From the NCBI GenBank assembly GCA_016937775.1, contig JAFGVX010000050.1, positions 898 through 64,897 of the forward strand: a stretch of DNA of 64,000 bases, read 5' to 3'. The stretch is from Campylobacterales bacterium (lineage in GTDB: Bacteria; Campylobacterota; Campylobacteria; Campylobacterales; Sulfurovaceae). The position numbers and the translations under genes are program-made. The stretch's first letter is position 1. The number at the start of each line of letters is the position of its first letter. Below are positions 1 through 64,000 of the stretch, one piece after another. The notes beneath the pieces were generated by a model. That model ran no database searches, had not been told where the DNA came from, and saw only the letters and a list, made by a program, of their open reading frames with translations.

Positions 1-533
1 GGGGATATCTTGCTATCGCATTTTTCTGCTTTGGCGGCTCTTTGGTCACCGTTGCTGCAGCGGGCGTTTTTGCTGCACTCGGGAAGATCGATCTTGTGAC
101 GGCTTTAAGTGTTGCGACAGTCTCAAATTTTTTAGGTGATAATTTTCTTTTTTATCTAGCGCGCTATCAAAGAGCAAGTGTTAAGCCCTATTTTGAAAAA
201 CACAGAAGAAAGATTGCTTACTCTAACCTTCTTTTTAGGAGATACGGTGATATCGCCGTATTTATCCAGAAGTTTCTTTACGGCATTAAAACGCTTATCC
301 CGTTGACTATGGGACTTTCGAAATACTCATTTGCAAAATTTATCTTTTTAAACATCTTTGCCTCTATCATTTTTGTTGTAGTTATAGGGCTTATCGGGTA
401 TTATAGTAGTGATTTTATCACGCAAGCTTTTGATTATGTGAGTGAAAATCCATGGATTGCTCCACTTGTACTTTTTAGTTTGCTTGGCGGGGTTTGGTAT
501 TTTATGGAGCGAGTCACAAAGAGAAAAGATTAG
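1..533 (+). CDS. DedA/VTT-domain family membrane protein, 5-prime end runs off the window
   Basis: The frame is open from base 3 through the TTG at 42. Multi-pass hydrophobic protein with DedA-like stretch FLGDNFLFYLARY...KFLYGIKTLIPLTMG. Confidence 0.6.
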   Translation, partial: GYLAIAFFCFGGSLVTVAAAGVFAALGKIDLVTALSVATVSNFLGDNFLFYLARYQRASVKPYFEKHRRKIAYSNLLFRRYGDIAVFIQKFLYGIKTLIPLTMGLSKYSFAKFIFLNIFASIIFVVVIGLIGYYSSDFITQAFDYVSENPWIAPLVLFSLLGGVWYFMERVTKRKD

Positions 534-547
534 TTTTATATATTTTT

Positions 548-648
548 GGCATTGTCACGGAAACTGTAGGAGTAATCCCTTGTGGTTGCCCATTTCAATA
601 AATAAATTACATGGTTTTTTTAGGTACCCACAAGGGGCACCCCTACAC
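548..648. repeat. Inverted pair of a GC-rich module (core CCCTTGTGG at 578-586 / CCACAAGGG at 628-636) between convergent genes
   Basis: The reverse complement of 548-593 (atgggcaaccacaagggattactcctaca...) aligns with 621-648 (taggtacccacaaggggcacccctaca). The two arms flank an AT-rich loop of about 30 nt. Confidence 0.55.
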
Positions 649-680
649 ATAAAATAGAATTGAAATTCTATAGTTGCCAC

Positions 681-1859
681 TTATCGCAATGATAAACTAT
701 CCTTCTCCACAAATCTTTTGATTCTGCCAATCCCTTCTCGGATCGTATCGATATCTGTTGCAAACGAAAATCTAAAATATCCTTCGCTACCAAATCCAAC
801 TCCCGGAACTACTGCAACGCCAGTCTCTTTTAAAAGTTGCTTGCAGAACTCTATAGAATCATTAGAAACCTCTTTGATATTGACAAAGAGATAAAATGCT
901 CCTTTTGGTGCAAGCACACTTAGTCCATCTATCTCGTTGAAAAGTTTTACAGCCTCACTCGCTCTTGTTTCAAAAGCTTTGCGCATTGATTCTATCTCAT
1001 CATCAACTTCACCCCGAAGTGCTATGATAGCCGCCTTTTGCGTAATAGAGTTGATGTTGGATGTGCTTTGGCTTTGTAGCTTATTCATAGCAGAGATAAG
1101 CTCTTTTTTTGGTGTTGCTAGGTAACCAAATCTCCAACCTGTCATGGCTACTGATTTGCTTAGACCATTGATTGTAATCGTTCTTTGAAACATATCTTCA
1201 CTAATGCTAGCAGTTGATGTGAAGCCTTCTTCGTAGATGAGTTTTTCATACATCTCATCACTTGCTACAAGGATATCAGTACCTTCTAAAACTCGAGCTA
1301 TCTCTATGAGTTCATCTCTAGTGTAGATAGAGCCTGTCGGGTTTGAAGGGGAAGTAAGTACCACCATTTTTGTTTTTGGAGTGATTGCTGCTTGAAGCTC
1401 TTTCGCACTCATTTTAAATCTATTTTTTTCATTAGTTTCAATAATGACAGGTTTTCCACCGCTATAGATAACAATCTCAGGGTAAGTTACCCAGTAAGGA
1501 GCGGGGATGATTACTTCATCTCCTTCATCAATCACTGCTTGAAAAAGATTGAAGAGCGATTGCTTTGCTCCATTGCTTACGATAATCTCATTAGGTGCAT
1601 ATTTAAGGTTGTTTTCTTTTTCGAGTTTATAGCTTATTGCCTCGAGAAGTTCCGGAATGCCCGGAACAGCTGTGTATTTTGTAAAACCTTCGTCAATTGC
1701 TTTAATTGCTGCATCTTTAATTTTTCTTGGTGTGTCAAAATCCGGTTCGCCGGCAGAGAAGCTTATGACATCCTTGCCTTCAGCTTTCATCTCTTTTGCC
1801 AAAGTGCTTATGGCGATAGTGAGTGATGGTGAAAGTGCCTGTATTCTGCGAGATAACAT
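681..1859 (-). CDS. Class I/II PLP-dependent aminotransferase, aspartate aminotransferase-like
   Basis: 392 aa. N-terminal SFSAGEPDFDTP, PLP-lysine region SKSVAMTGWRFGY. Confidence 0.85.
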   Translation of the reverse strand: MLSRRIQALSPSLTIAISTLAKEMKAEGKDVISFSAGEPDFDTPRKIKDAAIKAIDEGFTKYTAVPGIPELLEAISYKLEKENNLKYAPNEIIVSNGAKQSLFNLFQAVIDEGDEVIIPAPYWVTYPEIVIYSGGKPVIIETNEKNRFKMSAKELQAAITPKTKMVVLTSPSNPTGSIYTRDELIEIARVLEGTDILVASDEMYEKLIYEEGFTSTASISEDMFQRTITINGLSKSVAMTGWRFGYLATPKKELISAMNKLQSQSTSNINSITQKAAIIALRGEVDDEIESMRKAFETRASEAVKLFNEIDGLSVLAPKGAFYLFVNIKEVSNDSIEFCKQLLKETGVAVVPGVGFGSEGYFRFSFATDIDTIREGIGRIKRFVEKDSLSLR

Positions 1860-1933
1860 TCATTGTACCTTTGTTAAAATATTATCGAATTATACTATGG
1901 TTTCATATTTTTTTCGATTAAAAAATCCCTCTT

Positions 1934-2638
1934 TTAGTCTTTTAGTGAATTGATAAAGAGTTCATAGATTTCATCTAATTGTGCATCATCATCCTTTAAG
2001 TGTGAAGCATCTTTTGTTTTGATAGCCGCTTCGATGATGGCGAGTCTTTTAAACATATATTCAAATATCTCTTTGTTGATATCGGGTATCTTGTTGTGAG
2101 AAAATTTGTTTTGATCAAATCCTCTAGCGATGATACGCGCAGGCACACCGATAGCAGTGCAGTTATCGGGTACGTTTTTCACCACAACTGAGTTTGCTCC
2201 AATCTTTGCATTTTCGCCGACGATTATATTGCCGAGTATTTTTGCTCCGGCACCCAATATTGCACCGCTTTTAATAGTAGGATGTCTTTTGCCTTTCTCT
2301 AGGCTCACACCCCCTAAAGTTACTTGTTGATAGATAAGTACATCATCTTCAACTTCGGCAGTTTCACCTATGACGATACCGACTCCATGGTCAATAAAAA
2401 CCCGTCTACCTATTGTTGCAGCAGGATGAATATCGATAATCGTCAAAAATTGCCCTAATCCCGAGATAAGTCTTGGAAGATAGGGGATGTTTTTTTTATG
2501 GAGTGAATGTGCAATTCTATAGAATAAAAGTGCCCAAAGACCGGGATAGTTGAAAAAAAGTTCAAGACGTGACTTTAATGCAGGGTCATTCTCTTTAACA
2601 TTTCTAAAATCTTCTCTAATAAGAGAAAAAAGATTCAT
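1934..2638 (-). CDS. cysE: Serine O-acetyltransferase
   Basis: 234 aa. SATase N-terminal region followed by hexapeptide repeats (DIHPAATIGRRVFIDHGVGIVIGETAEV). Confidence 0.85.
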   Translation of the reverse strand: MNLFSLIREDFRNVKENDPALKSRLELFFNYPGLWALLFYRIAHSLHKKNIPYLPRLISGLGQFLTIIDIHPAATIGRRVFIDHGVGIVIGETAEVEDDVLIYQQVTLGGVSLEKGKRHPTIKSGAILGAGAKILGNIIVGENAKIGANSVVVKNVPDNCTAIGVPARIIARGFDQNKFSHNKIPDINKEIFEYMFKRLAIIEAAIKTKDASHLKDDDAQLDEIYELFINSLKD

Positions 2639-2647
2639 CTATTCTCC

Positions 2648-4525
2648 TTATGGCGTATAGTTTTGATCTAACGCTTGTATAGTCTTAAGATAGCTATTTT
2701 CGCTTAAGTAGAGATAAAGTTTGCCTAAAATCTCTCTCTTTTCATCATTTGATAAAAGCTTTGAATCCTCTATCTTCTGTTTGAGCGATTTGTCCATCTC
2801 ACTAGTATCATAATCAAGATCATCAAGCACATCCATAAGATTTTGCGCTTCTATAAGATTTTCTATATAGTAGTGACCTTTTGCGTCAAACTTGATAACC
2901 GCTTCGGTAGGATGCGTAAAAAGATTGTGTTTCATCCCTAAAACCTCTTGATAAGCACCACTTAAAAAGAAGCCAAGAAAATATTCCTCTTCATCTACAT
3001 CAATATCATGTAAAAAGAGCGGAGATTTAGGCTCAAAGTTTATCTCTCCGTCGCTATCGCAAGTGATATCCCAAATACTCGCAGGATTTGTCGGTTTTGT
3101 ATCAAGTTTACTGAGTGGAACAATAGGAAAATTTTGTTTCAATCCCCACCAATCCGGGAGTGATTGAAAAACAGAAAAATTGACAAGGTATTTTTCTTGA
3201 ATTCTATCTTCAATCCTTTTGAGTTCACTTGTGTCTTCATCTTTTAAGAGTGCAATTGCCCTTTTTATGAGCAAGTTGACAAGTATCTCCGTATTTGATC
3301 TATCTTCAAGATCGATATACCCTAGGTCAAAGAGTGTCAACAAACTCTCCATATGATCAAGCGCATCATGCAGATATTCACGCGCATTTGATTTTCTCAT
3401 TGCACTATAGATATCGTAAAGTTCTTGGATGAGCGGAGGATTTTGTTCTTTGAGTCGTAAACTCTTCTCGTGATACTCTTGAGAGAAGAGTTCAAGCACC
3501 GGAGCGACAAGTACCCCATGACTTGCAGCGATATAGCGTCCTGATTCCGTAAAAATATCGGGAGCGGGAACATTTTTACTTTTGGATATCTCTTGCATGA
3601 GGTAAATGACGTCATTAGCAAATTCTTTAAGTGAATAGTTTCTATCTTGAAGATTTTGATGCTGAGAGTATTCGACTGCTAAACCGCCACCAATATTGAT
3701 CGCTTTGAGTGATTCTACACCTCTTTTTTTAAGTTCAGCATAGATATTTCCTGATTCTCTCAACGCTTTTTTGAGAGCAGCAATCTCTCCCATTTGTGAG
3801 CCTATATGAAAGTGGATCATCCAAAGATGCTCTAAGAGATTATGTTTTTTAAGCATCTCGTATGCCTCAAGTAGTTCCGTTGATGTGAGTCCAAACTTTG
3901 AGCTAAAACCACCGCTTTTTGCCCAAATTCCGGTTCCTGAGCTATGGAGTCTTATGCGTACACCGATTTTTGGAACTATCGGTTTTTTGACTTTTTTATT
4001 AAACTCTTCATTAACTTGTATAATAGTTTCGAGTTCACCGATACCCTCTATGGTTATGGTGATATTGTGCCCCATTTTTGCTGCTATAAAGCAAAGTGCT
4101 ATCATCTCTTTGTCTTTAAATCCGTTTACGGTAATGGGTGAACCTATCTTTGTTTTCGAGATTGCTATGATAAGTTCAGCCTTACTTCCCGCTTCAAGAC
4201 CGTAGGTGTATTCGCTTGATACATCGACAAGTTCATTGACAAAGTTTGGAAATTGATTGACCTTTAAGGGGAAAACAGCATAAAAATTACCGCTATACTT
4301 AAACTCTTTTTTTGCACTTTCAAATGTTGCAAAAAGTGTGTCTATCTGTTTTTTGATAAGGTGTGGAAATCTCAAAAGTATCGGACCCATATACCCTTTT
4401 TGCCGTACACTATTAGTGATCTCAAGAACAGAAGGTTTCATCCCGTAATTGATATTTATGGTATCGTTTTTGATTATGAAGTTGTCATCACCCCATATAT
4501 CAAGACCAAAGCGTTTCATCTGCAA
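2648..4525 (-). CDS. speA: Biosynthetic arginine decarboxylase
   Basis: 625 aa. Length and N-terminal region are typical of SpeA (ILLRFPHLIKKQIDTL, PLKVNQ). Confidence 0.85.
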   Translation of the reverse strand: MQMKRFGLDIWGDDNFIIKNDTININYGMKPSVLEITNSVRQKGYMGPILLRFPHLIKKQIDTLFATFESAKKEFKYSGNFYAVFPLKVNQFPNFVNELVDVSSEYTYGLEAGSKAELIIAISKTKIGSPITVNGFKDKEMIALCFIAAKMGHNITITIEGIGELETIIQVNEEFNKKVKKPIVPKIGVRIRLHSSGTGIWAKSGGFSSKFGLTSTELLEAYEMLKKHNLLEHLWMIHFHIGSQMGEIAALKKALRESGNIYAELKKRGVESLKAINIGGGLAVEYSQHQNLQDRNYSLKEFANDVIYLMQEISKSKNVPAPDIFTESGRYIAASHGVLVAPVLELFSQEYHEKSLRLKEQNPPLIQELYDIYSAMRKSNAREYLHDALDHMESLLTLFDLGYIDLEDRSNTEILVNLLIKRAIALLKDEDTSELKRIEDRIQEKYLVNFSVFQSLPDWWGLKQNFPIVPLSKLDTKPTNPASIWDITCDSDGEINFEPKSPLFLHDIDVDEEEYFLGFFLSGAYQEVLGMKHNLFTHPTEAVIKFDAKGHYYIENLIEAQNLMDVLDDLDYDTSEMDKSLKQKIEDSKLLSNDEKREILGKLYLYLSENSYLKTIQALDQNYTP

Positions 4526-4585
4526 TCCTCGATTAAAAAATAAATAGTATTATAACTAAAAATGGGTCGCAATTTATGCAAAAAC

Positions 4586-5797
4586 CTAAAATACATCCAA
4601 AGAGATATGTTGCTCTTCCTTGCTTTGAAGATCCTTCACCCATACTGTTTTGTCTTTGAGCTCATTTTCGCCTATAATACACGCTTTAAGATATCCTAAT
4701 TTATCGGCACTTTTTAGGTGAGATTTAAGACTTTTTTGTTCATATTCAACATAAACTTTTTGGACGGCTCTTTTCTCTTTTGCAATCTGAAGTAAAAGAG
4801 GAAGTGCTGTGGTATCAAGCGTACCCAAATAGAGTCCTTCTCTTTTTTGCTCCGGAAGCTCTACGAGATCCATAATACGCTCAATTCCTAGAGCAAAGCC
4901 GATAGCAGGAGTGCTTTTTCCTCCTAAAAATTCAACAAGTTTGTCATATCTTCCGCCACCGGCGATGGCTGATTGAGCACCCACTTCGGTACTTACAAAC
5001 TCAAATGCACTTTTCGTGTAGTAGTCTAGCCCTCGAACTAAATTTGTGTTTATTGTATAAGTAATCTTATGTTCACTTAAAAGTTGACACAATCTATCAA
5101 GATCATCTCGACATGAATCGCAGAGGTTATCGATAAGTTTTGGAGCGTCTTTGAGTATCGTTTTACATGATTCGTTTTTACAATCAAGCACTCTTACAGG
5201 ATTTGTTACTATCCTTCTATTGCAATCACTACACAAAGACTCTTTTTTGCTCTCTAAAAATGCAATCAATTTTTCTTTATAATCGGGCATACATGCATTG
5301 TCGCCAAGTGAGTTTATCTCTAAATTATAGCGAATACCAAGAGCATCAAAGATATCACTTACCATGCTTATGATCGTAAAATCTTCATAAACACTTGCTT
5401 CTGCAAAACTCTCACATCCAAACTGATGAAATGATCTTAGTCTTCCTTTTTGGGGGCGTTCATAACGAAACATAGGACCATAATAATAAAAACGATGCGT
5501 TGCATCCTGACGATCAAGTTTATTTGAGATAAAAGCTCGAACGATACCTGCAGTTCCTTCCGGTCTCATGCATACATCATTAGCGCCTTTATCTATAAAT
5601 TGATACATCTCTTTGCCGACGATATCGCTACTCTCGCCGACGGAACGTTTAAAAAGTGCTGTTTCTTCTAAAATCGGTGTCTCTATATAAGTATAGCCGT
5701 AATTTTTCGCAATCTTTATCGCAGTAGTTACGATATGCACAAATTTTTGACTATCTTCAAAGATTAAATCCTTCATTCCTCGCAAGGGATTTATCAT
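4586..5797 (-). CDS. hisS: Histidine--tRNA ligase
   Basis: 403 aa. Class II motifs (RGMKD, FRYERPQKGRLRSFHQ, AIAGGGRYD). Confidence 0.9.
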   Translation of the reverse strand: MINPLRGMKDLIFEDSQKFVHIVTTAIKIAKNYGYTYIETPILEETALFKRSVGESSDIVGKEMYQFIDKGANDVCMRPEGTAGIVRAFISNKLDRQDATHRFYYYGPMFRYERPQKGRLRSFHQFGCESFAEASVYEDFTIISMVSDIFDALGIRYNLEINSLGDNACMPDYKEKLIAFLESKKESLCSDCNRRIVTNPVRVLDCKNESCKTILKDAPKLIDNLCDSCRDDLDRLCQLLSEHKITYTINTNLVRGLDYYTKSAFEFVSTEVGAQSAIAGGGRYDKLVEFLGGKSTPAIGFALGIERIMDLVELPEQKREGLYLGTLDTTALPLLLQIAKEKRAVQKVYVEYEQKSLKSHLKSADKLGYLKACIIGENELKDKTVWVKDLQSKEEQHISLDVF

Positions 5798-5798
5798 T

Positions 5799-6374
5799 CT
5801 AACTCCTTATAAAATTGACGACTTCTTTTTGTATCTCCTCAATGCTTTTTGAAGCATTGATATAGAGTCGCTCAATTCCTAATTTCATAATGATATCTTT
5901 CATATTTTGTTGCACTTCTAAAAGATATTTAAGCCCTCTTTTTTCTATCTCATCTAGCCCTTTTTGTGAGAGTCTGCGATCAAGTGTTATGATATCCATC
6001 TCAAAGAGGATAACCTTGTCGGGCATTTTGTTTTCAAGTGCAAAACGGTTCATCTCTAAAAGCTCCATGAAGGAAAATTTATCTCTATTCATCGCATATG
6101 CCATTCCTGAGACAAGTCCTCTATCGGAAAGAATAAGCTTATGAAGATTTGGCTCAATGACTTGTTTGTAATGCTCGGCTCTGTCGGCTAAAAAAAGGAG
6201 TACTTCGGCTCTTTTTGATTTGAGCTCACTTCGTAAAAGTATCTCTCTTGCTTTTTGACCGAAAGCCGTTCCACCAGGCTCTTGAGTCATGATAGCATCC
6301 GGAAATATCTCTTTTAAAAGTTCGATTTGTGTGCTTTTCCCGCAAGTATCTATGCCTTCAAATAGTATATACAT
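5799..6374 (-). CDS. tmk: Thymidylate kinase
   Basis: 191 aa. P-loop FEGIDTCGKST. Confidence 0.85.
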   Translation of the reverse strand: MYILFEGIDTCGKSTQIELLKEIFPDAIMTQEPGGTAFGQKAREILLRSELKSKRAEVLLFLADRAEHYKQVIEPNLHKLILSDRGLVSGMAYAMNRDKFSFMELLEMNRFALENKMPDKVILFEMDIITLDRRLSQKGLDEIEKRGLKYLLEVQQNMKDIIMKLGIERLYINASKSIEEIQKEVVNFIRS

Positions 6375-6847
6375 TATAACCCTTTCTTTAACATCGGTAG
6401 AATTTCTTTCGGCACAAGATGATCTACTTTGCCATCATATCTTAAAATGGAGCGCACAACAGATGAACTGATAAATGCATTTTGAAGACTTGGCATTAAG
6501 TAAACAGTCTCAATTTCTTTTCTTAGTGAAGCATTCGCATATCCCATTTGTAGCTCATATTCAAAATCACTAACAGCTCTCAAGCCTCTTATGATGATAT
6601 CTGCATTGAGCTTATCACACAGATCAACAAGGAGGGTGTCAAATCCGACGACAGAAACATTGTCATATTTTTTTGTTGCAAGGTGGATCATATTGATACG
6701 TTGTTGCGCATCAAACATCGGCTTTTTTTCTGAATTGTGAGCAACAGCTATAACAACTTCATCAAAGATGCTACATGCACGCTTGATGATATCAAGGTGT
6801 CCGTTGGTTACCGGATCAAAAGTTCCCGGATATATAGCTTTTTTCAT
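6374..6847 (-). CDS. coaD: Phosphopantetheine adenylyltransferase
   Basis: 157 aa. YPGTFDPVTNGHLDII. Its stop overlaps the tmk start. Confidence 0.9.
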   Translation of the reverse strand: MKKAIYPGTFDPVTNGHLDIIKRACSIFDEVVIAVAHNSEKKPMFDAQQRINMIHLATKKYDNVSVVGFDTLLVDLCDKLNADIIIRGLRAVSDFEYELQMGYANASLRKEIETVYLMPSLQNAFISSSVVRSILRYDGKVDHLVPKEILPMLKKGL

Positions 6848-7392
6848 CGCATCTCCTTGTTTTGCTTATCATCGCCCCATCTTTGATAGAGTTGATGTTG
6901 AATTCCGAGCGTATCATACCATTTTCCTATCAAAAATTTTTCCATCTCCTCTAATGTTTTAGCATCGCTATAATATGCCATAACGGGTGGTGAGACCACG
7001 ACACCTATAGATGAAAGCTTGTACATATTCTCTAAAGCAATAGTTGAAAAGGGCATCTCTCTAGGTGCCAATAAAAGTGGTTTTTTTTCTTTGAGTGCTA
7101 CTGCTGCTATACGTGTCGGGAGAGTATCTGCTATACCGCAAGCGATTTTAGCTAAAGAGTTCATACTGCAAGGGATAATAGCCGTCACATCAATGCCGAA
7201 TGAGCCGCTAGAGATTGTTGCTGCTATATCTGTGTCATTATAGATAATTGCTTTTTTCTCTTCACACAGAGAGACTATGGCGGCGTTATTTGATGCAGCA
7301 ACATAAAGCTCTATCTCACGCGGTAGATATTTTATAAATTTTTGAGCCAATACAATACCGCTTGCGCCTGTGATTCCAAGAGCTAATTTCAT
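6844..7392 (-). CDS. ubiX: Flavin prenyltransferase UbiX
   Basis: 182 aa. GITGASG flavoprotein N-terminus. 4-nt overlap with coaD. Confidence 0.8.
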   Translation of the reverse strand: MKLALGITGASGIVLAQKFIKYLPREIELYVAASNNAAIVSLCEEKKAIIYNDTDIAATISSGSFGIDVTAIIPCSMNSLAKIACGIADTLPTRIAAVALKEKKPLLLAPREMPFSTIALENMYKLSSIGVVVSPPVMAYYSDAKTLEEMEKFLIGKWYDTLGIQHQLYQRWGDDKQNKEMR

Positions 7393-7462
7393 CTTATATT
7401 CCCAAATGTTTTAATAGGTGGGTATTATATCAAATAGTAAGTTAAATAGTGTGGATTATGAT

Positions 7463-7537
7463 TGGAGCGGGCGAAGGGATTCGAACCCTCGACCCTAACC
7501 TTGGCAAGGTTATGCTCTACCCCTGAGCTACGCCCGC
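7463..7537 (-). tRNA. tRNA-Gly (anticodon GCC)
   Basis: The reverse complement folds as a cloverleaf: acceptor GCGGGCG/CGCCCGC, anticodon loop TTGCCAA, T-loop TTCGAAT, encoded CCA. Confidence 0.9.
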
Positions 7538-7680
7538 ATTATGTTTGAGAAATAGGGTATAAATAAAACAAAATCAAAAAAAGTCTAGCCTAAAGTAACT
7601 AGTTGCGCGAACCAACTGCTGAAGTTGTCACAGTGACAACATAGCAAAACGGACTTTGTTCGTTTTTGCGTTATTATGAA

Positions 7681-7766
7681 TGGTACCTCGGGTCGGACTC
7701 GAACCGACACGAGCAAAGCTCACCAGATTTTGAGTCTGGCGTGTCTACCGGTTTCACCACCGAGGC
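7681..7766 (-). tRNA. tRNA-Leu (anticodon CAA), long variable arm
   Basis: Reverse complement: acceptor GCCTCGG/CCGAGGT, anticodon stem CCAGA/TCTGG with loop CTCAAAA, variable arm of about 15 nt, T-arm GTCGG-TTCGAGT-CCGAC, encoded CCA. Confidence 0.9.
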
Positions 7767-7944
7767 AAATTGTGAAAAGGAATTTTATAGAAGATGAGCT
7801 TAAAGTGTGTTGAAAACAGCAATTGCTATAAGTCTTATTGTATGCTTTAAAATTTGGAAACATCATTTTTACAAGCTATTTTAATCCTATGGAAAAATTG
7901 GTTATAATACTCTCAATATTAAAATATATGAGTTTGGAGCTTTT

Positions 7945-10140
7945 TTGAAGATCACGATAATCATCACAGCCATTCTTTTCGTATATGCAGCGTTTTCAAC
8001 GATTTTTGTCGATACAAAACTTGTCGGTAATATTGGGAAAATCGTAGGAGAGACTAATTTAGAATTTTTTGGATATTTTGCTTATATTAATCTTCTTATT
8101 CTTTTTTATCCTCTTTATAGACTCTATGTTGCGGGCGAGTATTACAAGAAGATTGATTATATTGTGGGATGGATACTCTTTTTCATTGCGTGTGTCATAT
8201 TGAGCGGTCTTATTTTACCCGCAGAAGGTATAGGGTATGTTGCAAGAGAGATCATTTTTTTTCTCTATCCTTTTATAGGTAAAGCAGGGCTATGGTTGTT
8301 GTGGTTTATGATTTTTGCACTTTCTTTGGTGCTTATAGCAGATGATGATTTTAGTTGGAGAAGTTTTGCAAAAGAGAAGGCGACGACATCACTTAGTTTC
8401 TCTATAGATAAGCTAGGAGCACCTTTTTTAGTCATCGGTAAACTTTTTAAAAGTATTTTCAAAAATCCTTTTGCTTCCGCTCCGCTTGATAATGAGTTTT
8501 TTATTGATGAAGAGCGTGAAGTGAAAAAAATTCCGTCTCAAACAAAGAGTACTTCAAGAAGGAGTGTAATAGAACCGCTTGAGGAGATAAGGAGCGAGAT
8601 TAAAAATAGTGATCTTAGCGATATAGTGCTTGACAAAAAAAGATTGAGTGCAAAAAAGAGTCACGTTGAGATCATTGATGAATTAGAGGAGAACTCAAAA
8701 CTGCTTGCGTCCATAGACAAAGGAGCGGTAACGGCACCTAAAAATTTTAGATTGCCCAAGATAGATTTTTTGCAAAAAGCACCGAGGATGATTAAAAAGG
8801 TCAATGAAGACGAGATCGATCGAAAAATAGGTGATTTACTCGATAAACTTAAAAGATTCAATATAGAGGGTGATGTGGTGCGTACCTATAGCGGTCCGCT
8901 TGTAACAACTTTTGAGTTTAAACCGGCTCCTCATGTGAAGATATCGAAGATACTTGGTCTTCAAGATGATTTAGCAATGGCACTCAGCGCCGAGACGATT
9001 CGCATTCAAGCACCGATTCCCGGCAGGGATGTTGTGGGTATTGAGATACCAAATGACAACATAGATACTATTTATCTTCGTGAGGTACTTGAGAGTGATA
9101 TTTTTCAAAATGCAAAATCATCTCTTACGGTCGCTCTTGGAAAAGATATCGTCGGAAGACCCTTTTTGACAGATATTAAAAAATTACCGCATTTACTTAT
9201 CGCGGGAACAACGGGAAGTGGAAAATCAGTAGGCATTAATGCGATGATTCTTTCTCTTTTATATAGAAATGATCCTGATCATCTAAAGCTTATGATGATT
9301 GATCCAAAGATGTTGGAGTTTTCAGTTTATAATGATATCCCTCACCTCATAACACCCGTGATTACTTCTCCAAAAAAAGCGATTACTGCATTGGCAAATA
9401 TGGTTACAGAGATGGAGCGTAGATATCAGCTTATGGCAGAAAATCGTACAAAAAACATCGAAACCTACAATGAGAAAGCGAAGCGAACGGGTGAGGCGGA
9501 ACTTCCATATATCGTAGTCATCATAGATGAACTTGCCGATCTTATGATGACGAGTGGTAAAGAGGTTGAGTATTCCATAGCGAGACTTGCGCAGATGGCA
9601 AGAGCAAGCGGTATTCATCTCATAGTAGCAACACAGCGTCCAAGTGTTGATGTGGTTACGGGGCTTATCAAAGCAAATCTCCCTTCGCGATTGAGCTATA
9701 GGGTGGGGCAAAGGATAGATTCAAAAGTAATTTTAGACACTATGGGTGCAGAAAGTCTTCTCGGGCGTGGTGATGCACTCTTTACCCCTCCGGGAGCTGT
9801 GGGGCTTGTAAGACTTCATGCGCCGTGGAGCAGTGAAGAGGAGATAGAGAAGATTGTCGAGTATCTTAAACTCCAAAGAGAGCCTGAATATGATGAGAGT
9901 TATTTAAATAGCTCGGGCGGTAACCAAAATGGCGGTTTAGGTCAAAATTCGGAAGGCGAGCTTGATCCGCTCTATAATGAGGCGAGAGAGATCATATTGA
10001 CTGACAAAAAAACATCGATATCCTATCTTCAAAGAAAGTTGCAGATAGGATATAATCGTTCGGCAAATATTATTGAACAACTGCAGGCAAACGGTGTACT
10101 GAGTGCACCTAATGTTAAAGGGAATAGAGAGATCTTGTAA
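7945..10140 (+). CDS. ftsK: DNA translocase FtsK
   Basis: 731 aa. N-terminal membrane helices, linker, motor domain with Walker A GTTGSGKSV, C-terminal winged-helix gamma domain. Confidence 0.9.
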   Translation: MKITIIITAILFVYAAFSTIFVDTKLVGNIGKIVGETNLEFFGYFAYINLLILFYPLYRLYVAGEYYKKIDYIVGWILFFIACVILSGLILPAEGIGYVAREIIFFLYPFIGKAGLWLLWFMIFALSLVLIADDDFSWRSFAKEKATTSLSFSIDKLGAPFLVIGKLFKSIFKNPFASAPLDNEFFIDEEREVKKIPSQTKSTSRRSVIEPLEEIRSEIKNSDLSDIVLDKKRLSAKKSHVEIIDELEENSKLLASIDKGAVTAPKNFRLPKIDFLQKAPRMIKKVNEDEIDRKIGDLLDKLKRFNIEGDVVRTYSGPLVTTFEFKPAPHVKISKILGLQDDLAMALSAETIRIQAPIPGRDVVGIEIPNDNIDTIYLREVLESDIFQNAKSSLTVALGKDIVGRPFLTDIKKLPHLLIAGTTGSGKSVGINAMILSLLYRNDPDHLKLMMIDPKMLEFSVYNDIPHLITPVITSPKKAITALANMVTEMERRYQLMAENRTKNIETYNEKAKRTGEAELPYIVVIIDELADLMMTSGKEVEYSIARLAQMARASGIHLIVATQRPSVDVVTGLIKANLPSRLSYRVGQRIDSKVILDTMGAESLLGRGDALFTPPGAVGLVRLHAPWSSEEEIEKIVEYLKLQREPEYDESYLNSSGGNQNGGLGQNSEGELDPLYNEAREIILTDKKTSISYLQRKLQIGYNRSANIIEQLQANGVLSAPNVKGNREIL

Positions 10141-10289
10141 AAGAGTGATTTTATCTCTTTAGGAAAGAAAAAAGTAACAAATAGTTACAAAATAGCTTCA
10201 TCATCATTTTTGGTATTTGTCGTATATACTGTTTTTAGCTCTTTATTGATACTATTCGTAATAAATACAGTGATATAAGGGAGATAATC

Positions 10290-12854
10290 ATGGCTTTAGT
10301 CGAAGATTATAAAAAACATACCGAACAAAGAGCGCAATTGGGTGTTCCGCCGTTACCGCTTAACGCATCTCAGACGGCTGAGCTTGTGGAACTATTAAAG
10401 CAAGAGAATATCGCTGAAGAAGATTATCTTTTGAGTCTTTTTGCAAATAGAGTGCCTGCGGGTGTGGATGATGCAGCATATGTAAAAGCCGCATTTTTAA
10501 ATGATATCGTTCAAGGTAAAACGAAGTGTAGTGCTATTACAAAATTAGATGCTGTAAAACTTTTGGGCAATATGCATGGCGGTTTCAATGTAACTCCGCT
10601 TGTGGAGGCGCTTAAGATTGATGCAGTTGCAAACGAGGCGGCTGAACAATTAAAAAATACACTTTTGGTATATAATTCATTTAACGATGTAAAAGCATTG
10701 ATGGATGCAGGAAATGCAAAAGCAAAAGAGGTTATTGAATCTTGGGCAAATGCTGAATGGTTTACAAATCGACCTGAACTTCCGCAAGAGATGACACTGA
10801 CAGTATATAAAATTCCGGGTGAAACAAATACGGATGATCTCTCCCCTGCGAGTGAGGCATTCACAAGAGCAGATATTCCATTGCACGCAAACTCTATGTT
10901 GGTTTCTAGAATGGAAAATCCATTGGAAACCATGGCATCATTGAAAGAAAAGGGCTACCCATTAGCGTATGTCGGTGATGTTGTAGGTACGGGAAGTTCA
11001 AGAAAATCGGGTATTAATTCCGTGCAATGGCATATGGGTGAAGATATTCCCGGTATTCCAAATAAAAGAACAGGTGGTGTTGTGATCGGCTCAATCATTG
11101 CTCCTATTTTCTTTAATACGGCAGAAGACTCAGGATGTTTACCGCTTGAAGCTAATGTTGATAATCTTGAAACAGGTGATGTCATTACTGTAAAACCTTA
11201 TGAAGGAGTTATTGAAAAAAATGCAGAAGTGGTATCAACATTTAAATTAAACCCAAATACAATCACAGATGAGATGCGAGCAGGAGGAAGGATTCCTCTT
11301 ATTATCGGAAAAGGATTGACAGCTAAAGCAAGAGAAGTTTTAGGTATGGATCCATCTGATATGTTCTTGACTCCCAATCAGCCTGAAGATGACGGATCGG
11401 GTTATACACTCGCGCAAAAAATGGTTGGTGAGGCATGTGGTGTGAAGGGGGTTAAACCGGGTGTTTACTGTGAGCCAATTGCAACAACTGTTGGAAGCCA
11501 AGATACAACGGGACCGATGACAAGAGATGAGATCAAAGAGCTTGCAGCCCTTTCGTTCGGTGCTGATTTTGTGCTTCAGTCATTTTGCCATACAGCAGCT
11601 TATCCAAAGCCTGCAGATATTGAACTACAACATACGCTTCCTGATTTTTGGACAAGCAGAAAAGGCTTTATATTAAGACCCGGTGATGGTGTAATTCACT
11701 CTTGGCTCAATAGAATGTGTCTGCCAGATACTGTAGGAACGGGCGGAGATAGCCATACGAGATTTCCTATAGGTATTTCTTTTCCTGCGGGAAGCGGACT
11801 TGTTGCTTTTGCCGCTGTTACGGGTATGATGCCACTTACTATGCCTGAGTCTGTATTGGTGAAATTTAAAGGAGAAATGCAGCCAGGTATTACGCTTAGA
11901 GACCTTGTTAATGCTATTCCGTATCAGGCTATCAAGGATGGTCTATTGACAGTTGAGAAAAAAGGTAAGAAAAATATTTTTGCGGGAAGAGTTTTAGAGA
12001 TTGAAGGACTCGAAGATCTTAAATGCGAGCAAGCGTTTGAACTTAGTGACGCTAGCGCAGAGAGAAGTGCAGCGGCTTGTACGGTAAAGTTAAACAAAGA
12101 GCCAATTATCGAATATCTCGAATCAAATATCGTTCTTATTGATGAGCTAATAGCTCAAGGGTATGAAGATAAGGCTACGCTTGCTAGAAGAAGAGATAAG
12201 ATGAAAGCTTGGCTTGCAAACCCTGAGTTGCTCGAAGCTGACGCTAATGCGCAGTATGCAGCAACTATCGAGATTGATTTAAATGAGATCAGAGAGCCGA
12301 TCTTGGCATGTCCTAATGATCCTGATGATGTGAAGACACTAAGTGAAATCCATGAAGCGGGACTCCAAACAAAAATCGATGAAGTATTTGTCGGTTCATG
12401 TATGACAAATATCGGACTCTTTAGAGCTTTAGGTGAGGTTTTGAGAGGTGAAGGTGCCGTTCCTACAAAATTGTGGGTTTGTCCTCCGACGAAAATGGAT
12501 GAAAAAACGCTTATTGAGGAAGGATATTATGCTGTGTTTGGAACAGCGGGGGCTAGAACAGAGATACCCGGATGCTCTTTATGTATGGGTAATCAGGCCT
12601 CGGTGGCACAAAATGCATATGTATTTAGTACATCTACGAGAAACTTTGACAATAGACTCGGAAAAGGCTCTCAGGTGTATCTCGGAAGTGCAGAGCTCGC
12701 AGCTGTGACAGCTCTTAAGGGTCGCATTCCGACAGCAGCAGAGTATATGGAGATAGTTCCAAATAAAATCAAGCCTGAGATGAGCGATAATGTTTATAGA
12801 TATTTAAATTTCAACAAAGTCTCAAAAGAGGCACTAGAGGCAATGGTGGGCTAA
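10290..12854 (+). CDS. acnB: Aconitate hydratase B (bifunctional aconitase 2 / 2-methylisocitrate dehydratase)
   Basis: 854 aa. AcnB-type N-terminal HEAT-like domain followed by the aconitase core with cluster cysteines. Confidence 0.9.
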
Positions 12855-12876
12855 AAGCAGACTTTTTGTCTGCTTT
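12854..12876. terminator. Bidirectional hairpin between convergent acnB and the hydrolase gene
   Basis: aaagcagac-ttttt-gtctgcttt, a 9-bp perfect stem whose A/T flanks overlap both stop codons. Confidence 0.6.
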
Positions 12877-13660
12877 AAAGCTCCTTTAAAAACTCTTCAA
12901 GTGTTTTGAGGAAATCCTTTGGATTTTCCAACATACTTACATGCCCGCTATTTTTTAATTCTACATATTTACTTTTTTTGATAACTTTTGCCATATTTTC
13001 CATGACTTTTGGAGCGATAATTGCATCATCTTTGGCGCTTATGAGTAGAGTTGGAATGTCGATGTTTTTAAGACTTTTGGTTGTGTCAGTTCTGCTTATC
13101 ATCGCAAGAAGCCCACCTTTGATGCCAATAGAGCTAAATCGCAATATCTTATTTTTCATATCTTCCATCTCTTTTGGATGCTGTGTTATATATTTTTTAC
13201 TAAATGCGACATTTAAAAATTGTTCTAAAAATGAATCGACACCTTCTATATCTATCTTTTTTATGGCAGCTGCTCTTTTGATTTTAGCTTCATCGCTATC
13301 GCTTGTAGTCATGGTGTTTGCTAAAATGAGGGCTTTAAAATTGCCTAGTCGTTCATTTGCTCGAAGTGTTATGTAGCCACCCATTGAAAAGCCACAGACG
13401 ATTACATCTTTGAGTTCAAATTTTGTAATGACAAGTTCGAGATCATCCACAAAGCTTTCCATAGTGTATTGACCGCTTCGATGCTCGGAATCGCCAAAAC
13501 CTCTAATGTCGTAAGAGATACAAAAATATCTGTTTTCCAAATTTGTGATAACATCATTCCAAATCGTATGATCAAAAGGAAATCCATGCACAAAAATAAT
13601 AGGCTGATTCTCTTTATTTCCTTCGATTAAGATATTGAGACCGTCGATAACTCTATTCAT
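12875..13660 (-). CDS. Alpha/beta-fold hydrolase
   Basis: 261 aa. HGFPFD oxyanion region and nucleophile elbow GFSMGG. Confidence 0.7.
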   Translation of the reverse strand: MNRVIDGLNILIEGNKENQPIIFVHGFPFDHTIWNDVITNLENRYFCISYDIRGFGDSEHRSGQYTMESFVDDLELVITKFELKDVIVCGFSMGGYITLRANERLGNFKALILANTMTTSDSDEAKIKRAAAIKKIDIEGVDSFLEQFLNVAFSKKYITQHPKEMEDMKNKILRFSSIGIKGGLLAMISRTDTTKSLKNIDIPTLLISAKDDAIIAPKVMENMAKVIKKSKYVELKNSGHVSMLENPKDFLKTLEEFLKEL

Positions 13661-13708
13661 CTATACTCCTTTATATATTTGTTTATTTTAGCATATTTAT
13701 ATAGATTG

Positions 13709-14080
13709 TTAAAATATTTTTGTCATTTTTTCTTTTGCTTTATCACTTATTTTTGCAGGCTTTCCCTTTTTGACATAAGCATATTTTCCCGTCATTGAAA
13801 AGAGGTGAGTATTATTTCTGAAGATATCTTGTTTAATTCTTAGTGAAGCACCTCCTATAGAGAGCACTTCACTTTTAACTTCAATGATATCCCCAAGGAT
13901 TGCAGAAGCTTTAAAATCAGCTTCTATATGGCGCACAACAAAGTGTCCGTCTTCAAATGCGGGCGAGAGTCCTTGAGAGAAGAAAAGTTCACTTCTTGCT
14001 CTTTCACAAAACTTGAGATAATTTGCATGATAGACTATCCCACCCATATCTGTATCTTCATAATAGATTCTGATTTGCAT
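13709..14080 (-). CDS. ybgC: YbgC/4HBT-family acyl-CoA thioesterase
   Basis: 123 aa. YYEDTDMGGIVYHANYLKF hot-dog fold signature. Confidence 0.75.
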   Translation of the reverse strand: MQIRIYYEDTDMGGIVYHANYLKFCERARSELFFSQGLSPAFEDGHFVVRHIEADFKASAILGDIIEVKSEVLSIGGASLRIKQDIFRNNTHLFSMTGKYAYVKKGKPAKISDKAKEKMTKIF

Positions 14081-14189
14081 ACAATTCCTTTTTTTATATT
14101 ATATTTATTTTTTTTAAATTGTACTTTTTGCAGGGTGCATAAATTTTGATATAATACACTGTTTTATTAATATATGCCTGGGAGTTGCC

Positions 14190-14789
14190 ATGAAAACTTT
14201 TTTAAACGGACTTGGGCTTATCATTCCAACAGCAATAATATTTTATCTGCTTATTTGGTTATTACAAAAAACAGAGGCTTTTTTTAAAAAATTTCTACTT
14301 TTTGTAATGCCTGATCAGTATTATATTACAGGTATGGGATTTATTGCCGGAGTTATTTTTGTCTATTTTATAGGAATTTTACTTAGGTTTTGGGTCGTGC
14401 AGCAATTTAGGGATTTTTTAGAAAAAATCATAAATAAAATGCCGATTATTAGCAGTGTATATGGCGGTATTAAAGATTTTATGAATTTCTTTTCCAATAT
14501 GAAAAACAGAGGAGATAAAATTACCGTATTGGCGGATATTCCTGCAATGGATGCGAAGTTGATAGGTTTTATAATGCTAGAAGATTTTAGAAATTTTAAA
14601 GATTTAGATATGGAGGATCCTGTTGTAGTCTATTTTCAAATGAGTTATCAAATAGGCGGGTATAGTCTTTTTATTCCGAAAAAAAATTTAACATTCGTTG
14701 ATATGAGTATAGAAGAGTCGCTTCGATTTGTAATGACGGCAGGAATTTCTAATGTGAAGGGAAGAGTGCGCGATGAGCAAAGAAGTTAA
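14190..14789 (+). CDS. DUF502-family membrane protein
   Basis: 199 aa. Two N-terminal TM helices then the conserved PIISSVYGGIKD stretch. Confidence 0.6.
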   Translation: MKTFLNGLGLIIPTAIIFYLLIWLLQKTEAFFKKFLLFVMPDQYYITGMGFIAGVIFVYFIGILLRFWVVQQFRDFLEKIINKMPIISSVYGGIKDFMNFFSNMKNRGDKITVLADIPAMDAKLIGFIMLEDFRNFKDLDMEDPVVVYFQMSYQIGGYSLFIPKKNLTFVDMSIEESLRFVMTAGISNVKGRVRDEQRS

Positions 14790-15570
14790 TGATGGGTATG
14801 GATTGGCTTTAAGCGGTGGAGCGGTTTTGGGCGCTGCTCATATCGGTGTTTTAAAAGCGATTGAAGAGAACAATATAAAGATAAGCTCTATTGCCGGCAC
14901 AAGTATAGGCGCCATCGTCGCAGCACTTTTTGCATTTGGAAAAAATGCACAAGAGATAGAAGAGATAGCCGGCGCTATCAATTTTAAAAGTTTTTTTAGC
15001 ATATCGCCTACAAAATTAGGACTTTTTTCAAATATAAAGATCAGTAAATTTATCCATGAGCATTTAGGTGAAGTAAAAATTGAAGATGCTTTAATCCCCC
15101 TTAGTATCGTTGCTACAGATATAGAGAATCTTCAAAAAGTAGTTCTTACTAAAGGAGATATTGCGTCTGCACTTATGGCAAGTTGTGCAATTCCGGGGAT
15201 ATTTTCTCCGGTTGAGATAGAATCAGAGCTACTTGTTGATGGGGGACTTGTGGAAAATGCTCCGTTAATGACACTTAAGGAACAAGGTGTAGAAAAAACG
15301 ATTACGGTATGTCTTGCATCGAAACATACACACAAAAGACCAAAAAATCTTATAGAGGTGATACTCAATAGCCATAGTTGTATGCTACAGATGCTTCATA
15401 AGGAGTTTTGCGATACGACAGACTATATTATAGAGCCTGACCTTAAAGAATTTAATGTTTTGAAAACAACAGAGATCCAAGCTATCATGGATGTAGGGCA
15501 CAAAGAGGCAAAAAAAGTTTTAGCTAATTTAGAAGAAAAAAATCCTTTTGATTATAATGGAGTTTGTTAA
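14773..15570 (+). CDS. Patatin-like phospholipase
   Basis: 265 aa. Oxyanion GGAVLGAAHIG, nucleophile GTSIG, catalytic DGG (LVDGGLVENAP). 17-nt overlap with the upstream gene. Confidence 0.8.
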   Translation: MSKEVNDGYGLALSGGAVLGAAHIGVLKAIEENNIKISSIAGTSIGAIVAALFAFGKNAQEIEEIAGAINFKSFFSISPTKLGLFSNIKISKFIHEHLGEVKIEDALIPLSIVATDIENLQKVVLTKGDIASALMASCAIPGIFSPVEIESELLVDGGLVENAPLMTLKEQGVEKTITVCLASKHTHKRPKNLIEVILNSHSCMLQMLHKEFCDTTDYIIEPDLKEFNVLKTTEIQAIMDVGHKEAKKVLANLEEKNPFDYNGVC

Positions 15571-15636
15571 TAATAATTTTCCCTTAAGTAGGATTGATAT
15601 ACACTAATTTATACCCCAAACATAAAGGAGACAATT

Positions 15637-16152
15637 ATGGCACGAGTTGGAAATTCGATTATCAAAGGTATTGAGATTCAAGAGCTTATTGATACTCTCA
15701 ATAGAGCATACGCAGATGAGTGGTTGGCATATTATCAATATTTTATAGAGAGTAAGGTTGTAAAAGGCTTAATGAAGGATGCCGCCATCGTTGAGCTTAC
15801 TCAACACGCAGCAGATGAGCTTAATCATGCTACTTTGGTTGCAGATAGGATATTGCAGCTCGGTGGTACACCATTGTTGCATCCAAATGATTGGTTTAAT
15901 CACACTCATTGTGGCTATGAAGCTCCTAATGATTTTGATGTCGTTTCAATATTAAATGATGCCATCAAAGGTGAGCAGTGTGCGATTGAAACTTATAGTA
16001 AAATCGTCGAGCTTACAAGAGATAAAGATATTGTTACTTATGATATCGTGAGTCAAATATTAGCTGATGAAGTTGAACACGAAGAGGATCTTCAAGCACT
16101 TCATGATGATATCACAGAGTTTGTTGAGGATATCAAAAAAAATCTTCGTTAA
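15637..16152 (+). CDS. Ferritin-like / Dps-like (DpsL-type) protein
   Basis: 171 aa. YADEWLAYYQY, ELNHA and EVEHEED di-iron type motifs. Strong SD aaggag. Confidence 0.7.
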   Translation: MARVGNSIIKGIEIQELIDTLNRAYADEWLAYYQYFIESKVVKGLMKDAAIVELTQHAADELNHATLVADRILQLGGTPLLHPNDWFNHTHCGYEAPNDFDVVSILNDAIKGEQCAIETYSKIVELTRDKDIVTYDIVSQILADEVEHEEDLQALHDDITEFVEDIKKNLR

Positions 16153-16153
16153 T

Positions 16154-16525
16154 CTATGATTTTGAAGTTAAATTTTGTAAAAGAGATTTTTTAAAATCTT
16201 CAAAAAGAGGAAGGCAAAGTTTGCTTTCTCTTTGTTTTTGACCCCACATCGGCTCAGGGAAATAGCTATCTTCTTCAAATCGTGCCATGATGTGCCAATG
16301 CAGATGCGGTAGATAGTTCCCAAAAGAGGCGATATTTATCTTGGCGGGTTTATAAAATGTGAGCATCTCTTTTTCTATGGTATTGAGCAGTTTTAATATC
16401 TGCATTTGAAGCTCCCAAGGCACTTCGCTCATCTCTTTATAAGGGTGTTGTGTAAATATTTTAAGCCATGGAATCTCACTCTCATGCGCTTCAATTCTAA
16501 TCTCATTTTCTTCGTAGAGTATCAT
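16154..16525 (-). CDS. HIT-family hydrolase
   Basis: 123 aa. Histidine triad HLHWHIM. Confidence 0.75.
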   Translation of the reverse strand: MILYEENEIRIEAHESEIPWLKIFTQHPYKEMSEVPWELQMQILKLLNTIEKEMLTFYKPAKINIASFGNYLPHLHWHIMARFEEDSYFPEPMWGQKQRESKLCLPLFEDFKKSLLQNLTSKS

Positions 16526-16956
16526 TATCGTATCTTTTTTATATTTTTGTTACTCAGTTTATATATCTTTGAGCTGCCTTGACCTTCAATAAGAGGATAG
16601 ATGATGATATCAGCATTTTCTTTTGCAAAATTTTCATTATATCCCGCTCCACTTAAATTAGCCGAAGTTGTATAAGCCCATTTGAGCCTTCTAAGAAGCT
16701 GGAGGTGTCGGCTATCGTCTATTATTCTATAGGATTCATCTTTTATAATAAATGTTGTTTTTTTTGCGCGTCGCACTCTTTTTTTATGTATATTGGGGGC
16801 TCTTGTAAAATTTTTGAATGTATCGAGCGAGTCAAGCGCTTTGATAAACTTTTTATCTTCTAATCGCTGTTTTATCTTGTTTAGTCTATTGCTATCTTGC
16901 GAGATAAAACCTATAGTCGTATCAGTAGAGGTAAGAAAAACTTTGTTTTTGAGCAC
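16525..16956 (-). CDS. Short Sua5/YciO/YrdC-domain protein (TsaC-like)
   Basis: 143 aa. TDTTIGF N-terminal motif and TSANLSG motif. Confidence 0.6.
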   Translation of the reverse strand: MLKNKVFLTSTDTTIGFISQDSNRLNKIKQRLEDKKFIKALDSLDTFKNFTRAPNIHKKRVRRAKKTTFIIKDESYRIIDDSRHLQLLRRLKWAYTTSANLSGAGYNENFAKENADIIIYPLIEGQGSSKIYKLSNKNIKKIR

Positions 16957-17012
16957 GACTTGACCTGTGTTGATTTTGTAAAATTATAGCGTAAAAAAAG
17001 TTTCGTATCTGT

Positions 17013-17789
17013 TTAATGGTTGATAAAGTTATCGAGTGTCTCATAGTATTCATAATAATTTGAGATAGTATTATGACCTGCTTGGTTTATAATTTTATAT
17101 ATGAGTTGTGAACTTGGAAATGCATCCACGAGTGCTTTAGTTCGCTCGGATTGAATCATCTGATCTTTTTGTGCGGCGATAATGAGTGTTTTTGAGTGTA
17201 TCTCTTTAACTCTCCCAACGGAATCGTATTTATCTTTGAGTATGATCGACATAGGATAAAGAGAAAATAGATCTTGTGTTACATTTTGCACACTATCAAA
17301 TGGAGTAATGAGCACAAGTTTATCTATCTCTCTTTGACTAGCCAAAAAAGTTGCGACACCGCTTCCTAAACTCCTTCCTACTATAGTCATTTTTTTATAT
17401 CGTGGTTTTATCTTATCATAAATATAGAGTGCGTCCGAATATAGGTTTTCCTCTGTAGCATCACCTTCACTCCCGCTATAGCCACGATATTTGATAAGAT
17501 ATACAGAATGATTTGGAAACTTTTCTGTAAATATTTCACTATTATAATCAACTGTTTTTGCGTTCCCTCCAAAGTAGATAATCGCATCTTCTTTGCCTTC
17601 GTTAAGTACGGTAGATTTGATTTTTATTCCATTGTTGATAAAAGTTTCTTCTTGAAATTGCTGAACGATTAAGGGGGTATTATAGTAGATAAAATCTCTT
17701 TGTTTTATAAAGAGATAGATTCCAAAAAAAAGATATATTAAAGCAACAGAGGTTAGTAGAGATTTAATAATTTTTTTCAATAGTCTCAC
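17013..17789 (-). CDS. Membrane-anchored alpha/beta hydrolase
   Basis: 258 aa. N-terminal TM helix, nucleophile elbow GRSLGSG, C-terminal GHN. Confidence 0.65.
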   Translation of the reverse strand: MRLLKKIIKSLLTSVALIYLFFGIYLFIKQRDFIYYNTPLIVQQFQEETFINNGIKIKSTVLNEGKEDAIIYFGGNAKTVDYNSEIFTEKFPNHSVYLIKYRGYSGSEGDATEENLYSDALYIYDKIKPRYKKMTIVGRSLGSGVATFLASQREIDKLVLITPFDSVQNVTQDLFSLYPMSIILKDKYDSVGRVKEIHSKTLIIAAQKDQMIQSERTKALVDAFPSSQLIYKIINQAGHNTISNYYEYYETLDNFINH

Positions 17790-18268
17790 AGCTCTTTATA
17801 CATGATGTAGCAATCCACATAACCGAAATTTTTATGTAAAAATGCATTTGGAAGTCTCTCTATGATCTCAAAGCCTAACTTTTTCCACAGATAGACCGCT
17901 ACGACATTTGTAGATATGACAGCATTGAATTGCATAGCTTTAAAACCAAGTTCTCTCGCTACATTTTGCGAATGGTTGCAAAGCATAGTTGCAATGCCTT
18001 GATTTCTAAAATTGGGAGCGACCATATAACCGCAATTACAGACATTTTTTCCAAGGCTTTGGGTATTATTCTTAATATAGTATGAACCGCAAATCTTTCC
18101 ATCTTTTTCATAGATGAAAGTGCGCATGGGTTTTTTACACCAAATCTCATAGGCTTCTTCAAAATCAATATCAGGGCTATACGTATAACTCTCTTGTTCT
18201 TTTACGATTTGTAAAAATGTCGACCAAAAGGATTCAAAATCAGCCTTTGTCATGGCTCTTATGCTCAT
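17786..18268 (-). CDS. GNAT-family N-acetyltransferase
   Basis: 160 aa. Acetyl-CoA motif RNQGIATML. 4-nt overlap with the downstream hydrolase. Confidence 0.75.
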   Translation of the reverse strand: MSIRAMTKADFESFWSTFLQIVKEQESYTYSPDIDFEEAYEIWCKKPMRTFIYEKDGKICGSYYIKNNTQSLGKNVCNCGYMVAPNFRNQGIATMLCNHSQNVARELGFKAMQFNAVISTNVVAVYLWKKLGFEIIERLPNAFLHKNFGYVDCYIMYKEL

Positions 18269-18544
18269 AATTCTACTTTTTGTCTCTCTGCACTAGAAGA
18301 GCACGTATAAAAATTTAATAATTTTATCACAATATAAAATATTTTCAGTTCAATAAAACTATACAACATAATACAATAAAAAAAATTAAATATATAAGTA
18401 AAATCATATAAATTCACTATCCGCTAGAAGTTAAAGCATCAAGCAAGCCATGAGTATAAGAAAATATATCATCGAGAGATATTTTGCAAATGAGGACATT
18501 TTTATATCACGGAAAAATAAAAATACAATTACAATAAATCGATA

Positions 18545-18580
18545 ACATCCAAAACTTTACTTTGGATGTTTTTTGTTTTA
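18545..18580 (+). terminator. Intrinsic-terminator-like hairpin plus T-run (canonical on the plus strand, may also serve carB on the minus strand)
   Basis: acatccaaa-actttac-tttggatgt followed by tttttgtttt. Confidence 0.5.
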
Positions 18581-18676
18581 ATTGAGGAGGTGGAAAATAT
18601 ACCTACGGTCGAATACGTAATTATGCTTGGCAATGTATTTCTTTTATAATAGAGATTTTAGATCTTCACCTCTAGG

Positions 18677-21600
18677 CTATGATAGATAATCTTGTAACGC
18701 TTTTGGTTCTAATCTATTACCTGTCGCTCTTAACTCTTTAATCGCTTCAGCTGCCGCTTTAGCCGCCGCTATTGTCGTAAAATAGGCAACATTACCCGTA
18801 AGAACCGATTGACGGATGATCTTTGCATCGCTTTTGCTAGATTTATTATCACTGGTATTGATAGCAAGTGCTATTTCTCCATTTTTGATATTGTCATCAA
18901 TATTAGGTCGTCCCTCACTTATCTTGAGCACTTTAGTAGAGAGAACGCCGGCTTCTTTGAGGGCGTTGTGCGTACCTTCTGTAGCAATGATTTCGAAACC
19001 GAGTTCGCTAAAGAGTCTGCCTATTTCACCCGCGAAACATTTATCACTTGATGTAAGTGACAAGAAGAGTTTTCCGCTTAGAGGTATATTATTTTTACTT
19101 GCAAATTGGCTTTTTGCAAAACTCATACCGAAATTATCGCTAATGCCCATCACTTCGCCTGTTGATTTCATCTCAGGACCTAGTATCAAGTCGGAACCTG
19201 GAAGCTTATTGAAGGGGAATACCGCCTCTTTGATCGCAATATGGTTTTTTAACCTTGGTTCGAGTATCTCTTTTGAATAATCAACAACTTTAAATGTATC
19301 ATAATAGTTCAAAGCTTCTCTAAGGTCTTTTTGAAGCATAACCCGTGTTGCAACTTTTGCAAGCGGTACACCTGTGGCTTTACTCACAAAAGGAACGGTT
19401 CTTGAAGCTCTTGGATTGACCTCGATAAGATAAATATCACCTTTATGGATAGCATATTGGATATTAAGAAGTCCGATAACTCCAAGGCCCAAAGCGATAT
19501 CTTTTGTCTGCACTTTGATATCTTGGAGTGTTTTCTCATCGATTGATACAGGTGGAAGAGAGCATGCACTATCACCGGAGTGGATACCTGCCTCTTCGAT
19601 ATGCTGCATAATCGAGCCTATATAAACCTCATTACCGTCACTGATTGCATCTACATCAAGTTCTATGGCATTATCGAGAAACTTATCGATGAGTACTGGA
19701 GCATCATTGGATATACGGACAGCTTCTTGTGTATATTCTTTGAGCTCATCATCATTATAAACAGTACGCATACCTCTACCGCCAAGTACGAAGCTAGGGC
19801 GAACGAGTACAGGATAACCGATTCTATTTGCTATGGCGAGCAATTCATTCTCCGTAAATGCAGTTCCGTTATCCGGTTGCTTGAGACCAAGCTCCTTGAT
19901 AAAAGTTGAGAATTGTTCTCTATCTTCGGCAAGATCAATCACTTTTGCACTTGTTCCTGCAATATTTGCACCGATTGCCGTGAGTTTTTTCGCCAATTTA
20001 AGGGGTGTTTGTCCGCCGAAATGAACGATGATGCCATCAGGCTTTTCTCTGTCTATCACATTGCGCACATGTTCAAAATCTATAGGTTCAAAATAGAGAA
20101 TATCAGAAGTATCATAGTCGGTTGATACAGTTTCAGGATTGCAATTATACATGATAGAGGTTATCCCCATATCTGCAAGTGCAAAGGAAGCATGTACGCA
20201 ACAGTAATCAAATTCTATCCCTTGCCCGATTCTATTTGGTCCACCACCAATGACAAGCACTCTTTTTTCTTTTTTACTCTCTTTTTCTTTTTCGAATGGT
20301 AATTTGGTGATGTTGGTTGTTGAATAGAGGTAAGGAGTGAGTGCTTTAAATTCGGCAGCACAAGTGTCTACTTCGTTATATTCAAGCTGAACATCTAGCC
20401 TTTCTCTGCTTGCGTAGATATCATCTTCGTTAAGTGTAAGTCCCTCTTTTTCATTGATAATTTGCGCGATCATCATATCACTAAAGCCTTCGCTTTTAAT
20501 CTCTCTCATTTTTTGGGCATCATTTAAAAGAGCAGAGTCGATATTTCTTTCTGAAACAACGATTTCTTCGATTTGGTACAAAAACCATCTGTCTATGTTA
20601 GAGAGTTCATAAATCTTTTCTACCTCCAAACCTCTTCTAAAAGCTTCGGCGACATAAAGAATTCTCTTCTCATTTGCTCTTCGTATTTCTCTTGTGAGCA
20701 TCTCTTCATCACAATTAATTTGCTCAAATCCACAAAGACCTGTTTCGAGTGAACATAAAGCTTTCTGAAAAGACTCTTTAAATGTTCTACCTATGCTCAT
20801 AACTTCCCCGACACTTTTCATGGCGGTTGTAAGAGTGGAGTTTGCCTGTGGAAATTTTTCAAACGTAAATCTTGGTATTTTTGTGACAATATAATCGATG
20901 ACGGGCTCAAAACTTGCAGGCGTTCCCGTGATATCATTTGTAATCTCATCGAGTGTATAGCCTACAGCGAGCAGTGTTGCTACTTTTGCAATGGGATATC
21001 CAGTCGCCTTTGAAGCAAGAGCGGAAGAGCGTGAAACTCTTGGATTCATCTCGATAACAATCATTCTTCCTGTTGTTGGGTGAATGGCAAATTGAACATT
21101 CGAGCCACCCGTATCGACGCCAATCTCGCGCAATATCTTAAAGCTTGCATTCCTCATATGCTGATACTCTTTATCTGTAAGTGTAAGTGCCGGAGCAATC
21201 GTGATGCTATCGCCCGTATGCACACCCATTGGATCAAGATTTTCTATGGAGCAGACGATAATGCAGTTGTCATCTTTGTCTCGAATAACCTCCATTTCGT
21301 ACTCTTTCCATCCTAGAAGTGACTCTTCAATGAGGATTTCATTGATGGGGCTCAATTCAAGCCCGCCTTTGGCTATCTCTTTAAACTCATCCATATTATA
21401 AGCAACACCGCTTCCGCCACCTGCAAGTGTGTAGGACGCCCGTATGATCATAGGAAAGCCTATCTCTTTTGCAGCATTGAGCGCTTCTTCAATGTTATAA
21501 GCGTATCTTGAAATCGGAATATCCATACCGATTTTAATCATAGCTTTTTTAAACTCTTGTCTGTCCTCACCCTTTTTGATAGCTTCAGGATTTGCACCTA

Positions 21601-21940
21601 AAAAGACAACATCACCCAACATATTTTTATCGTGCATTTTCATTGCCACATTCAAAGCTGTCTGCCCACCCATGGTGGGGAGTATTGCATCGATATTCTC
21701 TTTTTTGATGATATCAGCTATAACATCTTCGGTAATCGGTTCTATATATGTTCTGTCGGCAAATTCCGGATCGGTCATAATGGTTGCAGGATTTGAGTTA
21801 ATTAGAACGACTTTGTATCCAAGCTCTTTGAGTGTTTTTGCTGCTTGTGTTCCTGAGTAATCAAATTCGCAAGCTTGACCTATAACAATCGGTCCTGAAC
21901 CTATAAGAAGTATATTTTTGATATCGTCGCGTTTTGGCAT
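18677..21940 (-). CDS. carB: Carbamoyl-phosphate synthase large subunit
   Basis: 1087 aa. Duplicated ATP-grasp halves plus an MGS-like C-terminal domain. Confidence 0.95.
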
Positions 21941-22008
21941 GGAGAGTAACCCTTAGTTTTAAAAAATATTATACTTAAAATAAGCCAAAAAGGCTCTTAA
22001 AAAAGTGC

Positions 22009-23034
22009 CTAGAACATTTCAAGCGGAGAAGATTTTTGCTTAGGTTTTTGAGCAGGTTCTTCAGCCTCTTCTTGGCTCTCAACAGCCGGATGAATGGAGT
22101 CTTCTTGTGTTTGATATATTTTTAAGAGAGTATCTTCAGATCCTCCTTCGGAAGATAAAATACCTTCATGTTGCGGTGTAATTGTATTTTTTGTCGTTGT
22201 TGAAAGTGTTTCATTTTTAGAAGATTGCTTGACTTTGTTGATATTGAAATCATACACAAGTCTTTTACCTGTATCTTTGATGACGGAAAAAGTTTCGGGT
22301 GAGAGGGAGTTTGAATAGTATTTTACTTTTGCAACTTTATAGTTGTCTTCTGTACTGATACTTTCGACTAAACCTACAGGTACATTTGCAAAAAATATAC
22401 CGTCAAGTCCGCTTGTGGTTACAAGATCACCGACTTTTATCTCATACCATTTAGGGATAAAGCTTACTTTCAAATATCTATAATCTTCTCCAAAAGCGAT
22501 TCCCGGGGCTTTATTTTTACCGATAAATACGGAAAATCTACACTTATCATCAGAGATGAGATATCCGTAAAATTGTCCATCTTGGACTTTTGCAACACCG
22601 CCGACTACATTGTTTTGAAGAAGACCGTAAAGTTTTGCTTCATCATTGATATCTTTAGGTTTTGTCAATATAATCTTTGAAAAACTGTTCAATTTCGTAT
22701 AGGATATCGTCTGTGTGAGTGTAATCTTATCAAGAGGCATTTTCTCTAAAGAGAGCATACTTTTATAGAGTGAGCGAAGTTGGTTGATATATTCTATTTG
22801 ATTTAAAAGCTGTTTTCTAAGGATGTCATTTTGTGATTTATATTTTTTGATTGCCTCTTTTTGAGAGAGGTATCTATCTTTTGTGTCTAGAATGGATTTT
22901 ATCATCTCATTATAAGACTGCTTTACCGGGTTGATAAGTTTTGTGGCATATCGACTGATAATATTTTCATCGTTTGTGCTAATAAGCCCTAAGATAAGTA
23001 TGAGGGCTATGATAGCAACAATTCTAGTCTTCAT
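22009..23034 (-). CDS. mreC: Rod shape-determining protein MreC
   Basis: 341 aa. N-terminal TM, coiled coil, beta-barrel domain, low-complexity acidic tail. Overlaps mreB. Confidence 0.8.
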   Translation of the reverse strand: MKTRIVAIIALILILGLISTNDENIISRYATKLINPVKQSYNEMIKSILDTKDRYLSQKEAIKKYKSQNDILRKQLLNQIEYINQLRSLYKSMLSLEKMPLDKITLTQTISYTKLNSFSKIILTKPKDINDEAKLYGLLQNNVVGGVAKVQDGQFYGYLISDDKCRFSVFIGKNKAPGIAFGEDYRYLKVSFIPKWYEIKVGDLVTTSGLDGIFFANVPVGLVESISTEDNYKVAKVKYYSNSLSPETFSVIKDTGKRLVYDFNINKVKQSSKNETLSTTTKNTITPQHEGILSSEGGSEDTLLKIYQTQEDSIHPAVESQEEAEEPAQKPKQKSSPLEMF

Positions 23035-24058
23035 ATGCCACTTGTTGGAGTATGTCTAATTGCTCTAACGCTTTACCTGTACCTCTTGTTACTGCAAGAA
23101 GCGGTTCATCGGCGATATAAACTGCCAATTTCACGGCATCTGAGAGGTATTTGTCAATTCCTCTAATAAGTGCACCACCACCTGTGAGGACGATGCCGTT
23201 TTCTACGATGTCGCCCGCAAGTTCAGGTGGAGTTTTTTGTAAGATATTTCCAAGTGCTTTAACAATCTCTTCAAGTGAATCTTTAATCGCTGCTCTAATA
23301 TGCTCGCTTGTGATATCAGCAGAGATGATTTTGCCTTCTAAAACATCTCTCCCGCTTACTTTTGTTTTAAGTTCTTCATCGAGTTGCACAGCAGTTCCTA
23401 TCTTAATCTTGAGATCTTCCGCAATTCTTTCACCGATTGCTAAATTGAAATTCTTTTTGACATACTCGATAATAGCTTGATCTAGTTTATCTCCTGCAAC
23501 TTTGATCGATTCGCATAAAACTAGACCGCCTAAGGATATAACACCGATTTCTGTAGTTCCTCCACCGATATCGACAATGAGGTTACCGTTTGGCTCTTTA
23601 ATCGGCAATCCTGCGCCAATCGCTGCTGCCATAGGCTCTTCTATGAGGTAAACATATCGTGCGCCCGCATTGATAGCAGATTCTTTTACTGCCTTTCTTT
23701 CAACTTGTGTTATGCCGTAAGGAACGCATATGATAACTCTAGGGCTAAAGAGTCTTTTTCTTTTATGTGCTTTTTCTATAAAATATCTAATCATCATTTC
23801 AGTTACATGAAAATCTGCAATAACCCCGTCTTTCATAGGTCTAATCGATTTTATATTGCCCGGTGTTTTCCCAACCATATCTTTTGCATCTTGTCCGACT
23901 GCTAAAATCTTCTCTTTGCCCATGTGATCATATTGAACTGCGACAACGGATGGCTCATTGATGACTATTCCGCTACCTTTCAATAGTACAAGCGTATTGG
24001 CAGTTCCTAAATCTATCGCTAAATCACTTGAGAAGAAACCTAAAATTTTTTTTATCAT
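23024..24058 (-). CDS. mreB: Rod shape-determining protein MreB
   Basis: 344 aa actin-like ATPase (DLGTANT, DIGGGTTE). Confidence 0.95.
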   Translation of the reverse strand: MIKKILGFFSSDLAIDLGTANTLVLLKGSGIVINEPSVVAVQYDHMGKEKILAVGQDAKDMVGKTPGNIKSIRPMKDGVIADFHVTEMMIRYFIEKAHKRKRLFSPRVIICVPYGITQVERKAVKESAINAGARYVYLIEEPMAAAIGAGLPIKEPNGNLIVDIGGGTTEIGVISLGGLVLCESIKVAGDKLDQAIIEYVKKNFNLAIGERIAEDLKIKIGTAVQLDEELKTKVSGRDVLEGKIISADITSEHIRAAIKDSLEEIVKALGNILQKTPPELAGDIVENGIVLTGGGALIRGIDKYLSDAVKLAVYIADEPLLAVTRGTGKALEQLDILQQVAYED

Positions 24059-24078
24059 AGCTGTATCCTTATTTTAAA

Positions 24079-25302
24079 TTATGCACTTTTTTTATTTTTG
24101 ATATAGAGTGGTTTTTTATTTTCATTAACACTCTCTTTAGTTATTATCACATCATATCCGTTTAGTTCAGGCAGTTCAAACATCGTCTCTAGGAGCAGAT
24201 CTTCAAGTATTGACCTCAGCCCTCTTGCTCCTGTTTTTCTGTTGATTGCTTTTTTTGCGATTGCAAGCAGTGCATCTTCTTCAAAGATAAGCGTTGCACC
24301 GTCAATAGCAAATATTTTTTTGTATTGACTGCAAAGAGAATTTTTTGGTTCGGTAAGTATCCGTACCATCTCATCTTCTCCTATTTTATTGAGTGTCGCA
24401 ATAACATGAAGTCTTCCGATGAGTTCAGGAATAAGCCCGAAATGGACAAGGTCATCGGGTTCTACTTCATGGATGATATTCTCATTTTCATCTCTGCTTC
24501 TTTTTTCTTGATTAAATCCTAAAACATTGGCGCCAAGCCTTCTTTTGATGGACTCATCAAGTCCGTCAAAAGCACCACCGCAGATGAAAAGTATGTTAGA
24601 TGTATCGATTTGGATAAACTCTTGATTTGGATGTTTTCGCCCGCCTTTTGGAGGTATGTTAACGATTGAACCCTCTATAATTTTTAAAAGAGCTTGCTGT
24701 ACACCTTCGCCGGAAACATCCCTGGTAATCGATCTATTTTCACCTGCTCTTGAAATTTTATCTATCTCATCGATAAAAACAATTCCGCGTTCGGCTTTTT
24801 CGATATCGCCATCAGCTACTTGATAGAGTTTTGTAAGAATATTTTCAACATCTTCGCCGACATAGCCTGCTTCAGTAAGTGTTGTTGCGTCAGCTATAGC
24901 TATAGGTACGTTTAAAAATCTCGCTATACTTTGCGCCAAAAGTGTTTTGCCGCTTCCCGTCGGTCCTATGAGGAGTATATTTGATTTTGAAATTTCGGTA
25001 TCATCACTCACGGCATCTTTTTTATAAATTCTTTTATAGTGGTTATAGACTGCAACCGAGAGTGTTTTTTTTGCTTCGTCTTGACCGATCACATACTCAT
25101 CAAGTAGTCTTTTTATCTCTTTTGGAGGGAGAAGTTCTCCATCAGGATTTACATCTGATTCATAATTTTCATCATCCCCAAAAAGAAGTTTATAGGCCGA
25201 TATAACACATGTTGCACAGATATAGACATCTTTGTCATGACCTGCTATGAAGGGGTTATCGTTGCCGTCGTTGATAGTTTGGCAAAAGCTACATTTTTTC
25301 AT
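24079..25302 (-). CDS. clpX: ATP-dependent Clp protease ATP-binding subunit ClpX
   Basis: 407 aa. N-terminal Cys4 zinc finger (CSFC...CATC), Walker A GPTGSGKT. Confidence 0.95.
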
Positions 25303-26087
25303 AATTGTTCATTCCTTTTAAATGGGATCCCTCTTTTGGAATCCAATATAAAGCGACACATATATTTTACATTTGGGTTTTCACTCGTTTCAAAAAGAGC
25401 AGAAGCAACATCTTGAAGTGGTTTTTTGCTCTCAAAGAGTTCCCTATAGGTTGATTTAAGTGCATTGATGTCATCTTTTGTAAAATTTCTTCTTAGACCT
25501 GTGAGATTAAGACCTCTTAGATAGGCTCTGTTGCCTTCAGCGAGACAATATGGCGGTATATCCTGAGAGAGTGCGCTTGCGCCTGCTATCATAGCATAAT
25601 CTCCTATATGAACGAATTGATGAATAGGAGTAAGACCGCCGATAACCACATAATTGCCAAGTTCAACATGCCCTGCAAGCGTTGCTCCATTTGCCAATAT
25701 ACAATGATCACCCAAGATAACATCATGACCTAGATGTACATATCCCATAAGCAAGTTATCGCTACCGACTCGCGTAACACCGCCACCACCTTGTGTACCG
25801 GGATTGAGTAGTGTATATTCTCTGATACGGTTATTATCGCCGATTATAAGTTCAACACGTTCACCTGCATATTTGAGGTCCTGTGGGATGGAGCCGATCG
25901 TTGCATGAGAGAATATTTGATTATTGGCACCTATTGTCGTAATGCCTTCAATTACCGTATGTGATCCTATGCTTGTACCATTTCCGATACCTACTTCTTT
26001 ACCAATAAATGCATATGCACCTATTGAAACATCTTCACCAATCTTCGCTCCATCTTCTATGATTGCTGTTGGGTGAATATTTTTCAT
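25299..26087 (-). CDS. lpxA: Acyl-ACP--UDP-GlcNAc O-acyltransferase
   Basis: 262 aa. Left-handed beta-helix hexapeptide repeats plus the LpxA C-terminal helical domain. Confidence 0.9.
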
Positions 26088-26530
26088 TATTTGTCCACTA
26101 TCATTGCTTTGAGTTCCGCTTCGCTTACTAGAGTATCATCCACATATGCTTTGCCTTCTAATACCCAAATAGCACCTTTGTGTTTTGTAACGCGCATTCT
26201 ATACTCAAGTTTATCACCGGGTTTAACGGGTTGGCGAAACTTCGCAGCGTCTATGCTCATGAAATAGACAACTTTTTTTGCTGCCTCTGCTTCGCTCATG
26301 TTCATACTTTGAAATGCTAAGATTCCACCTGCTTGTGCCATACCCTCCAATATCATCACTCCAGGGTAAATCGGATGATCGGGAAAGTGTCCCTGAAATA
26401 CCGGTTCTGATATAGAGATATTTTTATACCCTATGACATATTCATCCTTTTTAAGATCACTTATTCTATCTACCAATAAAAAGGGATATCTATGGGGGAG
26501 TATCTTCTGTATATCTGTAACATCTAGCAC
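26087..26530 (-). CDS. fabZ: 3-hydroxyacyl-ACP dehydratase FabZ
   Basis: 147 aa. [11 protein letters not shown] and FQGHFP motifs. Confidence 0.95.
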
Positions 26531-26601
26531 AATTTACCTCTTGAATAAAAATTTCATTATTTTAACAAACATATCATAAGAGTAGGGTTTGTAAAAGAGG
26601 A

Positions 26602-27681
26602 TTAATCTGTTAATTTAATGATTTGACGAATATCCTCATAAATTTCGCTTTGAGAGTATATTTCAAGCTTTGCATTTATCTTTTCTTGAAGAACTATAAT
26701 TGTGCTTAAATTATAGGGATTTTGAGTCAATTTTTTCCTGATTTGAAGTTCTTTTTTAAAACTCGGTGGATTGTAAATAAGCGCTCTAACATCTTTATAG
26801 TTTGCATTCCCCATTTCGTTGTAATGAGCAAGTGTGATAAAGAGTACTTCATCTCTATTTAGATAGCCCATCTTTTCACCCCACATGATTTTACCTCGAG
26901 TGTAGCCTTTTTGAAGTGTAGAGTAGGGTAGAAAGTGCGAAGCAATCACTTGATCTTTACAAGAAACATAAGCTCTTTTGAGCCTATAATTGAGAAATCT
27001 CTCTTTTTTGATGATATATTTTTGGGATTTTTCTTCAAGTCGGCATCGTTTTTCATAAAGCTCTATCTTCTCTTCGATTGAATCAGGTAATATCTGCGTG
27101 CTTAAAGGGGAGAAGAGTTCATCGGCAATCTTTTTTTGTTGCTCTCTTTGTTGAGTGAGCCCGAAAAGACAACCACAGTAATCTTGCCTGTAGAGTTTAT
27201 CTTGCTTGGCAATAATATTTTGCTCCTGAGTACCTCCGTTTAAGCGATAATCAGGTGTTATAAAAGTAAGTTCATATCGCTTAGCAATTATATTCCCGGA
27301 TTTTTTTAATTGTGCGATGGATTTTTTTGGACTTACGAGAAGCGTGGAGGTAAAAGTATTTTCTTCTAATTCTTTGGCTTTTTGGGCACTTATTTCAAGG
27401 CGATCATCAAAACATACTGAACATCGAGCGCCTTTTTCCGGTTCATTTTCGAGTCCCGAGACGCTTTTGAGCCAACTAGCGGTATCATAAATACCTTCAA
27501 CAAGCTCAACTCCTAGCATCTTACAACTTCTTTTAACATCTAAAAGCCGCAAATAATATTCACTGTAGGGGTGGATATTGGGATCATAAAAAAATCCGAT
27601 AAGTTTCTCATTAGGATGCTCTTTTTTGAGTTTTTGTAAGAAGTAATGACTATCGACGGAGCAGCAGATATGCACAAGCAT
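26602..27681 (-). CDS. queH: Epoxyqueuosine reductase QueH (DUF208) with a C-terminal extension of about 170 aa
   Basis: 359 aa. HICC at the N-terminus, CSVC and YCGC motifs within roughly the first 185 aa. Confidence 0.7.
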   Translation of the reverse strand: MLVHICCSVDSHYFLQKLKKEHPNEKLIGFFYDPNIHPYSEYYLRLLDVKRSCKMLGVELVEGIYDTASWLKSVSGLENEPEKGARCSVCFDDRLEISAQKAKELEENTFTSTLLVSPKKSIAQLKKSGNIIAKRYELTFITPDYRLNGGTQEQNIIAKQDKLYRQDYCGCLFGLTQQREQQKKIADELFSPLSTQILPDSIEEKIELYEKRCRLEEKSQKYIIKKERFLNYRLKRAYVSCKDQVIASHFLPYSTLQKGYTRGKIMWGEKMGYLNRDEVLFITLAHYNEMGNANYKDVRALIYNPPSFKKELQIRKKLTQNPYNLSTIIVLQEKINAKLEIYSQSEIYEDIRQIIKLTD

Positions 27682-28719
27682 TTAACGCTCCATAATGATT
27701 TTTGCAACATTTTCACTGCTGCCATGATTAAGATATTTTTTGAGAGTAGCTGTTTTTTGTAAAAAAGTATCTCTATCCATATTTTTATAATGCATAAGAA
27801 GATTTTTTACATTAACATCGCTTTGAACGATTTCTTCGTGCAATATTGAGCCATCGACTCTATTCAAAATAATATTAGCAAGCCCTATCTGCTTGATACC
27901 GAATATCTTCGTACCTATAAAAAAGTCCATTTTTTTAGCAATATATGTGAGTATAAATGGTGTACCAATAAGTGCGGCTTCAAGTGTTGCGGTACCGCTA
28001 CAGATAAAAGCAAATTCGCTTTGAGCGAGAGCAATATGTGTGTCGCGAATAATCTCAAAATCGTTCGTATCACCGTAATATTCTTCTACCTTTTGTTCGC
28101 TAAAAGTAGCAGGAACAACAAGGAATGATCTTTTGTTTGGTAGCTTCTCTTTGAGTGCTTTAAAAATAGGAAAAAGTCTTTGTATCTCACTTTTCCTACT
28201 TCCCGGTAAAAAGGCGATCGTCCCATCGTTTTTTGCAGTATTAGAGATTTTAATCTCATCAAGAAGAGGGTGACCGACATATTTTGCTTTACCACTCTTA
28301 TAGTAGTCTATCTCAAAAGGGAGGATGCCTAAAAGTTTATCGCAATAAAGCTCTAGTTTTTTTACTCTTTTTGGTCTGCTTGCCCAAATTTGTGGCAATA
28401 TGTAGTAGATAATCTCTTTATCAGGATAATACTCTTTTATTTTTTGAGCTAAAGGCAGATTGAAGCCTGAGCTATCCATAAGGAGCACTTTGTCTGCATC
28501 TTTTGCTAAGAGTGTCATCTTTTTGAGTAGCCCTTTAAAAAAAGCTATCTTCTTAAATACATCACTTATTCCCATAATCGCCATTTGGCTAATATCACAC
28601 AACGGTTTTCCCAAAGAGTCTTCAAATATACCGCTTAGCTCGATATCATGAGTGTGTTGCAACATTGCTTTGAGGTGAACATTGGATGATGGCTCAAGTG
28701 CAGATACAAGGAGTTTCAT
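27682..28719 (-). CDS. lpxB: Lipid-A-disaccharide synthase
   Basis: 345 aa. GT19-like, LVSALEPSSN N-terminus. Abuts queH. Confidence 0.85.
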   Translation of the reverse strand: MKLLVSALEPSSNVHLKAMLQHTHDIELSGIFEDSLGKPLCDISQMAIMGISDVFKKIAFFKGLLKKMTLLAKDADKVLLMDSSGFNLPLAQKIKEYYPDKEIIYYILPQIWASRPKRVKKLELYCDKLLGILPFEIDYYKSGKAKYVGHPLLDEIKISNTAKNDGTIAFLPGSRKSEIQRLFPIFKALKEKLPNKRSFLVVPATFSEQKVEEYYGDTNDFEIIRDTHIALAQSEFAFICSGTATLEAALIGTPFILTYIAKKMDFFIGTKIFGIKQIGLANIILNRVDGSILHEEIVQSDVNVKNLLMHYKNMDRDTFLQKTATLKKYLNHGSSENVAKIIMER

Positions 28720-28772
28720 TTATGCTATCTCATAAGTGTTTTTTAAGTTATATAGATATAAAAATAGCAAGT

Positions 28773-29159
28773 TTACTCTTGTATTCTTGGTTTACAAGTA
28801 AGTAAAGAGAGTCCACCGCCGATACCGAGACAAATAAGAACAAAAATAACTGAAGCAAACCATTGCGCAAGAGTAGAGACTCCAAGCGCGATATTTATAA
28901 GTCCAAAGAGCCAAACGGCTATTCCAACATACCCAAGATAGTTAAATCTCTCTTTTACCTCTTTTTTATAGAGGCATCCAACGACCCAAAAACCTACAGA
29001 TACTGTGATAATATTTAAGATAGCAATAGTTCCCATTATTATTTCCGGATCCATTACTCCTTTGGCTCCTAAGGTTATACCGCTTATAAGCCCGCCCAAG
29101 AATGATAAACCAATTATGATAACTACATCTCTTATATACATCGCTTTGTTCATTGACAC
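28773..29159 (-). CDS. Hypothetical 4-TM membrane protein
   Basis: 128 aa, strongly hydrophobic, no recognisable motif. Confidence 0.5.
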   Translation of the reverse strand: MSMNKAMYIRDVVIIIGLSFLGGLISGITLGAKGVMDPEIIMGTIAILNIITVSVGFWVVGCLYKKEVKERFNYLGYVGIAVWLFGLINIALGVSTLAQWFASVIFVLICLGIGGGLSLLTCKPRIQE

Positions 29160-29201
29160 TCCTTTGATAAATGATAAATGTATTTTATTGTAATTTATAT
29201 A

Positions 29202-29339
29202 TTATCTTCTTGTTTTATTTTTAGAAATCAAAAGTGATAATCCTCCGCCAAGTATCATAAAAATAAAAATAGGGATGATTGAAGAGAACCATTGGATCAT
29301 TGATGTGAGTCTAAAAGACATATAAGCTCTAAAATTCAT
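29202..29339 (-). CDS. 45-aa small membrane protein, paralogous to the C-terminus of the adjacent 128-aa protein (below the ORF-track cutoff)
   Basis: Hand translation: MNFRAYMSFRLTSMIQWFSSIIPIFIFMILGGGLSLLISKNKTRR, compared with ...LAQWFASVIFVLICLGIGGGLSLLTCKPRIQE. AGGAA lies 8 nt upstream of the ATG. Confidence 0.4.
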   Translation of the reverse strand: MNFRAYMSFRLTSMIQWFSSIIPIFIFMILGGGLSLLISKNKTRR

Positions 29340-29406
29340 ATTTTAATTCCTACATATTTGTACGTTCCACAAAATAAAAAGTTTTAAAATAATAAGATAA
29401 GCATTT

Positions 29407-30777
29407 TTACAGTACTCCGGCAATCAAAAACGCTACTGCTGCTAAAGCTCCTGCGATGAGCGCATAGGGAAGCTGCGTGCGTACATGATCGATAGGCTCA
29501 CAGCCTGTAGCTGTTGCTGATATGATTGTCGTATCAGAGATAGGAGATGCATGATCGCCAAAGACACCACCGGAGATAACCGCACCTATCATAAGTGGTA
29601 TATTAAGCCCCATATCTGCTCCCATTGCCAAAGAAATCGGCATCATCACAGAAAAGGTTCCCCAGCTTGTTCCTGTGGCAAAAGCCGTGATTGCCGAGAT
29701 GAGAAAGATAAGCATCGGTATCAAGATAGGGGGTATGGATTCGCTCACTAAAGAGCTCAGATACCCGGCAGTATCAAGATCGCCTATGACTTTACCTATC
29801 AAAAATGCAAGTATCATGATGATGCCCAGTGGCAACATATCACTTAAGCCTTTATAGAATGCCTCAAAATACCCTTTGTGTGTGAGTTTTTTTCTCGGCA
29901 CAAAAAAGAGATACATAAAAAGCAACGAGATAACCACAGCATAATAGACCGAAGTTGACCCGCTTCCTTGAAATATATCGCCTTTACCCGTGATATAGAG
30001 ACCAATAGGAACCAAAAGGACAAGCACGCCGATAGGCAAGAGCATATCATAGAGGTTGGCTTTGGTTTTTGCTTGATCGTTTGCTATGAACTCTCTCGCT
30101 TTATACTCTCCCATCGGTCTTAGATTGATGTCTTTTTTGATAACGAAAAAAACCATGATTACAGTGATAATCGCATAGAAGTTATAGGGTATTGAGTGCA
30201 TAAGCAGATCAACTTCAGTGCCTTGTATGACATTGGAGTTTATAGCTGTGGCGATAAGTCCTAAAAGGAGTGCTCCCCAGCCATTGAGTGGAATGAGTGA
30301 ACACACCGGTGCTGAAGTGGAGTCACAGATGTAAGCAAGCTTTTCTCTGCTGACCCCATTTTTATCGCATAGCGGTTGTGATACGACGCCTGCAACTAAG
30401 ACGGTGATGGATGATTCGATGAAGATGACGATACCGATGATGTAGGCTAAAAACATCGCCCCTTTTGGTGAGTCAATCGATTGCGATTTTTGGCTGAGAT
30501 AATCCACAAAGCTATCAATAGCCCCGGCTCTTTTGAGGATAGCGATGATTGAGCCGACAAGCATGACAAAAAGGATTGTTTTTGTCATCCAGCCTTCGCT
30601 AAAAATACCGACAATCCCCTCTAAAAGCATCTTAAAGGCTTCAAAAAATGAATAATTCGTGAGTACTAAAAAACCAAGAAATATCCCTCCAAAAAGGGAG
30701 ACTACGACATCTTTTGTTATAATGGCTAAAATGATTGCCAGTAGAGGCACTATGAGTGAAACGATTCCATATTCCAT
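29407..30777 (-). CDS. nhaC: Na+/H+ antiporter, NhaC family
   Basis: Polytopic transporter. I place the start at MEYGIVS (30777), because the 33 extra codons of the 489-aa ORF overlap the divergent gene starting at 30794. Confidence 0.7.
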   Translation of the reverse strand: MEYGIVSLIVPLLAIILAIITKDVVVSLFGGIFLGFLVLTNYSFFEAFKMLLEGIVGIFSEGWMTKTILFVMLVGSIIAILKRAGAIDSFVDYLSQKSQSIDSPKGAMFLAYIIGIVIFIESSITVLVAGVVSQPLCDKNGVSREKLAYICDSTSAPVCSLIPLNGWGALLLGLIATAINSNVIQGTEVDLLMHSIPYNFYAIITVIMVFFVIKKDINLRPMGEYKAREFIANDQAKTKANLYDMLLPIGVLVLLVPIGLYITGKGDIFQGSGSTSVYYAVVISLLFMYLFFVPRKKLTHKGYFEAFYKGLSDMLPLGIIMILAFLIGKVIGDLDTAGYLSSLVSESIPPILIPMLIFLISAITAFATGTSWGTFSVMMPISLAMGADMGLNIPLMIGAVISGGVFGDHASPISDTTIISATATGCEPIDHVRTQLPYALIAGALAAVAFLIAGVL

Positions 30778-30793
30778 GAGAGGATTATAGCAT

Positions 30794-31498
30794 ATGCGTA
30801 GATTAATTATACTTGTTTTTATTAGTCTTCTTTTTCTCGGTGCAGATGAGAAAATAGATGAAAGTTCACAACTCATCCTTGTAAGTACGAATGATTGGAA
30901 TACATCAAGCGGTGTGCTCCAAAAGTACCAAAAAGAGGGTGGACAGTGGTATAAGATAGGAGATGATGTAGCGATTAAAGTCGGTGAGAATGGTTTAGGA
31001 TGGGGGATTGGACTACATAAAACTCCAGCAGATGCACCCTATATAAAAAAAGAGGGGGATAGAAGAGCACCCGCGGGCATATTTCGGCTCAAAAATGCTT
31101 TTGGATATGACGCTTTGGATATACGCTATCCATATGAAGAGATGAGTAAGGATTTTCACTGTGTTGATGATAGTGACTCGAAGTATTATAATAAGATAGT
31201 CGACAGCAAAAAAGTAAAAAAAGATTATAACAGTTATGAAGTGATGGAGTTTGATAAAAACTATTATAAATATGGGTTAGTTGTAGATCACAATCCAAAA
31301 GCAGTGCCACTTAAAGGCTCTTGCATCTTTTTGCATATCAAATCCATCCCTACAATGGGATGCACGGCGATGAGCGAAGAAGCGATGCTAGAGTTGCTCA
31401 AATGGCTTGATCCTCTCAAAAATCCTCTGATTATCCAAGCACCAAAGGGTGAAATAGTGGATTTGTTGCAACAAGTAGGTATCACTCTTAGTCTCTGA
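30794..31498 (+). CDS. Secreted L,D-transpeptidase-fold (YkuD-like) protein
   Basis: 234 aa. Signal peptide, catalytic-type region GSCIFLHIKS...GCTAM (His ... Gly-Cys). Confidence 0.6.
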   Translation: MRRLIILVFISLLFLGADEKIDESSQLILVSTNDWNTSSGVLQKYQKEGGQWYKIGDDVAIKVGENGLGWGIGLHKTPADAPYIKKEGDRRAPAGIFRLKNAFGYDALDIRYPYEEMSKDFHCVDDSDSKYYNKIVDSKKVKKDYNSYEVMEFDKNYYKYGLVVDHNPKAVPLKGSCIFLHIKSIPTMGCTAMSEEAMLELLKWLDPLKNPLIIQAPKGEIVDLLQQVGITLSL

Positions 31499-31524
31499 TA
31501 TTGGTTATTGGTTATTGGTTATGG
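31499..31524. repeat. Tandem heptamer TATTGGT, about 3.6 copies
   Basis: tattggt tattggt tattggt tatgg directly after the stop codon and abutting the next repeat module. Confidence 0.8.
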
Positions 31525-31591
31525 ATTGCCACGAAGCTAAAGCTTCTCGCAATGACTGCGACTGTCATCGCGAGCGTAGCGCGGCGATCCA
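31523..31591. repeat. Family-B palindromic composite element (about 70 nt)
   Basis: ggattgccacgaagctaaagcttctcgcaatgac + tgcgact + gtcatcgcgagcgtagcgcggcgatcc. The ends are near-perfect inverted repeats and the centre is ATGAC/GTCAT. Confidence 0.8.
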
Positions 31592-31636
31592 CAATGCGGT
31601 GACAAAAACACCTCAATGTTTACGCTTAACGCTATA

Positions 31637-32338
31637 TTAATACGGATTTATCCTATACTCCACATTGAAGATAATTTTCGTCATTGTCTTTGGTTTGGGG
31701 TAATTTTTATAGGCTATCTTTATAACCTCAAGAGTATTTCTATCAAGGATGGCATACCCCATCCTTCTTATGAGTCTGAGATTTGTGATATCTCCGTTTG
31801 GATGTAGATCAAAAGAGACTATGTTCACTCCTTGCTGCATCGTTTGGAGTGCGGCTTCTGGGTAGCCGTTTTGTGTGAGTGTCCTCTGCGTGATATAGTG
31901 AATCTCATCAAGATTATCTTCAATAAATTTCTTTTGAGTGGGTGTAAATTTATCAAATGATGTACCGTACAATCTCCTAATTTTTTGATCGACACTTGGT
32001 ATTGGTTTTTGATATGACTTACTCTCTTTCATAAGCGCATTTGCAAGCGGTGATGTGCTTTTATAGTTTATTTTTACAGGAATTTTTTTCACTATTTTCG
32101 GTTTTTCTTTCGTGGGTTCTTGTTTTTTGATGGTTTCTTTTTTGGGGGTTTCGGGTTGTATTTTTGCTTTTTGAGGCGGTTTTGGTGCCGGAGTTACTGT
32201 TTGAAAATTAACAAGTAGTATCTCTTGTTTATCACTTTTTTTTGTAGGATAAACGAGCTCTTGTTTATTTGTAAAAAACAGTAAAACGATAAGTAGATGG
32301 ATAAGCAGTGAGATCAAAACCGCTTGCATCATCCTCAT
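31637..32338 (-). CDS. tonB: Energy transducer TonB
   Basis: 233 aa. N-terminal anchor, Pro/Lys-rich spacer (PAPKPPQKAKIQPETPKKE), C-terminal TonB domain. Confidence 0.75.
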   Translation of the reverse strand: MRMMQAVLISLLIHLLIVLLFFTNKQELVYPTKKSDKQEILLVNFQTVTPAPKPPQKAKIQPETPKKETIKKQEPTKEKPKIVKKIPVKINYKSTSPLANALMKESKSYQKPIPSVDQKIRRLYGTSFDKFTPTQKKFIEDNLDEIHYITQRTLTQNGYPEAALQTMQQGVNIVSFDLHPNGDITNLRLIRRMGYAILDRNTLEVIKIAYKNYPKPKTMTKIIFNVEYRINPY

Positions 32339-32413
32339 GACTTACAAACTCCTTTTTCAACTCTTTAGTGTATAATCTGTGGAATTATATCTAATTAAAA
32401 GGGAAGAGGGTTA

Positions 32414-33700
32414 ATGGATTATAACAAGAGTATAGAGGCATTCAGTGAGGCATATAAGTTTATCCCCGGAGGCGTAGATTCTCCGGTAAGAGCATTTAAC
32501 AGTGTTGGGGGAACACCACCGTTTATTGCTAGAGGTGAAGGTGCGTATATATATGATATTGATGGAAACCGATATATAGATTATGTCCAAAGTTGGGGTC
32601 CTTTGATCTTTGGTCATTGCGATAAAGATATAGAACAAAATGTTATCGAAGCTGTGCAAAAAGGGTTGAGTTTTGGAGCACCTACACTGAGTGAAACAGA
32701 GCTTGCTAAAGAGATAGTTGAGCTTTTTGAAGGTATCGACAAGGTACGATTTGTCAACTCGGGAACAGAAGCAGTTATGTCAGCTATTCGTTTAGCACGA
32801 GGTGTGACGCAAAGAGATGATATCGTCAAGTTTACAGGTTGTTATCATGGGCATAGTGATTCACTGCTTGTGCAAGCAGGGAGTGGGCTTGCGACATTTG
32901 GAGCACCTTCAAGTCCCGGAGTTCCTAAAGATTTTACAAAACATACCTATTTGGCACAATATAATAATATAGAAAGTGTGCAAAAATGTTTTGATGATGG
33001 AGAGATTGCTTGTGTGATCATTGAGCCAATCGCAGGCAATATGGGTTTGGTACCTGCCGATGAAAGTTTTTTAAGAGAGCTCAGAGCACTATGTGATAAA
33101 CATAAAGCACTCCTAATCTTCGATGAGGTTATGAGTGGATTCAGAGCTTCTCTTAAGGGCGCTCAAGGTGTGACGAATATCAAGCCTGACATTACGACTT
33201 GGGGTAAGGTTATAGGTGGAGGTATGCCCGTAGGTGCTTTTGGAGCAAGTAAAAAGATTATGGCATACCTTTCTCCCGAAGGACCTATCTATCAAGCAGG
33301 AACACTTAGCGGTAATCCCGTAGCTATGGCGGCAGGTCTTAGTGCACTCAAGAAGCTCAAATCAAATCCGTCAATCTATGTTTCGCTCTCAAAAAAAGCC
33401 AATACGCTTGTTGCCGGTTTTGAGAAAGCGGCTGCAAGTGTCGGCGTTGATATGGTAACCAATGTACGAGGATCAATGTTTGGTTTTTTCTTTAGTAAAA
33501 AAGAGGTTAAGAATTTTGAAGATGCACAACAAAATGATACGAAGATGTTTGCCACATTCCATAGCGCGATGTTAAAACGTGGAGTCTATTTAGCGTGTTC
33601 TTCTTTTGAGACAGGCTTTATATCAACAGCAATGAGTGATGAAGACATCGAATACTCTATTAAAGCTGCCTATGAGGCAATGGCGAACATAACGAAGTAA
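32414..33700 (+). CDS. hemL: Glutamate-1-semialdehyde 2,1-aminomutase
   Basis: 428 aa. [13 protein letters not shown]-terminus, class III aminotransferase. Confidence 0.95.
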
Positions 33701-33719
33701 ATATTTACGACAAAGGGGA

Positions 33720-34019
33720 GTGATGAGTCAAGAAAATGAACCTCGAATGAAAAAGGTTGTTGATGCCGCGGATGGTTTGAGCCTTGGTATCTCCATCGTT
33801 GTAGCAGTTTTGCTTGGATTTGCAATCGGCTATGGTCTTAAAAAACTCACAGGTATCTCGTGGTTTCTTTGGGTGGGTCTCTTTTGGGGAGTTGCGGGTG
33901 CAGTGCTTAATGTCTATAGAGCTTACAGAAAACAAAAAGATATGTATGATGAACTAGCAAAAGATCCACGATATAGCTATAAGAAGCAGCAAGGTTATGA
34001 CGATGATGACGATGATTGA
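33720..34019 (+). CDS. AtpZ/AtpI-like small membrane protein with poly-Asp tail
   Basis: 99 aa. Two TM helices matching the ATPase_gene1-type pattern (LGISIVVAVLLGFAIGYGLKKLTG..W). Ends in DDDDDD. Confidence 0.5.
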   Translation: MMSQENEPRMKKVVDAADGLSLGISIVVAVLLGFAIGYGLKKLTGISWFLWVGLFWGVAGAVLNVYRAYRKQKDMYDELAKDPRYSYKKQQGYDDDDDD

Positions 34020-34509
34020 TAAGCGTATCATTAATGCACTCTTGATAGTTGATATCGGTGTTGTGGTTTTTTGCTATCTTTTTGGCACGCGCACATGGCT
34101 TATAAATTCTCAGATAGGTTTTGTGAGTTCCCTCTTGGTTGTTTTGGCTTCCATGCATAGCTATAGCAAGATGGTACAGAGGCAAGTTGAAAATGCAAAA
34201 CCACTTGACAATGAAGATGATGTGCTAGAGAAAATTGAAGATCCACATGAGGTTTTCAGAGAAGATGCAGAGTCTCAAGAAGAGGATTCAAGGAAGGAGC
34301 CAAAAATCAGTGTGTTAGAATCATTGAAAAACTCAAGAGCTTCGATATCCTTTTATAGGATAGGTGCATATGGAGTATTTGCACTTGGTTTCTTGTATCT
34401 CTCAAGTAATAAAATTTTTCATATTTCAAGTTATTTTGTCGGTATATCTTTACCTATAGCTGTTATTGTTACTTTACTATTTTTGAAAGCAAAAAAAGGA
34501 GATGTATGA
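33997..34509 (+). CDS. Hypothetical membrane protein
   Basis: 170 aa. 2+2 TM helices with an acidic central loop. The start is ambiguous (MTMMTM) and overlaps the upstream poly-Asp codons. Confidence 0.45.
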   Translation: MTMMTMIDKRIINALLIVDIGVVVFCYLFGTRTWLINSQIGFVSSLLVVLASMHSYSKMVQRQVENAKPLDNEDDVLEKIEDPHEVFREDAESQEEDSRKEPKISVLESLKNSRASISFYRIGAYGVFALGFLYLSSNKIFHISSYFVGISLPIAVIVTLLFLKAKKGDV

Positions 34510-34529
34510 TATTGAGACAAATGCATTTT

Positions 34530-34599
34530 GGATTGCCACGACTTTTTCAAAGTCTCGCAATGACAGTCATTGGGATGGGCAAAGCGAAGAAGCAATCCA
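34530..34599. repeat. Family-B palindromic composite element (about 70 nt)
   Basis: ggattgccacgactttttcaaagtctcgcaatgac a gtcattgggatgggcaaagcgaagaagcaatcca. Ends ggattgc/gcaatcc are perfect inverted repeats. Confidence 0.8.
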
Positions 34600-35267
34600 T
34601 TTACCTTAAAAGTATATTTTTATTTTTTGCAATTTTTAGTTTTGGATATGCAAAAGATTTTGTAATCATCGATAAACCTATAGATTTTAGTCCAAATAGA
34701 ATATCTATGACAAAAGATTATATCAAGGTTCATTATGGTTTGGATGTTAAAGATATAACTATAAATCCAAAGATTATAGTGCTTCATTGGACGGCAGTTC
34801 CGACACTTGAGGGTTCATTTGATAGGTTGAGACCGGAACTTTTGCTTACCGATCGCAAAGATATAGCAGCTGCGGGGGCTGTGAATGTTTCATCTCATTT
34901 TTTAGTTGATAGAGACGGGACTATATATAGATTGATGCCCGAGAATTATATGGCAAGGCACACTATAGGGCTTAATTATTATGCGATAGGCATAGAAAAT
35001 GTCGGAGGCAAGGGTGATAAGAGTGAAGATTTGACCCAAGCTCAAGTAAAAGCAAATGCTTATTTAGTGAGATATCTGAAGACAAAGTATCCTGACATTG
35101 AGCTTTTGATGGGACATCATGAATATGCTAAAATGAAGAAAACAAAGTATTGGCTAGAGAAGGATGATAATTATTTTACGCAAAAAAATGATCCGGGCGA
35201 TATCTTTATGAATGCTGTTAGAAGCAAAGTTGTTGACATTGGGCTCAAAAATCCAAGCGAGTTTTAA
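34575..35267 (+). CDS. Secreted N-acetylmuramoyl-L-alanine amidase (Amidase_2/PGRP fold)
   Basis: IVLHWTAVPT...SSHFLVDRDGTIY...IGIENVG. I place the start at MGKAKK (34575), upstream of the signal peptide. The 23 codons from 34506 are encoded by the repeat element. Confidence 0.7.
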   Translation: MGKAKKQSIYLKSIFLFFAIFSFGYAKDFVIIDKPIDFSPNRISMTKDYIKVHYGLDVKDITINPKIIVLHWTAVPTLEGSFDRLRPELLLTDRKDIAAAGAVNVSSHFLVDRDGTIYRLMPENYMARHTIGLNYYAIGIENVGGKGDKSEDLTQAQVKANAYLVRYLKTKYPDIELLMGHHEYAKMKKTKYWLEKDDNYFTQKNDPGDIFMNAVRSKVVDIGLKNPSEF

Positions 35268-36763
35268 TGCAAAGCGGATTTGGTATAGTTGATTGGGGTG
35301 TTTTGATAGCCTATTTTTTGATTATTGCACTTAGTTCCTTCGTTTTTAGCCGTATCAAGATCGCAACTTCTAGAGACTATTTTGTCGCTTCTAATAGCGT
35401 GCCGATGTTTGCTGCAGCCATCTCTATACTTGCCACAACTCAATCGGCTGCCACATTTTTAGGTGGCCCTGAATACTCCTATCTTCATGATCTTACCTTT
35501 GTTGGCTTTTATGTTTCGGCATTTCTAGCTGTTATTTTTGTTGCTTGGGTGCTTATTCCAAGATTCTATGCACTCAAAGCAGTTACTGTTTATGAGCTTT
35601 TGGAAAATCGATATGGCGCGAGTGCTAAAAGAGCAGCAGGTGTGATGTTTTTGGTAGGTCGTCTCTTTGCTAGCGGTGCTAGACTCTACATCGGCGCACT
35701 TGCGATATCGATGATACTTTTTTTGGATATCGAGGCTTTCCATGTTGCTATATCGGTAGTAGTTTTGATGTTTGGTGCGCTTTTATATGTTTATTTCGGC
35801 GGTGTCAAATCGGTCATCTTCTCTGATATCATCCAAGCATTTACCTATATCGGGGCTGCGATTGCCGTGATATGGTATCTCTATATTTCGCTCGATAGTG
35901 ATATGTCAACGATAATAAACACTCTTTATACATCCGGTAAGTTGAAGCTCATAAGCTTTGAGGGTGATTTTAGTATTTGGGCGTTGCTGAGCGGATGGTT
36001 TTTGCTCAATGTTGCAGCGTATGGGCTTGATCAAGATATGACACAAAGAGCACTCTCGTGTAAAGATACAAAAAGTGCACAAAATTCGCTTCTCTTCTCC
36101 GTTTTGCTCACACTTCCTGTTGCATTTCTTTTTTTGATCATCGGACTGCTTTTATACCTCTTTTATGCAAAAGTAGGCATTGCTTCAAAAGAGTTTGACG
36201 GAGAGAGTGTGACGATATTTATGTACTATATCCTCCATGAGATGCCTGAAGGTTTGCGAGGGCTTGTGACTGTGGGCGCCATAGCCGCAGCACTCTCATC
36301 TTCTAACTCTGTGTTGGGTGCCATGGCTTCTGTGGCGATAGAAGACATCTATAAGCCTTGGAAGTTGGCACGAGGCAGTATCGGCGAAGCACACTTTGTA
36401 AGAGCAGGGAGGATGAGTGTTGTGGTATTTTCTATTTTGCTCTCACTTATGGCGATGCTGAGTTATTATTGGCAGCACCATAGTGGCACATCTCTGCTTA
36501 GTTTTGCTCTTGGCGTGATGGCATTTGCTTATGCGGGGCTCCTAGGAGTCTATGGTGCAGCGATCTTTACAACTAGAGGGAGTGCGAAAAGTGTATTATT
36601 TGCTCTTGGCATGGGGTTTTTGACAGTACTTCTTTTGCAGCCTTATATCTTTGGTGCTAATATAGGGTTTTCTTGGCAGATAGTTTTAGGAACCGCTGCT
36701 TCATTTGGAGTGATGATGCTGAGTAAAAATCGCAGAGACATACAAAAGGACATCTATGAGTGA
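35267..36763 (+). CDS. Sodium:solute symporter (SSS) family transporter
   Basis: 498 aa, about 13 TM helices, SSS-type N-terminal region. TAATG overlap with the amidase gene. Confidence 0.75.
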   Translation: MQSGFGIVDWGVLIAYFLIIALSSFVFSRIKIATSRDYFVASNSVPMFAAAISILATTQSAATFLGGPEYSYLHDLTFVGFYVSAFLAVIFVAWVLIPRFYALKAVTVYELLENRYGASAKRAAGVMFLVGRLFASGARLYIGALAISMILFLDIEAFHVAISVVVLMFGALLYVYFGGVKSVIFSDIIQAFTYIGAAIAVIWYLYISLDSDMSTIINTLYTSGKLKLISFEGDFSIWALLSGWFLLNVAAYGLDQDMTQRALSCKDTKSAQNSLLFSVLLTLPVAFLFLIIGLLLYLFYAKVGIASKEFDGESVTIFMYYILHEMPEGLRGLVTVGAIAAALSSSNSVLGAMASVAIEDIYKPWKLARGSIGEAHFVRAGRMSVVVFSILLSLMAMLSYYWQHHSGTSLLSFALGVMAFAYAGLLGVYGAAIFTTRGSAKSVLFALGMGFLTVLLLQPYIFGANIGFSWQIVLGTAASFGVMMLSKNRRDIQKDIYE

Positions 36764-37940
36764 ACTTTATATCGGTGTGATGAGCGGAACCTCTCTTGAT
36801 GGCATCGATGTTGCCCTTTGTGAGATAGACGCCCATAGCTGTAAACTTGTAGCATCACAGAGCTCTCCACTCCCACCCAAGCTTAAAGCCATGATACTCC
36901 ACGCTATAAACTCCAAGATAACCCTAGAGGAGTTCACAAAGCTTGATCATCTTTTGGGTCTTGCGTTTGCTAAGAGTATTGATGCTCTCCTAAAGAGCAC
37001 AAGTTATGAAAAAGGTGATATCAAAGCCATAGGTTTACACGGACAGACTCTTTGGCATACTCCAAAAAGTGCCACTCCAAGTTCGCTGCAACTAGGAGAT
37101 GCCAATGTGGTTGCTGTGCAGAGCAAGATAGATGTCGTGAGTGATTTTAGGCGTAAAGATGTAGCACTTGGAGGTGAGGGCGCCCCCCTTGCTCCTGCGT
37201 TTCATGCGTTTTTATTTCAAGACATCATCGATGAGACTGCTGTAGTCAATATCGGCGGTATGTCTAATATCACTGTCAAGGATAACAGTAAACTCATAGG
37301 TTATGATGTAGGGTGTGGCAATGTACTTCTTGATATGTGGATAGGTATACAGCAAGATAAAAGCTATGATGAGAGCGGAGCGTGGGCAAAGAGCGGCAAG
37401 ATGATTCAATCTCTTTTGGATACCATGCTTAGCGATGTCTATTTTGCAAAAAGCTATCCAAAGAGTACGGGCAGGGAGTATTTCAATCAAGAGTGGCTTG
37501 AAGATAAATTATTCTGTCATTCTGAACTCGTTTTGGAATCAAAAAATAGGGAGATCCTGAAACGAGTTCAGGATGACAACAGAGAATCAAAAAAAGAGGA
37601 GATCCTGAAGCGAGTTCAGGATGACAAGCGGTTGCAAGCAGATATCCAAAGAACACTGTTAGAGCTCACAGCATTAAGCATTGCCAAAGAGGTCAAGAGG
37701 TTTGATAAAAAGAGAGTTATGCTTTGTGGGGGTGGGGCTAAAAATAGCTTTTTAGTAGAACGCCTAAGAGTAAACCTCCCTCAAGTAAAAGTGGAAATTG
37801 CCCAAAATAGTGATATATTAGAAGCGATGGCATTTGCTTGGTTAGCTTCTATGCGTGTGTATGGTAAAAGTGTAGAGTTAAGCAGTGTAACAGGCGCAAA
37901 AAAAGATGCCATACTTGGAGCGATTTATGCAGGAGATTAA
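36756..37940 (+). CDS. anmK: Anhydro-N-acetylmuramic acid kinase, carrying an in-frame repeat insertion
   Basis: 394 aa. GVMSGTSLDGIDV, DFRRKDVALGGEGAPL, KSTGREYFN and SVTGA motifs. 8-nt overlap with the transporter gene. Confidence 0.85.
   Translation: MSELYIGVMSGTSLDGIDVALCEIDAHSCKLVASQSSPLPPKLKAMILHAINSKITLEEFTKLDHLLGLAFAKSIDALLKSTSYEKGDIKAIGLHGQTLWHTPKSATPSSLQLGDANVVAVQSKIDVVSDFRRKDVALGGEGAPLAPAFHAFLFQDIIDETAVVNIGGMSNITVKDNSKLIGYDVGCGNVLLDMWIGIQQDKSYDESGAWAKSGKMIQSLLDTMLSDVYFAKSYPKSTGREYFNQEWLEDKLFCHSELVLESKNREILKRVQDDNRESKKEEILKRVQDDKRLQADIQRTLLELTALSIAKEVKRFDKKRVMLCGGGAKNSFLVERLRVNLPQVKVEIAQNSDILEAMAFAWLASMRVYGKSVELSSVTGAKKDAILGAIYAGD
37516..37627. repeat. Three family-A hairpin modules (one forward, two reverse) inside the anmK reading frame
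   Basis: gtcattctgaactcgttttggaatc (37516-37540), gatcctgaaacgagttcaggatgac (37553-37577), gatcctgaagcgagttcaggatgac (37601-37625). Confidence 0.85.
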
Positions 37941-38865
37941 AAGTTGGCTAGAACATATCGAGTTCAATTATGATACTATTCAAGAGGCATCAAGCGATGC
38001 AAGTTTTCGAAGATATTATAGGCTTATTTTTGGTGAGCAAAGTTTTATACTTATGGATGCTTCAAAACAAAAAGCGGCACTTAAACCACATATAGATATC
38101 TCTATGAGACTTGAAAAAGTCGGGGTAAATGTACCGAGGATTTTAAAACAAGATATTGCCAAAGGTTACCTTATCATCGAGGATTTTGGGGAGCATCATC
38201 TTTTTGATATTTTAAAATATCAAGATAGAGAAATGCAACTTCTTATCTATAAAAAGGCGATTGATGTTATAGTAAGAATGCAACGAGCCGATACCTTTGG
38301 ACTGCCTTTGTATGATAAAGATTTTCTGCTTTTCGAGATGGACTTGATGCAGGAGTGGTACCTAGAAAAGCATCTCAAAAAAGAGCTTAATAATGCACAA
38401 AAAGAACAATTCAAAGATGCGTTGTTGTGGATAGCAGATGAGATTCTTTCACAACCTCAAGATACTTTTGTGCATAGAGACTTTCACTCACGAAACATTA
38501 TGGTGCAACAAAACGGTAGACTTGGTGTTATTGATTTTCAAGATGCCAGGTGTGGAGCGATCACCTATGATCTTGTTTCGTTACTTAAAGATTGCTATGT
38601 GGAACTTGAAGAGGATGTACAAAAAGAGCTTGCACTCTATTTTAGAGATCAAAAAGGCTTAAGCACGGATGATGAGCGTTTTCTTTATTGGTTCGATATG
38701 ATGGGCTTACAAAGACATATCAAGATACTCGGCATTTTTGCAAGACTTGCTCTACGCGATGGCAAGGATGGATATCTTCAAGAGATTCCTTTGACGCTCA
38801 GATATGTTCAGCAGACTGCCAAAAAGTACCCACAGGCACAAGGATTATTAGATATTTTGGCATAA
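37927..38865 (+). CDS. amgK: N-acetylmuramate/N-acetylglucosamine kinase AmgK (aminoglycoside-phosphotransferase fold)
   Basis: SDASFRRYYRL, ILMDA and HRDFHSRNIM motifs. ATG at 37927 has GGAG upstream. An alternative ATG lies at 37906. Confidence 0.75.
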   Translation: MQEIKSWLEHIEFNYDTIQEASSDASFRRYYRLIFGEQSFILMDASKQKAALKPHIDISMRLEKVGVNVPRILKQDIAKGYLIIEDFGEHHLFDILKYQDREMQLLIYKKAIDVIVRMQRADTFGLPLYDKDFLLFEMDLMQEWYLEKHLKKELNNAQKEQFKDALLWIADEILSQPQDTFVHRDFHSRNIMVQQNGRLGVIDFQDARCGAITYDLVSLLKDCYVELEEDVQKELALYFRDQKGLSTDDERFLYWFDMMGLQRHIKILGIFARLALRDGKDGYLQEIPLTLRYVQQTAKKYPQAQGLLDILA

Positions 38866-38866
38866 T

Positions 38867-38928
38867 GTCATTATGAGGTTTTGTTGGAATCTAAAAATGA
38901 AGAGATCCTGAAACGAGTTCAGGATGAC
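38867..38928. repeat. Family-A inverted doublet (REPIN-like), 62 nt
   Basis: gtcattatgaggttttgttggaatc + 12 nt + gatcctgaaacgagttcaggatgac. About 85 percent identical to 37516-37577. Confidence 0.8.
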
Positions 38929-38953
38929 GATAAATTTTAAAATGGAAAAAAAT

Positions 38954-39008
38954 GTCATTCTGAATTTATTTGTCCTCAGGCTTCGCCCTGCGAGATTTCA
39001 TCAGAATC
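38954..39008. repeat. Family-A module interrupted by a 30-nt GC-rich insert
   Basis: gtcattctgaatttattt[gtcctcaggcttcgccctgcgagatttcat]cagaatc. Confidence 0.65.
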
Positions 39009-39029
39009 TAAAACGATAGAGGGAAAAAT

Positions 39030-39680
39030 ATGAAAGCGATGATATTAGCAGCAGGTAGGGGCGAGCGGATGATGTCACTAACAAAAGATTGCCCAAAACC
39101 GCTTCTTATGCTTCAAGGTAAGCCATTAATCGTTTGGCAGATAGAAAGACTTGCGAATGCCGGTTTTAAAGAGATTGTTATCAATATAGCCTATCTCGGC
39201 AGTATGATTGAAGAAACTTTGGGCGATGGCTCAAAATGGGGCGTGAAGATATCCTACTCGAATGAGCAAGAGAATGCGCTCGAGAGTGCAGGAGGTATCA
39301 TAAAAGCACTTGATCTGCTTGGGAAAAAATTTCTAGTTGTAAATAGTGATTTATGGTGTGATTATATTCCTCAAAATAGTTATGATCTTGGGAAAAAAGT
39401 AGCACATCTTATCATGGTGCCAAACCCTGAGCATAATAAGCAAGGAGACTTTGGGCTTATGGGTCATGATATCACGCTTTCAAGCGGTGAGCGATATACA
39501 TTTTCAGGTATCGGCTATTACTCTAAAGAACTTTTTGAAGGCTTAGAGCAGGGCAGAAGAAAACTAGGTAATGTATTAAGAGAAGCCATCAAAGATGGTT
39601 TGGTAAGTGGTGAATTATATAAAGGAATATGGCGTGATGTCGGAACACCCGAGAGGCTCAAAGAGATTGAATCTATTTGA
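39030..39680 (+). CDS. murU: N-acetylmuramate alpha-1-phosphate uridylyltransferase MurU
   Basis: 216 aa. MKAMILAAGRGERM nucleotidyltransferase N-terminus. Lies just after amgK, a pairing I recall as typical. Confidence 0.75.
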   Translation: MKAMILAAGRGERMMSLTKDCPKPLLMLQGKPLIVWQIERLANAGFKEIVINIAYLGSMIEETLGDGSKWGVKISYSNEQENALESAGGIIKALDLLGKKFLVVNSDLWCDYIPQNSYDLGKKVAHLIMVPNPEHNKQGDFGLMGHDITLSSGERYTFSGIGYYSKELFEGLEQGRRKLGNVLREAIKDGLVSGELYKGIWRDVGTPERLKEIESI

Positions 39681-40026
39681 TTGGTGTGATCGTATATTTT
39701 GTGCCTTTTTCTTCGCCACCTTCTAGCACGACATAATAGCCGAACTCTTTTTCACATCCAAAAGCCGTCCATCTTTCTTTTATTTTGTAATGACTAGGTT
39801 TTGATGAGTAGACTTTTATTACTTCAGTAAACGTATTTTTAACTACTAAACACTCTCTTGTTTTAAGGTTATCGGAGATTGATTCTAAAATATCAAGCTG
39901 TAATACTCTATCGGCTTTTGTTTCTCCGTGAATAGTGATGTTTTCATATGCAATTTTTGGTCCAAACAACGAAGTGCAGCTACTAAAAAAGAGTGGAAAG
40001 GTTATAAATATTATAATTTTTTTCAT
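39673..40026 (-). CDS. Hypothetical lipoprotein
   Basis: 117 aa. Lipobox FFSSC. Its stop overlaps the murU stop by 8 nt (convergent). Confidence 0.5.
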   Translation of the reverse strand: MKKIIIFITFPLFFSSCTSLFGPKIAYENITIHGETKADRVLQLDILESISDNLKTRECLVVKNTFTEVIKVYSSKPSHYKIKERWTAFGCEKEFGYYVVLEGGEEKGTKYTITPIK

Positions 40027-40060
40027 GAAATTTAACTTTTTTTATTTAGTATAGCAGATA

Positions 40061-40891
40061 TTAGCTTATCGTTTTTTTTGAGAGATATTTTGCCACACCG
40101 TCTTCGTCATTTGTGTGTGGTAGGATGATGTTTGCTTTTGATTTGACGATATCAAGTGCATTGGCGACTGCTACTGATGTGCCTGCAAGTTCAAACATAG
40201 CTATATCATTGATGCTATCACCAAAAACAGTCAAATCTTTGAAGTCTATATCATGGTATTCACAGACTTTTTTAAGTGCATGGGCTTTATCGCCTTGCGT
40301 GTGTAAAATGGTCAAGAAGTAACCGCCGAAATATTTCTCTGGGGAGAGTTTAAATTCTAGAGTATCTCCAAAAATACCCTGTAGGTGCGCATCAAGGAGT
40401 TCAAGCTCCTCTTGTGTACCGAAATAGACAAGTTTGATGTTTATATCGCGCGCTCGTATATCATCTTCGTAGAGTACCCGAGGATCATTTTTGTAGTTTA
40501 TAAGTACTTTTTTTTGATTTGCATTGAGTTGAGTGGGAATAATAAAAGACTCATCCATGCTTTTTTCATCATTAAGTGCGATGATAAAAGGATAGATGCC
40601 AAGTCTTGCACCCTCATTAATAATCATATCGGCAGTTGCTTTATCGATAGTGCAAATATCAATTATTTTTTTATCTTTCGTGGCAACAAGTGCGCCATCA
40701 AGCAATATCATAGGTGTATTAATGTCAATCTGTTTCGCAATATCACTGCTACTGTAAAAACTGCGTGCTGTGGCTATAGAGAAGTAAGATGTTGCAACAA
40801 GCTCATTGAGTATATCAATCGTAAAACGACTTATACTTCTATCATTTCTAAGGAGAGTATGGTCAAGGTCAGTTATAAAAAGCTTTTTCAT
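40061..40891 (-). CDS. Cof-type HAD-IIB family phosphatase
   Basis: 276 aa. DLDHTLL motif I, GDSINDIAMF motif IV. Confidence 0.75.
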   Translation of the reverse strand: MKKLFITDLDHTLLRNDRSISRFTIDILNELVATSYFSIATARSFYSSSDIAKQIDINTPMILLDGALVATKDKKIIDICTIDKATADMIINEGARLGIYPFIIALNDEKSMDESFIIPTQLNANQKKVLINYKNDPRVLYEDDIRARDINIKLVYFGTQEELELLDAHLQGIFGDTLEFKLSPEKYFGGYFLTILHTQGDKAHALKKVCEYHDIDFKDLTVFGDSINDIAMFELAGTSVAVANALDIVKSKANIILPHTNDEDGVAKYLSKKTIS

Positions 40892-40920
40892 TTTTTTGAT
40901 TATAGCACTTTTGTTTAAAG

Positions 40921-42618
40921 CTATGGAGTATATAAGAGATTTTTTTGTCTCTCTTTTTTGCTTATATTTTTTTCCACAAATATTTTTTGTCGTGTTGTGG
41001 GATCAAGCTCCGTATAATATATCACGGAAGCGTAAGTCCCTGGAGTCGGAGTAAATATCTGTACTTGTTCCGGATTTATCTTAAGCTCTTTTGATGTAAA
41101 TGTTTTGAGCGCATTCATGTCTTTCTCGCTACAACCGGGATGTGCGGCTATTAGATAGTAGGTGAGATACTGTTTTTTATCAAGTTTGTTATTGATAATA
41201 TCAAAGAGTTTTTTAAATTCCAAAAGTGTCTTTTTGCCCGGTTTTCCCATGAGTTTAAGAACATTATCCTGTATATGTTCGGGTGCGATTTTCATTTGTC
41301 CTGATGTATGATGCGTGAGCAGTTCTTGAAGGTAACTATACCCTTTTTTTCGATCTTGCGCTATAAGATCATATCGAATGCCTGATGCTACAAATGCCTT
41401 TTTAATCCCATTAATATTTTTTACCTGTTTCATGAGTCCTATAGAGCGTGTATGGTCCACCTTCATAGCAGAGCACAATCCCCCGTGATCTACACATCGC
41501 TTATCGATACAAGTGCCTTTTGAGAGTTTTTTTTCACACTCATATCCATACATATTGGCACTTGGTCCCCCAAGATCGGAGATAATGCCTTTGAAATCTT
41601 TATGCTCTTTAAAGCTATTTGCCTCTTTGAGTATGGAACCCTCACTTCTTGAGCGTATCGTTCTTCCTTGATGCACACCAATTGCACAAAAGTTACACTC
41701 CCCCCAGCATCCATGATGTGTCGTAATAGAGTATTTAATGGTCTCTTGAGCTTTTACTTTTCCTTTTTTCGCATAATAAGGGTGTACTTCTCTTGTATAG
41801 GGTAGATTCGCAACTATATCCATTTCATTTTGTTCAAGATAAGATGATGGGGGATTTTGTATCAGAAATCGCTCATCAACCTCTTGATACAATCCTTTTG
41901 CTGAGAGTGGATCGTTATTTTTATAGAAGGCATCAAAGAGATCAATATAGCGCTCTTTATTTTCAATACACTCTTTGTGTGAAGGTAGCAATAGATACTC
42001 TTTCTTTGCCTCTTTATCGATGTAGCAGATACCTCGTATATTTCTATAGTCTTTACCTGCCTCAAGAGCAATAGCTAGCTCTTTTACGGCATTTTCAGCC
42101 ATACCATAAAGAAGTATATCGGCTTTGGAGTCAAAGAGTATCGGCTTGCGTAGCTTATCACTCCAGTAGTCATAATGTGTTACTCTGCGCAGACTTGCTT
42201 CGATTCCGCCAAGTACAATAGGAGCAGTACCTTTAAAGTATCTTCTGATGAGGTTTGTGTAGGCTATCGTTGCACGATCAACTCTTTTGTTGTTGATGCC
42301 ACCGGGTGTATAGTCATCGCTTTTGCGAAATCTCTTCGTTGCCGTATAATTTGCAACCATAGAGTCTACACTTCCGCCACTTACACCCCAAAAGAGTCTT
42401 GGTTCACCTAGTCTCGTGATATCTCTATCACTATTGATGTCGGGTTGTGCGATGATGCCGACTTTGTAGTCTAAACTCTCCAAAACTCTTCCAATAACGG
42501 CAACACCGATAAAGGGCGAATCGATATAAGTATCCCCGCTTATGAGGATAACATCACATTGCTTCCAACCACGATCTTGCATCTCTTGGCGCGTTGTCGG
42601 TAGAAATTTTGCACTCAT
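40921..42618 (-). CDS. ygiQ: YgiQ-family (UPF0313) radical SAM protein
   Basis: 565 aa. N-terminal FLPTT...GW..CDVILISGDTYIDSPF, radical SAM CxxxCxxC (CWGECNFC). Confidence 0.8.
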   Translation of the reverse strand: MSAKFLPTTRQEMQDRGWKQCDVILISGDTYIDSPFIGVAVIGRVLESLDYKVGIIAQPDINSDRDITRLGEPRLFWGVSGGSVDSMVANYTATKRFRKSDDYTPGGINNKRVDRATIAYTNLIRRYFKGTAPIVLGGIEASLRRVTHYDYWSDKLRKPILFDSKADILLYGMAENAVKELAIALEAGKDYRNIRGICYIDKEAKKEYLLLPSHKECIENKERYIDLFDAFYKNNDPLSAKGLYQEVDERFLIQNPPSSYLEQNEMDIVANLPYTREVHPYYAKKGKVKAQETIKYSITTHHGCWGECNFCAIGVHQGRTIRSRSEGSILKEANSFKEHKDFKGIISDLGGPSANMYGYECEKKLSKGTCIDKRCVDHGGLCSAMKVDHTRSIGLMKQVKNINGIKKAFVASGIRYDLIAQDRKKGYSYLQELLTHHTSGQMKIAPEHIQDNVLKLMGKPGKKTLLEFKKLFDIINNKLDKKQYLTYYLIAAHPGCSEKDMNALKTFTSKELKINPEQVQIFTPTPGTYASVIYYTELDPTTRQKIFVEKNISKKERQKNLLYTP

Positions 42619-42683
42619 GATTTTACTTTTTGTGAAGTATAGCAGTTTTTTAGGGGATTTGCCACCGCAAAGGGTGGCTTTTG

Positions 42684-43742
42684 TTATTTAAAGTCAGGTT
42701 TTGGAGTGGTCGCCGTGCTTGCAGGAAGCATAGGGTATGTAATCTCAGGTTTTCTACCCTCAAGTGCTTTAAAGAAAGTTGCTATTTTTGTAGCCTCATC
42801 ATCACTAATTGTGATACCAAGTTGGATGCTTCCCATCTCTTGTATCGCTTCATTGAGACTCCAAATTTGTCCGTTATGAAAATAGGGAGCAGTCTCAGTG
42901 ATATTTCTCAGCGTTGGTGTTTTTACCATACCATTTGCATCACCTTTAAAATCACCTACATTAGCAAATTTATATGGCTTAGTAACAGCAAAAGCTTGCA
43001 TTGTTCCGCCAAGTGCGACACCGTTATGGCAGGCAATGCACCCTTTTGTTAAAAAGAGATCAAGTCCTTCTTTTTCAGTATCACTCAGCGCTGAGGCATC
43101 TCCGTGGAGGTAGTCATCAAATCTTGAAGGAGTAACTAATGTTCTCTCAAAAGCACCTATTGTTGCAGTGATCGTTGCAAAATCGATTTTGACATCATTG
43201 CCGTAAACAGATTTGAATTCTGCAATATATTCAGGGATAGAGTTAACTCTCTCTTCGACAAGTGAAGGAGGTGATGCCATTTCAGGCGCTGCTTGCATAG
43301 GTCCTTGTGCTTGATCTTCAAGATGCGGGCTTCTTCCATCCCAAAATTGCGCTTTGAAAAAGACACTATTGTAAACGGTAGGAGAGTTGAGGTGATGCGG
43401 ATTTGGCGTCCACATATGTCCTACGGCGGCACTTACGCCATCCGCACCTCCAAGACCAAGATTGTGACAGGTGTTGCAGCTGATGATGCCACTTTTTGAG
43501 AGTCTAGGCTCAAAATAAAGCTTCTTGCCGAGTTCGACTTTTTGAGCTGTAAGAACATTATCGGGATCGGTAAGTTTTTTAAGCTCATTGATATCATTCG
43601 GTATCGCTTTGAGACCCATAGAGAGCGCTTTTTGGATAAGCGGATCGACAGTTTGCTTAGCATCTTCAGCATTGATGCAATTTGTGGCACCGACAAATAA
43701 TAGCGATGCGCACACAAGAGAAGATAGTTTCGTGTTTCTCAT
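42684..43742 (-). CDS. Di-haem cytochrome c peroxidase
   Basis: 352 aa. Signal peptide, two CxxCH sites (CNTCH, CIACH). Confidence 0.85.
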   Translation of the reverse strand: MRNTKLSSLVCASLLFVGATNCINAEDAKQTVDPLIQKALSMGLKAIPNDINELKKLTDPDNVLTAQKVELGKKLYFEPRLSKSGIISCNTCHNLGLGGADGVSAAVGHMWTPNPHHLNSPTVYNSVFFKAQFWDGRSPHLEDQAQGPMQAAPEMASPPSLVEERVNSIPEYIAEFKSVYGNDVKIDFATITATIGAFERTLVTPSRFDDYLHGDASALSDTEKEGLDLFLTKGCIACHNGVALGGTMQAFAVTKPYKFANVGDFKGDANGMVKTPTLRNITETAPYFHNGQIWSLNEAIQEMGSIQLGITISDDEATKIATFFKALEGRKPEITYPMLPASTATTPKPDFK

Positions 43743-43927
43743 ATTCTGACTCCTTTTGAAATAATTTATAAAAAATTATAACAAGATAATCTTAATTAAA
43801 AGATAATTTTTATTATTTAGCTTATTTATTTTGATACAAAAAATATTACAAAAAAACTAAATATTCAAAACAGTCTAAAAATTCTAAGATATAATATTTT
43901 CATTATTTTTGCTTAAGGAGTATGGGA

Positions 43928-45028
43928 ATGACGGGAGTTGCGAGGCAAGCTAATGGGAGCGCGGAAGACTCTTTTGAGCCTTTAGAATTTCAAGGAAAGA
44001 GCAAAGAGTTTTTTGGTATTTGGATTGTCAATGTTTTTTTGAGTATTGTTACGCTTGGTATCTATTCTGCTTGGGCAAAAGTACGTACCAATAGATACTT
44101 TTATGGGAACACATTTTATAAAGGCAGTTCTTTTGAATATACAGCCGATCCTATCAAAATACTCAAAGGAAGACTACTGATAGTTGGGCTTTATGCGATT
44201 TTTTTTGTCTCTTTGGAGATACTTTTAAACCCCTTTATTGCAGGTGCTATTTTTATCTTTGGACTTATTATGATACCGTGGCTCATTAATCGTTCTATTA
44301 TCTTTCGTCTTCATAATACAAAACATAGAAATATACGCTTTGCACATCATGCGCATGCTAAGAAGTATTATGGTTTTTATTTTTTTCATAGCATTTTATA
44401 TGTTTTCTCACTTGGGTTTACATATGGCTATAGTTTAAATGAGTTTAAAAAATTACTCTATAGAAATAGTAGTTACGGCAGTGTGATGTTTGATTATCAT
44501 GGTAAAGCGGGAAGTGTCTATTGGCAGATTGTTAAGTCCATAGGTTTTACACTGCTTTTTATGATTATAGGTGCACTAGTTGTTTTCATACTTTCAACTT
44601 TACTAAATCCTCTATTTGTAGATGCAACCACCGTTGATCCGGAGGAAAAACTTTCTTCTGTGGCAAGAATTCTTATTGTGGTTGGAGTATATCTTTTTTA
44701 TTTTTTCGTGGGTATTCTCGGTAAAGCATCATATGATTCTTATGTGGGCAATTATTTTTGGAATAATGTTTCATTGCATGAGACAAAATTTCAAAGTACA
44801 CTTAAGCCGACTTCGTTGGCATGGATATATGGCACCAATGTGCTTGCTGTCATCTTTTCTATTGGACTGTTTACCCCTTGGGCGAGAGTACGGATTGCGC
44901 GTTATAAATGTGAAAATTTTGCAATCAGTTGTCCCGATATCTCATCTTTTATAGCTACATCACAGCAAGAATCAACTGCTATCGGTGAAGAAGCCGGTGA
45001 TTTCTTTGATATCGATATAGGATTTTAA
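43928..45028 (+). CDS. DUF898 (YjgN-like) membrane protein
   Basis: FQGKSKEFFGIWIVNVFLSIVTLGIYSAWAKVR motif, repeated near the C-terminus (LFTPWARVR). AAGGAG lies 7 nt upstream of the ATG at 43928. The ORF-track start is 43922. Confidence 0.65.
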   Translation: MTGVARQANGSAEDSFEPLEFQGKSKEFFGIWIVNVFLSIVTLGIYSAWAKVRTNRYFYGNTFYKGSSFEYTADPIKILKGRLLIVGLYAIFFVSLEILLNPFIAGAIFIFGLIMIPWLINRSIIFRLHNTKHRNIRFAHHAHAKKYYGFYFFHSILYVFSLGFTYGYSLNEFKKLLYRNSSYGSVMFDYHGKAGSVYWQIVKSIGFTLLFMIIGALVVFILSTLLNPLFVDATTVDPEEKLSSVARILIVVGVYLFYFFVGILGKASYDSYVGNYFWNNVSLHETKFQSTLKPTSLAWIYGTNVLAVIFSIGLFTPWARVRIARYKCENFAISCPDISSFIATSQQESTAIGEEAGDFFDIDIGF

Positions 45029-46009
45029 TTGAAGGTAACAGGAGAGTATTTCGACGGTAAAAGTTCATTAGCGCATCCCGTTGAGATAACAATCATCGAA
45101 GATTATGTTGTTATGGTCGCAGGTGAGGGCATCAACATCAAAACGACTCTTGATGATATTCATATCTCATCAAGAGTAGGCAATACCCCAAGGCTTATAA
45201 AGCTACAAGAGGATGCTGTAATCCATATAGGTGATAATGATGCGCTCGATGAAGCGATAAGCGGATTTTATCATGCCTCAACGAGGGCACATAAGCTAGA
45301 GAGCAGACGCTCTGTCGTTCTTCTTTCTATTGTAATCTTGGTTTTAGGTGTTGTCTATTTTATTGTTGACGGTTCTAGTAGGCTTGCAAAAGTTGTAGCA
45401 TACAATCTTCCGGCTACCGTTGAAAAGAAGATAGGCACAGAGGCTTTTAAATATATAGATGAGGGGATACTTGAAGCTTCTAAGCTGAAAGAAGAGAAAC
45501 AAAAAGAGATCAGTGCTCTATTTACAAAATTTGATGGTGCCAAAGAGTATAAACTTCATTTTAGAAGAGGCATAGGAATCAACGCCTTTGCGTTGCCTTC
45601 CGGAGATATTGTCATAACAGACGAACTTATAGAGTTTAGCGAGGGTAATAACGATATGATCTTTGGAGTTTTGGCACATGAGATTGGTCATGTGAAACGA
45701 AAGCACTCGATGCAGATGATGGTAAAAGCCTCGATGGTTGGTATCTTGGTGGGATATTTTACGGGGGATGTATCGACACTTGCGACAACCTTGATGAGCT
45801 CCGTTGTGCAGGCAAAGTACTCTAGAGAGTTTGAAAAAGAAGCGGATGCCTTTGCAAAGGAGACGATGAAAAAATCAGGCGTTGATCCTAAAAATCTAGC
45901 ACTCTTTTTTGAAAAGATGTCCAAAAAAGACCCGACGCATATAGAGACGGGATATTTTGATTCGCATCCTGCGAACCAAGAGCGTATCGATGCGCTTTTA
46001 GCACCATAG
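45029..46009 (+). CDS. M48-family zinc metallopeptidase with an N-terminal soluble domain and TM anchor
   Basis: 326 aa. HEIGHVKRKH (HExxH). TTG start immediately after the upstream TAA. Confidence 0.7.
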   Translation: MKVTGEYFDGKSSLAHPVEITIIEDYVVMVAGEGINIKTTLDDIHISSRVGNTPRLIKLQEDAVIHIGDNDALDEAISGFYHASTRAHKLESRRSVVLLSIVILVLGVVYFIVDGSSRLAKVVAYNLPATVEKKIGTEAFKYIDEGILEASKLKEEKQKEISALFTKFDGAKEYKLHFRRGIGINAFALPSGDIVITDELIEFSEGNNDMIFGVLAHEIGHVKRKHSMQMMVKASMVGILVGYFTGDVSTLATTLMSSVVQAKYSREFEKEADAFAKETMKKSGVDPKNLALFFEKMSKKDPTHIETGYFDSHPANQERIDALLAP

Positions 46010-46018
46010 TGTAAAGTT

Positions 46019-47467
46019 CTATTTACCTCTGCTTGAGCTTCTGTTTTTACTTCGGTTTCTATTGTTGCTCGCGTCGTTTCTACTTCTACTTCGATTTCTG
46101 CTGTTACCTCTATAACTACCTTTTTTATCTCTTGGTTGCGTGTTGGCTTTTTCTAGAAGTTTTTCAACCTCTTGAAGCCCAAAACCTATGCTGTCTTTGC
46201 CTTTGATAACATTTTTGTTGATGATATGTGAAGCAAGAAGGTGCGCTATGGTCACGATGTCGATATCGTGCTGCAATGTTTTGACAAGCGTGATTGCTTC
46301 TTCATTGATCTTGTTTGATGATATCTCTTCGATGAGCGCGTTCTCTTTGTTTGAACGTAATTCACTTTTACTCGGAATACTTTGCATGATCATCTTTGCC
46401 CCGATATCTTTCTCTATACGTTTGATAGCGCGCAACTCATTTGGGCTTACAAGTGTGATTGCTTCACCTGTTTTTCCACCTCTACCCGTTCTACCAATTC
46501 TATGTACATAGCTTTCGCTATCAAAAGGAAGGTGGTAGTTGAAAACGTGGCTTACATCATTGACATCAAGTCCGCGTGCTGCTACATCTGTTGCGACAAA
46601 TATATCAGTATTGCCTTGTTTAAAAGCTTTGATGGCTATTTCTCTTTGTTTTTGTTCCATATCGCCGTGCAAAAGACCTACTTTAAAGCCTTGTGATGTA
46701 AGGTGACTTGCTAATCTGTCAACTTCTTTTTTCATACGACAAAAGATGATACATTTGCCGGGCTCAAGAAAGTCCATGAGACGTACAAGCGCATCATCTC
46801 TCTCATGTTCTGCTATCACATAGTAGTTTTGTGTTATTGAGCTATTTGTGCTCTCGCTTTTAGTAATGGAGACTGTTTTTGGGGTGTTGAGTATCTCATT
46901 TGCCAAGCGTCGTATCTGATCGGGCATAGTTGCTGAGAACATAAGTGTTTGACGCTCTTTTGGCAGGTAGGTAAAGATATTTTTGATCTCGTCCAAAAAG
47001 CCCATATCGAGCATCTCATCAGCTTCATCAAGCACGACGAAGCTTGGATTGAGTTTGATTCTTTTGCTTTTGAGCAGGTCTTGGAGTCTTCCGGGGGTTG
47101 CGATAACAAGATGCGCTTGTTTGATACGCTCTATCTGTCTATCGTAAGATGTTCCACCGTAAACGGTTGCTGTTTTAAGACCTGCAAATCTCCCGAAACG
47201 ATAAAGCTCATCACTTACTTGCATGGCAAGTTCACGGGTTGGTACGATAACAAGTGCTTGAACACTACCCTCTACATCTATCTTATCTAAGATTGGTAGA
47301 CCAAATGCTGCTGTTTTTCCTGTACCTGTTTGTGCTTGGGCTATGATGTCATGCCCTTGTTGAATGAGTGGGATCGCCTCTTTTTGTACAGGGCTTGGCT
47401 CTTTGAAACCTGCATCATCTATAGCCTTTTGAATGGGCTCACTTAAGTTAAAATCTAAAAATGTCAT
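46019..47467 (-). CDS. DEAD-box ATP-dependent RNA helicase with an Arg/Ser/Asn-rich tail
   Basis: 482 aa. Q-motif GFKEPSPVQ, AQTGTGKT, DEAD, SAT, HRIGRTGR. Confidence 0.9.
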   Translation of the reverse strand: MTFLDFNLSEPIQKAIDDAGFKEPSPVQKEAIPLIQQGHDIIAQAQTGTGKTAAFGLPILDKIDVEGSVQALVIVPTRELAMQVSDELYRFGRFAGLKTATVYGGTSYDRQIERIKQAHLVIATPGRLQDLLKSKRIKLNPSFVVLDEADEMLDMGFLDEIKNIFTYLPKERQTLMFSATMPDQIRRLANEILNTPKTVSITKSESTNSSITQNYYVIAEHERDDALVRLMDFLEPGKCIIFCRMKKEVDRLASHLTSQGFKVGLLHGDMEQKQREIAIKAFKQGNTDIFVATDVAARGLDVNDVSHVFNYHLPFDSESYVHRIGRTGRGGKTGEAITLVSPNELRAIKRIEKDIGAKMIMQSIPSKSELRSNKENALIEEISSNKINEEAITLVKTLQHDIDIVTIAHLLASHIINKNVIKGKDSIGFGLQEVEKLLEKANTQPRDKKGSYRGNSRNRSRSRNDASNNRNRSKNRSSSRGK

Positions 47468-47725
47468 TGTTATTCTTTATATTGGATTGGTGGATGTATA
47501 AAATACTCCTGTTTTTTGCATATGACACCAAACAGTTTGTACTCTATACTAAGAAGTGTAAAATCGCTAGAAGTCTGATATCTCTCGCAGAAAAGTACGC
47601 AATTATAGCGGGTTTTTTGGAAAAAAGATAGGGCTATCTTTTGAACTCCTGCTTGCAGGTATCTTTAACTCTCATTCTTGTGCTTTGTATGGGAGTGTAT
47701 ATCGTAAATATTGCACACAAGTAAT

Positions 47726-48034
47726 TTAAATTATCTTTGCGCGCACGGTATCAAATTTATTTTTGATGACATTTTCTGTGTACAAAGTTCCAAATGGTAT
47801 CAATGAGAGAATGAAAAACATTAAAGTTTCTTTTGGAGTAAATAATTTGGCTCCAAATGTGATAATGAGGCTAAAGATAAACCATACAAATAGTATAGCG
47901 TGGATAATACCCGCAATTTTAGTGGCTATTGGGAATCCAAAATAGTATTTAAGTGGCATAGCGATAAACAGAAGAATCAAAAAAGAGTAGCCTTCTATTT
48001 TATTGATAAATCTAAATTTCTCTAATCGTTCCAA
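47726..48034 (-). CDS. DUF3817-family small membrane protein
   Basis: 102 aa. FRFINKIEGYSFLILLFIAMPLKY motif. Confidence 0.55.
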   Translation of the reverse strand: MERLEKFRFINKIEGYSFLILLFIAMPLKYYFGFPIATKIAGIIHAILFVWFIFSLIITFGAKLFTPKETLMFFILSLIPFGTLYTENVIKNKFDTVRAKII

Positions 48035-48128
48035 AATGATTTCCTAATTTTTGATGGAGTATAGCAAAAGATGCTTAAGTGAGTCGTGAGATTCGTCACT
48101 CCTATGGAGGCAGGAATTCATAATATTT

Positions 48129-48193
48129 GTCATGCTGAACTTGTTTCAGCATCTCTTCTTATATTTTAGACCCTGAAACAAGTTCAGGGTGAC
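48129..48193. repeat. Family-A inverted doublet (REPIN-like), 65 nt
   Basis: gtcatgctgaacttgtttcagcatc + 15 nt + gaccctgaaacaagttcagggtgac. Confidence 0.85.
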
Positions 48194-48201
48194 GGTGTGT
48201 T

Positions 48202-48234
48202 GTCATTGCGAGAAGCTTTAGCTTCGTGGCAATC
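48202..48234. repeat. Family-B module, reverse orientation
   Basis: gtcattgcgagaagctttagcttcgtggcaatc. Its reverse complement is 33/33 identical to 31524-31556. Confidence 0.9.
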
Positions 48235-48257
48235 TATATTCTATAAAGTAAACAAAT

Positions 48258-48413
48258 CCGCTCATGGTGAGCTTGTCGAACCATTATCTTGCTCTTGTTC
48301 CCATGCTTTGCGTGGGAATACATACTCCCAATATTTTATATGTGTTTCCACGAAAATCGTAGGAACGAGGGAATGTTTTTCTTTTTCTTCTTTCCACTTT
48401 TTAGAAAAGTGGA
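48258..48413. repeat. String of further short hairpin modules
   Basis: ccgctcatggtgagcttgtcgaaccat, ttcccatgctttgcgtgggaa, ttccacgaaaatcgtaggaa, tccactttttagaaaagtgga. Confidence 0.55.
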
Positions 48414-48421
48414 GTAAAAGC

Positions 48422-48567
48422 GTCATGCTCACAAAGTCGCGGTCGGCATATCCATGCTTGCTATCTGTACCGCCGCAGATATGCCTGCTTTACAAGGATG
48501 CTCGCATGACAGTTATTTGATAGATTGCACCAAAGGTGCAAAAGCGACAGAAAGAGCGATGTGGATT
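48422..48567. repeat. GTCATGC...GCATGAC-bounded palindromic element plus a B-like tail
   Basis: gtcatgctcac...ggcatatc...gatatgcc...ctcgcatgac (48422-48510), then ttgcacc-aaa-ggtgcaa and agcgatgtggatt. Confidence 0.5.
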
Positions 48568-48614
48568 ATTTCCTGCGGGTGTTTTGTCGGAAAGCAACGA
48601 TGATTTGGTAAGCA

Positions 48615-49031
48615 CTACTCTTTATGAAAGAAATTTGTTTTTGGCTTCACATCAAAAAATAAAAACAGTACAACAAAAAACATTATGAGTGCAAAAATAT
48701 TAATTTGAAATAGCGAAAAAAGGCTATTATCCATATGCGCATTTCTAAAGCCAATTGTTAATATTATTCCAGAAGAGAAATTAAAACATAAATCTTTAGT
48801 ACAAAAGATAATTATTTGCAATGCATAATAAAGCATTCCAAGAAGAAAGCCGGTTTTTTCTTTTAATATCATGTAGATACTGGCAATTATACCACTTAAT
48901 AAGAATAATATATATGGAGAGTCTAAAATAGATAAGCGTTGTATTTCTTTTAAAAGGAGCATATTAAAAATACCAAATAATGCAGAAATAATTGTTATGA
49001 TAGAAACAATCATTATTTTTTTAGAATGCAT
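48615..49031 (-). CDS. Hypothetical 4-TM membrane protein
   Basis: 138 aa, hydrophobic. Its start lies 2 nt from the metF stop. Confidence 0.5.
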   Translation of the reverse strand: MHSKKIMIVSIITIISALFGIFNMLLLKEIQRLSILDSPYILFLLSGIIASIYMILKEKTGFLLGMLYYALQIIIFCTKDLCFNFSSGIILTIGFRNAHMDNSLFSLFQINIFALIMFFVVLFLFFDVKPKTNFFHKE

Positions 49032-49032
49032 G

Positions 49033-49953
49033 CTAACCGATCAACTCACTACAAAGATCAAATCGATTATGCGTCATCAGATGCACCTTAGGATGCAGTT
49101 GCATCACACTATCAAATATCTCTTTTGAAAGAGCAAAGCCAACATCATGCTCTTTTTCGGCACCGTCTTTAGCGGCTGTATTCATCGCTTTGATGATATG
49201 AGCCGGTACGCTTATGCCTGGCACATGCGCATCGATGAAGTTTGCAGTCTTGGCTGCAACTACAGGGAATTGTCCAAGGATGAGTTGCGCCTCTTTAGAA
49301 GTCTCTCGTATGCTCTCACGCTTGGCATTTTCAAATATTTCAAGCAGTGCCTTAGCATTATCTATATCATAAACGGGCTGTGTGATGATCGCTCTTGCCC
49401 CATAGTTGAGCTTTTTGAGCATCCGCTTTTCAAGTGTCTTCATATCTTTGGCATGTGCATTGCTCACAGCAAACGGATAGATAGGTTTAAGTGGTGCTTT
49501 GAGTGGTTGTTTGCTGTAGTCCGTGCCGCTATTGAGATGGTGGATGATGCTAAGAAGCAGTGTGGAGTCTCGCTCTAATACACCCTTAACCTCGGGTTGA
49601 TCAGAGTATTTTGCAGGATCACCGGTAAGTGCCAGGATGCAGCGGATATCAAAATCATTGGCACCAAGAAGGGTGGATTGAAGTGAGAGCTTATTTTTAT
49701 CGCGCATGCTCATAGTAGCAATAACTGGTTTGTTGAACTCTTGTTGCACTTTTATAGCAGAGAGTATGGAGTCCATTTTTAGTTTTGCGAGAGGATTGTC
49801 CGTAGTCGTAAATCCTGTAATTTTTTTATCCAATCCTAGAGTTCGTATATCGTTTATTATATTTTCGATGGAGCCACCATGCGGAGGTGTAATCTCTATA
49901 GTTATAAAGTGGTCATTGGAGCATAAAGTAGAGCAAAATTGATCAAATAGCAT
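49033..49953 (-). CDS. metF: Methylenetetrahydrofolate reductase
   Basis: 306 aa. MTHFR-type TIM barrel (ITIEITPP, TTTDNPLA, LALTGD). Confidence 0.75.
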   Translation of the reverse strand: MLFDQFCSTLCSNDHFITIEITPPHGGSIENIINDIRTLGLDKKITGFTTTDNPLAKLKMDSILSAIKVQQEFNKPVIATMSMRDKNKLSLQSTLLGANDFDIRCILALTGDPAKYSDQPEVKGVLERDSTLLLSIIHHLNSGTDYSKQPLKAPLKPIYPFAVSNAHAKDMKTLEKRMLKKLNYGARAIITQPVYDIDNAKALLEIFENAKRESIRETSKEAQLILGQFPVVAAKTANFIDAHVPGISVPAHIIKAMNTAAKDGAEKEHDVGFALSKEIFDSVMQLHPKVHLMTHNRFDLCSELIG

Positions 49954-50035
49954 AGCAACTCTTGTTTTTTGGGTTAGTTTTGTTACAATTTTACCAAATT
50001 ATACTTTGCAATAAGATAGCGCGATCAGGCTTGCC

Positions 50036-50094
50036 GTCACCCTGAATTTATTTCAGGGTCTAGTTTGTAGATTCTGAAACAAGTTCAGAATGAC
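50036..50094. repeat. Family-A inverted doublet (REPIN-like), 59 nt
   Basis: gtcaccctgaatttatttcagggtc + 9 nt + gattctgaaacaagttcagaatgac. Confidence 0.85.
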
Positions 50095-50758
50095 AGACGC
50101 TAAATATTTAACTATAAAAAGGGGTGCTGTGAAGTTAGCAGTATTTGATTTTGACTCAACTCTCATGGATGGAGAGACTATAGATTTTTTAGCGAGAGAG
50201 CTTGGTCTTGAGTCAGAGGTGGCACATATAACCCACGAAGCGATGGAAGGAAGGCTCGATTTTTTTAACTCTTTGCAAAGACGAGTAAAACTATTAAAAG
50301 GGCTTGAAAAGTCAAAAATGGATGAGATTTGCACATCTCTACCACTTGTCAATGGAGCCAAAGAAGCTATCGCTGGGCTTAAAGAGCGAGGCTATACGGT
50401 GGTATGTTTTTCCGGCGGATTTAGAAATGCTACAAAACCAGCTTGCGATAAACTTGGTATTGATGCTGATTTTGCAAACACACTTTATGACGAAAATGGA
50501 ATACTAACTGGTGAAGTTGGTGGTGAGATGATGTTTGGAAGTTCAAAAGGGGATATGCTTGTGCGTATCCAGTCTCTTATGGGCATCACACAAGAACATA
50601 CTCTAGCAGTGGGTGATGGTGCAAATGATCTTAGTATGTTTGCACATGCAAAAACCAAGATAGCATTTTGTGCCAAGCCGATACTCAAAGAGGCAGCTAC
50701 GCACATTGTGGATACAAGAGACCTCAAAGAGATACTTACTATCATTGACGGGCTTTAA
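50090..50758 (+). CDS. serB: Phosphoserine phosphatase
   Basis: VFDFDSTLMDGETID motif I, GDGANDL motif. The ATG at 50090 lies inside the repeat. GTG at 50129 (aaggggtgctGTG, giving MKLAVFDFDST) is a plausible true start. Confidence 0.8.
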   Translation: MTDAKYLTIKRGAVKLAVFDFDSTLMDGETIDFLARELGLESEVAHITHEAMEGRLDFFNSLQRRVKLLKGLEKSKMDEICTSLPLVNGAKEAIAGLKERGYTVVCFSGGFRNATKPACDKLGIDADFANTLYDENGILTGEVGGEMMFGSSKGDMLVRIQSLMGITQEHTLAVGDGANDLSMFAHAKTKIAFCAKPILKEAATHIVDTRDLKEILTIIDGL

Positions 50759-52512
50759 TGAAGTGTAGCATAAAAGGTCTCGTAGGGGAGATATTTAAGT
50801 ATAAGCGATTGCTTTTTCTTGGGCAGGTTGTAGCAGTTGTGGCGACTATCCTTATCTCGACTATCCCACTTTTTATTCCACTCCTTGTTGATGAGTTGCT
50901 TCTAGGGAGAGAGGCGAAACTGACCCATATACTCTCTGTGATTTTCGGGCAGATGGAAGTGTATGAGTATGTGCTTATCATTTTGGTTATTATCGTTTTT
51001 TTTCGATTTATAGCAACGCTTTTAGGCATTGCGCAGACTAAGATATTTGTCACTATCTCTAAAAAGATTACTTATAAGCTGCGAATAGCACTTCTAGATC
51101 ATCTTAAGCGAGTATCACTCAAAGAGTATGAGAATTTTAGTGTTGGCTCTATCACTTCCAAGCTTGTTACTGATATAGAGACACTTGACGGGTTTATAGG
51201 CACGACTGTCGGTAAGCTTATCATCGCTGTACTTACACTTTTTTTTTCAAGCATCATCCTTCTGTGGATACATTGGCCATTAGCGCTTTTTATTCTCTTT
51301 ACCAATCCAATCGTTGTCTATTTTACTGCAAAACTTTCACGCAATACCGGTATGCTTAAAAAGGACGAAAATAGAGCAACGGGGGAATTTCAAGGAAGTC
51401 TCTCAGATACTTTGGAGCTATTTCATCAAATAAAAGCGACAAATAAGGAGAGTTATTTCTTTGATAAGGTCAAGCAAAAGACAAAAGAGCTTAAAGAGTA
51501 CGCTATTGCCTATGGATACAAAAGCGATGTAGCTCTTAAGTGGAGCTTCTTGATGTTTCTAAGCGGCTATGAGGTCTTTAGAGCAGTGAGTATCTTAGCT
51601 GTTGCTTATAGTGATCTTAGCGTTGGTCTTATGCTTGCGATATTCTCCTATCTTTGGATCATGGTAGGACCAACCCAAGATGTCATCAATTTTCAATATA
51701 CGCTCTCAACAGCGAAGGCAGCATGTGGGAGGATAAATGAGATATTTGCTATGCATCAAGAGGAACATAAAGAGAACGCACTTGATCCGTTTAAGGGCAA
51801 GGAAGACATCTCTATAGAGCTCAAAAATCTCTCTTTTGCGTATGATAAAGATGAGATATTAAAAAATATTAATATCGGTATCAAAGCAGGAGAAAAGATA
51901 GTTATTGTCGGTTCTAGCGGAAGTGGGAAGAGTACGCTTGCAAATATAATCGTAGGATTTTACCCTATAATGCAAGGTGACATACTCTATGGAGATGTGA
52001 GCATAAAAGATATCAATCTTGCAACCGTTCGAGAGAATATTCATCTTATATTGCAACAACCTAAACTCTTTAATGATACAATACGATTCAATTTGACACT
52101 TGGCGCATATTATAGCGAGCATCAAATTGAAGAAGCTATCAAAATAGCGCAACTTGAAGATGTGATAGCCGGACTCAAAGACGGAGTCGACACGATCGTC
52201 GGCAGAGACGGCATCAAACTTAGCGGTGGACAAAGACAGAGAATAGCGATTGCTAGAATGGTTCTAGCAGATCCAAAAGTCGTGATATTTGATGAGTCAA
52301 CCTCTGCACTTGATACGCATACGGAAGGCAGACTTTTTGAGGCTCTTGAGAAGTTTCTTGAGTCAAAAACAGTCATCGTTATAGCACATAGATTGAGCAC
52401 TATTAAAGGTGCAAGTAAGATATTTGTGCTTGAAGGCGGTGTCGTAATCGATAGCGGAACACCCGATGAGCTGCTCGCAAAAGAGAGTGGCTATTTTGCA
52501 ACTATGAAATAG
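50758..52512 (+). CDS. ABC exporter, fused permease/ATPase (MsbA/multidrug-like)
   Basis: 584 aa. 6-TM domain, Walker A GSSGSGKST, signature LSGGQRQR, Walker B VVIFDE. Confidence 0.85.
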   Translation: MKCSIKGLVGEIFKYKRLLFLGQVVAVVATILISTIPLFIPLLVDELLLGREAKLTHILSVIFGQMEVYEYVLIILVIIVFFRFIATLLGIAQTKIFVTISKKITYKLRIALLDHLKRVSLKEYENFSVGSITSKLVTDIETLDGFIGTTVGKLIIAVLTLFFSSIILLWIHWPLALFILFTNPIVVYFTAKLSRNTGMLKKDENRATGEFQGSLSDTLELFHQIKATNKESYFFDKVKQKTKELKEYAIAYGYKSDVALKWSFLMFLSGYEVFRAVSILAVAYSDLSVGLMLAIFSYLWIMVGPTQDVINFQYTLSTAKAACGRINEIFAMHQEEHKENALDPFKGKEDISIELKNLSFAYDKDEILKNINIGIKAGEKIVIVGSSGSGKSTLANIIVGFYPIMQGDILYGDVSIKDINLATVRENIHLILQQPKLFNDTIRFNLTLGAYYSEHQIEEAIKIAQLEDVIAGLKDGVDTIVGRDGIKLSGGQRQRIAIARMVLADPKVVIFDESTSALDTHTEGRLFEALEKFLESKTVIVIAHRLSTIKGASKIFVLEGGVVIDSGTPDELLAKESGYFATMK

Positions 52513-52519
52513 GAAAAAA

Positions 52520-53290
52520 ATGGACATCATCCAAGCGATCATCATAGGTATAGTTGAAGGATTTACGGAGTTTTTGCCGATCTCTTCAACGGGTCATATG
52601 ATTATGGTCAATGACTTTCTAGGCATCAAGCAGAGTGAGCTTATCAAAGCGTATGAGATCATCATACAATTTGCGGCGATCTTGGCGGTAATGATAGCCT
52701 ATAGAGATAAATTGACGCTCAAAGAGTTTAATCTTTGGAAAAATGTCTTTGTCGCCTTTTTACCGTTGTTGGTTATCGGGTATATCTTTAAAGATGAGAT
52801 AAAATCACTTTTTTCGGTAGAGATAGTCGCATGGATGTTTATTGCCGGAGGTGTCATCTTTTTGATCGTAGAACAATTTTACAAAGAAGATGAGACGCAT
52901 ACGCGCACACTTGATAATGTGACTATGATACAGTCATTTTGGATAGGTATTGCGCAACTCTTTTCATTTATACCCGGCACAAGTAGGGCGGGTGCGACTA
53001 TCATAGGCGGGATGCTTCTAAAACTTGATCGTAAAACATCGGCAGAATTTTCTTTTTTACTTGCTATTCCCGTCATGGGGGCTGTGAGCGCTTATGATCT
53101 CTTGAAGCATTATGAGTCATTTGCATCGATTGATTGGACGCCGTTTATGATTGGTTTTATCATAGCATTTATTGTTGCGTTTGTGACGATTCGACTCTTT
53201 TTGGCATTTTTGCAGCGATTTACATTTGTTGCATTTGGTTGGTATAGAATTATCCTTGGAGTCTTGTTGCTTTTATTTTGGGTTTATTAG
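52520..53290 (+). CDS. uppP: Undecaprenyl-diphosphate phosphatase
   Basis: 256 aa. GIVEGFTEFLPISSTGH and PGTSRAGATI motifs. Confidence 0.9.
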   Translation: MDIIQAIIIGIVEGFTEFLPISSTGHMIMVNDFLGIKQSELIKAYEIIIQFAAILAVMIAYRDKLTLKEFNLWKNVFVAFLPLLVIGYIFKDEIKSLFSVEIVAWMFIAGGVIFLIVEQFYKEDETHTRTLDNVTMIQSFWIGIAQLFSFIPGTSRAGATIIGGMLLKLDRKTSAEFSFLLAIPVMGAVSAYDLLKHYESFASIDWTPFMIGFIIAFIVAFVTIRLFLAFLQRFTFVAFGWYRIILGVLLLLFWVY

Positions 53291-53372
53291 ATCTCTTTAT
53301 AAAGAGGTTTTATAAGTTCAAAGATTTTGAGCTAAAAAAGCGTTTTTACGTTTGCACATAAAAGGCAGTAGT

Positions 53373-54755
53373 ATGAATTTTAAAGATTTCAATTTTCACC
53401 CTGATGTAGAAAAGGGTGTGCGAATCGCAGGCTTTAAGGAGCCGAGTCCGATTCAAGAGATGTCTATCCCAATAGTCGCAGAGGGAAAAGATATGATAGG
53501 TCAAGCGCATACGGGTACAGGGAAAACGGCAGCTTTTGGTTTGCCCATGATTGATAAGATAGCAAAAGGTGAATGTGAGCGTGCACTCGTTATTACCCCC
53601 ACAAGAGAGCTTGCAACACAAGTGAGTGATGAGCTCTATCATCTCGGGAGATTTGCAGGTATTCGAACACTTACCGTATATGGTGGAGTGGGATACGGTA
53701 GACAGATAGCCCTTATCCACAAAGGAGTACAGATTGTAGTTGCCACTCCTGGGAGGCTCAAAGACCTCTATAAAAAAGGGAAGATCGATACATTTAACCC
53801 GGAGATTGTCGTGCTTGATGAGGCCGATGAGATGCTCGATATGGGATTTTTAGATGATATTAAAGAGATATTTGAGTATATTCCGCAAAATAGACAGACT
53901 CTGCTTTTTTCGGCAACTATGCCTGAACCCATCAAGGAGCTTGCAAACAGCATTCTTTATAAACCGGAGTTTATCTCCGTTATAGGTGATGAGGAGACAA
54001 CGAATAATATCATCGAGCAGGTCTATTATGTAATCAATGAGAATCAAAGAGATGAAGCAATTGTTAATTTGCTTGAGAGTGAAGATGTAGATAAATGCAT
54101 CATCTTCTGTAGAATGAAGCGAGAGGTCGACAGGCTTAGTGAACATCTTGAAGCGCTTGGATTTAGCGCCAAAGGGCTGCACGGGGATATAGAGCAAGAA
54201 GATAGAGAACTGATTATCAAAGGCTATAGAAGAGGTGAGATAAAGATAATGGTTGCAACAGATGTGGCAGCGCGTGGGCTTGATGTAAAGAATGTCTCAC
54301 ATGTTTTTAACTATCATATCCCTTTTGATCCGCAAAGCTATGTGCACCGAATAGGCAGAACAGGCAGAGCAGGTAAAAGTGGAAAAGCGATTACGCTTGT
54401 TTCAACAGAAGAGTTTAGAGAATTGCAAAGAATCAAAAAAGAGGTCGGTGCCGATATGAGGCTCTCAACCATATCACTTGCCCAGCAAGAGCCGACGATA
54501 GATATACAAAGTATCAAAGAGCATATTGATTCCATTGATATCGATCCTAACATCGATAACTATCTTGAAGAGCTTTCGAGTATAAAAGTGGATGTTTTAA
54601 TCAAAAAACTTCTTACTTACTATTTAGGCGATATACAAAACAGTGAAGATGATCTCTTGGGTTTTGACGAAGAAGAGGTTTCTCGAATGATGAAAGATTA
54701 CGACATGGAACAAAAAGAGACATATAGAGGCAATAAGCGTAAAAAAAGAAGATAA
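53373..54755 (+). CDS. DEAD-box ATP-dependent RNA helicase (second paralogue)
   Basis: GFKEPSPIQ, AHTGTGKT, DEAD, SAT, HRIGRTGR. The ATG at 53373 is preferred over the TTG at 53352. Confidence 0.9.
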   Translation: MNFKDFNFHPDVEKGVRIAGFKEPSPIQEMSIPIVAEGKDMIGQAHTGTGKTAAFGLPMIDKIAKGECERALVITPTRELATQVSDELYHLGRFAGIRTLTVYGGVGYGRQIALIHKGVQIVVATPGRLKDLYKKGKIDTFNPEIVVLDEADEMLDMGFLDDIKEIFEYIPQNRQTLLFSATMPEPIKELANSILYKPEFISVIGDEETTNNIIEQVYYVINENQRDEAIVNLLESEDVDKCIIFCRMKREVDRLSEHLEALGFSAKGLHGDIEQEDRELIIKGYRRGEIKIMVATDVAARGLDVKNVSHVFNYHIPFDPQSYVHRIGRTGRAGKSGKAITLVSTEEFRELQRIKKEVGADMRLSTISLAQQEPTIDIQSIKEHIDSIDIDPNIDNYLEELSSIKVDVLIKKLLTYYLGDIQNSEDDLLGFDEEEVSRMMKDYDMEQKETYRGNKRKKRR

Positions 54756-54823
54756 GCTATGCTTTTAATTTCTAAGCAAGTAAAACTATTTTATAATTCG
54801 TGAAACAATAAGGGAGATTCTAA

Positions 54824-55057
54824 ATGGAGACTAATTTAGTTTTAGAATCATTGAAATTTATGGTTCTTGGTATGGGGGTTGTTTTCCTATTTTTATATTT
54901 ACTTGTTCTTCTGATGCAGTTACAAGCTTTTATAGTTGGAAAATTTTTTTCAAATAATAATGACTCAAACACTATAGATACAAAAAAATCAAATGATTTA
55001 GATGAAAAAAGGCGAATTGCTGCGATTATAGGCGCCGTGATGCAGCATAAAAAATGA
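54824..55057 (+). CDS. oadG: Oxaloacetate decarboxylase gamma subunit
   Basis: 77 aa. Single TM helix with FMVLGMGVVFLFL pattern. Position upstream of oadA. Confidence 0.7.
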   Translation: METNLVLESLKFMVLGMGVVFLFLYLLVLLMQLQAFIVGKFFSNNNDSNTIDTKKSNDLDEKRRIAAIIGAVMQHKK

Positions 55058-55072
55058 TAAAGGCTTAAATGT

Positions 55073-56854
55073 ATGGCAAAAAAGTATATTGATATAATGG
55101 ATACTACTTTTAGGGATGGTTTCCAATCCGTCTTTGGAGGCAGAGTTCTCATGGATGATTTTCTCCCTGCTGTTGAAGCGGCAACAAAAGCGGGCATTAC
55201 GCATTTTGAATTTGGTGGGGGAGCCAGATTTCAATCCCTCTTTTTTTATCTTCAAGAAAATGCTTTTGAGATGATGGATAAGTTTCGCGAGATAGCGGGA
55301 TCAAAAGCAAACCTTCAGGTGCTCTCTCGTGGTATCAACACTGTGATGCTTGATACGGGCAGTAGAGAGATGATTGATCTTTTTGCAAAACTTTTTGCAA
55401 AGCACGGCACAACGACAGTAAGAAACTTCGATGCGCTCAATGATGTAGCCAATCTAGCCTATAGCGCAGAGTGTATTGTCAAGTATGGTATGAATCATGA
55501 AGTGGTCGTTACGATGATGGATCTGCCTCCGGGATGTGTGGGAGCGCATGATGTTGCTTTTTATGAAAAGACACTCAGAGATATACTTGATAGTGGTATA
55601 GAGTTTGACAGTGTCTGCTTCAAAGATGCAAGCGGAACATCAAATCCCAAAAAAGTATTTGATACCATCTTTATGGCGAGAAATCTTTTGGGGGAATCTG
55701 TTCAGTTGAGACTCCATACACATGAAACAGCAGGTGTGAGTGTCGCCTCTTATATGGCGGCACTTGAAGCCGGTGCGAACGGTATTGATATGGCTGCCGC
55801 TCCTGTAAGTGGCGGTACAAGCCAACCTGATATCCTCACAATGCTCCATGCAACCAAGGGGAGCGATTATAACCTTGGTGATCTTGAAACTTCCAAAATC
55901 TTAAAATACGAAGAGACACTCAGAGAATGTCTCAAAGACTACTTTATCCCACCTGAAGCCACACAAGTATCTCCTATTATTCCATTTTCTCCAATGCCCG
56001 GTGGTGCACTCACAGCCAATACGCAGATGATGCGAGATTCCGGCAATCTTGATAAATTTGATGAAGTGATACGCGCGATGAAAGAGGTCGTAGAGCGTGG
56101 AGGGTATGGTACATCCGTAACACCCGTGAGTCAATTCTATTGGCAACAAGCTTATGCCAATGTGATGTTTGGCCCATGGAATCAGATAGCTCCCGGATAT
56201 GGCAAGATGGTACTTGGATATTTCGGAAAAACTCCGGTGGAGCCTGATCCTGAAATAGTCAAACTTGCAAGTGAGCAGTTAAAGCTAGAGCCCACAAAAG
56301 AGAATCCGCTTGATTTTGCTGATAGAGATGAGACAAAAAGCATAGCATATTGGACAAAAGTTCTTGAAGAAGAAGCGATAAAAGTTACCGATGAAAATTT
56401 ATTTATAGCTGCATCTTGCGATAAAAAAGGTATAGCGTTCTTAAAAGGTGATAGTCCACTAATGGTAAGAAAAGGTGAAGAAAATAATACAAAAGGAGCC
56501 CATATGTCGGGGAATTATACAGTAGTTGTAGATGGTAAAAAATATAGTGTGCAAGTTGTTCAGGGGGAAGGTGAAGTGCAGATAAAAGAGGTGTCCACGC
56601 AGATACCTTCAGAAGTATGCACGCCAACATCTTGCACGGGTGAATTAGAGATTCATTCGCAAACTCCGGGAAGTGTTTGGAAGATACTTGCTAATCCGGG
56701 CGACAGCATTAAAGAGGGCGAAAAAATCATGATTTTGGAAGCTATGAAAATGGAGATAGATATTGTTGCACCTCAAGACGGTGTGATCTCTTCTGTAAAT
56801 GTTAAAGTAAATGATGCGGTTATTGACGGTCAGCTCCTAGCTACTATGGAGTAA
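55073..56854 (+). CDS. oadA: Oxaloacetate decarboxylase alpha subunit (carboxyltransferase plus biotinyl domain)
   Basis: 593 aa. DTTFRDGFQS N-terminus, biotinylation motif EAMKME near the C-terminus. Confidence 0.85.
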   Translation: MAKKYIDIMDTTFRDGFQSVFGGRVLMDDFLPAVEAATKAGITHFEFGGGARFQSLFFYLQENAFEMMDKFREIAGSKANLQVLSRGINTVMLDTGSREMIDLFAKLFAKHGTTTVRNFDALNDVANLAYSAECIVKYGMNHEVVVTMMDLPPGCVGAHDVAFYEKTLRDILDSGIEFDSVCFKDASGTSNPKKVFDTIFMARNLLGESVQLRLHTHETAGVSVASYMAALEAGANGIDMAAAPVSGGTSQPDILTMLHATKGSDYNLGDLETSKILKYEETLRECLKDYFIPPEATQVSPIIPFSPMPGGALTANTQMMRDSGNLDKFDEVIRAMKEVVERGGYGTSVTPVSQFYWQQAYANVMFGPWNQIAPGYGKMVLGYFGKTPVEPDPEIVKLASEQLKLEPTKENPLDFADRDETKSIAYWTKVLEEEAIKVTDENLFIAASCDKKGIAFLKGDSPLMVRKGEENNTKGAHMSGNYTVVVDGKKYSVQVVQGEGEVQIKEVSTQIPSEVCTPTSCTGELEIHSQTPGSVWKILANPGDSIKEGEKIMILEAMKMEIDIVAPQDGVISSVNVKVNDAVIDGQLLATME

Positions 56855-56857
56855 GCA

Positions 56858-58189
56858 ATGAAAATGAAGTCATTTTTACTCGCAGCTATTTTTATATTTT
56901 TTGCAAACACTGCAATGCTAAGCGCTTCTTCTGTTCATGAAAGTGCCACGGATGCACAACAGCAACAAGCAAAACCTTATGAGCCCAAAAGTATTGCGCA
57001 ACTCTCAGCTACTTTTTTAGAAAGAACCGGTATTTATGCGATGCTTTTTCCTCAAGAGGGTGTAACAAACGGTCACGGTGAAGAGATGACGCTCTTTGAG
57101 CAAAGTACAGGGAGAGTGATAATGTTTGCTATCATTTTTCTGCTCTTTTATCTTGCTATCGCAAAAGGGTTTGAGCCACTTTTGTTGTTACCGATAGCAT
57201 TTGGTGGATTACTTGCAAATATTCCCATTGCCAATATGACGAGTGATCATGGAATGCTTGGTATCATTTACAATATGGGAATTGCAAATGAATTTTTTCC
57301 TTTACTTATCTTCATGGGTGTGGGGGCGATGACCGATTTTGGTCCATTGCTTTCAAACCCGAAAACAGCACTCCTTGGCGGTGCGGCACAGTTTGGGATA
57401 TTTGGTTCACTCATAGGTGCAGCGGCACTCTCTCAATATACGGGTATTGTTGATTTTTCTTTACAGCAAGCAGGAGCCATTAGTATCATCGGGGGAGCCG
57501 ATGGTCCTACTTCTATCTTTATCGCTTCAAAACTTGCTCCCGAGCTTTTAGGAGCTATCGCCGTTGCAGCTTATTCATATATGGCACTTGTTCCCGTCAT
57601 CCAACCTCCGATTATGCGCGCTTTGACATCAAAAGAGGAGCGATGCATAGTGATGCCAAAAACAAGAGAGGTAAAGAGACTTGAAAAGTTGATTTTCCCG
57701 CTTATCGTTGTAATGATGATTGCACTTGTACTTCCTGATGCAGCTCCACTGATGGGTGCTTTTGCTTTAGGAAACTTTGCAAAAGAATCCGGCGTTGTTG
57801 ATAGACTTTCAAATGAGATGCAAAACTCTCTTATCAATATCGTTACTATCTTTTTGGGTCTTGGTGTCGGTTCAAAATTGGCATCTGATTCGTTTTTAGT
57901 TGCAGAAACGCTTGGAATTATGGTCATTGGCTTATTGGCTTTTGCAGCAGGAACGGCTGCAGGGGTTATTATGGGTAAAATAATGAACAAATTTTCAAAA
58001 GAGCCTATCAATCCACTCATTGGTGCAGCAGGGGTTTCTGCGGTACCAATGGCGGCGCGTGTTGTAAGTAAGGTTGGTGCGGAAGAGAAGCCCGGTAATA
58101 TACTGTTGATGCATGCGATGGGTCCGAATGTTGCCGGAGTCATTGGGTCGGCAGTTGCAGCAGGTGTGTTGCTTTCTATTTTTAATTAA
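56858..58189 (+). CDS. oadB: Na+-translocating oxaloacetate decarboxylase beta subunit
   Basis: 443 aa polytopic membrane protein with OadB-type glycine-rich helices. Confidence 0.85.
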
Positions 58190-58201
58190 AAGAGGATATT
58201 T

Positions 58202-59794
58202 ATGAGTTCCAAGAGTATGCCAAATGGACTTGACAAGTTAGGGTTGGATATTACGGGAAAAGTTTATTATAATTTAAGCTATGATGAGCTTCAAGCTCAT
58301 GAAGTCAATCGTTCTGAGTGTAAGATTTCCACAACAGGTACCGCTATGTGTGATACCGGTATTTTTACAGGAAGAAGCCCCAAAGATAAGTATTTTGTAG
58401 ATCAATCTCCTTCTAACAAAGAGATAGCCTGGGGTGAGATTAATAAACCCATAAAAAAAGAGGTTTATGATGAACTTTTAGAGCTCAGTAAAAAACAGCT
58501 TTCCAATAAAGACATTTATATAATGGATGTATATGCAGGTGCGAGTTTAGAGAGCAGAAAAAAGATTCGTTTTATATCTGAAGTTGCTTGGCAGGCGCAT
58601 TTTGTAAAAAATATGTTTATTCGACCGACGGAAAAAAAGTTGGAAGATTTTGAACCTGATTTTGTAGTCTATAATGCCTGCAAAACAACCAATGAGAAAT
58701 ATAAAGAAGAAGGACTTAATTCGGATGTCTTTGTAGTTTTCAATATAGAAGAGAATGTTTGCATCATTGGCGGAACATGGTACGGTGGAGAGATGAAAAA
58801 AGGGATTTTTTCGATGATGAACTATTGGTTGCCTTTAGAGGGTAAATTACCAATGCATTGTTCGGCAAATGTCGGTGTAGAGGGCGATGTTTGTCTCTTT
58901 TTTGGTCTCTCTGGTACCGGTAAAACTACTCTATCGACCGATCCACACAGAGCACTAATAGGTGATGATGAGCATGGATGGGATGATAACGGTGTTTTTA
59001 ATTTTGAAGGCGGATGTTATGCAAAAGTGATCAATCTTGATCCGAGAAGTGAGCCTGAGATTTATGGTGCAATCAAAAAAGATGCACTTTTAGAAAATGT
59101 CGTTTATGATGTGGACGGACGTGTAGATTATAGTGATAGCAGTAAAACTGAAAATACACGAGTTTCTTACCCCATAGAGCATATTGAAAATTTTAAAGAA
59201 AATATGCAGGCGGGACATCCTTCTAATATCATTTTCTTAACAGCCGATGCATTTGGTATCTTGCCTCCTGTTAGTAAATTGACTAAAGAGCAAGCTATGT
59301 ACTATTTCTTAAGTGGATATACTGCAAAAGTGGCAGGGACAGAGCTTGGGATTACTGAGCCTGTTGCAACTTTCAGTGCTTGTTTTGGTGAAGCATTTTT
59401 ACCGTTACATCCTACTAGGTATGCAAAACTTTTAGGTGAAAAGATTGACAAATATAATGTAAATGTATATCTTGTAAATACCGGTTGGACGGGTGGCTCA
59501 TACGGTATAGGTAAACGTATGAGTATCAAAAACACAAGAGCATGTATCGATTCGATTCTCAGTGGTACCATTTTGGATGCCGAGTTTGAAAAACTTGATG
59601 TTTTTGATCTTTCAATTCCAAAATCACTTCCCGGAACGAACAGTGAAGTACTCAATCCTCGAAATACATGGGAAGATAAAGAAGCGTATGATAAAAAACT
59701 TCATGAGTTAGCAAAGATGTTTATCGAGAATTTCAAAAGATATGATGATAAGGGTAGTGAGTTTGATTTTGCCTCTGCAGGACCCCAATTATAG
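58202..59794 (+). CDS. pckA: Phosphoenolpyruvate carboxykinase (ATP)
   Basis: 530 aa. GRSPKDK, kinase-1a [19 protein letters not shown]. Confidence 0.95.
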
Positions 59795-59799
59795 GGATT

Positions 59800-60225
59800 C
59801 TATCTTAGATCAGCTCTTTTTGTGAGACTCAAAGAGAGGTTGAATTGTCGTGCTAGACCTTCCTCTTTGCTCTCCATCTCACCCTCATCAGCTTCATGGT
59901 CAAACCCAAGTAGATGCAACATGCCGTGGATAAAGAGTATTGCTACTTCATTCTTAAGGTCATGATTATGCTCTTTTGACTGTTTTTGAGCAGTTTCTAG
60001 AGAGATTACTATGGAACCTAGGGGCATATTTTTCATTTGATGATACAGTGGAAAGCTCAATACATCGGTTGGTTTATCATTGTGTCTATAATGAAGATTA
60101 AGCTCTTTGATGTGTGCATCATCTACAAGTAAAAGTTCAATGTCTCTATCTGTAATACTTAAGGCAATATCCTCTAGTATGTCAAGATTGATTTTAATGT
60201 CTGTTTTATTATCTATAGCTATCAT
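59800..60225 (-). CDS. ybeY: rRNA maturation endoribonuclease YbeY
   Basis: 141 aa. HGMLHLLGFDH zinc motif. Confidence 0.9.
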   Translation of the reverse strand: MIAIDNKTDIKINLDILEDIALSITDRDIELLLVDDAHIKELNLHYRHNDKPTDVLSFPLYHQMKNMPLGSIVISLETAQKQSKEHNHDLKNEVAILFIHGMLHLLGFDHEADEGEMESKEEGLARQFNLSLSLTKRADLR

Positions 60226-60281
60226 TAGAAGAATTTTATCTAAAATATTGGTAAAATAGCATAAAAAGTTTCGGAGAATTT

Positions 60282-60947
60282 GTGAATAAAAAAGCAGTAT
60301 GTATCATTTCAGGCGGTATGGATAGTGCATTAAGTGCTAAGATAGCTCAAGAGAGTGGTTTTGAGGTAATTGGTGTTCATTTTAACTATTTACAAAGAAC
60401 ACAATCACGAGAACTTCAGGCTTTTAGAGATATAACTGCCGCGCTCAGGATTCGAAATATCTACGAGATTGATTTGCCGTTTTTTAAAACTATCGGCGCA
60501 TCCGCACTCACTGATAGTTCTATAGCTATTCCAACGGGTGGGATCGAGCCTGGAGTTCCTGTGACCTATGTACCTTTTAGAAATGGAATATTTCTCTCAA
60601 TCGCCGCTTCTATTGCTGAAAAAGAGGGTGCAGAGGCTATCTATATTGGTGTTGTCGAGGAAGATAGTAGTGGTTATCCTGATTGCAGAGCATCCTATAT
60701 AGGGGATATGCAACGCGCCATCAATAGTGGCACAAAAGCAGAGACAAATATAGCCATAGAGATGCCTCTAGTAAAGCTTTCAAAAAAACAGATTGTCAAA
60801 GAAGCGCTCAAACTTCAAGTGCCACTCGAACTTACTTGGAGTTGTTATCAAAACGAGGAGAAGGCTTGCGGAGTTTGTGATAGTTGCAGGTTAAGGCTTC
60901 GAGGTTTTGAGATGTGCGGTAAAAAAGACCCTATTGAGTATATTTAA
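60282..60947 (+). CDS. queC: 7-cyano-7-deazaguanine synthase
   Basis: 221 aa. SGGMDS PP-loop, C-terminal zinc cysteines CGVCDSC. GTG start. Confidence 0.9.
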   Translation: MNKKAVCIISGGMDSALSAKIAQESGFEVIGVHFNYLQRTQSRELQAFRDITAALRIRNIYEIDLPFFKTIGASALTDSSIAIPTGGIEPGVPVTYVPFRNGIFLSIAASIAEKEGAEAIYIGVVEEDSSGYPDCRASYIGDMQRAINSGTKAETNIAIEMPLVKLSKKQIVKEALKLQVPLELTWSCYQNEEKACGVCDSCRLRLRGFEMCGKKDPIEYI

Positions 60948-60970
60948 CCGCGACAATCATTGAGAATATT

Positions 60971-61303
60971 TTATTTTCCTAATTGAAGTTTCATCTTCTC
61001 TTGCAATTCATCGGCAAGCGCAAATATCTCTTCAGCCGTCTTCCCATCCATTTGTGTATTGACTTTATTGAGAACTTCATCTTGATTCTCACCGTTACCG
61101 AGAGAAGTGATAGCAGCATACATATATATACCTACGATTGATCTTTGAAATCGTTCTTGATCTTCTGCTGAAAGTTCAGTCATGATTTTATCTGCCGATT
61201 TTTTCATGGCTTCTTCCGAAGATGTATCAAGTGTGGATTTGCCACATCCGCTAAGTATGATTGCCAAAATTGCAATAGAGAAGATTTTTACAATAGTTTT
61301 CAT
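60971..61303 (-). CDS. Hypothetical lipoprotein
   Basis: 110 aa. Lipobox LSGC, helical acidic mature part. Confidence 0.5.
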   Translation of the reverse strand: MKTIVKIFSIAILAIILSGCGKSTLDTSSEEAMKKSADKIMTELSAEDQERFQRSIVGIYMYAAITSLGNGENQDEVLNKVNTQMDGKTAEEIFALADELQEKMKLQLGK

Positions 61304-61377
61304 TGAGGTTCCTTGAGTGTGATTATGATTACTATTTTATAGTTATTAGCTTAATATAAGAGTTTAATGTGATAGCA

Positions 61378-61755
61378 TTACCAGTAGATAATATCGATAA
61401 CTCTCTTAGTAAGATCAAAAGATATGCGAACGAGAGATTTATTTTTTATCCCATTATTTTTTTCTCTATAGATGATGTACCAATATGTATAGCCGATTAT
61501 TTTAGCATCTTTTTTGATCGGCTCATAAAGGGCTCGAATTTCATCAGGTTCTCCAAGAATGCTTTTAACTTCATCGGAACTCATATTTTTCTTAATTTTT
61601 TTATAATTAGTCTTGATGAATGAGACTCTCTCTTCGGAGGCAACATAGGGATAATCTGCAATCTCTTTTGAGATAAATTGATCTTCTAGTGCATCTGCTA
61701 GGCTACAAGAAAACACAATTGTGATTAAAGCTAAAATATTAACTCTTGCCATCAA
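61378..61755 (-). CDS. Hypothetical secreted protein (BamE/SmpA-like motif)
   Basis: 125 aa. Signal peptide, MSSDEVKSILGEPD stretch. Confidence 0.45.
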   Translation of the reverse strand: MMARVNILALITIVFSCSLADALEDQFISKEIADYPYVASEERVSFIKTNYKKIKKNMSSDEVKSILGEPDEIRALYEPIKKDAKIIGYTYWYIIYREKNNGIKNKSLVRISFDLTKRVIDIIYW

Positions 61756-61757
61756 AG

Positions 61758-62525
61758 TTAATTTATATAAAGTTTGAGCGTATATTGCATATCTTCATCA
61801 AGCTCCAAGCTTTTAAGCATCCAAGCAAGATAATTTCCATCTTCCATGGCAATCTCTTCAATGAGCCTGTCTTTATATTTTCCAAATTTAAAAATCCTAA
61901 TAACAACAGGTGTATTGGTTAATTCTTTGAGTTTATTCATTACATCTTCATTGGGATATTTTTCAACAATTTTCTCTTTAAGTTTCGACAAAAGTAGCTT
62001 CATTACCAAAACATCACCGATGGCATCATGTGCTTGTATGGTGATGCCGAGTTTTTGCGCCTCTTGTTTTTCGTCTTTATAGAGCCCTAAAGAGTAGCGT
62101 AGATATTGAAGTGCATGTGAGCGTTCATCGGGTAGAAGATGTTTTGCACATCTAAGCGTATCTATAAGGATGTAATTATTTTCAAATCCCTCTTTTTGAA
62201 GCATCTCAAGATCAAAACTGATATTGTGTGCTATGAGGAAGTTCGAAGCATCATTATTTTCTTGGAGCATTGCATAAAAATCACTTTTTAAAAAAGGCAG
62301 TTTATCTTTGATATCTTCAGGAATTATGTGATGTACCGCCATTGCTTCAAAGCTTATCTCTTTTTGAGTGGAGCATAGTTCATTATAGACGATTGGCTCT
62401 TTGCCGTTTCCCAAGAGTATACCGCCTACTTGAATGATTCTATCTTCTACACCGTTGCCTGTTGTTTCTGTATCAAAAAGTAAAAATTTTCTCATAGTTG
62501 CTCCTATTGTAAAAAATGGTATCAA
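61758..62525 (-). CDS. DEDDh 3-prime to 5-prime exonuclease with DUF3820-like C-terminal domain
   Basis: 255 aa. FDTETTG, HNISFDLEML, HDAIGD. C-terminal FGKYKDRLIEEI...YLAWML. Confidence 0.7.
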   Translation of the reverse strand: MIPFFTIGATMRKFLLFDTETTGNGVEDRIIQVGGILLGNGKEPIVYNELCSTQKEISFEAMAVHHIIPEDIKDKLPFLKSDFYAMLQENNDASNFLIAHNISFDLEMLQKEGFENNYILIDTLRCAKHLLPDERSHALQYLRYSLGLYKDEKQEAQKLGITIQAHDAIGDVLVMKLLLSKLKEKIVEKYPNEDVMNKLKELTNTPVVIRIFKFGKYKDRLIEEIAMEDGNYLAWMLKSLELDEDMQYTLKLYIN

Positions 62526-62620
62526 AAATAGGGTAAGGGCGAGCTAATTATTTTATTTTATATGCTATATTTTTCGATATAATAAATTTTATTGCCCTTT
62601 GTGGGCAGAGGGGGGATTAT

Positions 62621-63082
62621 ATGAATTTTGATTCGGTATTGCTTGAGCATATGATGGAGCCAAAAAATTATGGAGAGCTTGAATCTCATAATAGTGAAGG
62701 CATAGGAAAAAACCCTGATAATGGAGAGAAGGTTATTGTTTTTCTTGATGTAAAAGGAAGTGAACCTAGGATAGAAGATATCTCATTTCAGGCAATCGGG
62801 TGTATGACTACCGTAACAGCAGGTTCTATCATCACGAGTGAAGCCAAAGGGCTTACTTTTGAGAGAGCTCAAGACCTTATCGCAGCAACACTTGGTATAC
62901 TCGATGATGTACCACCGGAAGAAGTAGCTTGTTCGGAGATGGTAGTGCTTGCTCTTAAAGCGGCGATGGACACCTATATGGAGAGAAGAAAAGATAGTAC
63001 TTTTCCAGTGATAAGTTATAAGATAGAAAATAGCTGTTATCCGCAAAATAGTAATCTTTCGGAGGAATCGAGTAATGACTAG
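62621..63082 (+). CDS. IscU/NifU-N-like protein lacking the first conserved cluster cysteine
   Basis: 153 aa. NPDNGE where the scaffold motif NPxCGD is expected. GCMTTVTAGS and ACSEMV are retained. Confidence 0.6.
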   Translation: MNFDSVLLEHMMEPKNYGELESHNSEGIGKNPDNGEKVIVFLDVKGSEPRIEDISFQAIGCMTTVTAGSIITSEAKGLTFERAQDLIAATLGILDDVPPEEVACSEMVVLALKAAMDTYMERRKDSTFPVISYKIENSCYPQNSNLSEESSND

Positions 63083-63911
63083 GTTAATGGTAAATATTCA
63101 TGAGGTTTGGCTTGAGACTTTAATGGCTGGTTTCATGGCAAGCGGGAGAAGTAAACAGATACTTTTTGATTTCTCAGATATTCTTTTTAGGCATTTTACT
63201 TGGGTAGAGCAGTATCTTATTGACGATGGAGTCGAATATGACTATGATAGAAGTGCCATACCGATAAAAGTGGAAAAATTAAGCACAATACTCGCGGATA
63301 TTGCTTTTCGTTTACGGCAGATAGATATACAGTTGATCGTCTGCAATGATGATGCACTCACAAAGAGAATCACAAGTGATATCAATTACATCATCTCTAC
63401 TCTTGATAGACTCGAAGATGAAGATATAAGCGCATTCGATCTTTCTAGAAAACTTGATAATTATGAACTTACAGATGAGGCAACGGATGCCTTGACGCTT
63501 TTTCTTTTTGAAGAGAGCTATAAAGAGTATGAGCTTATCATGATCTATAATTATCTCAAAGTTCACACACAAGATTATTATCTTATTAGGATATTTCAAA
63601 TACTTATCGATGAGAGCTTTTTTCATTTGAGAAGTTTTGGGCAGATGATGGCAGATATGGGGATACTTGGAGTCCCAAGGATTATTTACAAAGAGCTCTA
63701 TAAAGTTGAAAATATAACCGAATTTCTTAGAAACGGCATCAATGAAGAGATGCTTGCAAAAGAAGAGTGCCGTAAACTCTCAGAAGCTGTAGGTAGTGAA
63801 AGTAAAGAGCTAAGTAGCTTCTTTGATTGTATCAATATGCAAGAGGATTACCATATAGAGTTGATGAAAAGAGCATTAGAGCATTTTGAGAGTAGAGATA
63901 ATGTTAAGTAG
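63075..63911 (+). CDS. Hypothetical protein, ferritin-like (bacterioferritin-type) C-terminal half
   Basis: 278 aa. FEESYKEYELIMIYNY, IDESFFHLRSFGQMMADMGILGVP and QEDYHIELM resemble ferritin-like helices A, B and D. 8-nt overlap with the upstream gene. Confidence 0.45.
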   Translation: MTRLMVNIHEVWLETLMAGFMASGRSKQILFDFSDILFRHFTWVEQYLIDDGVEYDYDRSAIPIKVEKLSTILADIAFRLRQIDIQLIVCNDDALTKRITSDINYIISTLDRLEDEDISAFDLSRKLDNYELTDEATDALTLFLFEESYKEYELIMIYNYLKVHTQDYYLIRIFQILIDESFFHLRSFGQMMADMGILGVPRIIYKELYKVENITEFLRNGINEEMLAKEECRKLSEAVGSESKELSSFFDCINMQEDYHIELMKRALEHFESRDNVK

Positions 63912-64000
63912 ATATTTTACGAGTGTTGTATCGAGGCTTTTTGGTCGTTTTGCATCGCATCAATTTTTTTCACTTTGCCAGTGTTGTATCAATAAGTGCT
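63901..64000 (+). CDS. psd: Phosphatidylserine decarboxylase proenzyme, N-terminal fragment running off the window
   Basis: Hand translation MLSRYFTSVVSRLFGRFASHQFFSLCQCCINKC resembles the N-termini I recall for epsilonproteobacterial Psd (SR.FG..A...FP...Q..IN). 11-nt overlap with the upstream gene. Confidence 0.5.
   Translation, partial: MLSRYFTSVVSRLFGRFASHQFFSLCQCCINKC

Follow-up and report, generated by a model that had tools for sequence, protein, structure and literature searches.

The hairpin repeats of the 64-kb stretch of Sulfurovaceae DNA that we analysed (the window) are real and evolutionarily unstable. We considered it probable that the modules composing them are CGTC-class repeats and that the doublets they form are the gene-less ends of cassettes coding for Ssn, a GIY-YIG protein. 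Elsewhere, ssn genes flanked by the same module variants were found, and for this reason the preferred reading of the window doublets is that of ssn cassette ends lacking the gene.

Hairpin modules of the window

The 25-nt module is present in 10 copies (Table 1) and consists of an unpaired YGTC tag, an 8-bp stem with core CTGAA/TTCAG (nearly always with A-T and then T-A as first pairs), a 5-nt loop and an unpaired C. The pattern CTGAA-N4-10-TTCAG, in which neither GTCAY nor RTC is required, had 7 matches in the window against 0.98 expected from shuffles (0/100 shuffles reached 7), and all seven were flanked by GTCAY (5′) and RTC (3′), with both the tag and the tail C. A stricter pattern (GTC followed by five or more contiguous Watson-Crick pairs and a C) gave 13 window matches versus 3.5 in Markov-1 simulations; 11 of these were modules already listed in the original prediction, every listed copy of which was found in its place. 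Likewise, the four-locus architecture that it described was confirmed, spacers included: four pairs of CTGAA-type modules form inverted doublets of 59-65 nt with the tags outward. As for position 548, from which the repeats had been said to begin, no copy was there, the nearby elements being a GTAG-tagged doublet (566-646) and a degenerate family-B remnant (673-692). The in-frame module triple within the AnmK gene is not mentioned in the original prediction.

In 14 aligned copies from the window and related loci, the G, T and C, the first A and the last T of the stem and the following C were invariant, 98.2% of cells were paired and 5 of the 8 pairs were changed on both sides. No shuffle out of 500 reached the observed covariation score, and slid controls paired only in 13-60%. 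The inner variable pair (C:G, G:C or T:A) was Watson-Crick in 166 of 180 independent viral-contig copies, against 75 by expectation and at most 96 in shuffles. Since the stems covary, it is the hairpin that is maintained, as had been claimed.

Family B, the second family of the original prediction, is made of split-stem modules GTCATTGCGAG…GGCAATC and was recognised at 31524-31556, 34530-34564 and 48202-48234, with compensatory inner stems. There are at least 5 copies in the window and 41 further occurrences among the other loci fetched, where the inner stems are of many kinds. The third GTC-tagged type also fills the 31.5-kb site in the relatives L123 and L124. Single modules and inward-facing pairs were common.

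Table 1. Positions of the modules and associated genes in the window and in the cassette locus L218
Feature	Position	Strand	Remarks
Family-B module GTCATTGCGAG-AAGCTTTAGCTT-CGTGGCAATC	31524-31556	-	split stem
GTC-tagged module GTCATCGCGAGCGTAGCGCGGCGATC	31564-31589	+	pairs with 31524-31556, tags inward
Family-B module	34530-34564	-	differing, compensatory inner stem GACTTT/AAAGTC
Decayed GTC-tagged module GTCATTGGGATGGGCAAAGCGAAGAAGCAATC	34566-34597	+	within 5′ end of amidase_2 ORF
anmK (anhydro-N-acetylmuramic acid kinase)	36756-37940	+	host gene; three modules in frame (37516-37625), 37-codon insert CHSELVLESKNREILKRVQDDNRESKKEEILKRVQDD
Doublet	37516-37577		spacer 12
Decayed CTGAA-type module GTCATTCTGAACTCGTTTTGGAATC	37516-37540	+	left half of doublet inside anmK
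CTGAA-type module GTCATCCTGAACTCGTTTCAGGATC	37553-37577	-	right half of doublet
Extra CTGAA-type module GTCATCCTGAACTCGCTTCAGGATC	37601-37625	-	from 48-nt duplication (spacer + reverse module)
Doublet	38867-38928		spacer 12
Degenerate forward module GTCATTATGAGGTTTTGTTGGAATC	38867-38891	+	
CTGAA-type module	38904-38928	-	right half of doublet, between APH-like kinase and NTP-transferase genes
Interrupted CTGAA-type module	38954-39008	+	~30 nt extra in loop; outer stem ATTCTGA/TCAGAAT retained
Doublet	48129-48193		spacer 15
CTGAA-type module GTCATGCTGAACTTGTTTCAGCATC	48129-48153	+	left half of doublet
CTGAA-type module GTCACCCTGAACTTGTTTCAGGGTC	48169-48193	-	right half of doublet
Family-B module	48202-48234	+	91% complementary to 31524 copy (45-nt arms, repeat I2)
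Third GTC-tagged type, doublet GTCATGCTCAC… / …GCTCGCATGAC	48422-48510	.	
Doublet	50036-50094		spacer 9
CTGAA-type module GTCACCCTGAATTTATTTCAGGGTC	50036-50060	+	left half of doublet
CTGAA-type module GTCATTCTGAACTTGTTTCAGAATC	50070-50094	-	right half of doublet; ATGAC end includes ATG of ORF 50090
L218 (+) module CGTCATCCCGAATTTATTTCGGGATC	6313-6337	+	
L218 ssn	6387-6686		PF01541, E = 4.6e-16
L218 (−) module GATCCTGAAACAAGTTCAGGATGAC	6679-6703	-	overlaps ssn stop

Relation to CGTC repeats and to the targets of Ssn

Judged by sequence, the window modules belong to a known class, the CGTC-tagged repetitive palindromes, and to its family CGTC-2. The family is defined by a CGTC or TGTC tag, stems of 8-9 bp starting from A-T, loops of 4-5 nt and mainly head-to-head dimers, and its reported hosts are Sulfurovum sp. 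NBC37-1, Sphingomonadales and Kosmotoga (Di Nocera, De Gregorio & Rocco 2013, BMC Genomics 14:522; PMC3733652). The original prediction, which knew of no formal description of this system in Campylobacterota, is not supported on this point. In supplementary file 4 of that paper, the intragenic CGTC-2 peptide RHSELVSGS of SUN_0512 (strain NBC37-1) is the translation of CGTCATTCTGAACTTGTTTCAGGATC, i.e. of the CTGAA-type module of the window. Also shared with CGTC-2 are the tag, the 8-bp stem starting with A-T and T-A, the 5-nt loop, the short unpaired tail, the prevalence of head-to-head dimers, often heterodimers, and the in-frame intragenic copies. The window differs in coming from another Sulfurovaceae genome and in its tail, CTC or CTA instead of the consensus CCA; moreover, an associated protein was not found in the 2013 paper. 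Rickettsia palindromic elements (RPE; Ogata et al. 2000) are likewise inserted in frame in coding genes, and RPE-4 and RPE-6 were equated with CGTC-4 and CGTC-1 repeats (PMC3733652), but RPEs are longer (~100-150 nt) and described in Rickettsia only.

The dRS3/NTS repeats of Neisseria are CGTC repeats too, and they are the ssDNA target of the nuclease SsnA (Chenal et al. 2025, Nat Commun 16:2388; PMC11893778). Precisely, Ssn is a single-domain GIY-YIG endonuclease of ~95-100 aa that binds and cleaves ssDNA; for binding by Neisseria SsnA the C after the palindrome matters most, whereas cleavage needs the three bases before the palindrome and occurs a few nt upstream of the tag (PMC11893778). 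A change of stem sequence abolishes SsnA activity (PMC11893778), and therefore cleavage at CTGAA-type modules would need an enzyme of their own. The NTS, CGTCATTCCCGCGMAVGCGGGAATCYRG, has the same layout as the window module (YGTC-AT-stem-loop-stem-AT-C), and the tail C and 3-nt tag, the positions key to SsnA binding and cutting, are common to both, as is the module-ssn-module cassette. The SsnA system tolerates extended loops, comparable to those of family B and of the interrupted copy at 38954. The differences are in the stem core and loop (CTGAA/TTCAG and 5 nt in the window, CCCGC/GCGGG and 4 nt in Neisseria) and in the ssn gene, which is absent from the window. The published SRM search pattern matched no window module. 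As CGTC-tagged palindromes, the modules share their class with dRS3/NTS and with what Chenal et al. 2025 call 'Ssn-related motifs'.

Cassettes with ssn and occupancy of sites among relatives

Of the named Ssn loci examined, 80 in number and from very diverse phyla, 75 had YGTC-hairpin-C modules at ≤250 nt, typically a (+) copy ~25-90 nt upstream and a (−) copy ~2-30 nt beyond the stop. A metagenome scan for 'module + NPxWxDL' gave at least 120 loci; among the matches listed, 113 of 120 had a full Ssn HMM hit and 50 of 121 Ssn gene hits also had a CTGAA-type module upstream, which the scan pattern did not demand. Variants identical to those of the window (GTCATGC…, GTCACCC…, GTCATCC…CTCGT… and GTCATTC…) were present in these loci, and the order (+) module, ssn, (−) module with window variants was also seen in the Sulfurovaceae contig L218 and in three further loci, which come from genome, MAG and read assemblies. 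In L216 and L217 ssn has TGTCATTCTGAACTTGATTCAGAATC on both sides, L216 having two ssn paralogs with a module type each, and in L201 (a Muribaculaceae genome) it has family-B GTCATTGCGAG…GGCAATC on both sides. L199 has a cassette with ssn at 3001-3309 and modules at 2963-2987 and 3286-3310, and after it these two modules occur once more as a doublet without the gene (3387-3446, spacer 10 nt). In every locus examined, the gene flanked by modules in cassette geometry coded for a single-domain, Ssn-like GIY-YIG product.

The cassette of L218 has a CCGAA + CTGAA heterodimer, like the anmK doublet of the relative L125. The tetranucleotide correlation of L218 with the window is 0.93, and the 90%-identity cluster of a neighbouring protein has six named members, five 'Sulfurovaceae bacterium' and one 'Campylobacterales bacterium'. 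L218 is of a lineage other than that of the window; the AnmK proteins P0131 and P0129, tied to the L218 DUF455 cluster, are only ~58% identical to the AnmK of the window. The activity of the L218 Ssn is uncertain because Tyr replaces the family-invariant His. Neither hmmsearch nor Pfam on small ORFs found an ssn gene in the 64 kb of the window or in four relatives, whose syntenic loci (21 kb) were scanned.

The comparison of insertion sites between relatives, proposed with the original prediction as its own check, found 4/4 orthologous Sulfurovaceae sites polymorphic: occupancy of the 31.5, 34.5, 37.5 and 38.9-kb sites varies among L122-L125. The anmK site is without modules in P0126 and P0225. 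A single doublet occupies it in P0123-P0125; the window and P0122 have three modules there, P0176 has four, and P0127, P0132 and P0149 have modules of other types. At the polymorphic sites compared, neither a target-site duplication nor a clean empty-site junction could be read. Translated modules do occur as junk peptides across phyla, as the original prediction stated; examples are the AnmK inserts, extensions of called Ssn ORFs at the N and C termini, and the entries of supplementary file 4 in Di Nocera et al. 2013.

Alternative explanations and proposed mechanism

The original prediction took the doublets for REPINs moved in trans by a RAYT (an IS200/IS605-like Y1/HUH transposase). As an analogy with non-autonomous elements this was reasonable, given the conserved termini and what is shared with the REPIN-RAYT system (Bertels & Rainey 2011; Nunvar et al. 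2010): inverted short-hairpin doublets, hairpin recognition as ssDNA, a single-copy gene flanked by the same repeats and within-genome populations of related sequences. The GTAG-tagged doublet of the window is genuine, and tyrosine transposase (Y1) genes were reported in strain NBC37-1 (PMC3733652). However, RAYT-linked REPs are marked by GTAG and the window modules by YGTC; the gene linked to the latter was a GIY-YIG gene in 113 of the 120 metagenome loci listed and 75 of the 80 genome loci, as well as in L199, L216, L217 and L218; no Y1 domain was found in 20 small window ORFs scanned; and CGTC repeats had no association with transposase genes, not even with the Y1 genes of NBC37-1, none of which they flank (PMC3733652). 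REPINs, moreover, are thought to be mostly vertically inherited, whereas the window-type 25-mer is common to contigs of 31-71% G+C. We thus considered a RAYT partner very improbable. Still slightly less credible are conventional MITEs that would have TGTCAT…ATGACA as terminal inverted repeats and depend on a DDE transposase coded for elsewhere: the short length, the TG…CA ends and the presence/absence differences between strains would suit them, but no doublet had a target-site duplication, single modules and inward-facing pairs are frequent, each 'terminal repeat' forms a covarying hairpin of its own and the full-length partner enclosed by such ends is a GIY-YIG protein of 95-100 aa and no DDE enzyme.

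A role in RNA or for the host (3′-end formation, mRNA stabilisation, attenuation), with the nuclease link as secondary, is unlikely, if less so than either transposase. Several copies do lie 3′ of genes or between convergent genes (31.5, 38.9 and 48.1 kb), four modules score as terminator-like hairpins and many REPs were argued to be transcribed (PMC3733652). Yet terminator-like sites in the region were at chance level (17 vs 15 ± 4.5), no module has an uninterrupted T run >4 after it, and copies, which occur in both orientations, are also within coding sequence and, at 50036-50094, between divergent genes. The unpaired GTC tag and the tail C, being invariant, orient a DNA strand and are needless for a simple RNA hairpin, Neisseria SsnA does not bind RNA (PMC11893778), and the same 25-mer over such a range of G+C fits a conserved protein partner better than a local RNA function.

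In the reading that we prefer, a cognate Ssn protein would recognise the hairpin module in ssDNA. The ssn genes lie in IS-like cassettes, between a (+) and a (−) module whose tags point outward, and the window doublets of 59-65 nt would be two cassette ends minus the gene, that is, MITE-like derivatives. A cognate Ssn in the source genome presumably acts on the window copies, and the doublets may spread by Ssn, or by replication and repair at cut hairpins; we infer mobilisation by Ssn in this sense. Both intergenic DNA and, for in-frame copies, anmK tolerate the doublets, and the comparison of related Sulfurovaceae genomes indicates that they are gained, lost, duplicated and replaced quickly.

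GTC-tagged hairpin modules and the covariation of their stems

Every module copy listed in the original prediction was found at its given position in the window. Matches to the core CTGAA-N4-10-TTCAG numbered seven against 0.98 expected, a count that none of 100 dinucleotide-preserving shuffles reached, and all seven carried a 5′ GTCAY and a 3′ RTC, though the flanks were not part of the pattern. When the search was defined by structure (GTC, at least five contiguous Watson-Crick pairs and a C), 13 window matches were obtained against 3.5 in simulated sequence, and the listed modules accounted for 11 of them. Overall, about 17 GTC-tagged modules lie in the 64 kb. A chance origin was rejected on the copy counts, and an assembly artefact was considered and rejected on the counts as well. 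Rfam at gathering thresholds reported two tRNAs and nothing else in the window.

Precisely, a CTGAA-type module is composed of a YGTC tag, an 8-bp stem, a 5-nt loop and a short tail. In nine aligned window copies the tag was TGTC (five copies) or CGTC (four), with G, T and C invariant. We also considered an alignment of 14 copies, formed by these nine and five from related loci, in which the first stem pair was A:T in all copies, the second was T:A in 12 and C:G in two, and the first tail base was invariably C, followed by TC or TA in the window and by CA in L199 and L216, two loci outside it. The inverted-doublet layout that had been proposed was borne out at four loci, with GTCA…TGAC ends and spacers of 9-15 nt; in each of the four the tags point outward and the two modules form a heterodimer. 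Pairs in viral-contig loci were oriented head-to-head in 37 cases, tail-to-tail in 11 and head-to-tail in 7.

Standard pairs filled 98.2% of the cells of the 14-copy alignment and both-sided changes occurred at five of the eight stem pairs; the observed covariation score was reached by none of 500 shuffles, and sliding the 3′ partner by 1-3 columns lowered pairing to 13-60%. From a scan of viral contigs that left the two variable stem positions free as to pairing, 180 copies in distinct contexts were collected. In 166 of these the inner variable pair was Watson-Crick (C:G 94, G:C 59, T:A 12, A:T 1); 75 were expected, and 2000 shuffles gave no more than 96. The outer pair was T:A in 131 and C:G in 42. 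Covariation in both sets of copies therefore indicates that the hairpin is under constraint, in agreement with the earlier view that the hairpin itself is maintained. Contigs in IMG/VR whose G+C ranges from 31% to 71% (viral loci L002-L121) also share identical 25-mers, for example GTCATGCTGAACTTGTTTCAGCATC, which would imply either that these spread horizontally or that a conserved partner constrains them very strongly.

The second family that had been proposed (family B, split-stem modules with a GCGAG core) is real: its GGATTGCCACG…CTCGCAATGAC copies have compensatory inner stems, and it recurs 41 times across the fetched loci, there too with many compensatory inner stems. At position 548, where the population had been said to begin, there is no member of either family; a GTAG-tagged doublet and a decayed family-B remnant are found instead. 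This doublet, present as a single copy in the window, is of the REP kind genuinely linked to RAYTs, and its loop, CTTGT, is common to the CTGAA modules. A 580-nt intergenic stretch was found to be a BIME-like mosaic that combines six or more hairpin repeats of differing kinds, including a CTGAA doublet, a family-B copy, GCTCATGGTGAGCTTGTCGAACCAT, an GTTCCCATGC…/GTTTCCACG… pair and a further GTC-tagged doublet.

Coordinates of the modules, doublets and associated genes in the window and in ssn-bearing loci outside it
Location	Feature	Position	Strand	Remarks
	CTGAA-type module			sequence form GTCATCCTGAACTCGTTTCAGGATC
Window	Doublet	37516-37577		forward-spacer-reverse
Window	Doublet	38867-38928		forward-spacer-reverse
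Window	Doublet	48129-48193		forward-spacer-reverse
Window	Doublet	50036-50094		forward-spacer-reverse
Window	Family B	31524-31556
Window	Family B	34530-34564
Window	Family B	48202-48234
Window	Family-B remnant	673-692		decayed
Window	Further GTC-tagged module	31564-31589
Window	Further GTC-tagged module	34566-34597
Window	Further GTC-tagged modules	48422-48510		doublet
Window	GTAG-tagged inverted doublet	566-646		GTAGGAGTAATCCCTTGTGGTTGCCC … GGTACCCACAAGGGGCACCCCTAC
Window	BIME-like mosaic	48040-48615		intergenic
Window	AnmK gene	36756-37940		394 aa
L199	Upstream module	2963-2987	(+)	TGTCATCCCAGACTTGATCTGGGATC
L199	ssn	3001-3309
L199	Downstream module	3286-3310	(−)	TGTCATTCTGAACTTGATTCAGAATC; contains ssn stop
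L199	Gene-less doublet	3387-3446		10-nt spacer
L216	ssn paralog with CCCGC-type modules	2101-2470		between recA and recX
L216	ssn with CTGAA modules	10001-10309
L216	Downstream module	10286-10310		contains ssn stop
L217	Downstream module	2260-2284		contains ssn stop
L218	Upstream module	6313-6337	(+)	CGTCATCCCGAATTTATTTCGGGATC
L218	ssn, 99-aa GIY-YIG	6387-6686		PF01541, E = 4.6e-16
L218	Downstream module	6679-6703	(−)	GATCCTGAAACAAGTTCAGGATGAC; overlaps and contains ssn stop

Relation to published repeats and occupancy of sites in related genomes

Two superfamilies of prokaryotic REPs, one tagged GTAG and the other CGTC, have been distinguished (Di Nocera et al. 2013, PMC3733652). The CGTC-tagged repeats, which include Neisseria dRS3 and Rickettsia RPE-4 and RPE-6, have the tag CGTC, frequently TGTC, stems of 8-9 bp that nearly always open with complementary A-T, loops of 4-5 nt and a short tail with the consensus CCA; they are present in high copy number across a genome, mostly as head-to-head dimers, with heterodimers common in CGTC-2, and no associated transposase was found (PMC3733652). 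The window modules share with them the tag, the 8-bp A-T-opening stem, the 5-nt loop and the head-to-head heterodimers. The supplement of the same work reports a Sulfurovum CGTC-2 copy within SUN_0512, translated RHSELVSGS (PMC3733652), which is the translation of exactly CGTCATTCTGAACTTGTTTCAGGATC. Therefore, the family had already been formally described in Campylobacterota, intragenic copies included, contrary to what had been supposed, and the GTAG-tagged doublet of the window agrees with the report that GTAG and CGTC repeats occur together in Sulfurovum.

An intragenic case that is absent from the original prediction was found in the window, where three modules (37516-37625) lie in frame within the AnmK gene; the nearest named homologues of this gene are annotated as Sulfurovaceae, Sulfurovum, Campylobacterales, Epsilonproteobacteria or Campylobacterota. 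In the AnmK alignment the site is without a module in P0126 (76% identical) and Sulfurovum sp. CS9 and is occupied by a single doublet (RHSELVSES-KNK-EILKQVQDD) in P0123-P0125. The window, whose insert of 37 codons starts CHSELVLES, and P0122 have three modules there and P0176 four; in P0127, P0132 and P0149, other module types (…CRNDN, PSSSGLTRGS) are joined to the EILKQVQDD module. Such varied occupancy across Sulfurovaceae points to either a putative hot spot or new copies landing beside old ones.

We also compared the window with four syntenic 21-kb loci of relatives (L122-L125), with 79-94% nucleotide identity in the flanks. At the 31.5-kb site the window has the same pair as L125, L123 and L124 carry a different GTCATGCGAG… doublet and L122 a remnant; the element of L123 and L124 is the one that lies at 48422-48510 in the window. 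The 90-nt pair at the 34.5-kb site is present in the window only, and the 38.9-kb site is empty in L122-L124, where two genes abut, and holds other GTC-tagged modules in L125. Hence all four module sites differ in occupancy between related genomes, and by the measure of the original prediction, which had named loci invariant across related strains as the contrary outcome, the elements are therefore dynamic. No clean target-site duplication or empty-site junction was readable at the polymorphic sites, because the flanks, at about 85% identity, are too diverged.

Ssn genes flanked by the modules

SsnA of Neisseria is a 94-aa single-domain GIY-YIG protein (cd10448) whose target, the NTS (CGTCATTCCCGCGMAVGCGGGAATCYRG), is a longer form of dRS3, bound and cut solely as ssDNA and on one strand only (Chenal et al. 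2025, PMC11893778). In this system binding depends above all on the C that follows the palindrome and cleavage on the three bases that precede it, and a changed or extended loop is tolerated; ssn homologues across phyla have such motifs on their flanks (PMC11893778). The window modules have the same layout, with GTC and the tail C invariant in the 14 copies. The published SRM pattern, HGTCWYN(0-2)YYVSBRHN(0-5)WNVSBRGN(0-2)RNCYNB, a search device drawn from 29 genomes rather than a biochemical definition (Chenal 2025), gave no match in the window; it fits the NTS and no CTGAA, CCGAA or family-B module. Since this pattern misses the window modules, the association with Ssn was tested directly.

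A profile of low-G+C Ssn representatives, run against one genome per species, gave 80 named loci spanning Planctomycetota, Patescibacteria, Omnitrophota, Bacteroidota, Cyanobacteria and others, and in 75 of them a YGTC-hairpin-C module lay within 250 nt of ssn. In the usual cassette geometry the tags faced outward, with the (+) module some 25-90 nt ahead of the gene's start and the (−) module some 2-30 nt beyond its stop. The identity of ssn at flanked loci was assigned by Pfam PF01541 and homology to Ssn-like proteins. At least 120 metagenome loci had codons for NPxWxDL at 5-35 nt from a CTGAA module. Among the matches listed, 113 of 120 had a full Ssn profile match, the 120 nt upstream of 50 of the 121 Ssn gene hits in them held a CTGAA-type module as well, without this being part of the pattern, and the variants were the window's own (GTCATGC…GCATC, GTCACCC…GGGTC, GTCATCC…CTCGT…GGATC, GTCATTC…GAATC). 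Cluster names assign some of these loci to Mesonia, Psychroflexus, Pedobacter, Treponemataceae, TM6 and Roizmanbacteria.

Outside the window the modules flank a single-domain GIY-YIG ssn gene at these 113 loci and at L199, L201, L216, L217 and L218. About 75 nt beyond its cassette, L199 (Ca. Marinamargulisbacteria) has the two cassette modules again as a gene-less doublet, with the left flank of the cassette copied ahead of it. CTGAA modules stand on both sides of ssn in L216 and L217, and family B on both flanks in L201 (Muribaculaceae). In L216, 8 kb from the CTGAA-flanked gene, there is a second ssn paralog with CCCGC-type modules on its flanks, so to judge by sequence this genome has two putative nuclease-hairpin pairs.

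No ssn was detected in the window, L001 or L122-L125 by a crude GIY-YIG motif scan, phmmer or hmmsearch with the Ssn profile. The first Ssn seed (L076, with Sphingopyxis/Sphingomonas as nearest named homologues) retrieved Sphingomonadales relatives only and is therefore silent on Campylobacterota; its ssn lies between CCCGC-type modules, with a CTGAA copy 1.3 kb off. The names returned by the search for homologues of the L199 Ssn included no Campylobacterota, a combined pattern of a module followed by YVYI codons gave nothing but false matches in viral contigs, and blastp of flanking ORFs against the window proteins identified no Sulfurovaceae contig. One such contig, L218, was recognised by tetranucleotide similarity (correlation with the window 0.93, the top value after true relatives) and by cluster names, the 90%-identity cluster of its neighbouring DUF455 protein having six named members, five Sulfurovaceae bacterium and one Campylobacterales bacterium. 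Its ssn gene occurs in the same context on 12 contigs from several samples. The reverse module of L218 also stands, base for base, in the anmK doublet of L125, and it is one base off the copies at 37553 and 38904 in the window. The encoded Ssn-like protein, of uncertain activity, has EYK, with Tyr for a family-invariant His (EHK in every sequence of Ssn alignment A2), and a two-residue insertion (INLNLIE).

Proposed origin of the modules and their apparent effects on genes

The best-supported reading is that each module would be the hairpin that a cognate Ssn nuclease recognises in ssDNA and that the doublets would be both ends of an ssn cassette minus the gene; by sequence, the gene-less doublets look like derivatives of such cassettes. 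An Ssn encoded elsewhere in the source genome would act on the window copies, and cutting at hairpins exposed in replication, repair or transformation would drive their copying, loss and replacement. The ssDNA- and strand-specific binding and cutting by Ssn come from the literature and would apply here by analogy.

The original prediction had considered the doublets as REPINs mobilised by a RAYT (Y1) transposase, an explanation that fails on several counts. All modules have a YGTC tag, whereas the REPIN-RAYT tag is GTAG and the one window pair with that tag is another element; CGTC repeats were reported without transposase association (PMC3733652); no Y1 domain was present among the 20 small window ORFs scanned; and wherever a gene was found between modules it was GIY-YIG. 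DDE-type MITEs were rejected, with no target duplication readable and no matching transposase. The hairpins may act on RNA as a side effect, but a purely RNA-level role leaves unexplained the oriented unpaired tag and tail, the copies in coding regions and the sharing of one 25-mer among contigs whose G+C spans 31-71%. Intrinsic terminators were also rejected: four modules pass a lax scan, the region's terminator-like total is at chance (17 vs 15 ± 4.5) and the module tails are CTCTTC or CTAGTT, with no T runs.

The modules also appear to donate coding signals to neighbouring ORFs. A HAD-hydrolase ORF (50090-50758) starts at an ATG inside the ATGAC end of the module at 50070-50094, and an amidase_2 ORF (34506-34660 region) crosses two modules ahead of a signal-peptide-like segment; the relatives' gene starts 30 codons later (MRVFLVF…), and a possible start, MGKAKK, lies within the module at 34566-34597. 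In L199, L216, L217 and L218 the ssn stop codon is inside the downstream module (…GAATGAC or GATCCTGAA), so the called Ssn proteins carry module-derived tails, e.g. DSESSSE, and many database Ssn entries have flanking-module junk at the N- or C-terminus (VIPAKAGIQ, SFPRKRESS, CHSGLDPES). For annotation, the modules account for the recurrence of junk peptides, for spurious N- and C-terminal extensions and for start or stop codons that neighbouring genes receive from them.

Both the repeat class and the nuclease partner are already published and no new category is opened. Three modest points are added. Although the published SRM pattern misses CTGAA-core and GCGAG split-stem modules, they flank Ssn-like genes across many phyla and on a Sulfurovaceae contig, which ties the CGTC-2 catalogue of 2013 to the Ssn family of 2025. 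A head-to-head doublet corresponds to the two ends of an ssn cassette, and L199, with a cassette beside its gene-less doublet, offers a concrete model of doublet origin. Differences at every site compared, together with repeated insertion in anmK, make Ssn mobilisation of hairpins a testable question. A bolder reading, which we hold as possible but rather doubtful, is that ssn cassettes and gene-less doublets are an autonomous/non-autonomous mobile pair driven by a GIY-YIG nuclease, each Ssn clade co-evolving with its own stem. If so, the transposition or copy mechanism would be distinct from HUH, DDE, serine or tyrosine recombinases, several orthogonal nuclease-hairpin pairs would be possible per genome, with L216 as an example, and in Sulfurovaceae the mechanism would be active enough to remodel intergenic regions and to bring about repeated in-frame insertion at one hot spot in anmK.

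Follow-up and report, generated by a model that had tools for sequence, protein, structure and literature searches.

By which route could a sulfur-oxidising Sulfurovaceae bacterium that carries genes for the salvage of N-acetylmuramic acid (MurNAc), and in whose genome no AmpG was found, bring the sugar into the cytoplasm? In the textbook account of Gram-negative peptidoglycan recycling, import depends on AmpG, and disassembly then takes place in the cytoplasm. Within the window, by which we mean the whole 64,000-nucleotide stretch of DNA that was analysed, positions 34506 to 39680 of the plus strand encode a predicted exported Amidase_2 enzyme, an SSS-family permease, AnmK, an AmgK-like kinase, and MurU. 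These genes probably represent a "periplasm-first" anabolic MurNAc salvage module, in which the SSS permease would stand in place of AmpG. The features of the locus are as follows.

34506 to 35267, plus strand: N-acetylmuramoyl-L-alanine amidase (Amidase_2), predicted to be exported; 253 aa; PF01510
35267 to 36763, plus strand: SSS-family Na+ symporter, candidate (anhydro-)MurNAc importer, MurT-position permease; 498 aa; PF00474
36756 to 37940, plus strand: anhydro-MurNAc kinase AnmK; 394 aa; NF007139
37906 to 38865, plus strand: AmgK-like anomeric MurNAc/GlcNAc kinase; 319 aa; PF01636, NF045759
38866 to 39029, no strand: amgK-murU spacer with one REP-like palindrome (38905 to 38925); sequence scan
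39030 to 39680, plus strand: MurNAc-alpha-1-phosphate uridylyltransferase MurU; 216 aa; NF045761
40061 to 40891, minus strand: Cof-type HAD-IIB phosphatase, positional candidate only; TIGR00099

The first-pass annotation had described the five plus-strand genes as a translationally coupled cluster. Open reading frames and profile matches agree with all five identities, and the junctions it named can be read in the sequence: the amidase and permease genes meet at TAATG (35265 to 35269), the permease and anmK genes share an 8-nt overlap, ATGAGTGA (36756 to 36763), and anmK overlaps amgK by 35 nt (14 nt with amgK starting at its second ATG). The amidase ATG in turn shares bases with the stop of a preceding membrane-protein ORF (ATGA at 34506 to 34509). 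Coupling by overlaps thus holds for the amidase, permease, anmK, and amgK genes but not for murU, which is uncoupled from amgK here and set off from it by ~165 bp containing a REP-like hairpin; in the closest relatives, this gap is 3 nt. The scan for promoters and terminators returned a number of sites no higher than in shuffled sequence.

Among the cytoplasmic enzymes of the proposed route, AnmK matches NF007139 at 424 bits (cut-off, 367) and MurU matches NF045761 at 286 bits (cut-off, 250), with P. putida MurU as the best PDB match of the latter (4Y7T, E 1e-56). AnmK contains a 36-aa in-frame insertion (~37512 to 37619) that consists of two REP-like repeat copies and is missing in relative L022 and present in L023. 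The AmgK-like kinase has an APH fold (PF01636, 109 bits; best PDB match, 3CSV), and AmgK NF045759 is its top NCBIfam match, at 241 bits and under the cut-off of 550.

The arrangement is not a product of chance, because the gene order is kept in dozens of species genomes. Of 39 species loci from Sulfurovaceae/Sulfurimonadaceae whose flanks are long enough, 34 have the full set of anmK, amgK, and murU downstream of the permease gene (36, 35, and 35 loci, respectively, when each is counted singly), and the position of amgK between anmK and murU is kept in relatives. In 50 of 67 loci, the gene immediately preceding that of the permease encodes the amidase, and some long-flanked permease loci, such as L077 and L124, are without other module genes. 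In a set of 100 Sulfurovaceae genomes from 11 genera, both proteins, permease and AnmK, are restricted to the same five genera; among these, the permease occurs in 12/12 genomes of g1, 11/12 of g36, 9/12 of g37, 2/2 of g39, and 11/11 of g41, and the AnmK counts in these genera equal the permease counts or differ by one genome. Both the synteny and the shared five genera bear out the suggestion that this SSS subfamily co-occurs with anmK, amgK, and murU in Campylobacterota.

The permease scores 85.3 bits against PF00474 (cut-off, 22.8) over residues 38 to 418, and its PDB matches are solved SSS/SLC5 structures only, the best being SiaT (5NV9, E 1e-34). An Atlas look-up returned generic SSF clusters only, and the names of cluster members pointed only to Rheinheimera and Planctomycetota. 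In other phyla, permeases 40 to 51% identical to this one are found in three kinds of operon, namely SSS-BadF (MurK-family) kinase-MurQ-NamZ, SSS-AnmK-MurQ, and GntR-AnmK-MurQ-SSS, and in group-B loci, murQ, namZ, or anmK lies downstream of the permease gene in 13 of 14. The permeases linked to peptidoglycan genes form a single clade in the tree (support, 1.0), with the NanM-fused sialic-acid types falling outside. Judged by its sequence, the permease belongs to an SSS clade that holds the transporter position in murT-murK-murQ(-namZ) type operons of other phyla. No cell-wall neighbours were seen for relatives at or below 38% identity, and a value of ~38% may roughly mark the boundary of the functional permease clade.

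The predicted binding site is consistent with a sugar acid as substrate. In the alignment to 5NV9, the Na2 residues A56, A339, S342, and S343 of SiaT fall on A56, A341, S344, and S345 of the permease, and A56 is invariant in 18 subfamily representatives. Also conserved are most of the Na3 site and the SiaT-type residues S60, T63, and F78, of which the first two bind the sugar carboxylate in SiaT and the third lies in the N-acetyl pocket (PMC5931594). The SiaT ligands Q82, which contacts the glycerol tail of Neu5Ac, and R135, which binds the carboxylate, are both essential (PMC5931594); they align with F81 and A135 of the permease, whose TM3 carries an invariant Arg pair, R132 and R139, in place of R135.

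The enzymes that would act before uptake both appear to be exported, as judged from N-terminal signal sequences that were assessed by eye, without a predictor. The amidase matches PF01510 at 76 bits and the AmpD model at 37 bits (cut-off, 143), and its zinc triad (H94/H204/D229) is conserved; H94, H204, K227 and D229 (K-x-D-P-G motif), and E164 are each conserved in at least 95% of 57 orthologues. Its N-terminus is hydrophobic (KSIFLFFAIFSFGYA, followed by KD), in line with the secretion claimed in the first-pass annotation, and its orthologues mostly carry lipoprotein signals (for example, LTAC followed by GKEE). The sole GH3 protein of this genome is NagZ-like (211 bits), falls under the cut-off of the NagZ equivalog NF003740 (175 bits versus 207), and bears a signal peptide, as do its orthologues. 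Its gene is unlinked to the cluster here, and co-occurrence of GH3 with the module in Sulfurovaceae was rejected, with GH3 found in all genera with or without the module. The functional link between GH3 and the module is drawn instead from Sulfurimonas-type loci because there the two are adjacent and even fused: in 12 loci, a GH3 orthologue immediately precedes the amidase or permease gene, and in 7 of these, GH3 and amidase form one ORF of 558 to 599 aa that has a single N-terminal signal peptide and abuts the permease start.

No AmpG, MurQ, Mpl, NamZ, or second Amidase_2 protein (AmpD) was found in this genome, a MAG that is 89% complete, and these absences are provisional; that of AmpG (TIGR00901) is backed by the 100 Sulfurovaceae genomes, none of which holds a match over the cut-off, while AmpD, MurQ, and Mpl were sought in this genome alone. 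Weak AmpG-like matches in two close relatives were set aside, as they match RhtX/FptX best and lie inside a TonB-receptor/ABC siderophore cluster that is absent from G000. This genome encodes MurA, MurB, and an SLT lytic transglycosylase.

In the route that we propose, lytic transglycosylases would release GlcNAc-anhydroMurNAc-peptides in the periplasm, and the exported Amidase_2 and the exported NagZ-like GH3 hexosaminidase would remove the peptide and the GlcNAc outside of the cytoplasm. The SSS permease would then import anhydro-MurNAc as the free sugar acid, and probably MurNAc as well, coupled to Na+, as suggested by gene context and binding-site conservation. By its family membership, AnmK would convert anhydro-MurNAc to MurNAc-6-P, a phosphatase would yield MurNAc, the AmgK-like kinase would form MurNAc-alpha-1-P, and MurU would produce UDP-MurNAc, so that MurA and MurB are bypassed. 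The first-pass annotation had suggested periplasmic removal of the peptide and import of (anhydro)MurNAc by the SSS transporter, and the comparative evidence of synteny, co-occurrence, and exported trimming enzymes supports that model.

The phosphatase step is a gap in this pathway. The MupP equivalog (NF009696) was not found in this genome, in which two HAD-IA proteins score 67 to 71 bits against a cut-off of 359, and no relative has a phosphatase inserted in its cluster, the inserts being aminotransferase, VanY, Zn peptidase, glutaminase, and others; the step is thus not encoded in the operon, as had been noted. The Cof-type HAD protein (TIGR00099, 143 bits) is near the cluster in many relatives and had been put forward as a weak candidate, which is what it stays because its orthologues also occur in genera without the module (10/12 in g35 and 10/11 in g2). 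The Cof-type protein and both HAD-IA proteins are family-wide and distributed independently of the module.

Other readings of the locus have to be weighed against own-wall salvage. The same machinery may serve mainly to scavenge the peptidoglycan debris of neighbours, as a nutrient or a source of MurNAc, rather than to recycle the cell's own wall, which we regard as a tentative possibility. The habitats given in record titles (dense mats and vent communities) fit scavenging, as do the amidase orthologues, which are lipoproteins or secreted proteins, and the sister clades of the permease, which are found with the exo-muramidase NamZ, MurK, and MurQ in the catabolic layout of Tannerella (PMC7670621). 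However, with no MurQ or NamZ found in this genome, the sugar could go to UDP-MurNAc only, AnmK acts specifically on the 1,6-anhydro sugar that the cell's own lytic transglycosylases produce, and the presence of MurA means that there is no auxotrophy to relieve. Scavenging and own-wall recycling are compatible and not mutually exclusive.

It is rather unlikely that the permease imports MurNAc and/or GlcNAc and not the anhydro sugar, with AnmK serving fragments that arrive by another route. AmgK reportedly phosphorylates GlcNAc as well, and in the group-B relatives, the partners of the permease are the MurNAc-releasing enzyme NamZ and a kinase of the MurK type. In addition, the only members of the MurT family characterised so far act on MurNAc (T. 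forsythia MurT) or on GlcNAc (S. maltophilia NagF, 35% identical to MurT; PMC13055268). Yet the adjacency of permease and anmK genes is the most conserved link within the Campylobacterota clade and recurs in other phyla, and no other candidate importer of anhydro fragments was found, either in this genome or, for AmpG, in the 100 Sulfurovaceae genomes. Import of the disaccharide GlcNAc-anhMurNAc or of whole anhydromuropeptides in the manner of AmpG, with cytoplasmic processing, is improbable, as both trimming enzymes have signal peptides and are fused behind one in relatives, no cytoplasmic amidase was found in this genome, and the solved SSS transporters that match the permease have small solutes as named substrates (sialic acid, monocarboxylates, iodide, and glucose). 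It is very improbable that the permease is a mere neighbour of the recycling genes with another cargo altogether, such as proline, pantothenate, or sialic acid. Although its NCBIfam matches are generic SSS models that all fall under their cut-offs and relatives beyond the clade have no cell-wall neighbours, the linkage is seen again in three or more operon layouts across several phyla, where the partners are AnmK, MurQ, MurK-type kinases, and NamZ, and permease presence and absence match those of AnmK genus by genus.

Import of anhydro-MurNAc for anabolic salvage thus remains our preferred reading. In its strongest form, for which the comparative data leave the balance about even, the Campylobacterota SSS clade would be devoted to the Na+-coupled import of free 1,6-anhydro-MurNAc and, together with the exported and sometimes fused NagZ and amidase, would fully take the place of the AmpG/AmpD/NagZ front end, feeding AmgK and MurU by way of a new, non-MupP MurNAc-6-P phosphatase. 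We know of no characterised transporter for free 1,6-anhydro-MurNAc, and our literature search turned up no paper connecting an SSS permease to anmK/murQ or amgK/murU. What the module points to is a widespread alternative: fragments would be taken apart in the periplasm first, and the monosaccharide would then enter through a sodium symporter. If so, a substrate class could be assigned to a large unannotated SSS clade in several phyla, wall-sugar re-use in AmpG-less Campylobacterota would be explained, and a further MurNAc-6-P phosphatase would be indicated. The route may also have relevance to intrinsic fosfomycin tolerance because it bypasses MurA.

Set against known systems, the module is plausibly a variant of established recycling routes. 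[quoted passage not shown] It is thus a precedent for MurNAc import by an SSS permease, an assignment that the first-pass annotation did not know to be described. Clade relatives of the window permease, 43 to 52% identical to it, hold the same place as MurT (Tanf_08375) in SSS-BadF/MurK kinase-MurQ-NamZ operons, whereas the partners in the window are AnmK, AmgK, and MurU, anabolic and acting via the anhydro sugar, and murK and murQ are absent from it. T. forsythia is without AnmK, and transport of anhMurNAc by MurT has merely been speculated (PMC7670621); if our reading is true, the precedent set by MurT would reach further, to anhydro-MurNAc and the anabolic bypass through AmgK and MurU.

With SiaT of Proteus mirabilis (5NV9), the permease shares the Na2 site, most of the Na3 site, the carboxylate-binding Ser/Thr of TM1, and the inner-gate Arg/Asp, and the substrate of SiaT and the one proposed here are both N-acetylated sugar acids. 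Unlike SiaT, it has Phe for Q82, Ala for R135, and Arg at 132 and 139, and there are no nan genes nearby. Dismantling of muropeptides outside of the cytoplasm is known from E. coli AmiD, an outer-membrane lipoprotein, and from the NagZ, AmiE, and NamZ enzymes of Bacillus subtilis, where uptake is by the PTS MurP and the fate of the sugar is catabolic (MurQ). As proposed here, an Amidase_2 enzyme and a GH3 hexosaminidase likewise would act before sugar uptake, but with an SSS permease and an anabolic route in place of MurP and MurQ, and the window amidase lacks the lipobox Cys that AmiD and the amidase's own orthologues have. The anabolic recycling route of Pseudomonas comprises AmpG, NagZ, AmpD, AnmK, MupP, AmgK, and MurU (Borisova 2017, PMC5371407), and the window clusters AnmK, an AmgK-like kinase, and MurU for what would be the same end product, UDP-MurNAc, with MurA/MurB bypassed. 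Unlike in Pseudomonas, no AmpG, cytoplasmic AmpD, or MupP equivalog was found in this genome; the NagZ-like enzyme and the amidase are predicted to be exported, and uptake would fall to the SSS permease.

The gene cluster is real and conserved. The window is part of contig C85 in a metagenome-assembled genome (MAG) of 1.49 Mb (108 contigs, 89% complete), and an ORF map and profile searches bear out the five same-strand genes described in the first-pass annotation:

34506-35267, +, Amidase_2 protein
35267-36763, +, sodium:solute symporter (SSS)-family permease
36756-37940, +, AnmK (NF007139, 424 bits against a cut-off of 367)
37906-38865, +, AmgK-like APH-fold kinase (AmgK is the top model, at 241, below its cut-off of 550)
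39030-39680, +, MurU (286 bits against a cut-off of 250; Pseudomonas putida MurU 4Y7T, E 1e-56)

The junction strings quoted as evidence of translational coupling occur exactly where they were reported, but murU is set 165 bp from amgK, and that part of the claim does not stand. A REP/MITE-like palindrome, GAGATCCTGAAACGAGTTCAGGATGAC, is dispersed in the MAG in at least 16 copies at up to 3 mismatches, including the following:

37512-37619, inside anmK
38905-38925, amgK-murU spacer
C85:49067, C85:50968, and C100:5653, examples of other copies on MAG contigs

In anmK, an in-frame insertion of two tandem copies adds 36 residues (..EILKRVQDD.. twice); it is shared by one relative's locus (L023) and missing from another (L022). 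A third copy makes the amgK-murU spacer, a gap of 3 nt in the closest relatives. Because hemL, the AtpZ-like gene, the membrane-protein gene, and the amidase gene keep this order in Sulfurovaceae and the amidase start overlaps the stop codon of the preceding membrane-protein ORF, the transcription unit may begin farther upstream. The region between hemL and the amidase (33720-34509) encodes two membrane proteins, a small AtpZ-like one (PF09527) and one of 170 aa whose middle segment is acidic, in genes that overlap one another as well as the amidase start. At the other end, a gene for a 117-aa predicted lipoprotein (MKKIIIFITFPLFFSSC..; 39673-40026, -) with no family match is convergent with murU, overlaps its stop, and is conserved in the three closest relatives only.

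The nearest permease homologues are found in Sulfurovaceae MAGs (92% identity), followed by Sulfurovum and Sulfurimonas (64-72%). Eighty species-representative loci were scanned with the proteins of the window, and among the 39 that extend 7 kb or more downstream of the permease, anmK was present in 36, amgK in 35, and murU in 35, with all three in the same order in 34, so that the proposed co-occurrence of the SSS gene with anmK, amgK, and murU extends to other Campylobacterota. In 50 of 67 loci, the amidase gene immediately precedes that of the permease. Genes for an aminotransferase, VanY, a Zn peptidase, a glutaminase, or an MBOAT protein are occasionally inserted within the relatives' clusters; no phosphatase is among them. 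Across 100 Sulfurovaceae genomes sampled evenly, permease and AnmK share one genus-level distribution, with both found in five genera and neither in the remaining six; this match implies that the module is gained and lost as a unit. It is rare phylum-wide (3/120 genomes, in a sample dominated by other families).

The first-pass annotation had placed the SSS permease in the role of AmpG, and profile searches of the 89%-complete MAG detected no AmpG, no second Amidase_2 protein that could be AmpD (the cluster amidase is the only one), and neither MurQ nor Mpl. AmpG was likewise not found over cut-off in 100 Sulfurovaceae relatives. Two sub-threshold AmpG matches in the closest relatives were rejected, as the RhtX/FptX siderophore family gives them slightly higher scores and they are encoded between TonB-dependent siderophore receptors and ABC exporters, in an island missing from this MAG. 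One such siderophore-type island (L101:98-9063, on contig C1 of the close relative G171) carries two TonB-dependent receptors, two ABC exporter fusions, and an RhtX/FptX-like MFS gene; it occurs in the closest relatives and is either absent from this MAG or unassembled. The MAG does encode MurA, which supplies the de novo route, and its SLT lytic transglycosylase should generate anhydro fragments.

The claim that the amidase carries a signal peptide agrees with its N-terminal hydrophobic, signal-like segment and with the clear lipoprotein signals of most Sulfurovum orthologues, and its Zn and catalytic residues are conserved across 57 orthologues. The single GH3 protein of the MAG (contig C38) has the signal-peptide-like N-terminus MRLKTLFLSFIIFSSAGFSQ and scores just short of the NagZ cut-off. 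Its gene is not linked to the module in this MAG, and GH3 is present in every Sulfurovaceae genus. In 12 Sulfurimonas-type loci, a GH3 orthologue (46-51% identity) is encoded immediately upstream of the amidase or permease, and in seven of these NagZ-like GH3 and Amidase_2 are fused in one ORF of 558-599 residues, with one N-terminal signal peptide only, that ends at the start codon of the permease directly downstream:

L037:2092-3810
L088:1945-3621
L097:8325-10001
L083:1445-3157
L053:4772-6475
L096:5131-6837
L072:7382-9181

A bifunctional NagZ-amidase, predicted to be exported and encoded beside the permease, gives the best reason to think that the substrate carried is a free monosaccharide.

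Because AnmK yields MurNAc-6-P, AmgK needs MurNAc, and no MurQ was found, the route calls for a phosphatase. Against the MupP model (NF009696), the two HAD-IA proteins of this MAG score no more than about 70 bits. Both of these, as well as the neighbouring Cof-type HAD, are found whether or not a genus carries the module, and the Cof-type protein is, as first judged, only a weak positional candidate. The simplest guess is that a promiscuous housekeeping HAD performs this step.

The closest solved relative of the permease is SiaT, a Na+/sialic acid symporter (5NV9, E 1e-34). SiaT ligands (PMC5931594) were mapped via the 5NV9 alignment and then onto an 18-member subfamily alignment. The permease keeps S60 and T63 of TM1, which bind the sugar carboxylate in SiaT, along with T58. 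The Na2 site is conserved too, as are F78 in the N-acetyl pocket, most of the Na3 site, with D187 and S348, and S53, D257, and R261 at the inner gate. In contrast to SiaT, the glycerol-tail ligand Q82 is replaced by Phe and R135 by Ala, and invariant arginines R132 and R139 lie on the same helix as the latter position. This residue pattern would fit another N-acetylated sugar acid, such as MurNAc or 1,6-anhydro-MurNAc (anhMurNAc).

Representatives of the permease from other lineages lie beside NamZ and peptidoglycan (PG) peptidases (Rheinheimera, 49% identity), beside divergent AnmK and MurQ (47%), in a GntR-AnmK-MurQ-SSS arrangement (44%), and in an SSS-AnmK-MurQ chain of overlapping genes (40%); those at 38, 36, and 33% identity have no such cell-wall neighbours at their loci. 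A metagenome scan added 80 permease loci in three groups by identity to the window permease, with downstream counts restricted to loci with at least 3 kb of flank. In group A (at least 57%), anmK is downstream in 19/26, amgK in 18/26, and murU in 17/26, and GH3 or amidase is upstream in 18 of the 25 loci whose upstream flank is at least 2 kb long. In group B (43-52%), murQ, namZ, or anmK follows in 13/14, and the gene between the permease and murQ encodes a BadF/BcrAD-type kinase of the MurK family (Pfam), giving SSS-MurK-MurQ-NamZ; in group C (<43%), any of the three follows in 3/13. One metagenome locus combines RpiR/MurR, SSS, MurK, AnmK, and MurQ. At a marine SSS-MurK-MurQ-NamZ locus (L116:6044-7902), an MR_MLE enolase-superfamily gene and a YkuD-domain gene lie just upstream, a gene set that suggests a fuller muropeptide catabolic operon. 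A FastTree tree with NanM-fused sialic-acid SSS proteins as its root unites all PG-linked permeases in one clade (support 1.0), within which the anabolic clade from Campylobacterota is nested next to the AnmK-MurQ and MurK-MurQ-NamZ types.

The MurNAc importer MurT of Tannerella forsythia has been characterised and is assigned to "the sodium symporter superfamily"; murT-murK-murQ are encoded beside namZ and ampG (PMC5790795, PMC7670621, PMC5388701). As the group B architecture is the same, the permease of the window most likely belongs to the MurT family, and the first-pass statement that its substrate assignment was undescribed is too strong, given that such an importer is already known. Carriage of anhMurNAc by MurT is only speculation by the Tannerella authors (PMC7670621). 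We consider it quite probable that the cluster represents an SSS-dependent form of anabolic MurNAc recycling in which processing comes first, in the periplasm, and hold with less confidence that anhMurNAc is the exact species transported. The literature searches turned up no account of such a permease combined with AnmK-AmgK-MurU and with an exported NagZ and amidase in the absence of AmpG. What would be new here is that MurT-type uptake is joined to the AmgK/MurU bypass, both parts being already known singly.

Follow-up and report, generated by a model that had tools for sequence, protein, structure and literature searches.

The anmK gene and the modules translated within it

The anmK gene (anhydro-N-acetylmuramic acid kinase) occupies positions 36756-37940 on the plus strand of the window, the whole 64,000-nucleotide stretch of DNA that was analyzed, as located by the ORF list, Pfam and PDB matches and an AF2 model. 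The ORF is intact and open throughout, and encodes 394 amino acids. At its 5' end it overlaps the SSF transporter gene upstream, and at its 3' end amgK. Pfam matches give the operon order as Amidase_2, sodium:solute symporter, AnmK, an APH-type kinase (AmgK-like) and a nucleotidyltransferase (MurU-like), with start and stop codons overlapping between adjacent genes. This gene content suggests that the operon serves peptidoglycan recycling and that AnmK is a cell-wall recycling enzyme. The Pfam AnmK profile (PF03702) matches the whole protein (E = 6.8e-121, residues 4-392 against profile positions 2-366 of 367), a PDB search with the protein returned 3cqy (E = 1.6e-81), and the homologue alignment showed that the family-invariant residues are kept. 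Profile and fold both place the full-length protein in PF03702 and the ASKHA fold, with kinase activity predicted from sequence and model. An identical protein, annotated as AnmK, is present in a Campylobacterales MAG. The source genome is of the deep-sea type of Campylobacterota, and its lineage is of the Sulfurovaceae type. An Rfam scan of the window detected two tRNAs only and matched the repeats described below to none of the known RNA families.

Three 25-nt repeat modules, one in the forward and two in the reverse orientation, are translated in frame within anmK at 37515-37626. A first-pass annotation had proposed this read-through, and the translation it quoted is exactly that of the ORF 36756-37940. 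Module 1 (37515-37540) lies in the forward orientation, with the tag TGTC (37515-37518), the stem arms ATTCTGAA and TTTGGAAT, the loop CTCGT and the tail C. Four of its 25 positions deviate from the canonical module, two of its stem positions now pair only as G.U, and its peptide is CHSELVLES. An A-rich spacer of 12 nt (37541-37552, peptide KNRE) leads to module 2 (37553-37578), which lies in the reverse orientation with the stem ATCCTGAA/TTCAGGAT, the loop ACGAG and the tag GACA (equivalent to TGTC), and is translated as EILKRVQDD. Modules 1 and 2 pair to form one long hairpin of ~22 bp. The following 48 nt (16 codons, 37579-37626, peptide NRESKKEEILKRVQDD) are a tandem duplicate of 37531-37578, as indicated by the identities between the units and by relatives without the 16 codons. 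The duplicate contains module 3 (37601-37626), also in the reverse orientation, with the loop GCGAG and the tag GACA. The stems of modules 2 and 3 are both perfect over 8 bp. Translation of the doublet in its three phases showed that one of the three is free of stop codons, and this is the phase used by anmK. Since there is a single stop-free phase and the enzyme survives only if the insert length is a multiple of three, selection would have retained the in-frame versions.

The repeat family and its other copies

The 25-mer matches the window at six sites with no more than three mismatches, against 0.00 expected from 100 shuffles, and the window holds seven perfect stem copies. In total, four doublets and one interrupted module are present in the 64 kb. 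The closest to anmK is an intergenic doublet at 38866-38928, which begins 1 nt past the amgK stop codon and consists of a decayed forward module and a perfect reverse module with a CGTC tag. Over 63 nt it shares 84% identity with 37515-37577, in agreement with the earlier statement that the composite recurs, at about 85 percent identity over 62 nt, as non-coding DNA downstream. A second intergenic module of the same CGTC/TGTC family (38953-39013) is split by a 23-nt GC-rich insert, and together the two features occupy the amgK-murU spacer. This gap is 164 nt of REP DNA in the window; in the relatives L001 and L004, amgK and murU overlap by ATGA. Further intergenic doublets lie at 48129-48193 (stem variants ATGCTGAA and ACCCTGAA, tags TGTC and CGTC, MFE -33, z -7.6), which is predicted to form a single long hairpin, and at 50036-50094 (stem variants ACCCTGAA and ATTCTGAA, tags CGTC and TGTC, MFE -28.1, z -5.9). 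Ordinary genes are found between these doublets at 48.1 and 50.1 kb. The doublets at 37515-37578, 38866-38928, 48129-48193 and 50036-50094 are all inverted pairs with the tags pointing outward and spacers of 10-16 nt, and each folds into one long hairpin.

Comparison of the copies showed a common anatomy: an unpaired (C/T)GTC tag, an 8-bp stem ATYCTGAA/TTCAGRAT, a loop of 5 nt (CTCGT or CTTGT) and a short tail. Two variants have stems starting with AC, not AT. The terminal tag is TGTC at 37515, 37578, 37626, 48128 and 50095, and CGTC at 38929, 48194 and 50035. Two variable stem positions co-vary among the copies (TC/GA, TT/AA, CC/GG and TG/CA), indicating that the hairpin rather than the sequence is preserved. 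The stem is followed by a C in most copies (ATC-TC, ATC-AA, GTC-TA).

The family is widespread. A scan with a degenerate 25-mer, using one genome per species, found at least 120 stretches of other genomes from many phyla, compared with ~0.14 expected by chance. Carriers among the matches listed include Sphingomonadales, Bacteroidota, Patescibacteria, Treponema, Gastranaerophilales, Sulfurovaceae and others. Also among the matches listed, 130 copies from other genomes were compared: the tag is completed by a G in 69 of them and by an A in 50, and many copies are accompanied by an inverted partner of a related stem type. A search of a 5.8-billion-protein collection with the 42-aa insert peptide gave only 20 candidates and a single 70-aa hypothetical protein, too little to be informative about other proteins with the module. 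A Pfam comparison of 20 small ORFs of the 64-kb window identified no Y1/HUH transposase, and no RAYT gene was seen within the window.

By their anatomy, the anmK modules can be assigned to the CGTC/TGTC-tagged REP elements, a superfamily described by Di Nocera, De Gregorio & Rocco (2013, BMC Genomics 14:522, PMC3733652). These elements have a CGTC tag (often TGTC, with a variant CCTC), 8-9-bp stems starting with AT, loops of 4-5 nt and a 3-nt tail with the consensus CCA, and they mostly occur as inverted dimers with spacers of 20-100 bp or shorter (PMC3733652). No transposase gene is linked to them, intragenic dimers encode 20-30 aa and intragenic clusters 43-82 aa, and Sulfurovum sp. NBC37-1 carries both CGTC and GTAG REPs (PMC3733652). 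The window modules share the tag, the 8-bp stem starting with AT, the 5-nt loop, the arrangement as inverted dimers and the intragenic copies, but the CCA tail consensus is not evident in them. The peptides RHPGLDPGS, MGSCLRRSD and VIPAKAGI reported for intragenic CGTC REPs (PMC3733652) resemble RHSGLDPES and VDSCLRRND of AnmK loops. The accessible parts of the text and supplementary tables of PMC3733652 contain neither the CTGAA-stem module nor AnmK as a host, and the accessible parts of the supplementary tables contain no intragenic cases from Sulfurovum and no QVQDD peptide. The presence of several REP types, including GTAG-tagged ones, in one orthologous loop also differs from what is described there.

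The behaviour of the modules resembles that of the Rickettsia palindromic elements (RPEs; Ogata et al. 2000/2002), which, according to the summaries in PMC10969869 and PMC3733652, are palindromic repeats inserted in frame and translated in housekeeping genes, and were judged compatible with the fold because they are located in surface regions. The likeness lies in the in-frame insertion, and the link between RPEs and the modules comes from the literature, in which RPE-4 and RPE-6 of R. conorii are CGTC REPs (CGTC-4 and CGTC-1; PMC3733652). The classical RPE-1 differs in its length of ~150 bp, and the present host differs in belonging to a free-living Campylobacterota lineage. In-frame intragenic REPs and RPEs are already established (PMC3733652, PMC10969869, PMC5896051). 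What is new here is AnmK as a host, the translation of a CTGAA-stem module in Campylobacterota, and the repeated colonization of one orthologous loop.

Membership of the window modules in the GTAG REP or REPIN/RAYT systems was ruled out by their CGTC/TGTC tag, and no RAYT was seen in the window. A REPIN, reportedly defined by Bertels and Rainey in 2011 in Pseudomonas, consists of two inverted REPs with a short spacer that form one long hairpin and replicate as a unit. The window doublets also fold into one long hairpin; however, the tag of REPINs is GTAG, and REPINs are essentially extragenic. GTAG-tagged dimers do sit in the same AnmK loop elsewhere (L127). The BIMEs of E. coli are mosaic clusters of REP variants that lie in intergenic positions within operons and act on mRNA stability. 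The window clusters at 38866-39013 and 48129-48330 are similar to them, whereas the anmK modules differ in being translated. The inverted modules could be taken for the TIRs of a MITE, but this assignment was rejected, as neither 37515-37626 nor 38866-38928 lies between direct duplications and the modules have no known parent IS.

Alleles of the AnmK loop

HMMER alignments of the protein to the AnmK structures from Shewanella (3cqy) and P. aeruginosa (3qbw) break at query residues 258/294, while the structure chains continue at 263/265 and 255/258, respectively. Thus, ~35 query residues have no counterpart in the solved AnmKs, and the short spacing that the first-pass annotation had given for other AnmKs holds for both structures. 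Comparisons with close relatives showed that the segment is polymorphic. P0002 (87% identity, 394 aa) has the same three modules. P0003-P0005 (84% identity, 378 aa) are exactly 16 residues shorter, and the 16 codons of 37579-37626 are exactly those missing in P0003-P0005 and L003. P0006 (76% identity over the full length, 84% over aligned columns, 359 aa) has zero modules. At the nucleotide level, the anmK genes of the relatives are 86-93% identical and carry no module (L001 and L132), two modules (L003 and L133) or three modules (the window and L004). L132 comes from another metagenome. The occurrence of relatives with 0, 2 or 3 modules, the dispersal of the family and the solved structures without the segment bear out the proposal that this is captured repeat DNA and not an ancestral protein segment. 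The orthologues also show no conserved segment of equal length unrelated to the repeats: their loops range in length from 13 to 56 aa.

The two duplicate units within a genome are identical at 39 of 48 positions, whereas the orthologous units of the window and L004 are identical at 43-44 of 48, indicating that the 48-nt duplication predates the split between the window and L004. Synonymous divergence is ~0.3-0.4 in the insert and 0.46-0.48 in the remainder of anmK. The two values are similar in order, suggesting that the insert is old rather than recent. An NJ tree for which the loop was masked places the insert-less P0006 among sequences with the insert and interleaves the two- and three-module alleles. 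This topology points to a loss of the insert and to repeated gain or loss of the 48-nt unit, with the reservation that it is an NJ topology only and that recombination is possible. No target-site duplication is visible at the insert borders. The flanks of the alleles with the insert do not match the insert-less loop (EHFIDNKKYQAQ; L001 and L132), from which they differ by 3 nt as well as in sequence. Thus, the insert-less allele is not a clean empty site, and the insertion borders are only approximate.

The loop was further compared in 117 orthologues, mostly from Sulfurovaceae and 53-60% identical, by measuring the segment from the conserved W to D(I/V)Q. It is 13 aa long in 43 of the 117, 16 aa in 26 and 19 aa in 17, and the other 31 loops have 15, 18 or 26-56 aa. 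Among 120 aligned Sulfurovaceae-type orthologues, it is the sole internal position with insertions of at least 6 aa. Representative loops, compared as DNA, contain CGTC modules with three kinds of stem, dimers with a GTAG tag and one more hairpin family. Judged by sequence, the AnmK loop houses at least five types of hairpin repeat and has been colonized repeatedly by several REP families from both tag classes. In the L126 loop, a CGTC module whose stem is of the CCGGA type occurs with a CTGAA module and a partial duplicate of 18 nt, and the L125 loop has one forward and three reverse CTGAA modules. The L128 loop has three modules of three stem types, one of them added 5' of the doublet, and its comparison with L126 showed that the extra module was accreted beside an existing doublet. 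The L127 loop contains a GTAG-tagged REP dimer (GTAGGGGCGAAC...), the L131 and L134 loops contain a long hairpin of a fifth family (LRQAQG...ELVEVVE), and the L129 loop, of the 16-aa class, contains a relic half-module (CAAGTTAAGGATGA). The 19-aa class (RRGSSVCS...), whose DNA resembles a GTAG REP weakly, was not counted as repeat-derived. The AmgK of L126 also has an in-frame REP doublet, after residue 5, and its C-terminus is encoded by a module. The recurrence at a single loop could stem from selection alone, if this is the sole permissive site, and not from targeting. The tandem duplication behind the third module, the assignment of the family to CGTC-tagged REPs and the recurrent insertion at the loop all go beyond the first-pass annotation.

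Consequences for the protein and the mRNA

Outside the loop, the dN/dS of anmK is 0.11-0.18 at dS 0.18-0.48, for pairs with and without the insert. Within the insert it is 0.32-0.69 (from small counts), 2-4 times that of the rest of the gene. These ratios point to a functional anmK in which the insert is less constrained. The AF2 model, built with 120 homologues, has a mean pLDDT of 90.5, and its best Foldseek matches are the AnmK structures 3cqy, 3qbx and 3qbw (TM 0.91-0.93, normalized to the target). In the model, the insert consists of a helix (residues 245-263), a loop (264-275, pLDDT 55-69) and a second helix (276-289), which leads into the long helix before the GGGAxN strand. In the model of the insert-less P0006, the corresponding elements are a helix at 245-251, a loop and a helix at 259-280, and the remaining secondary structure is identical. 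The structure prediction, which had been suggested as a check, thus shows an insert that lengthens the two flanking helices and leaves the rest of the predicted fold unchanged. The insert is therefore modeled as a charged, mostly helical excursion of ~35 aa in a surface loop. In P. aeruginosa AnmK, the loop L229-241 gates the entry of anhMurNAc (PMC10570956). The insert begins ~10 residues past the equivalent segment, and this closeness in sequence suggests that an effect on catalysis is possible. The earlier suggestion that the enzyme tolerates the insertion is favoured by the purifying selection on the gene, the weaker constraint on the insert and the unchanged fold model outside it.

The sense RNA of 37505-37640 is predicted to fold strongly (MFE -46.2 kcal/mol, z -5.8), with modules 1 and 2 in the long stem and module 3 in its own hairpin. 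The orthologous inserts fold comparably (z -2.6 to -9.0), and a long sense hairpin is present in every orthologue examined. The strength of the hairpin follows from the palindromic sequence, and the structure itself is no evidence of function. Relative to the intact forward arm of L003, the forward arms of the window and L004 show only C>T changes on the coding strand (seven events, a small sample in which the L003 state is assumed to be ancestral). Over the whole gene, the derived changes show no such asymmetry (C>T 34, G>A 31, T>C 28 and A>G 27, of 162). The C>T changes in the stem retain G.U pairing in the sense RNA, and cytosines of the loop, tag and tail have changed too; strand-specific deamination therefore explains the pattern at least as well as selection for RNA structure. 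The persistence of the doublet over dS ~0.3-0.5, the kept hairpin and the G.U-preserving changes could nevertheless reflect a constraint at the RNA level.

Origin of the insert

The observations are best explained by selfish or neutral REP DNA that was fixed in frame in a permissive loop of AnmK and remodeled by slippage, deletion and REP accretion, and we consider this history probable. A REP dimer, consisting of inverted 25-nt modules with outward tags and a 12-nt spacer, would have been fixed in frame in an ancestor of this Sulfurovaceae lineage, and a 48-nt tandem duplication would then have added the third module. The REP DNA would be translated into the ~35-aa excursion, with longer flanking helices and an intact kinase fold. 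The insert would have no function of its own, being selfish or neutral and tolerated by AnmK. The site would have been altered by slippage in copy number, by losses, and by the gain or exchange of REP modules next to it, and the loop may keep changing because other REPs preferentially target, or recombine with, a REP already in place. This history also presumes a means of mobilizing the modules.

Alternatively, the intragenic hairpins might be kept for an action on the mRNA, by providing a processing site for RNase III or RNase E, by blocking 3'-exonucleases or by making ribosomes pause. They would then set the ratio of upstream to downstream products in the translationally coupled amidase-transporter-anmK-amgK-murU operon, with the peptide as a by-product. 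Intra-operon REPs at E. coli malE-malF stabilize the upstream mRNA. The strong predicted fold shared by all the orthologous inserts is in line with such a role, REPs also pile up at other junctions of the anmK operon, and the stem changes in the forward arm keep G.U pairs though several of them alter residues (H>Y, S>F, L>F). However, any REP doublet folds in this way. Moreover, the insert is missing in a very close relative (L001, L132) whose operon is otherwise identical, the number of modules is 2, 3 or 4, other lineages have unrelated repeat families at this site, and the C>T changes at the loop, tag and tail indicate a mutation bias rather than selection for pairing. A role in the mRNA is thus unlikely. 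Still less probable by a wide margin is a co-option of the REP-encoded peptide as a charged helical arm that modulates the gating loop, dimerization or the binding of a partner. In the predicted structure, the insert is helical and runs on from the helices on either side, it lies one helix from the equivalent of the gate loop, and the reverse-module peptide EILK[RQ]VQDDK is well conserved across orthologues that are 55-60% identical overall. However, conservation of EILKxVQDD is expected from a repeat with one open frame whose DNA is conserved across phyla, and the forward-module peptide varies freely (HSELVLES, YFEFVLEF, HSGLDPES). The raised dN/dS of the insert, the low pLDDT at its tip and the coexistence of alleles without an insert and with unrelated inserts also argue against co-option.

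A mis-assembly of repeats, or a pseudogene that is still open by chance, was considered because the window is part of a MAG, and assemblies readily go wrong at short tandem repeats. However, the same three modules are present in the independent assembly L004 (a 634-kb contig), with orthologous divergence in each unit, and two-module alleles are present in four further assemblies. The open frame, the full-length Pfam match and the low dN/dS also speak against a dead gene. Both readings were rejected on the Pfam match, L004, the dN/dS and the divergence of the units, and we regard them as highly improbable. A bolder version of the events, to which we give about as little credence as to a role in the mRNA, is that the AnmK loop or the anmK-amgK-murU operon is an actively targeted landing pad for REPs, or that the sense-strand hairpin is selected with the peptide as a passenger. 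In the landing-pad version, CGTC- and GTAG-tagged REPs would insert beside, replace or convert one another. If a landing pad or an RNA role were true, the loop would offer a natural, phylogenetically replicated system for catching the mobilization mechanism of CGTC REPs, and an RNA role would make this the first translated REP with an RNA function.

The preferred history of neutral or selfish REP DNA tolerated in the loop does not overturn current understanding, as the kind of event is already known. It is one more case in which translated selfish DNA has extended a protein loop. For annotation, it accounts for the odd charged peptides, among them EILKQVQDDK, HSGLDPES and GEPVCSP, that interrupt otherwise conserved proteins, and it cautions that AnmK and AmgK variants of different length in such genomes owe this to repeats. 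It also provides a clean allelic series at one orthologous loop, with 0, 2, 3 and 4 modules and several repeat families, and extends the dynamics of CGTC REPs beyond Rickettsia and the alphaproteobacteria to essential-pathway genes of free-living Campylobacterota.

REP modules within reading frames

The first ~30 codons of the Amidase_2 ORF extend through REP-like modules (..CTCGCAATGACA GTCATTGGGATGGGCAAAGCGAAGAAGCAATCC; window 34506-34600), and the ORF encodes 253 aa in the window versus 223 aa in L001, a close relative whose anmK lacks the insert. For Amidase_2 the probable true start is an ATG further downstream, at 34575, and this codon would itself sit within a module. In L126, the locus of a more distant orthologue from a Sulfurovaceae genome, the AmgK homologue (11127-12167) carries the REP doublet HSEFISESKSKDEILKQVQDDE in frame after residue 5 and a further REP module encodes its C-terminal 10 residues. 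In this 21-kb locus, all but one of the six perfect tagged hairpins fall within anmK or amgK.

In the forward arm of the intragenic anmK doublet (window 37515-37540; 3760-3785 in L004, the close relative with three modules), all 7 decay events, counted relative to the state in the two-module relative L003, are C>T on the coding strand, whereas the gene-wide anmK substitutions are strand-symmetric.

Gene junctions and composite repeats

In the stretch 38863-39032 of the window, 164 nt lie between the amgK stop codon (38863-65) and the murU start (39030); REP modules fill them nearly completely, and the first one starts 1 nt past the stop codon. Because the two genes overlap by ATGA in L001 and L004, the sequence comparison indicates that amgK and murU are uncoupled in the window by REP insertion. 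The corresponding junction of L003 holds a REP set unlike that of the window. A 23-nt GC-rich segment, GTCCTCAGGCTTCGCCCTGCGAG, interrupts the CTGAA-type module at 38953-39013 (GTCATTCTGAATTTATTT...ATTTCATCAGAATC), an arrangement that looks like one small element nested inside the loop of a second one; the folding of this composite is no longer better than that of its shuffles (z -0.6). The single intergenic region 48129-48330 holds three or more hairpin-repeat families in a mosaic cluster that resembles an enterobacterial BIME: a CTGAA doublet, the TGTC-tagged hairpin GTCATTGCGAG...GGCAATC (48201-48234) and TTCCCATGCTTTGCGTGGGAA.

In relatives, the junction between the symporter gene and anmK contains an inserted small ParE-like toxin/antitoxin pair (L003 2506-3008; L004 2506-2733), which is accompanied by an Mrr-type restriction enzyme in the more distant L125 (8469-10008). 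L003 and L125 show an overlap between the toxin gene and the start of anmK. The pair is absent from this junction in the window and L001. The Rfam scan of the window matched only two tRNA genes, which lie on the minus strand (7466-7537 and 7684-7766) and are ordinary in appearance.

The 25-nt module across phyla

Among the matches listed (L005-L124), the 25-nt module is common to genomes of many phyla with widely different G+C contents and is often letter-for-letter identical, with GATCCTGAAACAAGTTCAGGATGAC present in at least 51 copies. A non-coding hairpin conserved in this way across phyla suggests that it either spreads horizontally or is recognised by a conserved protein.
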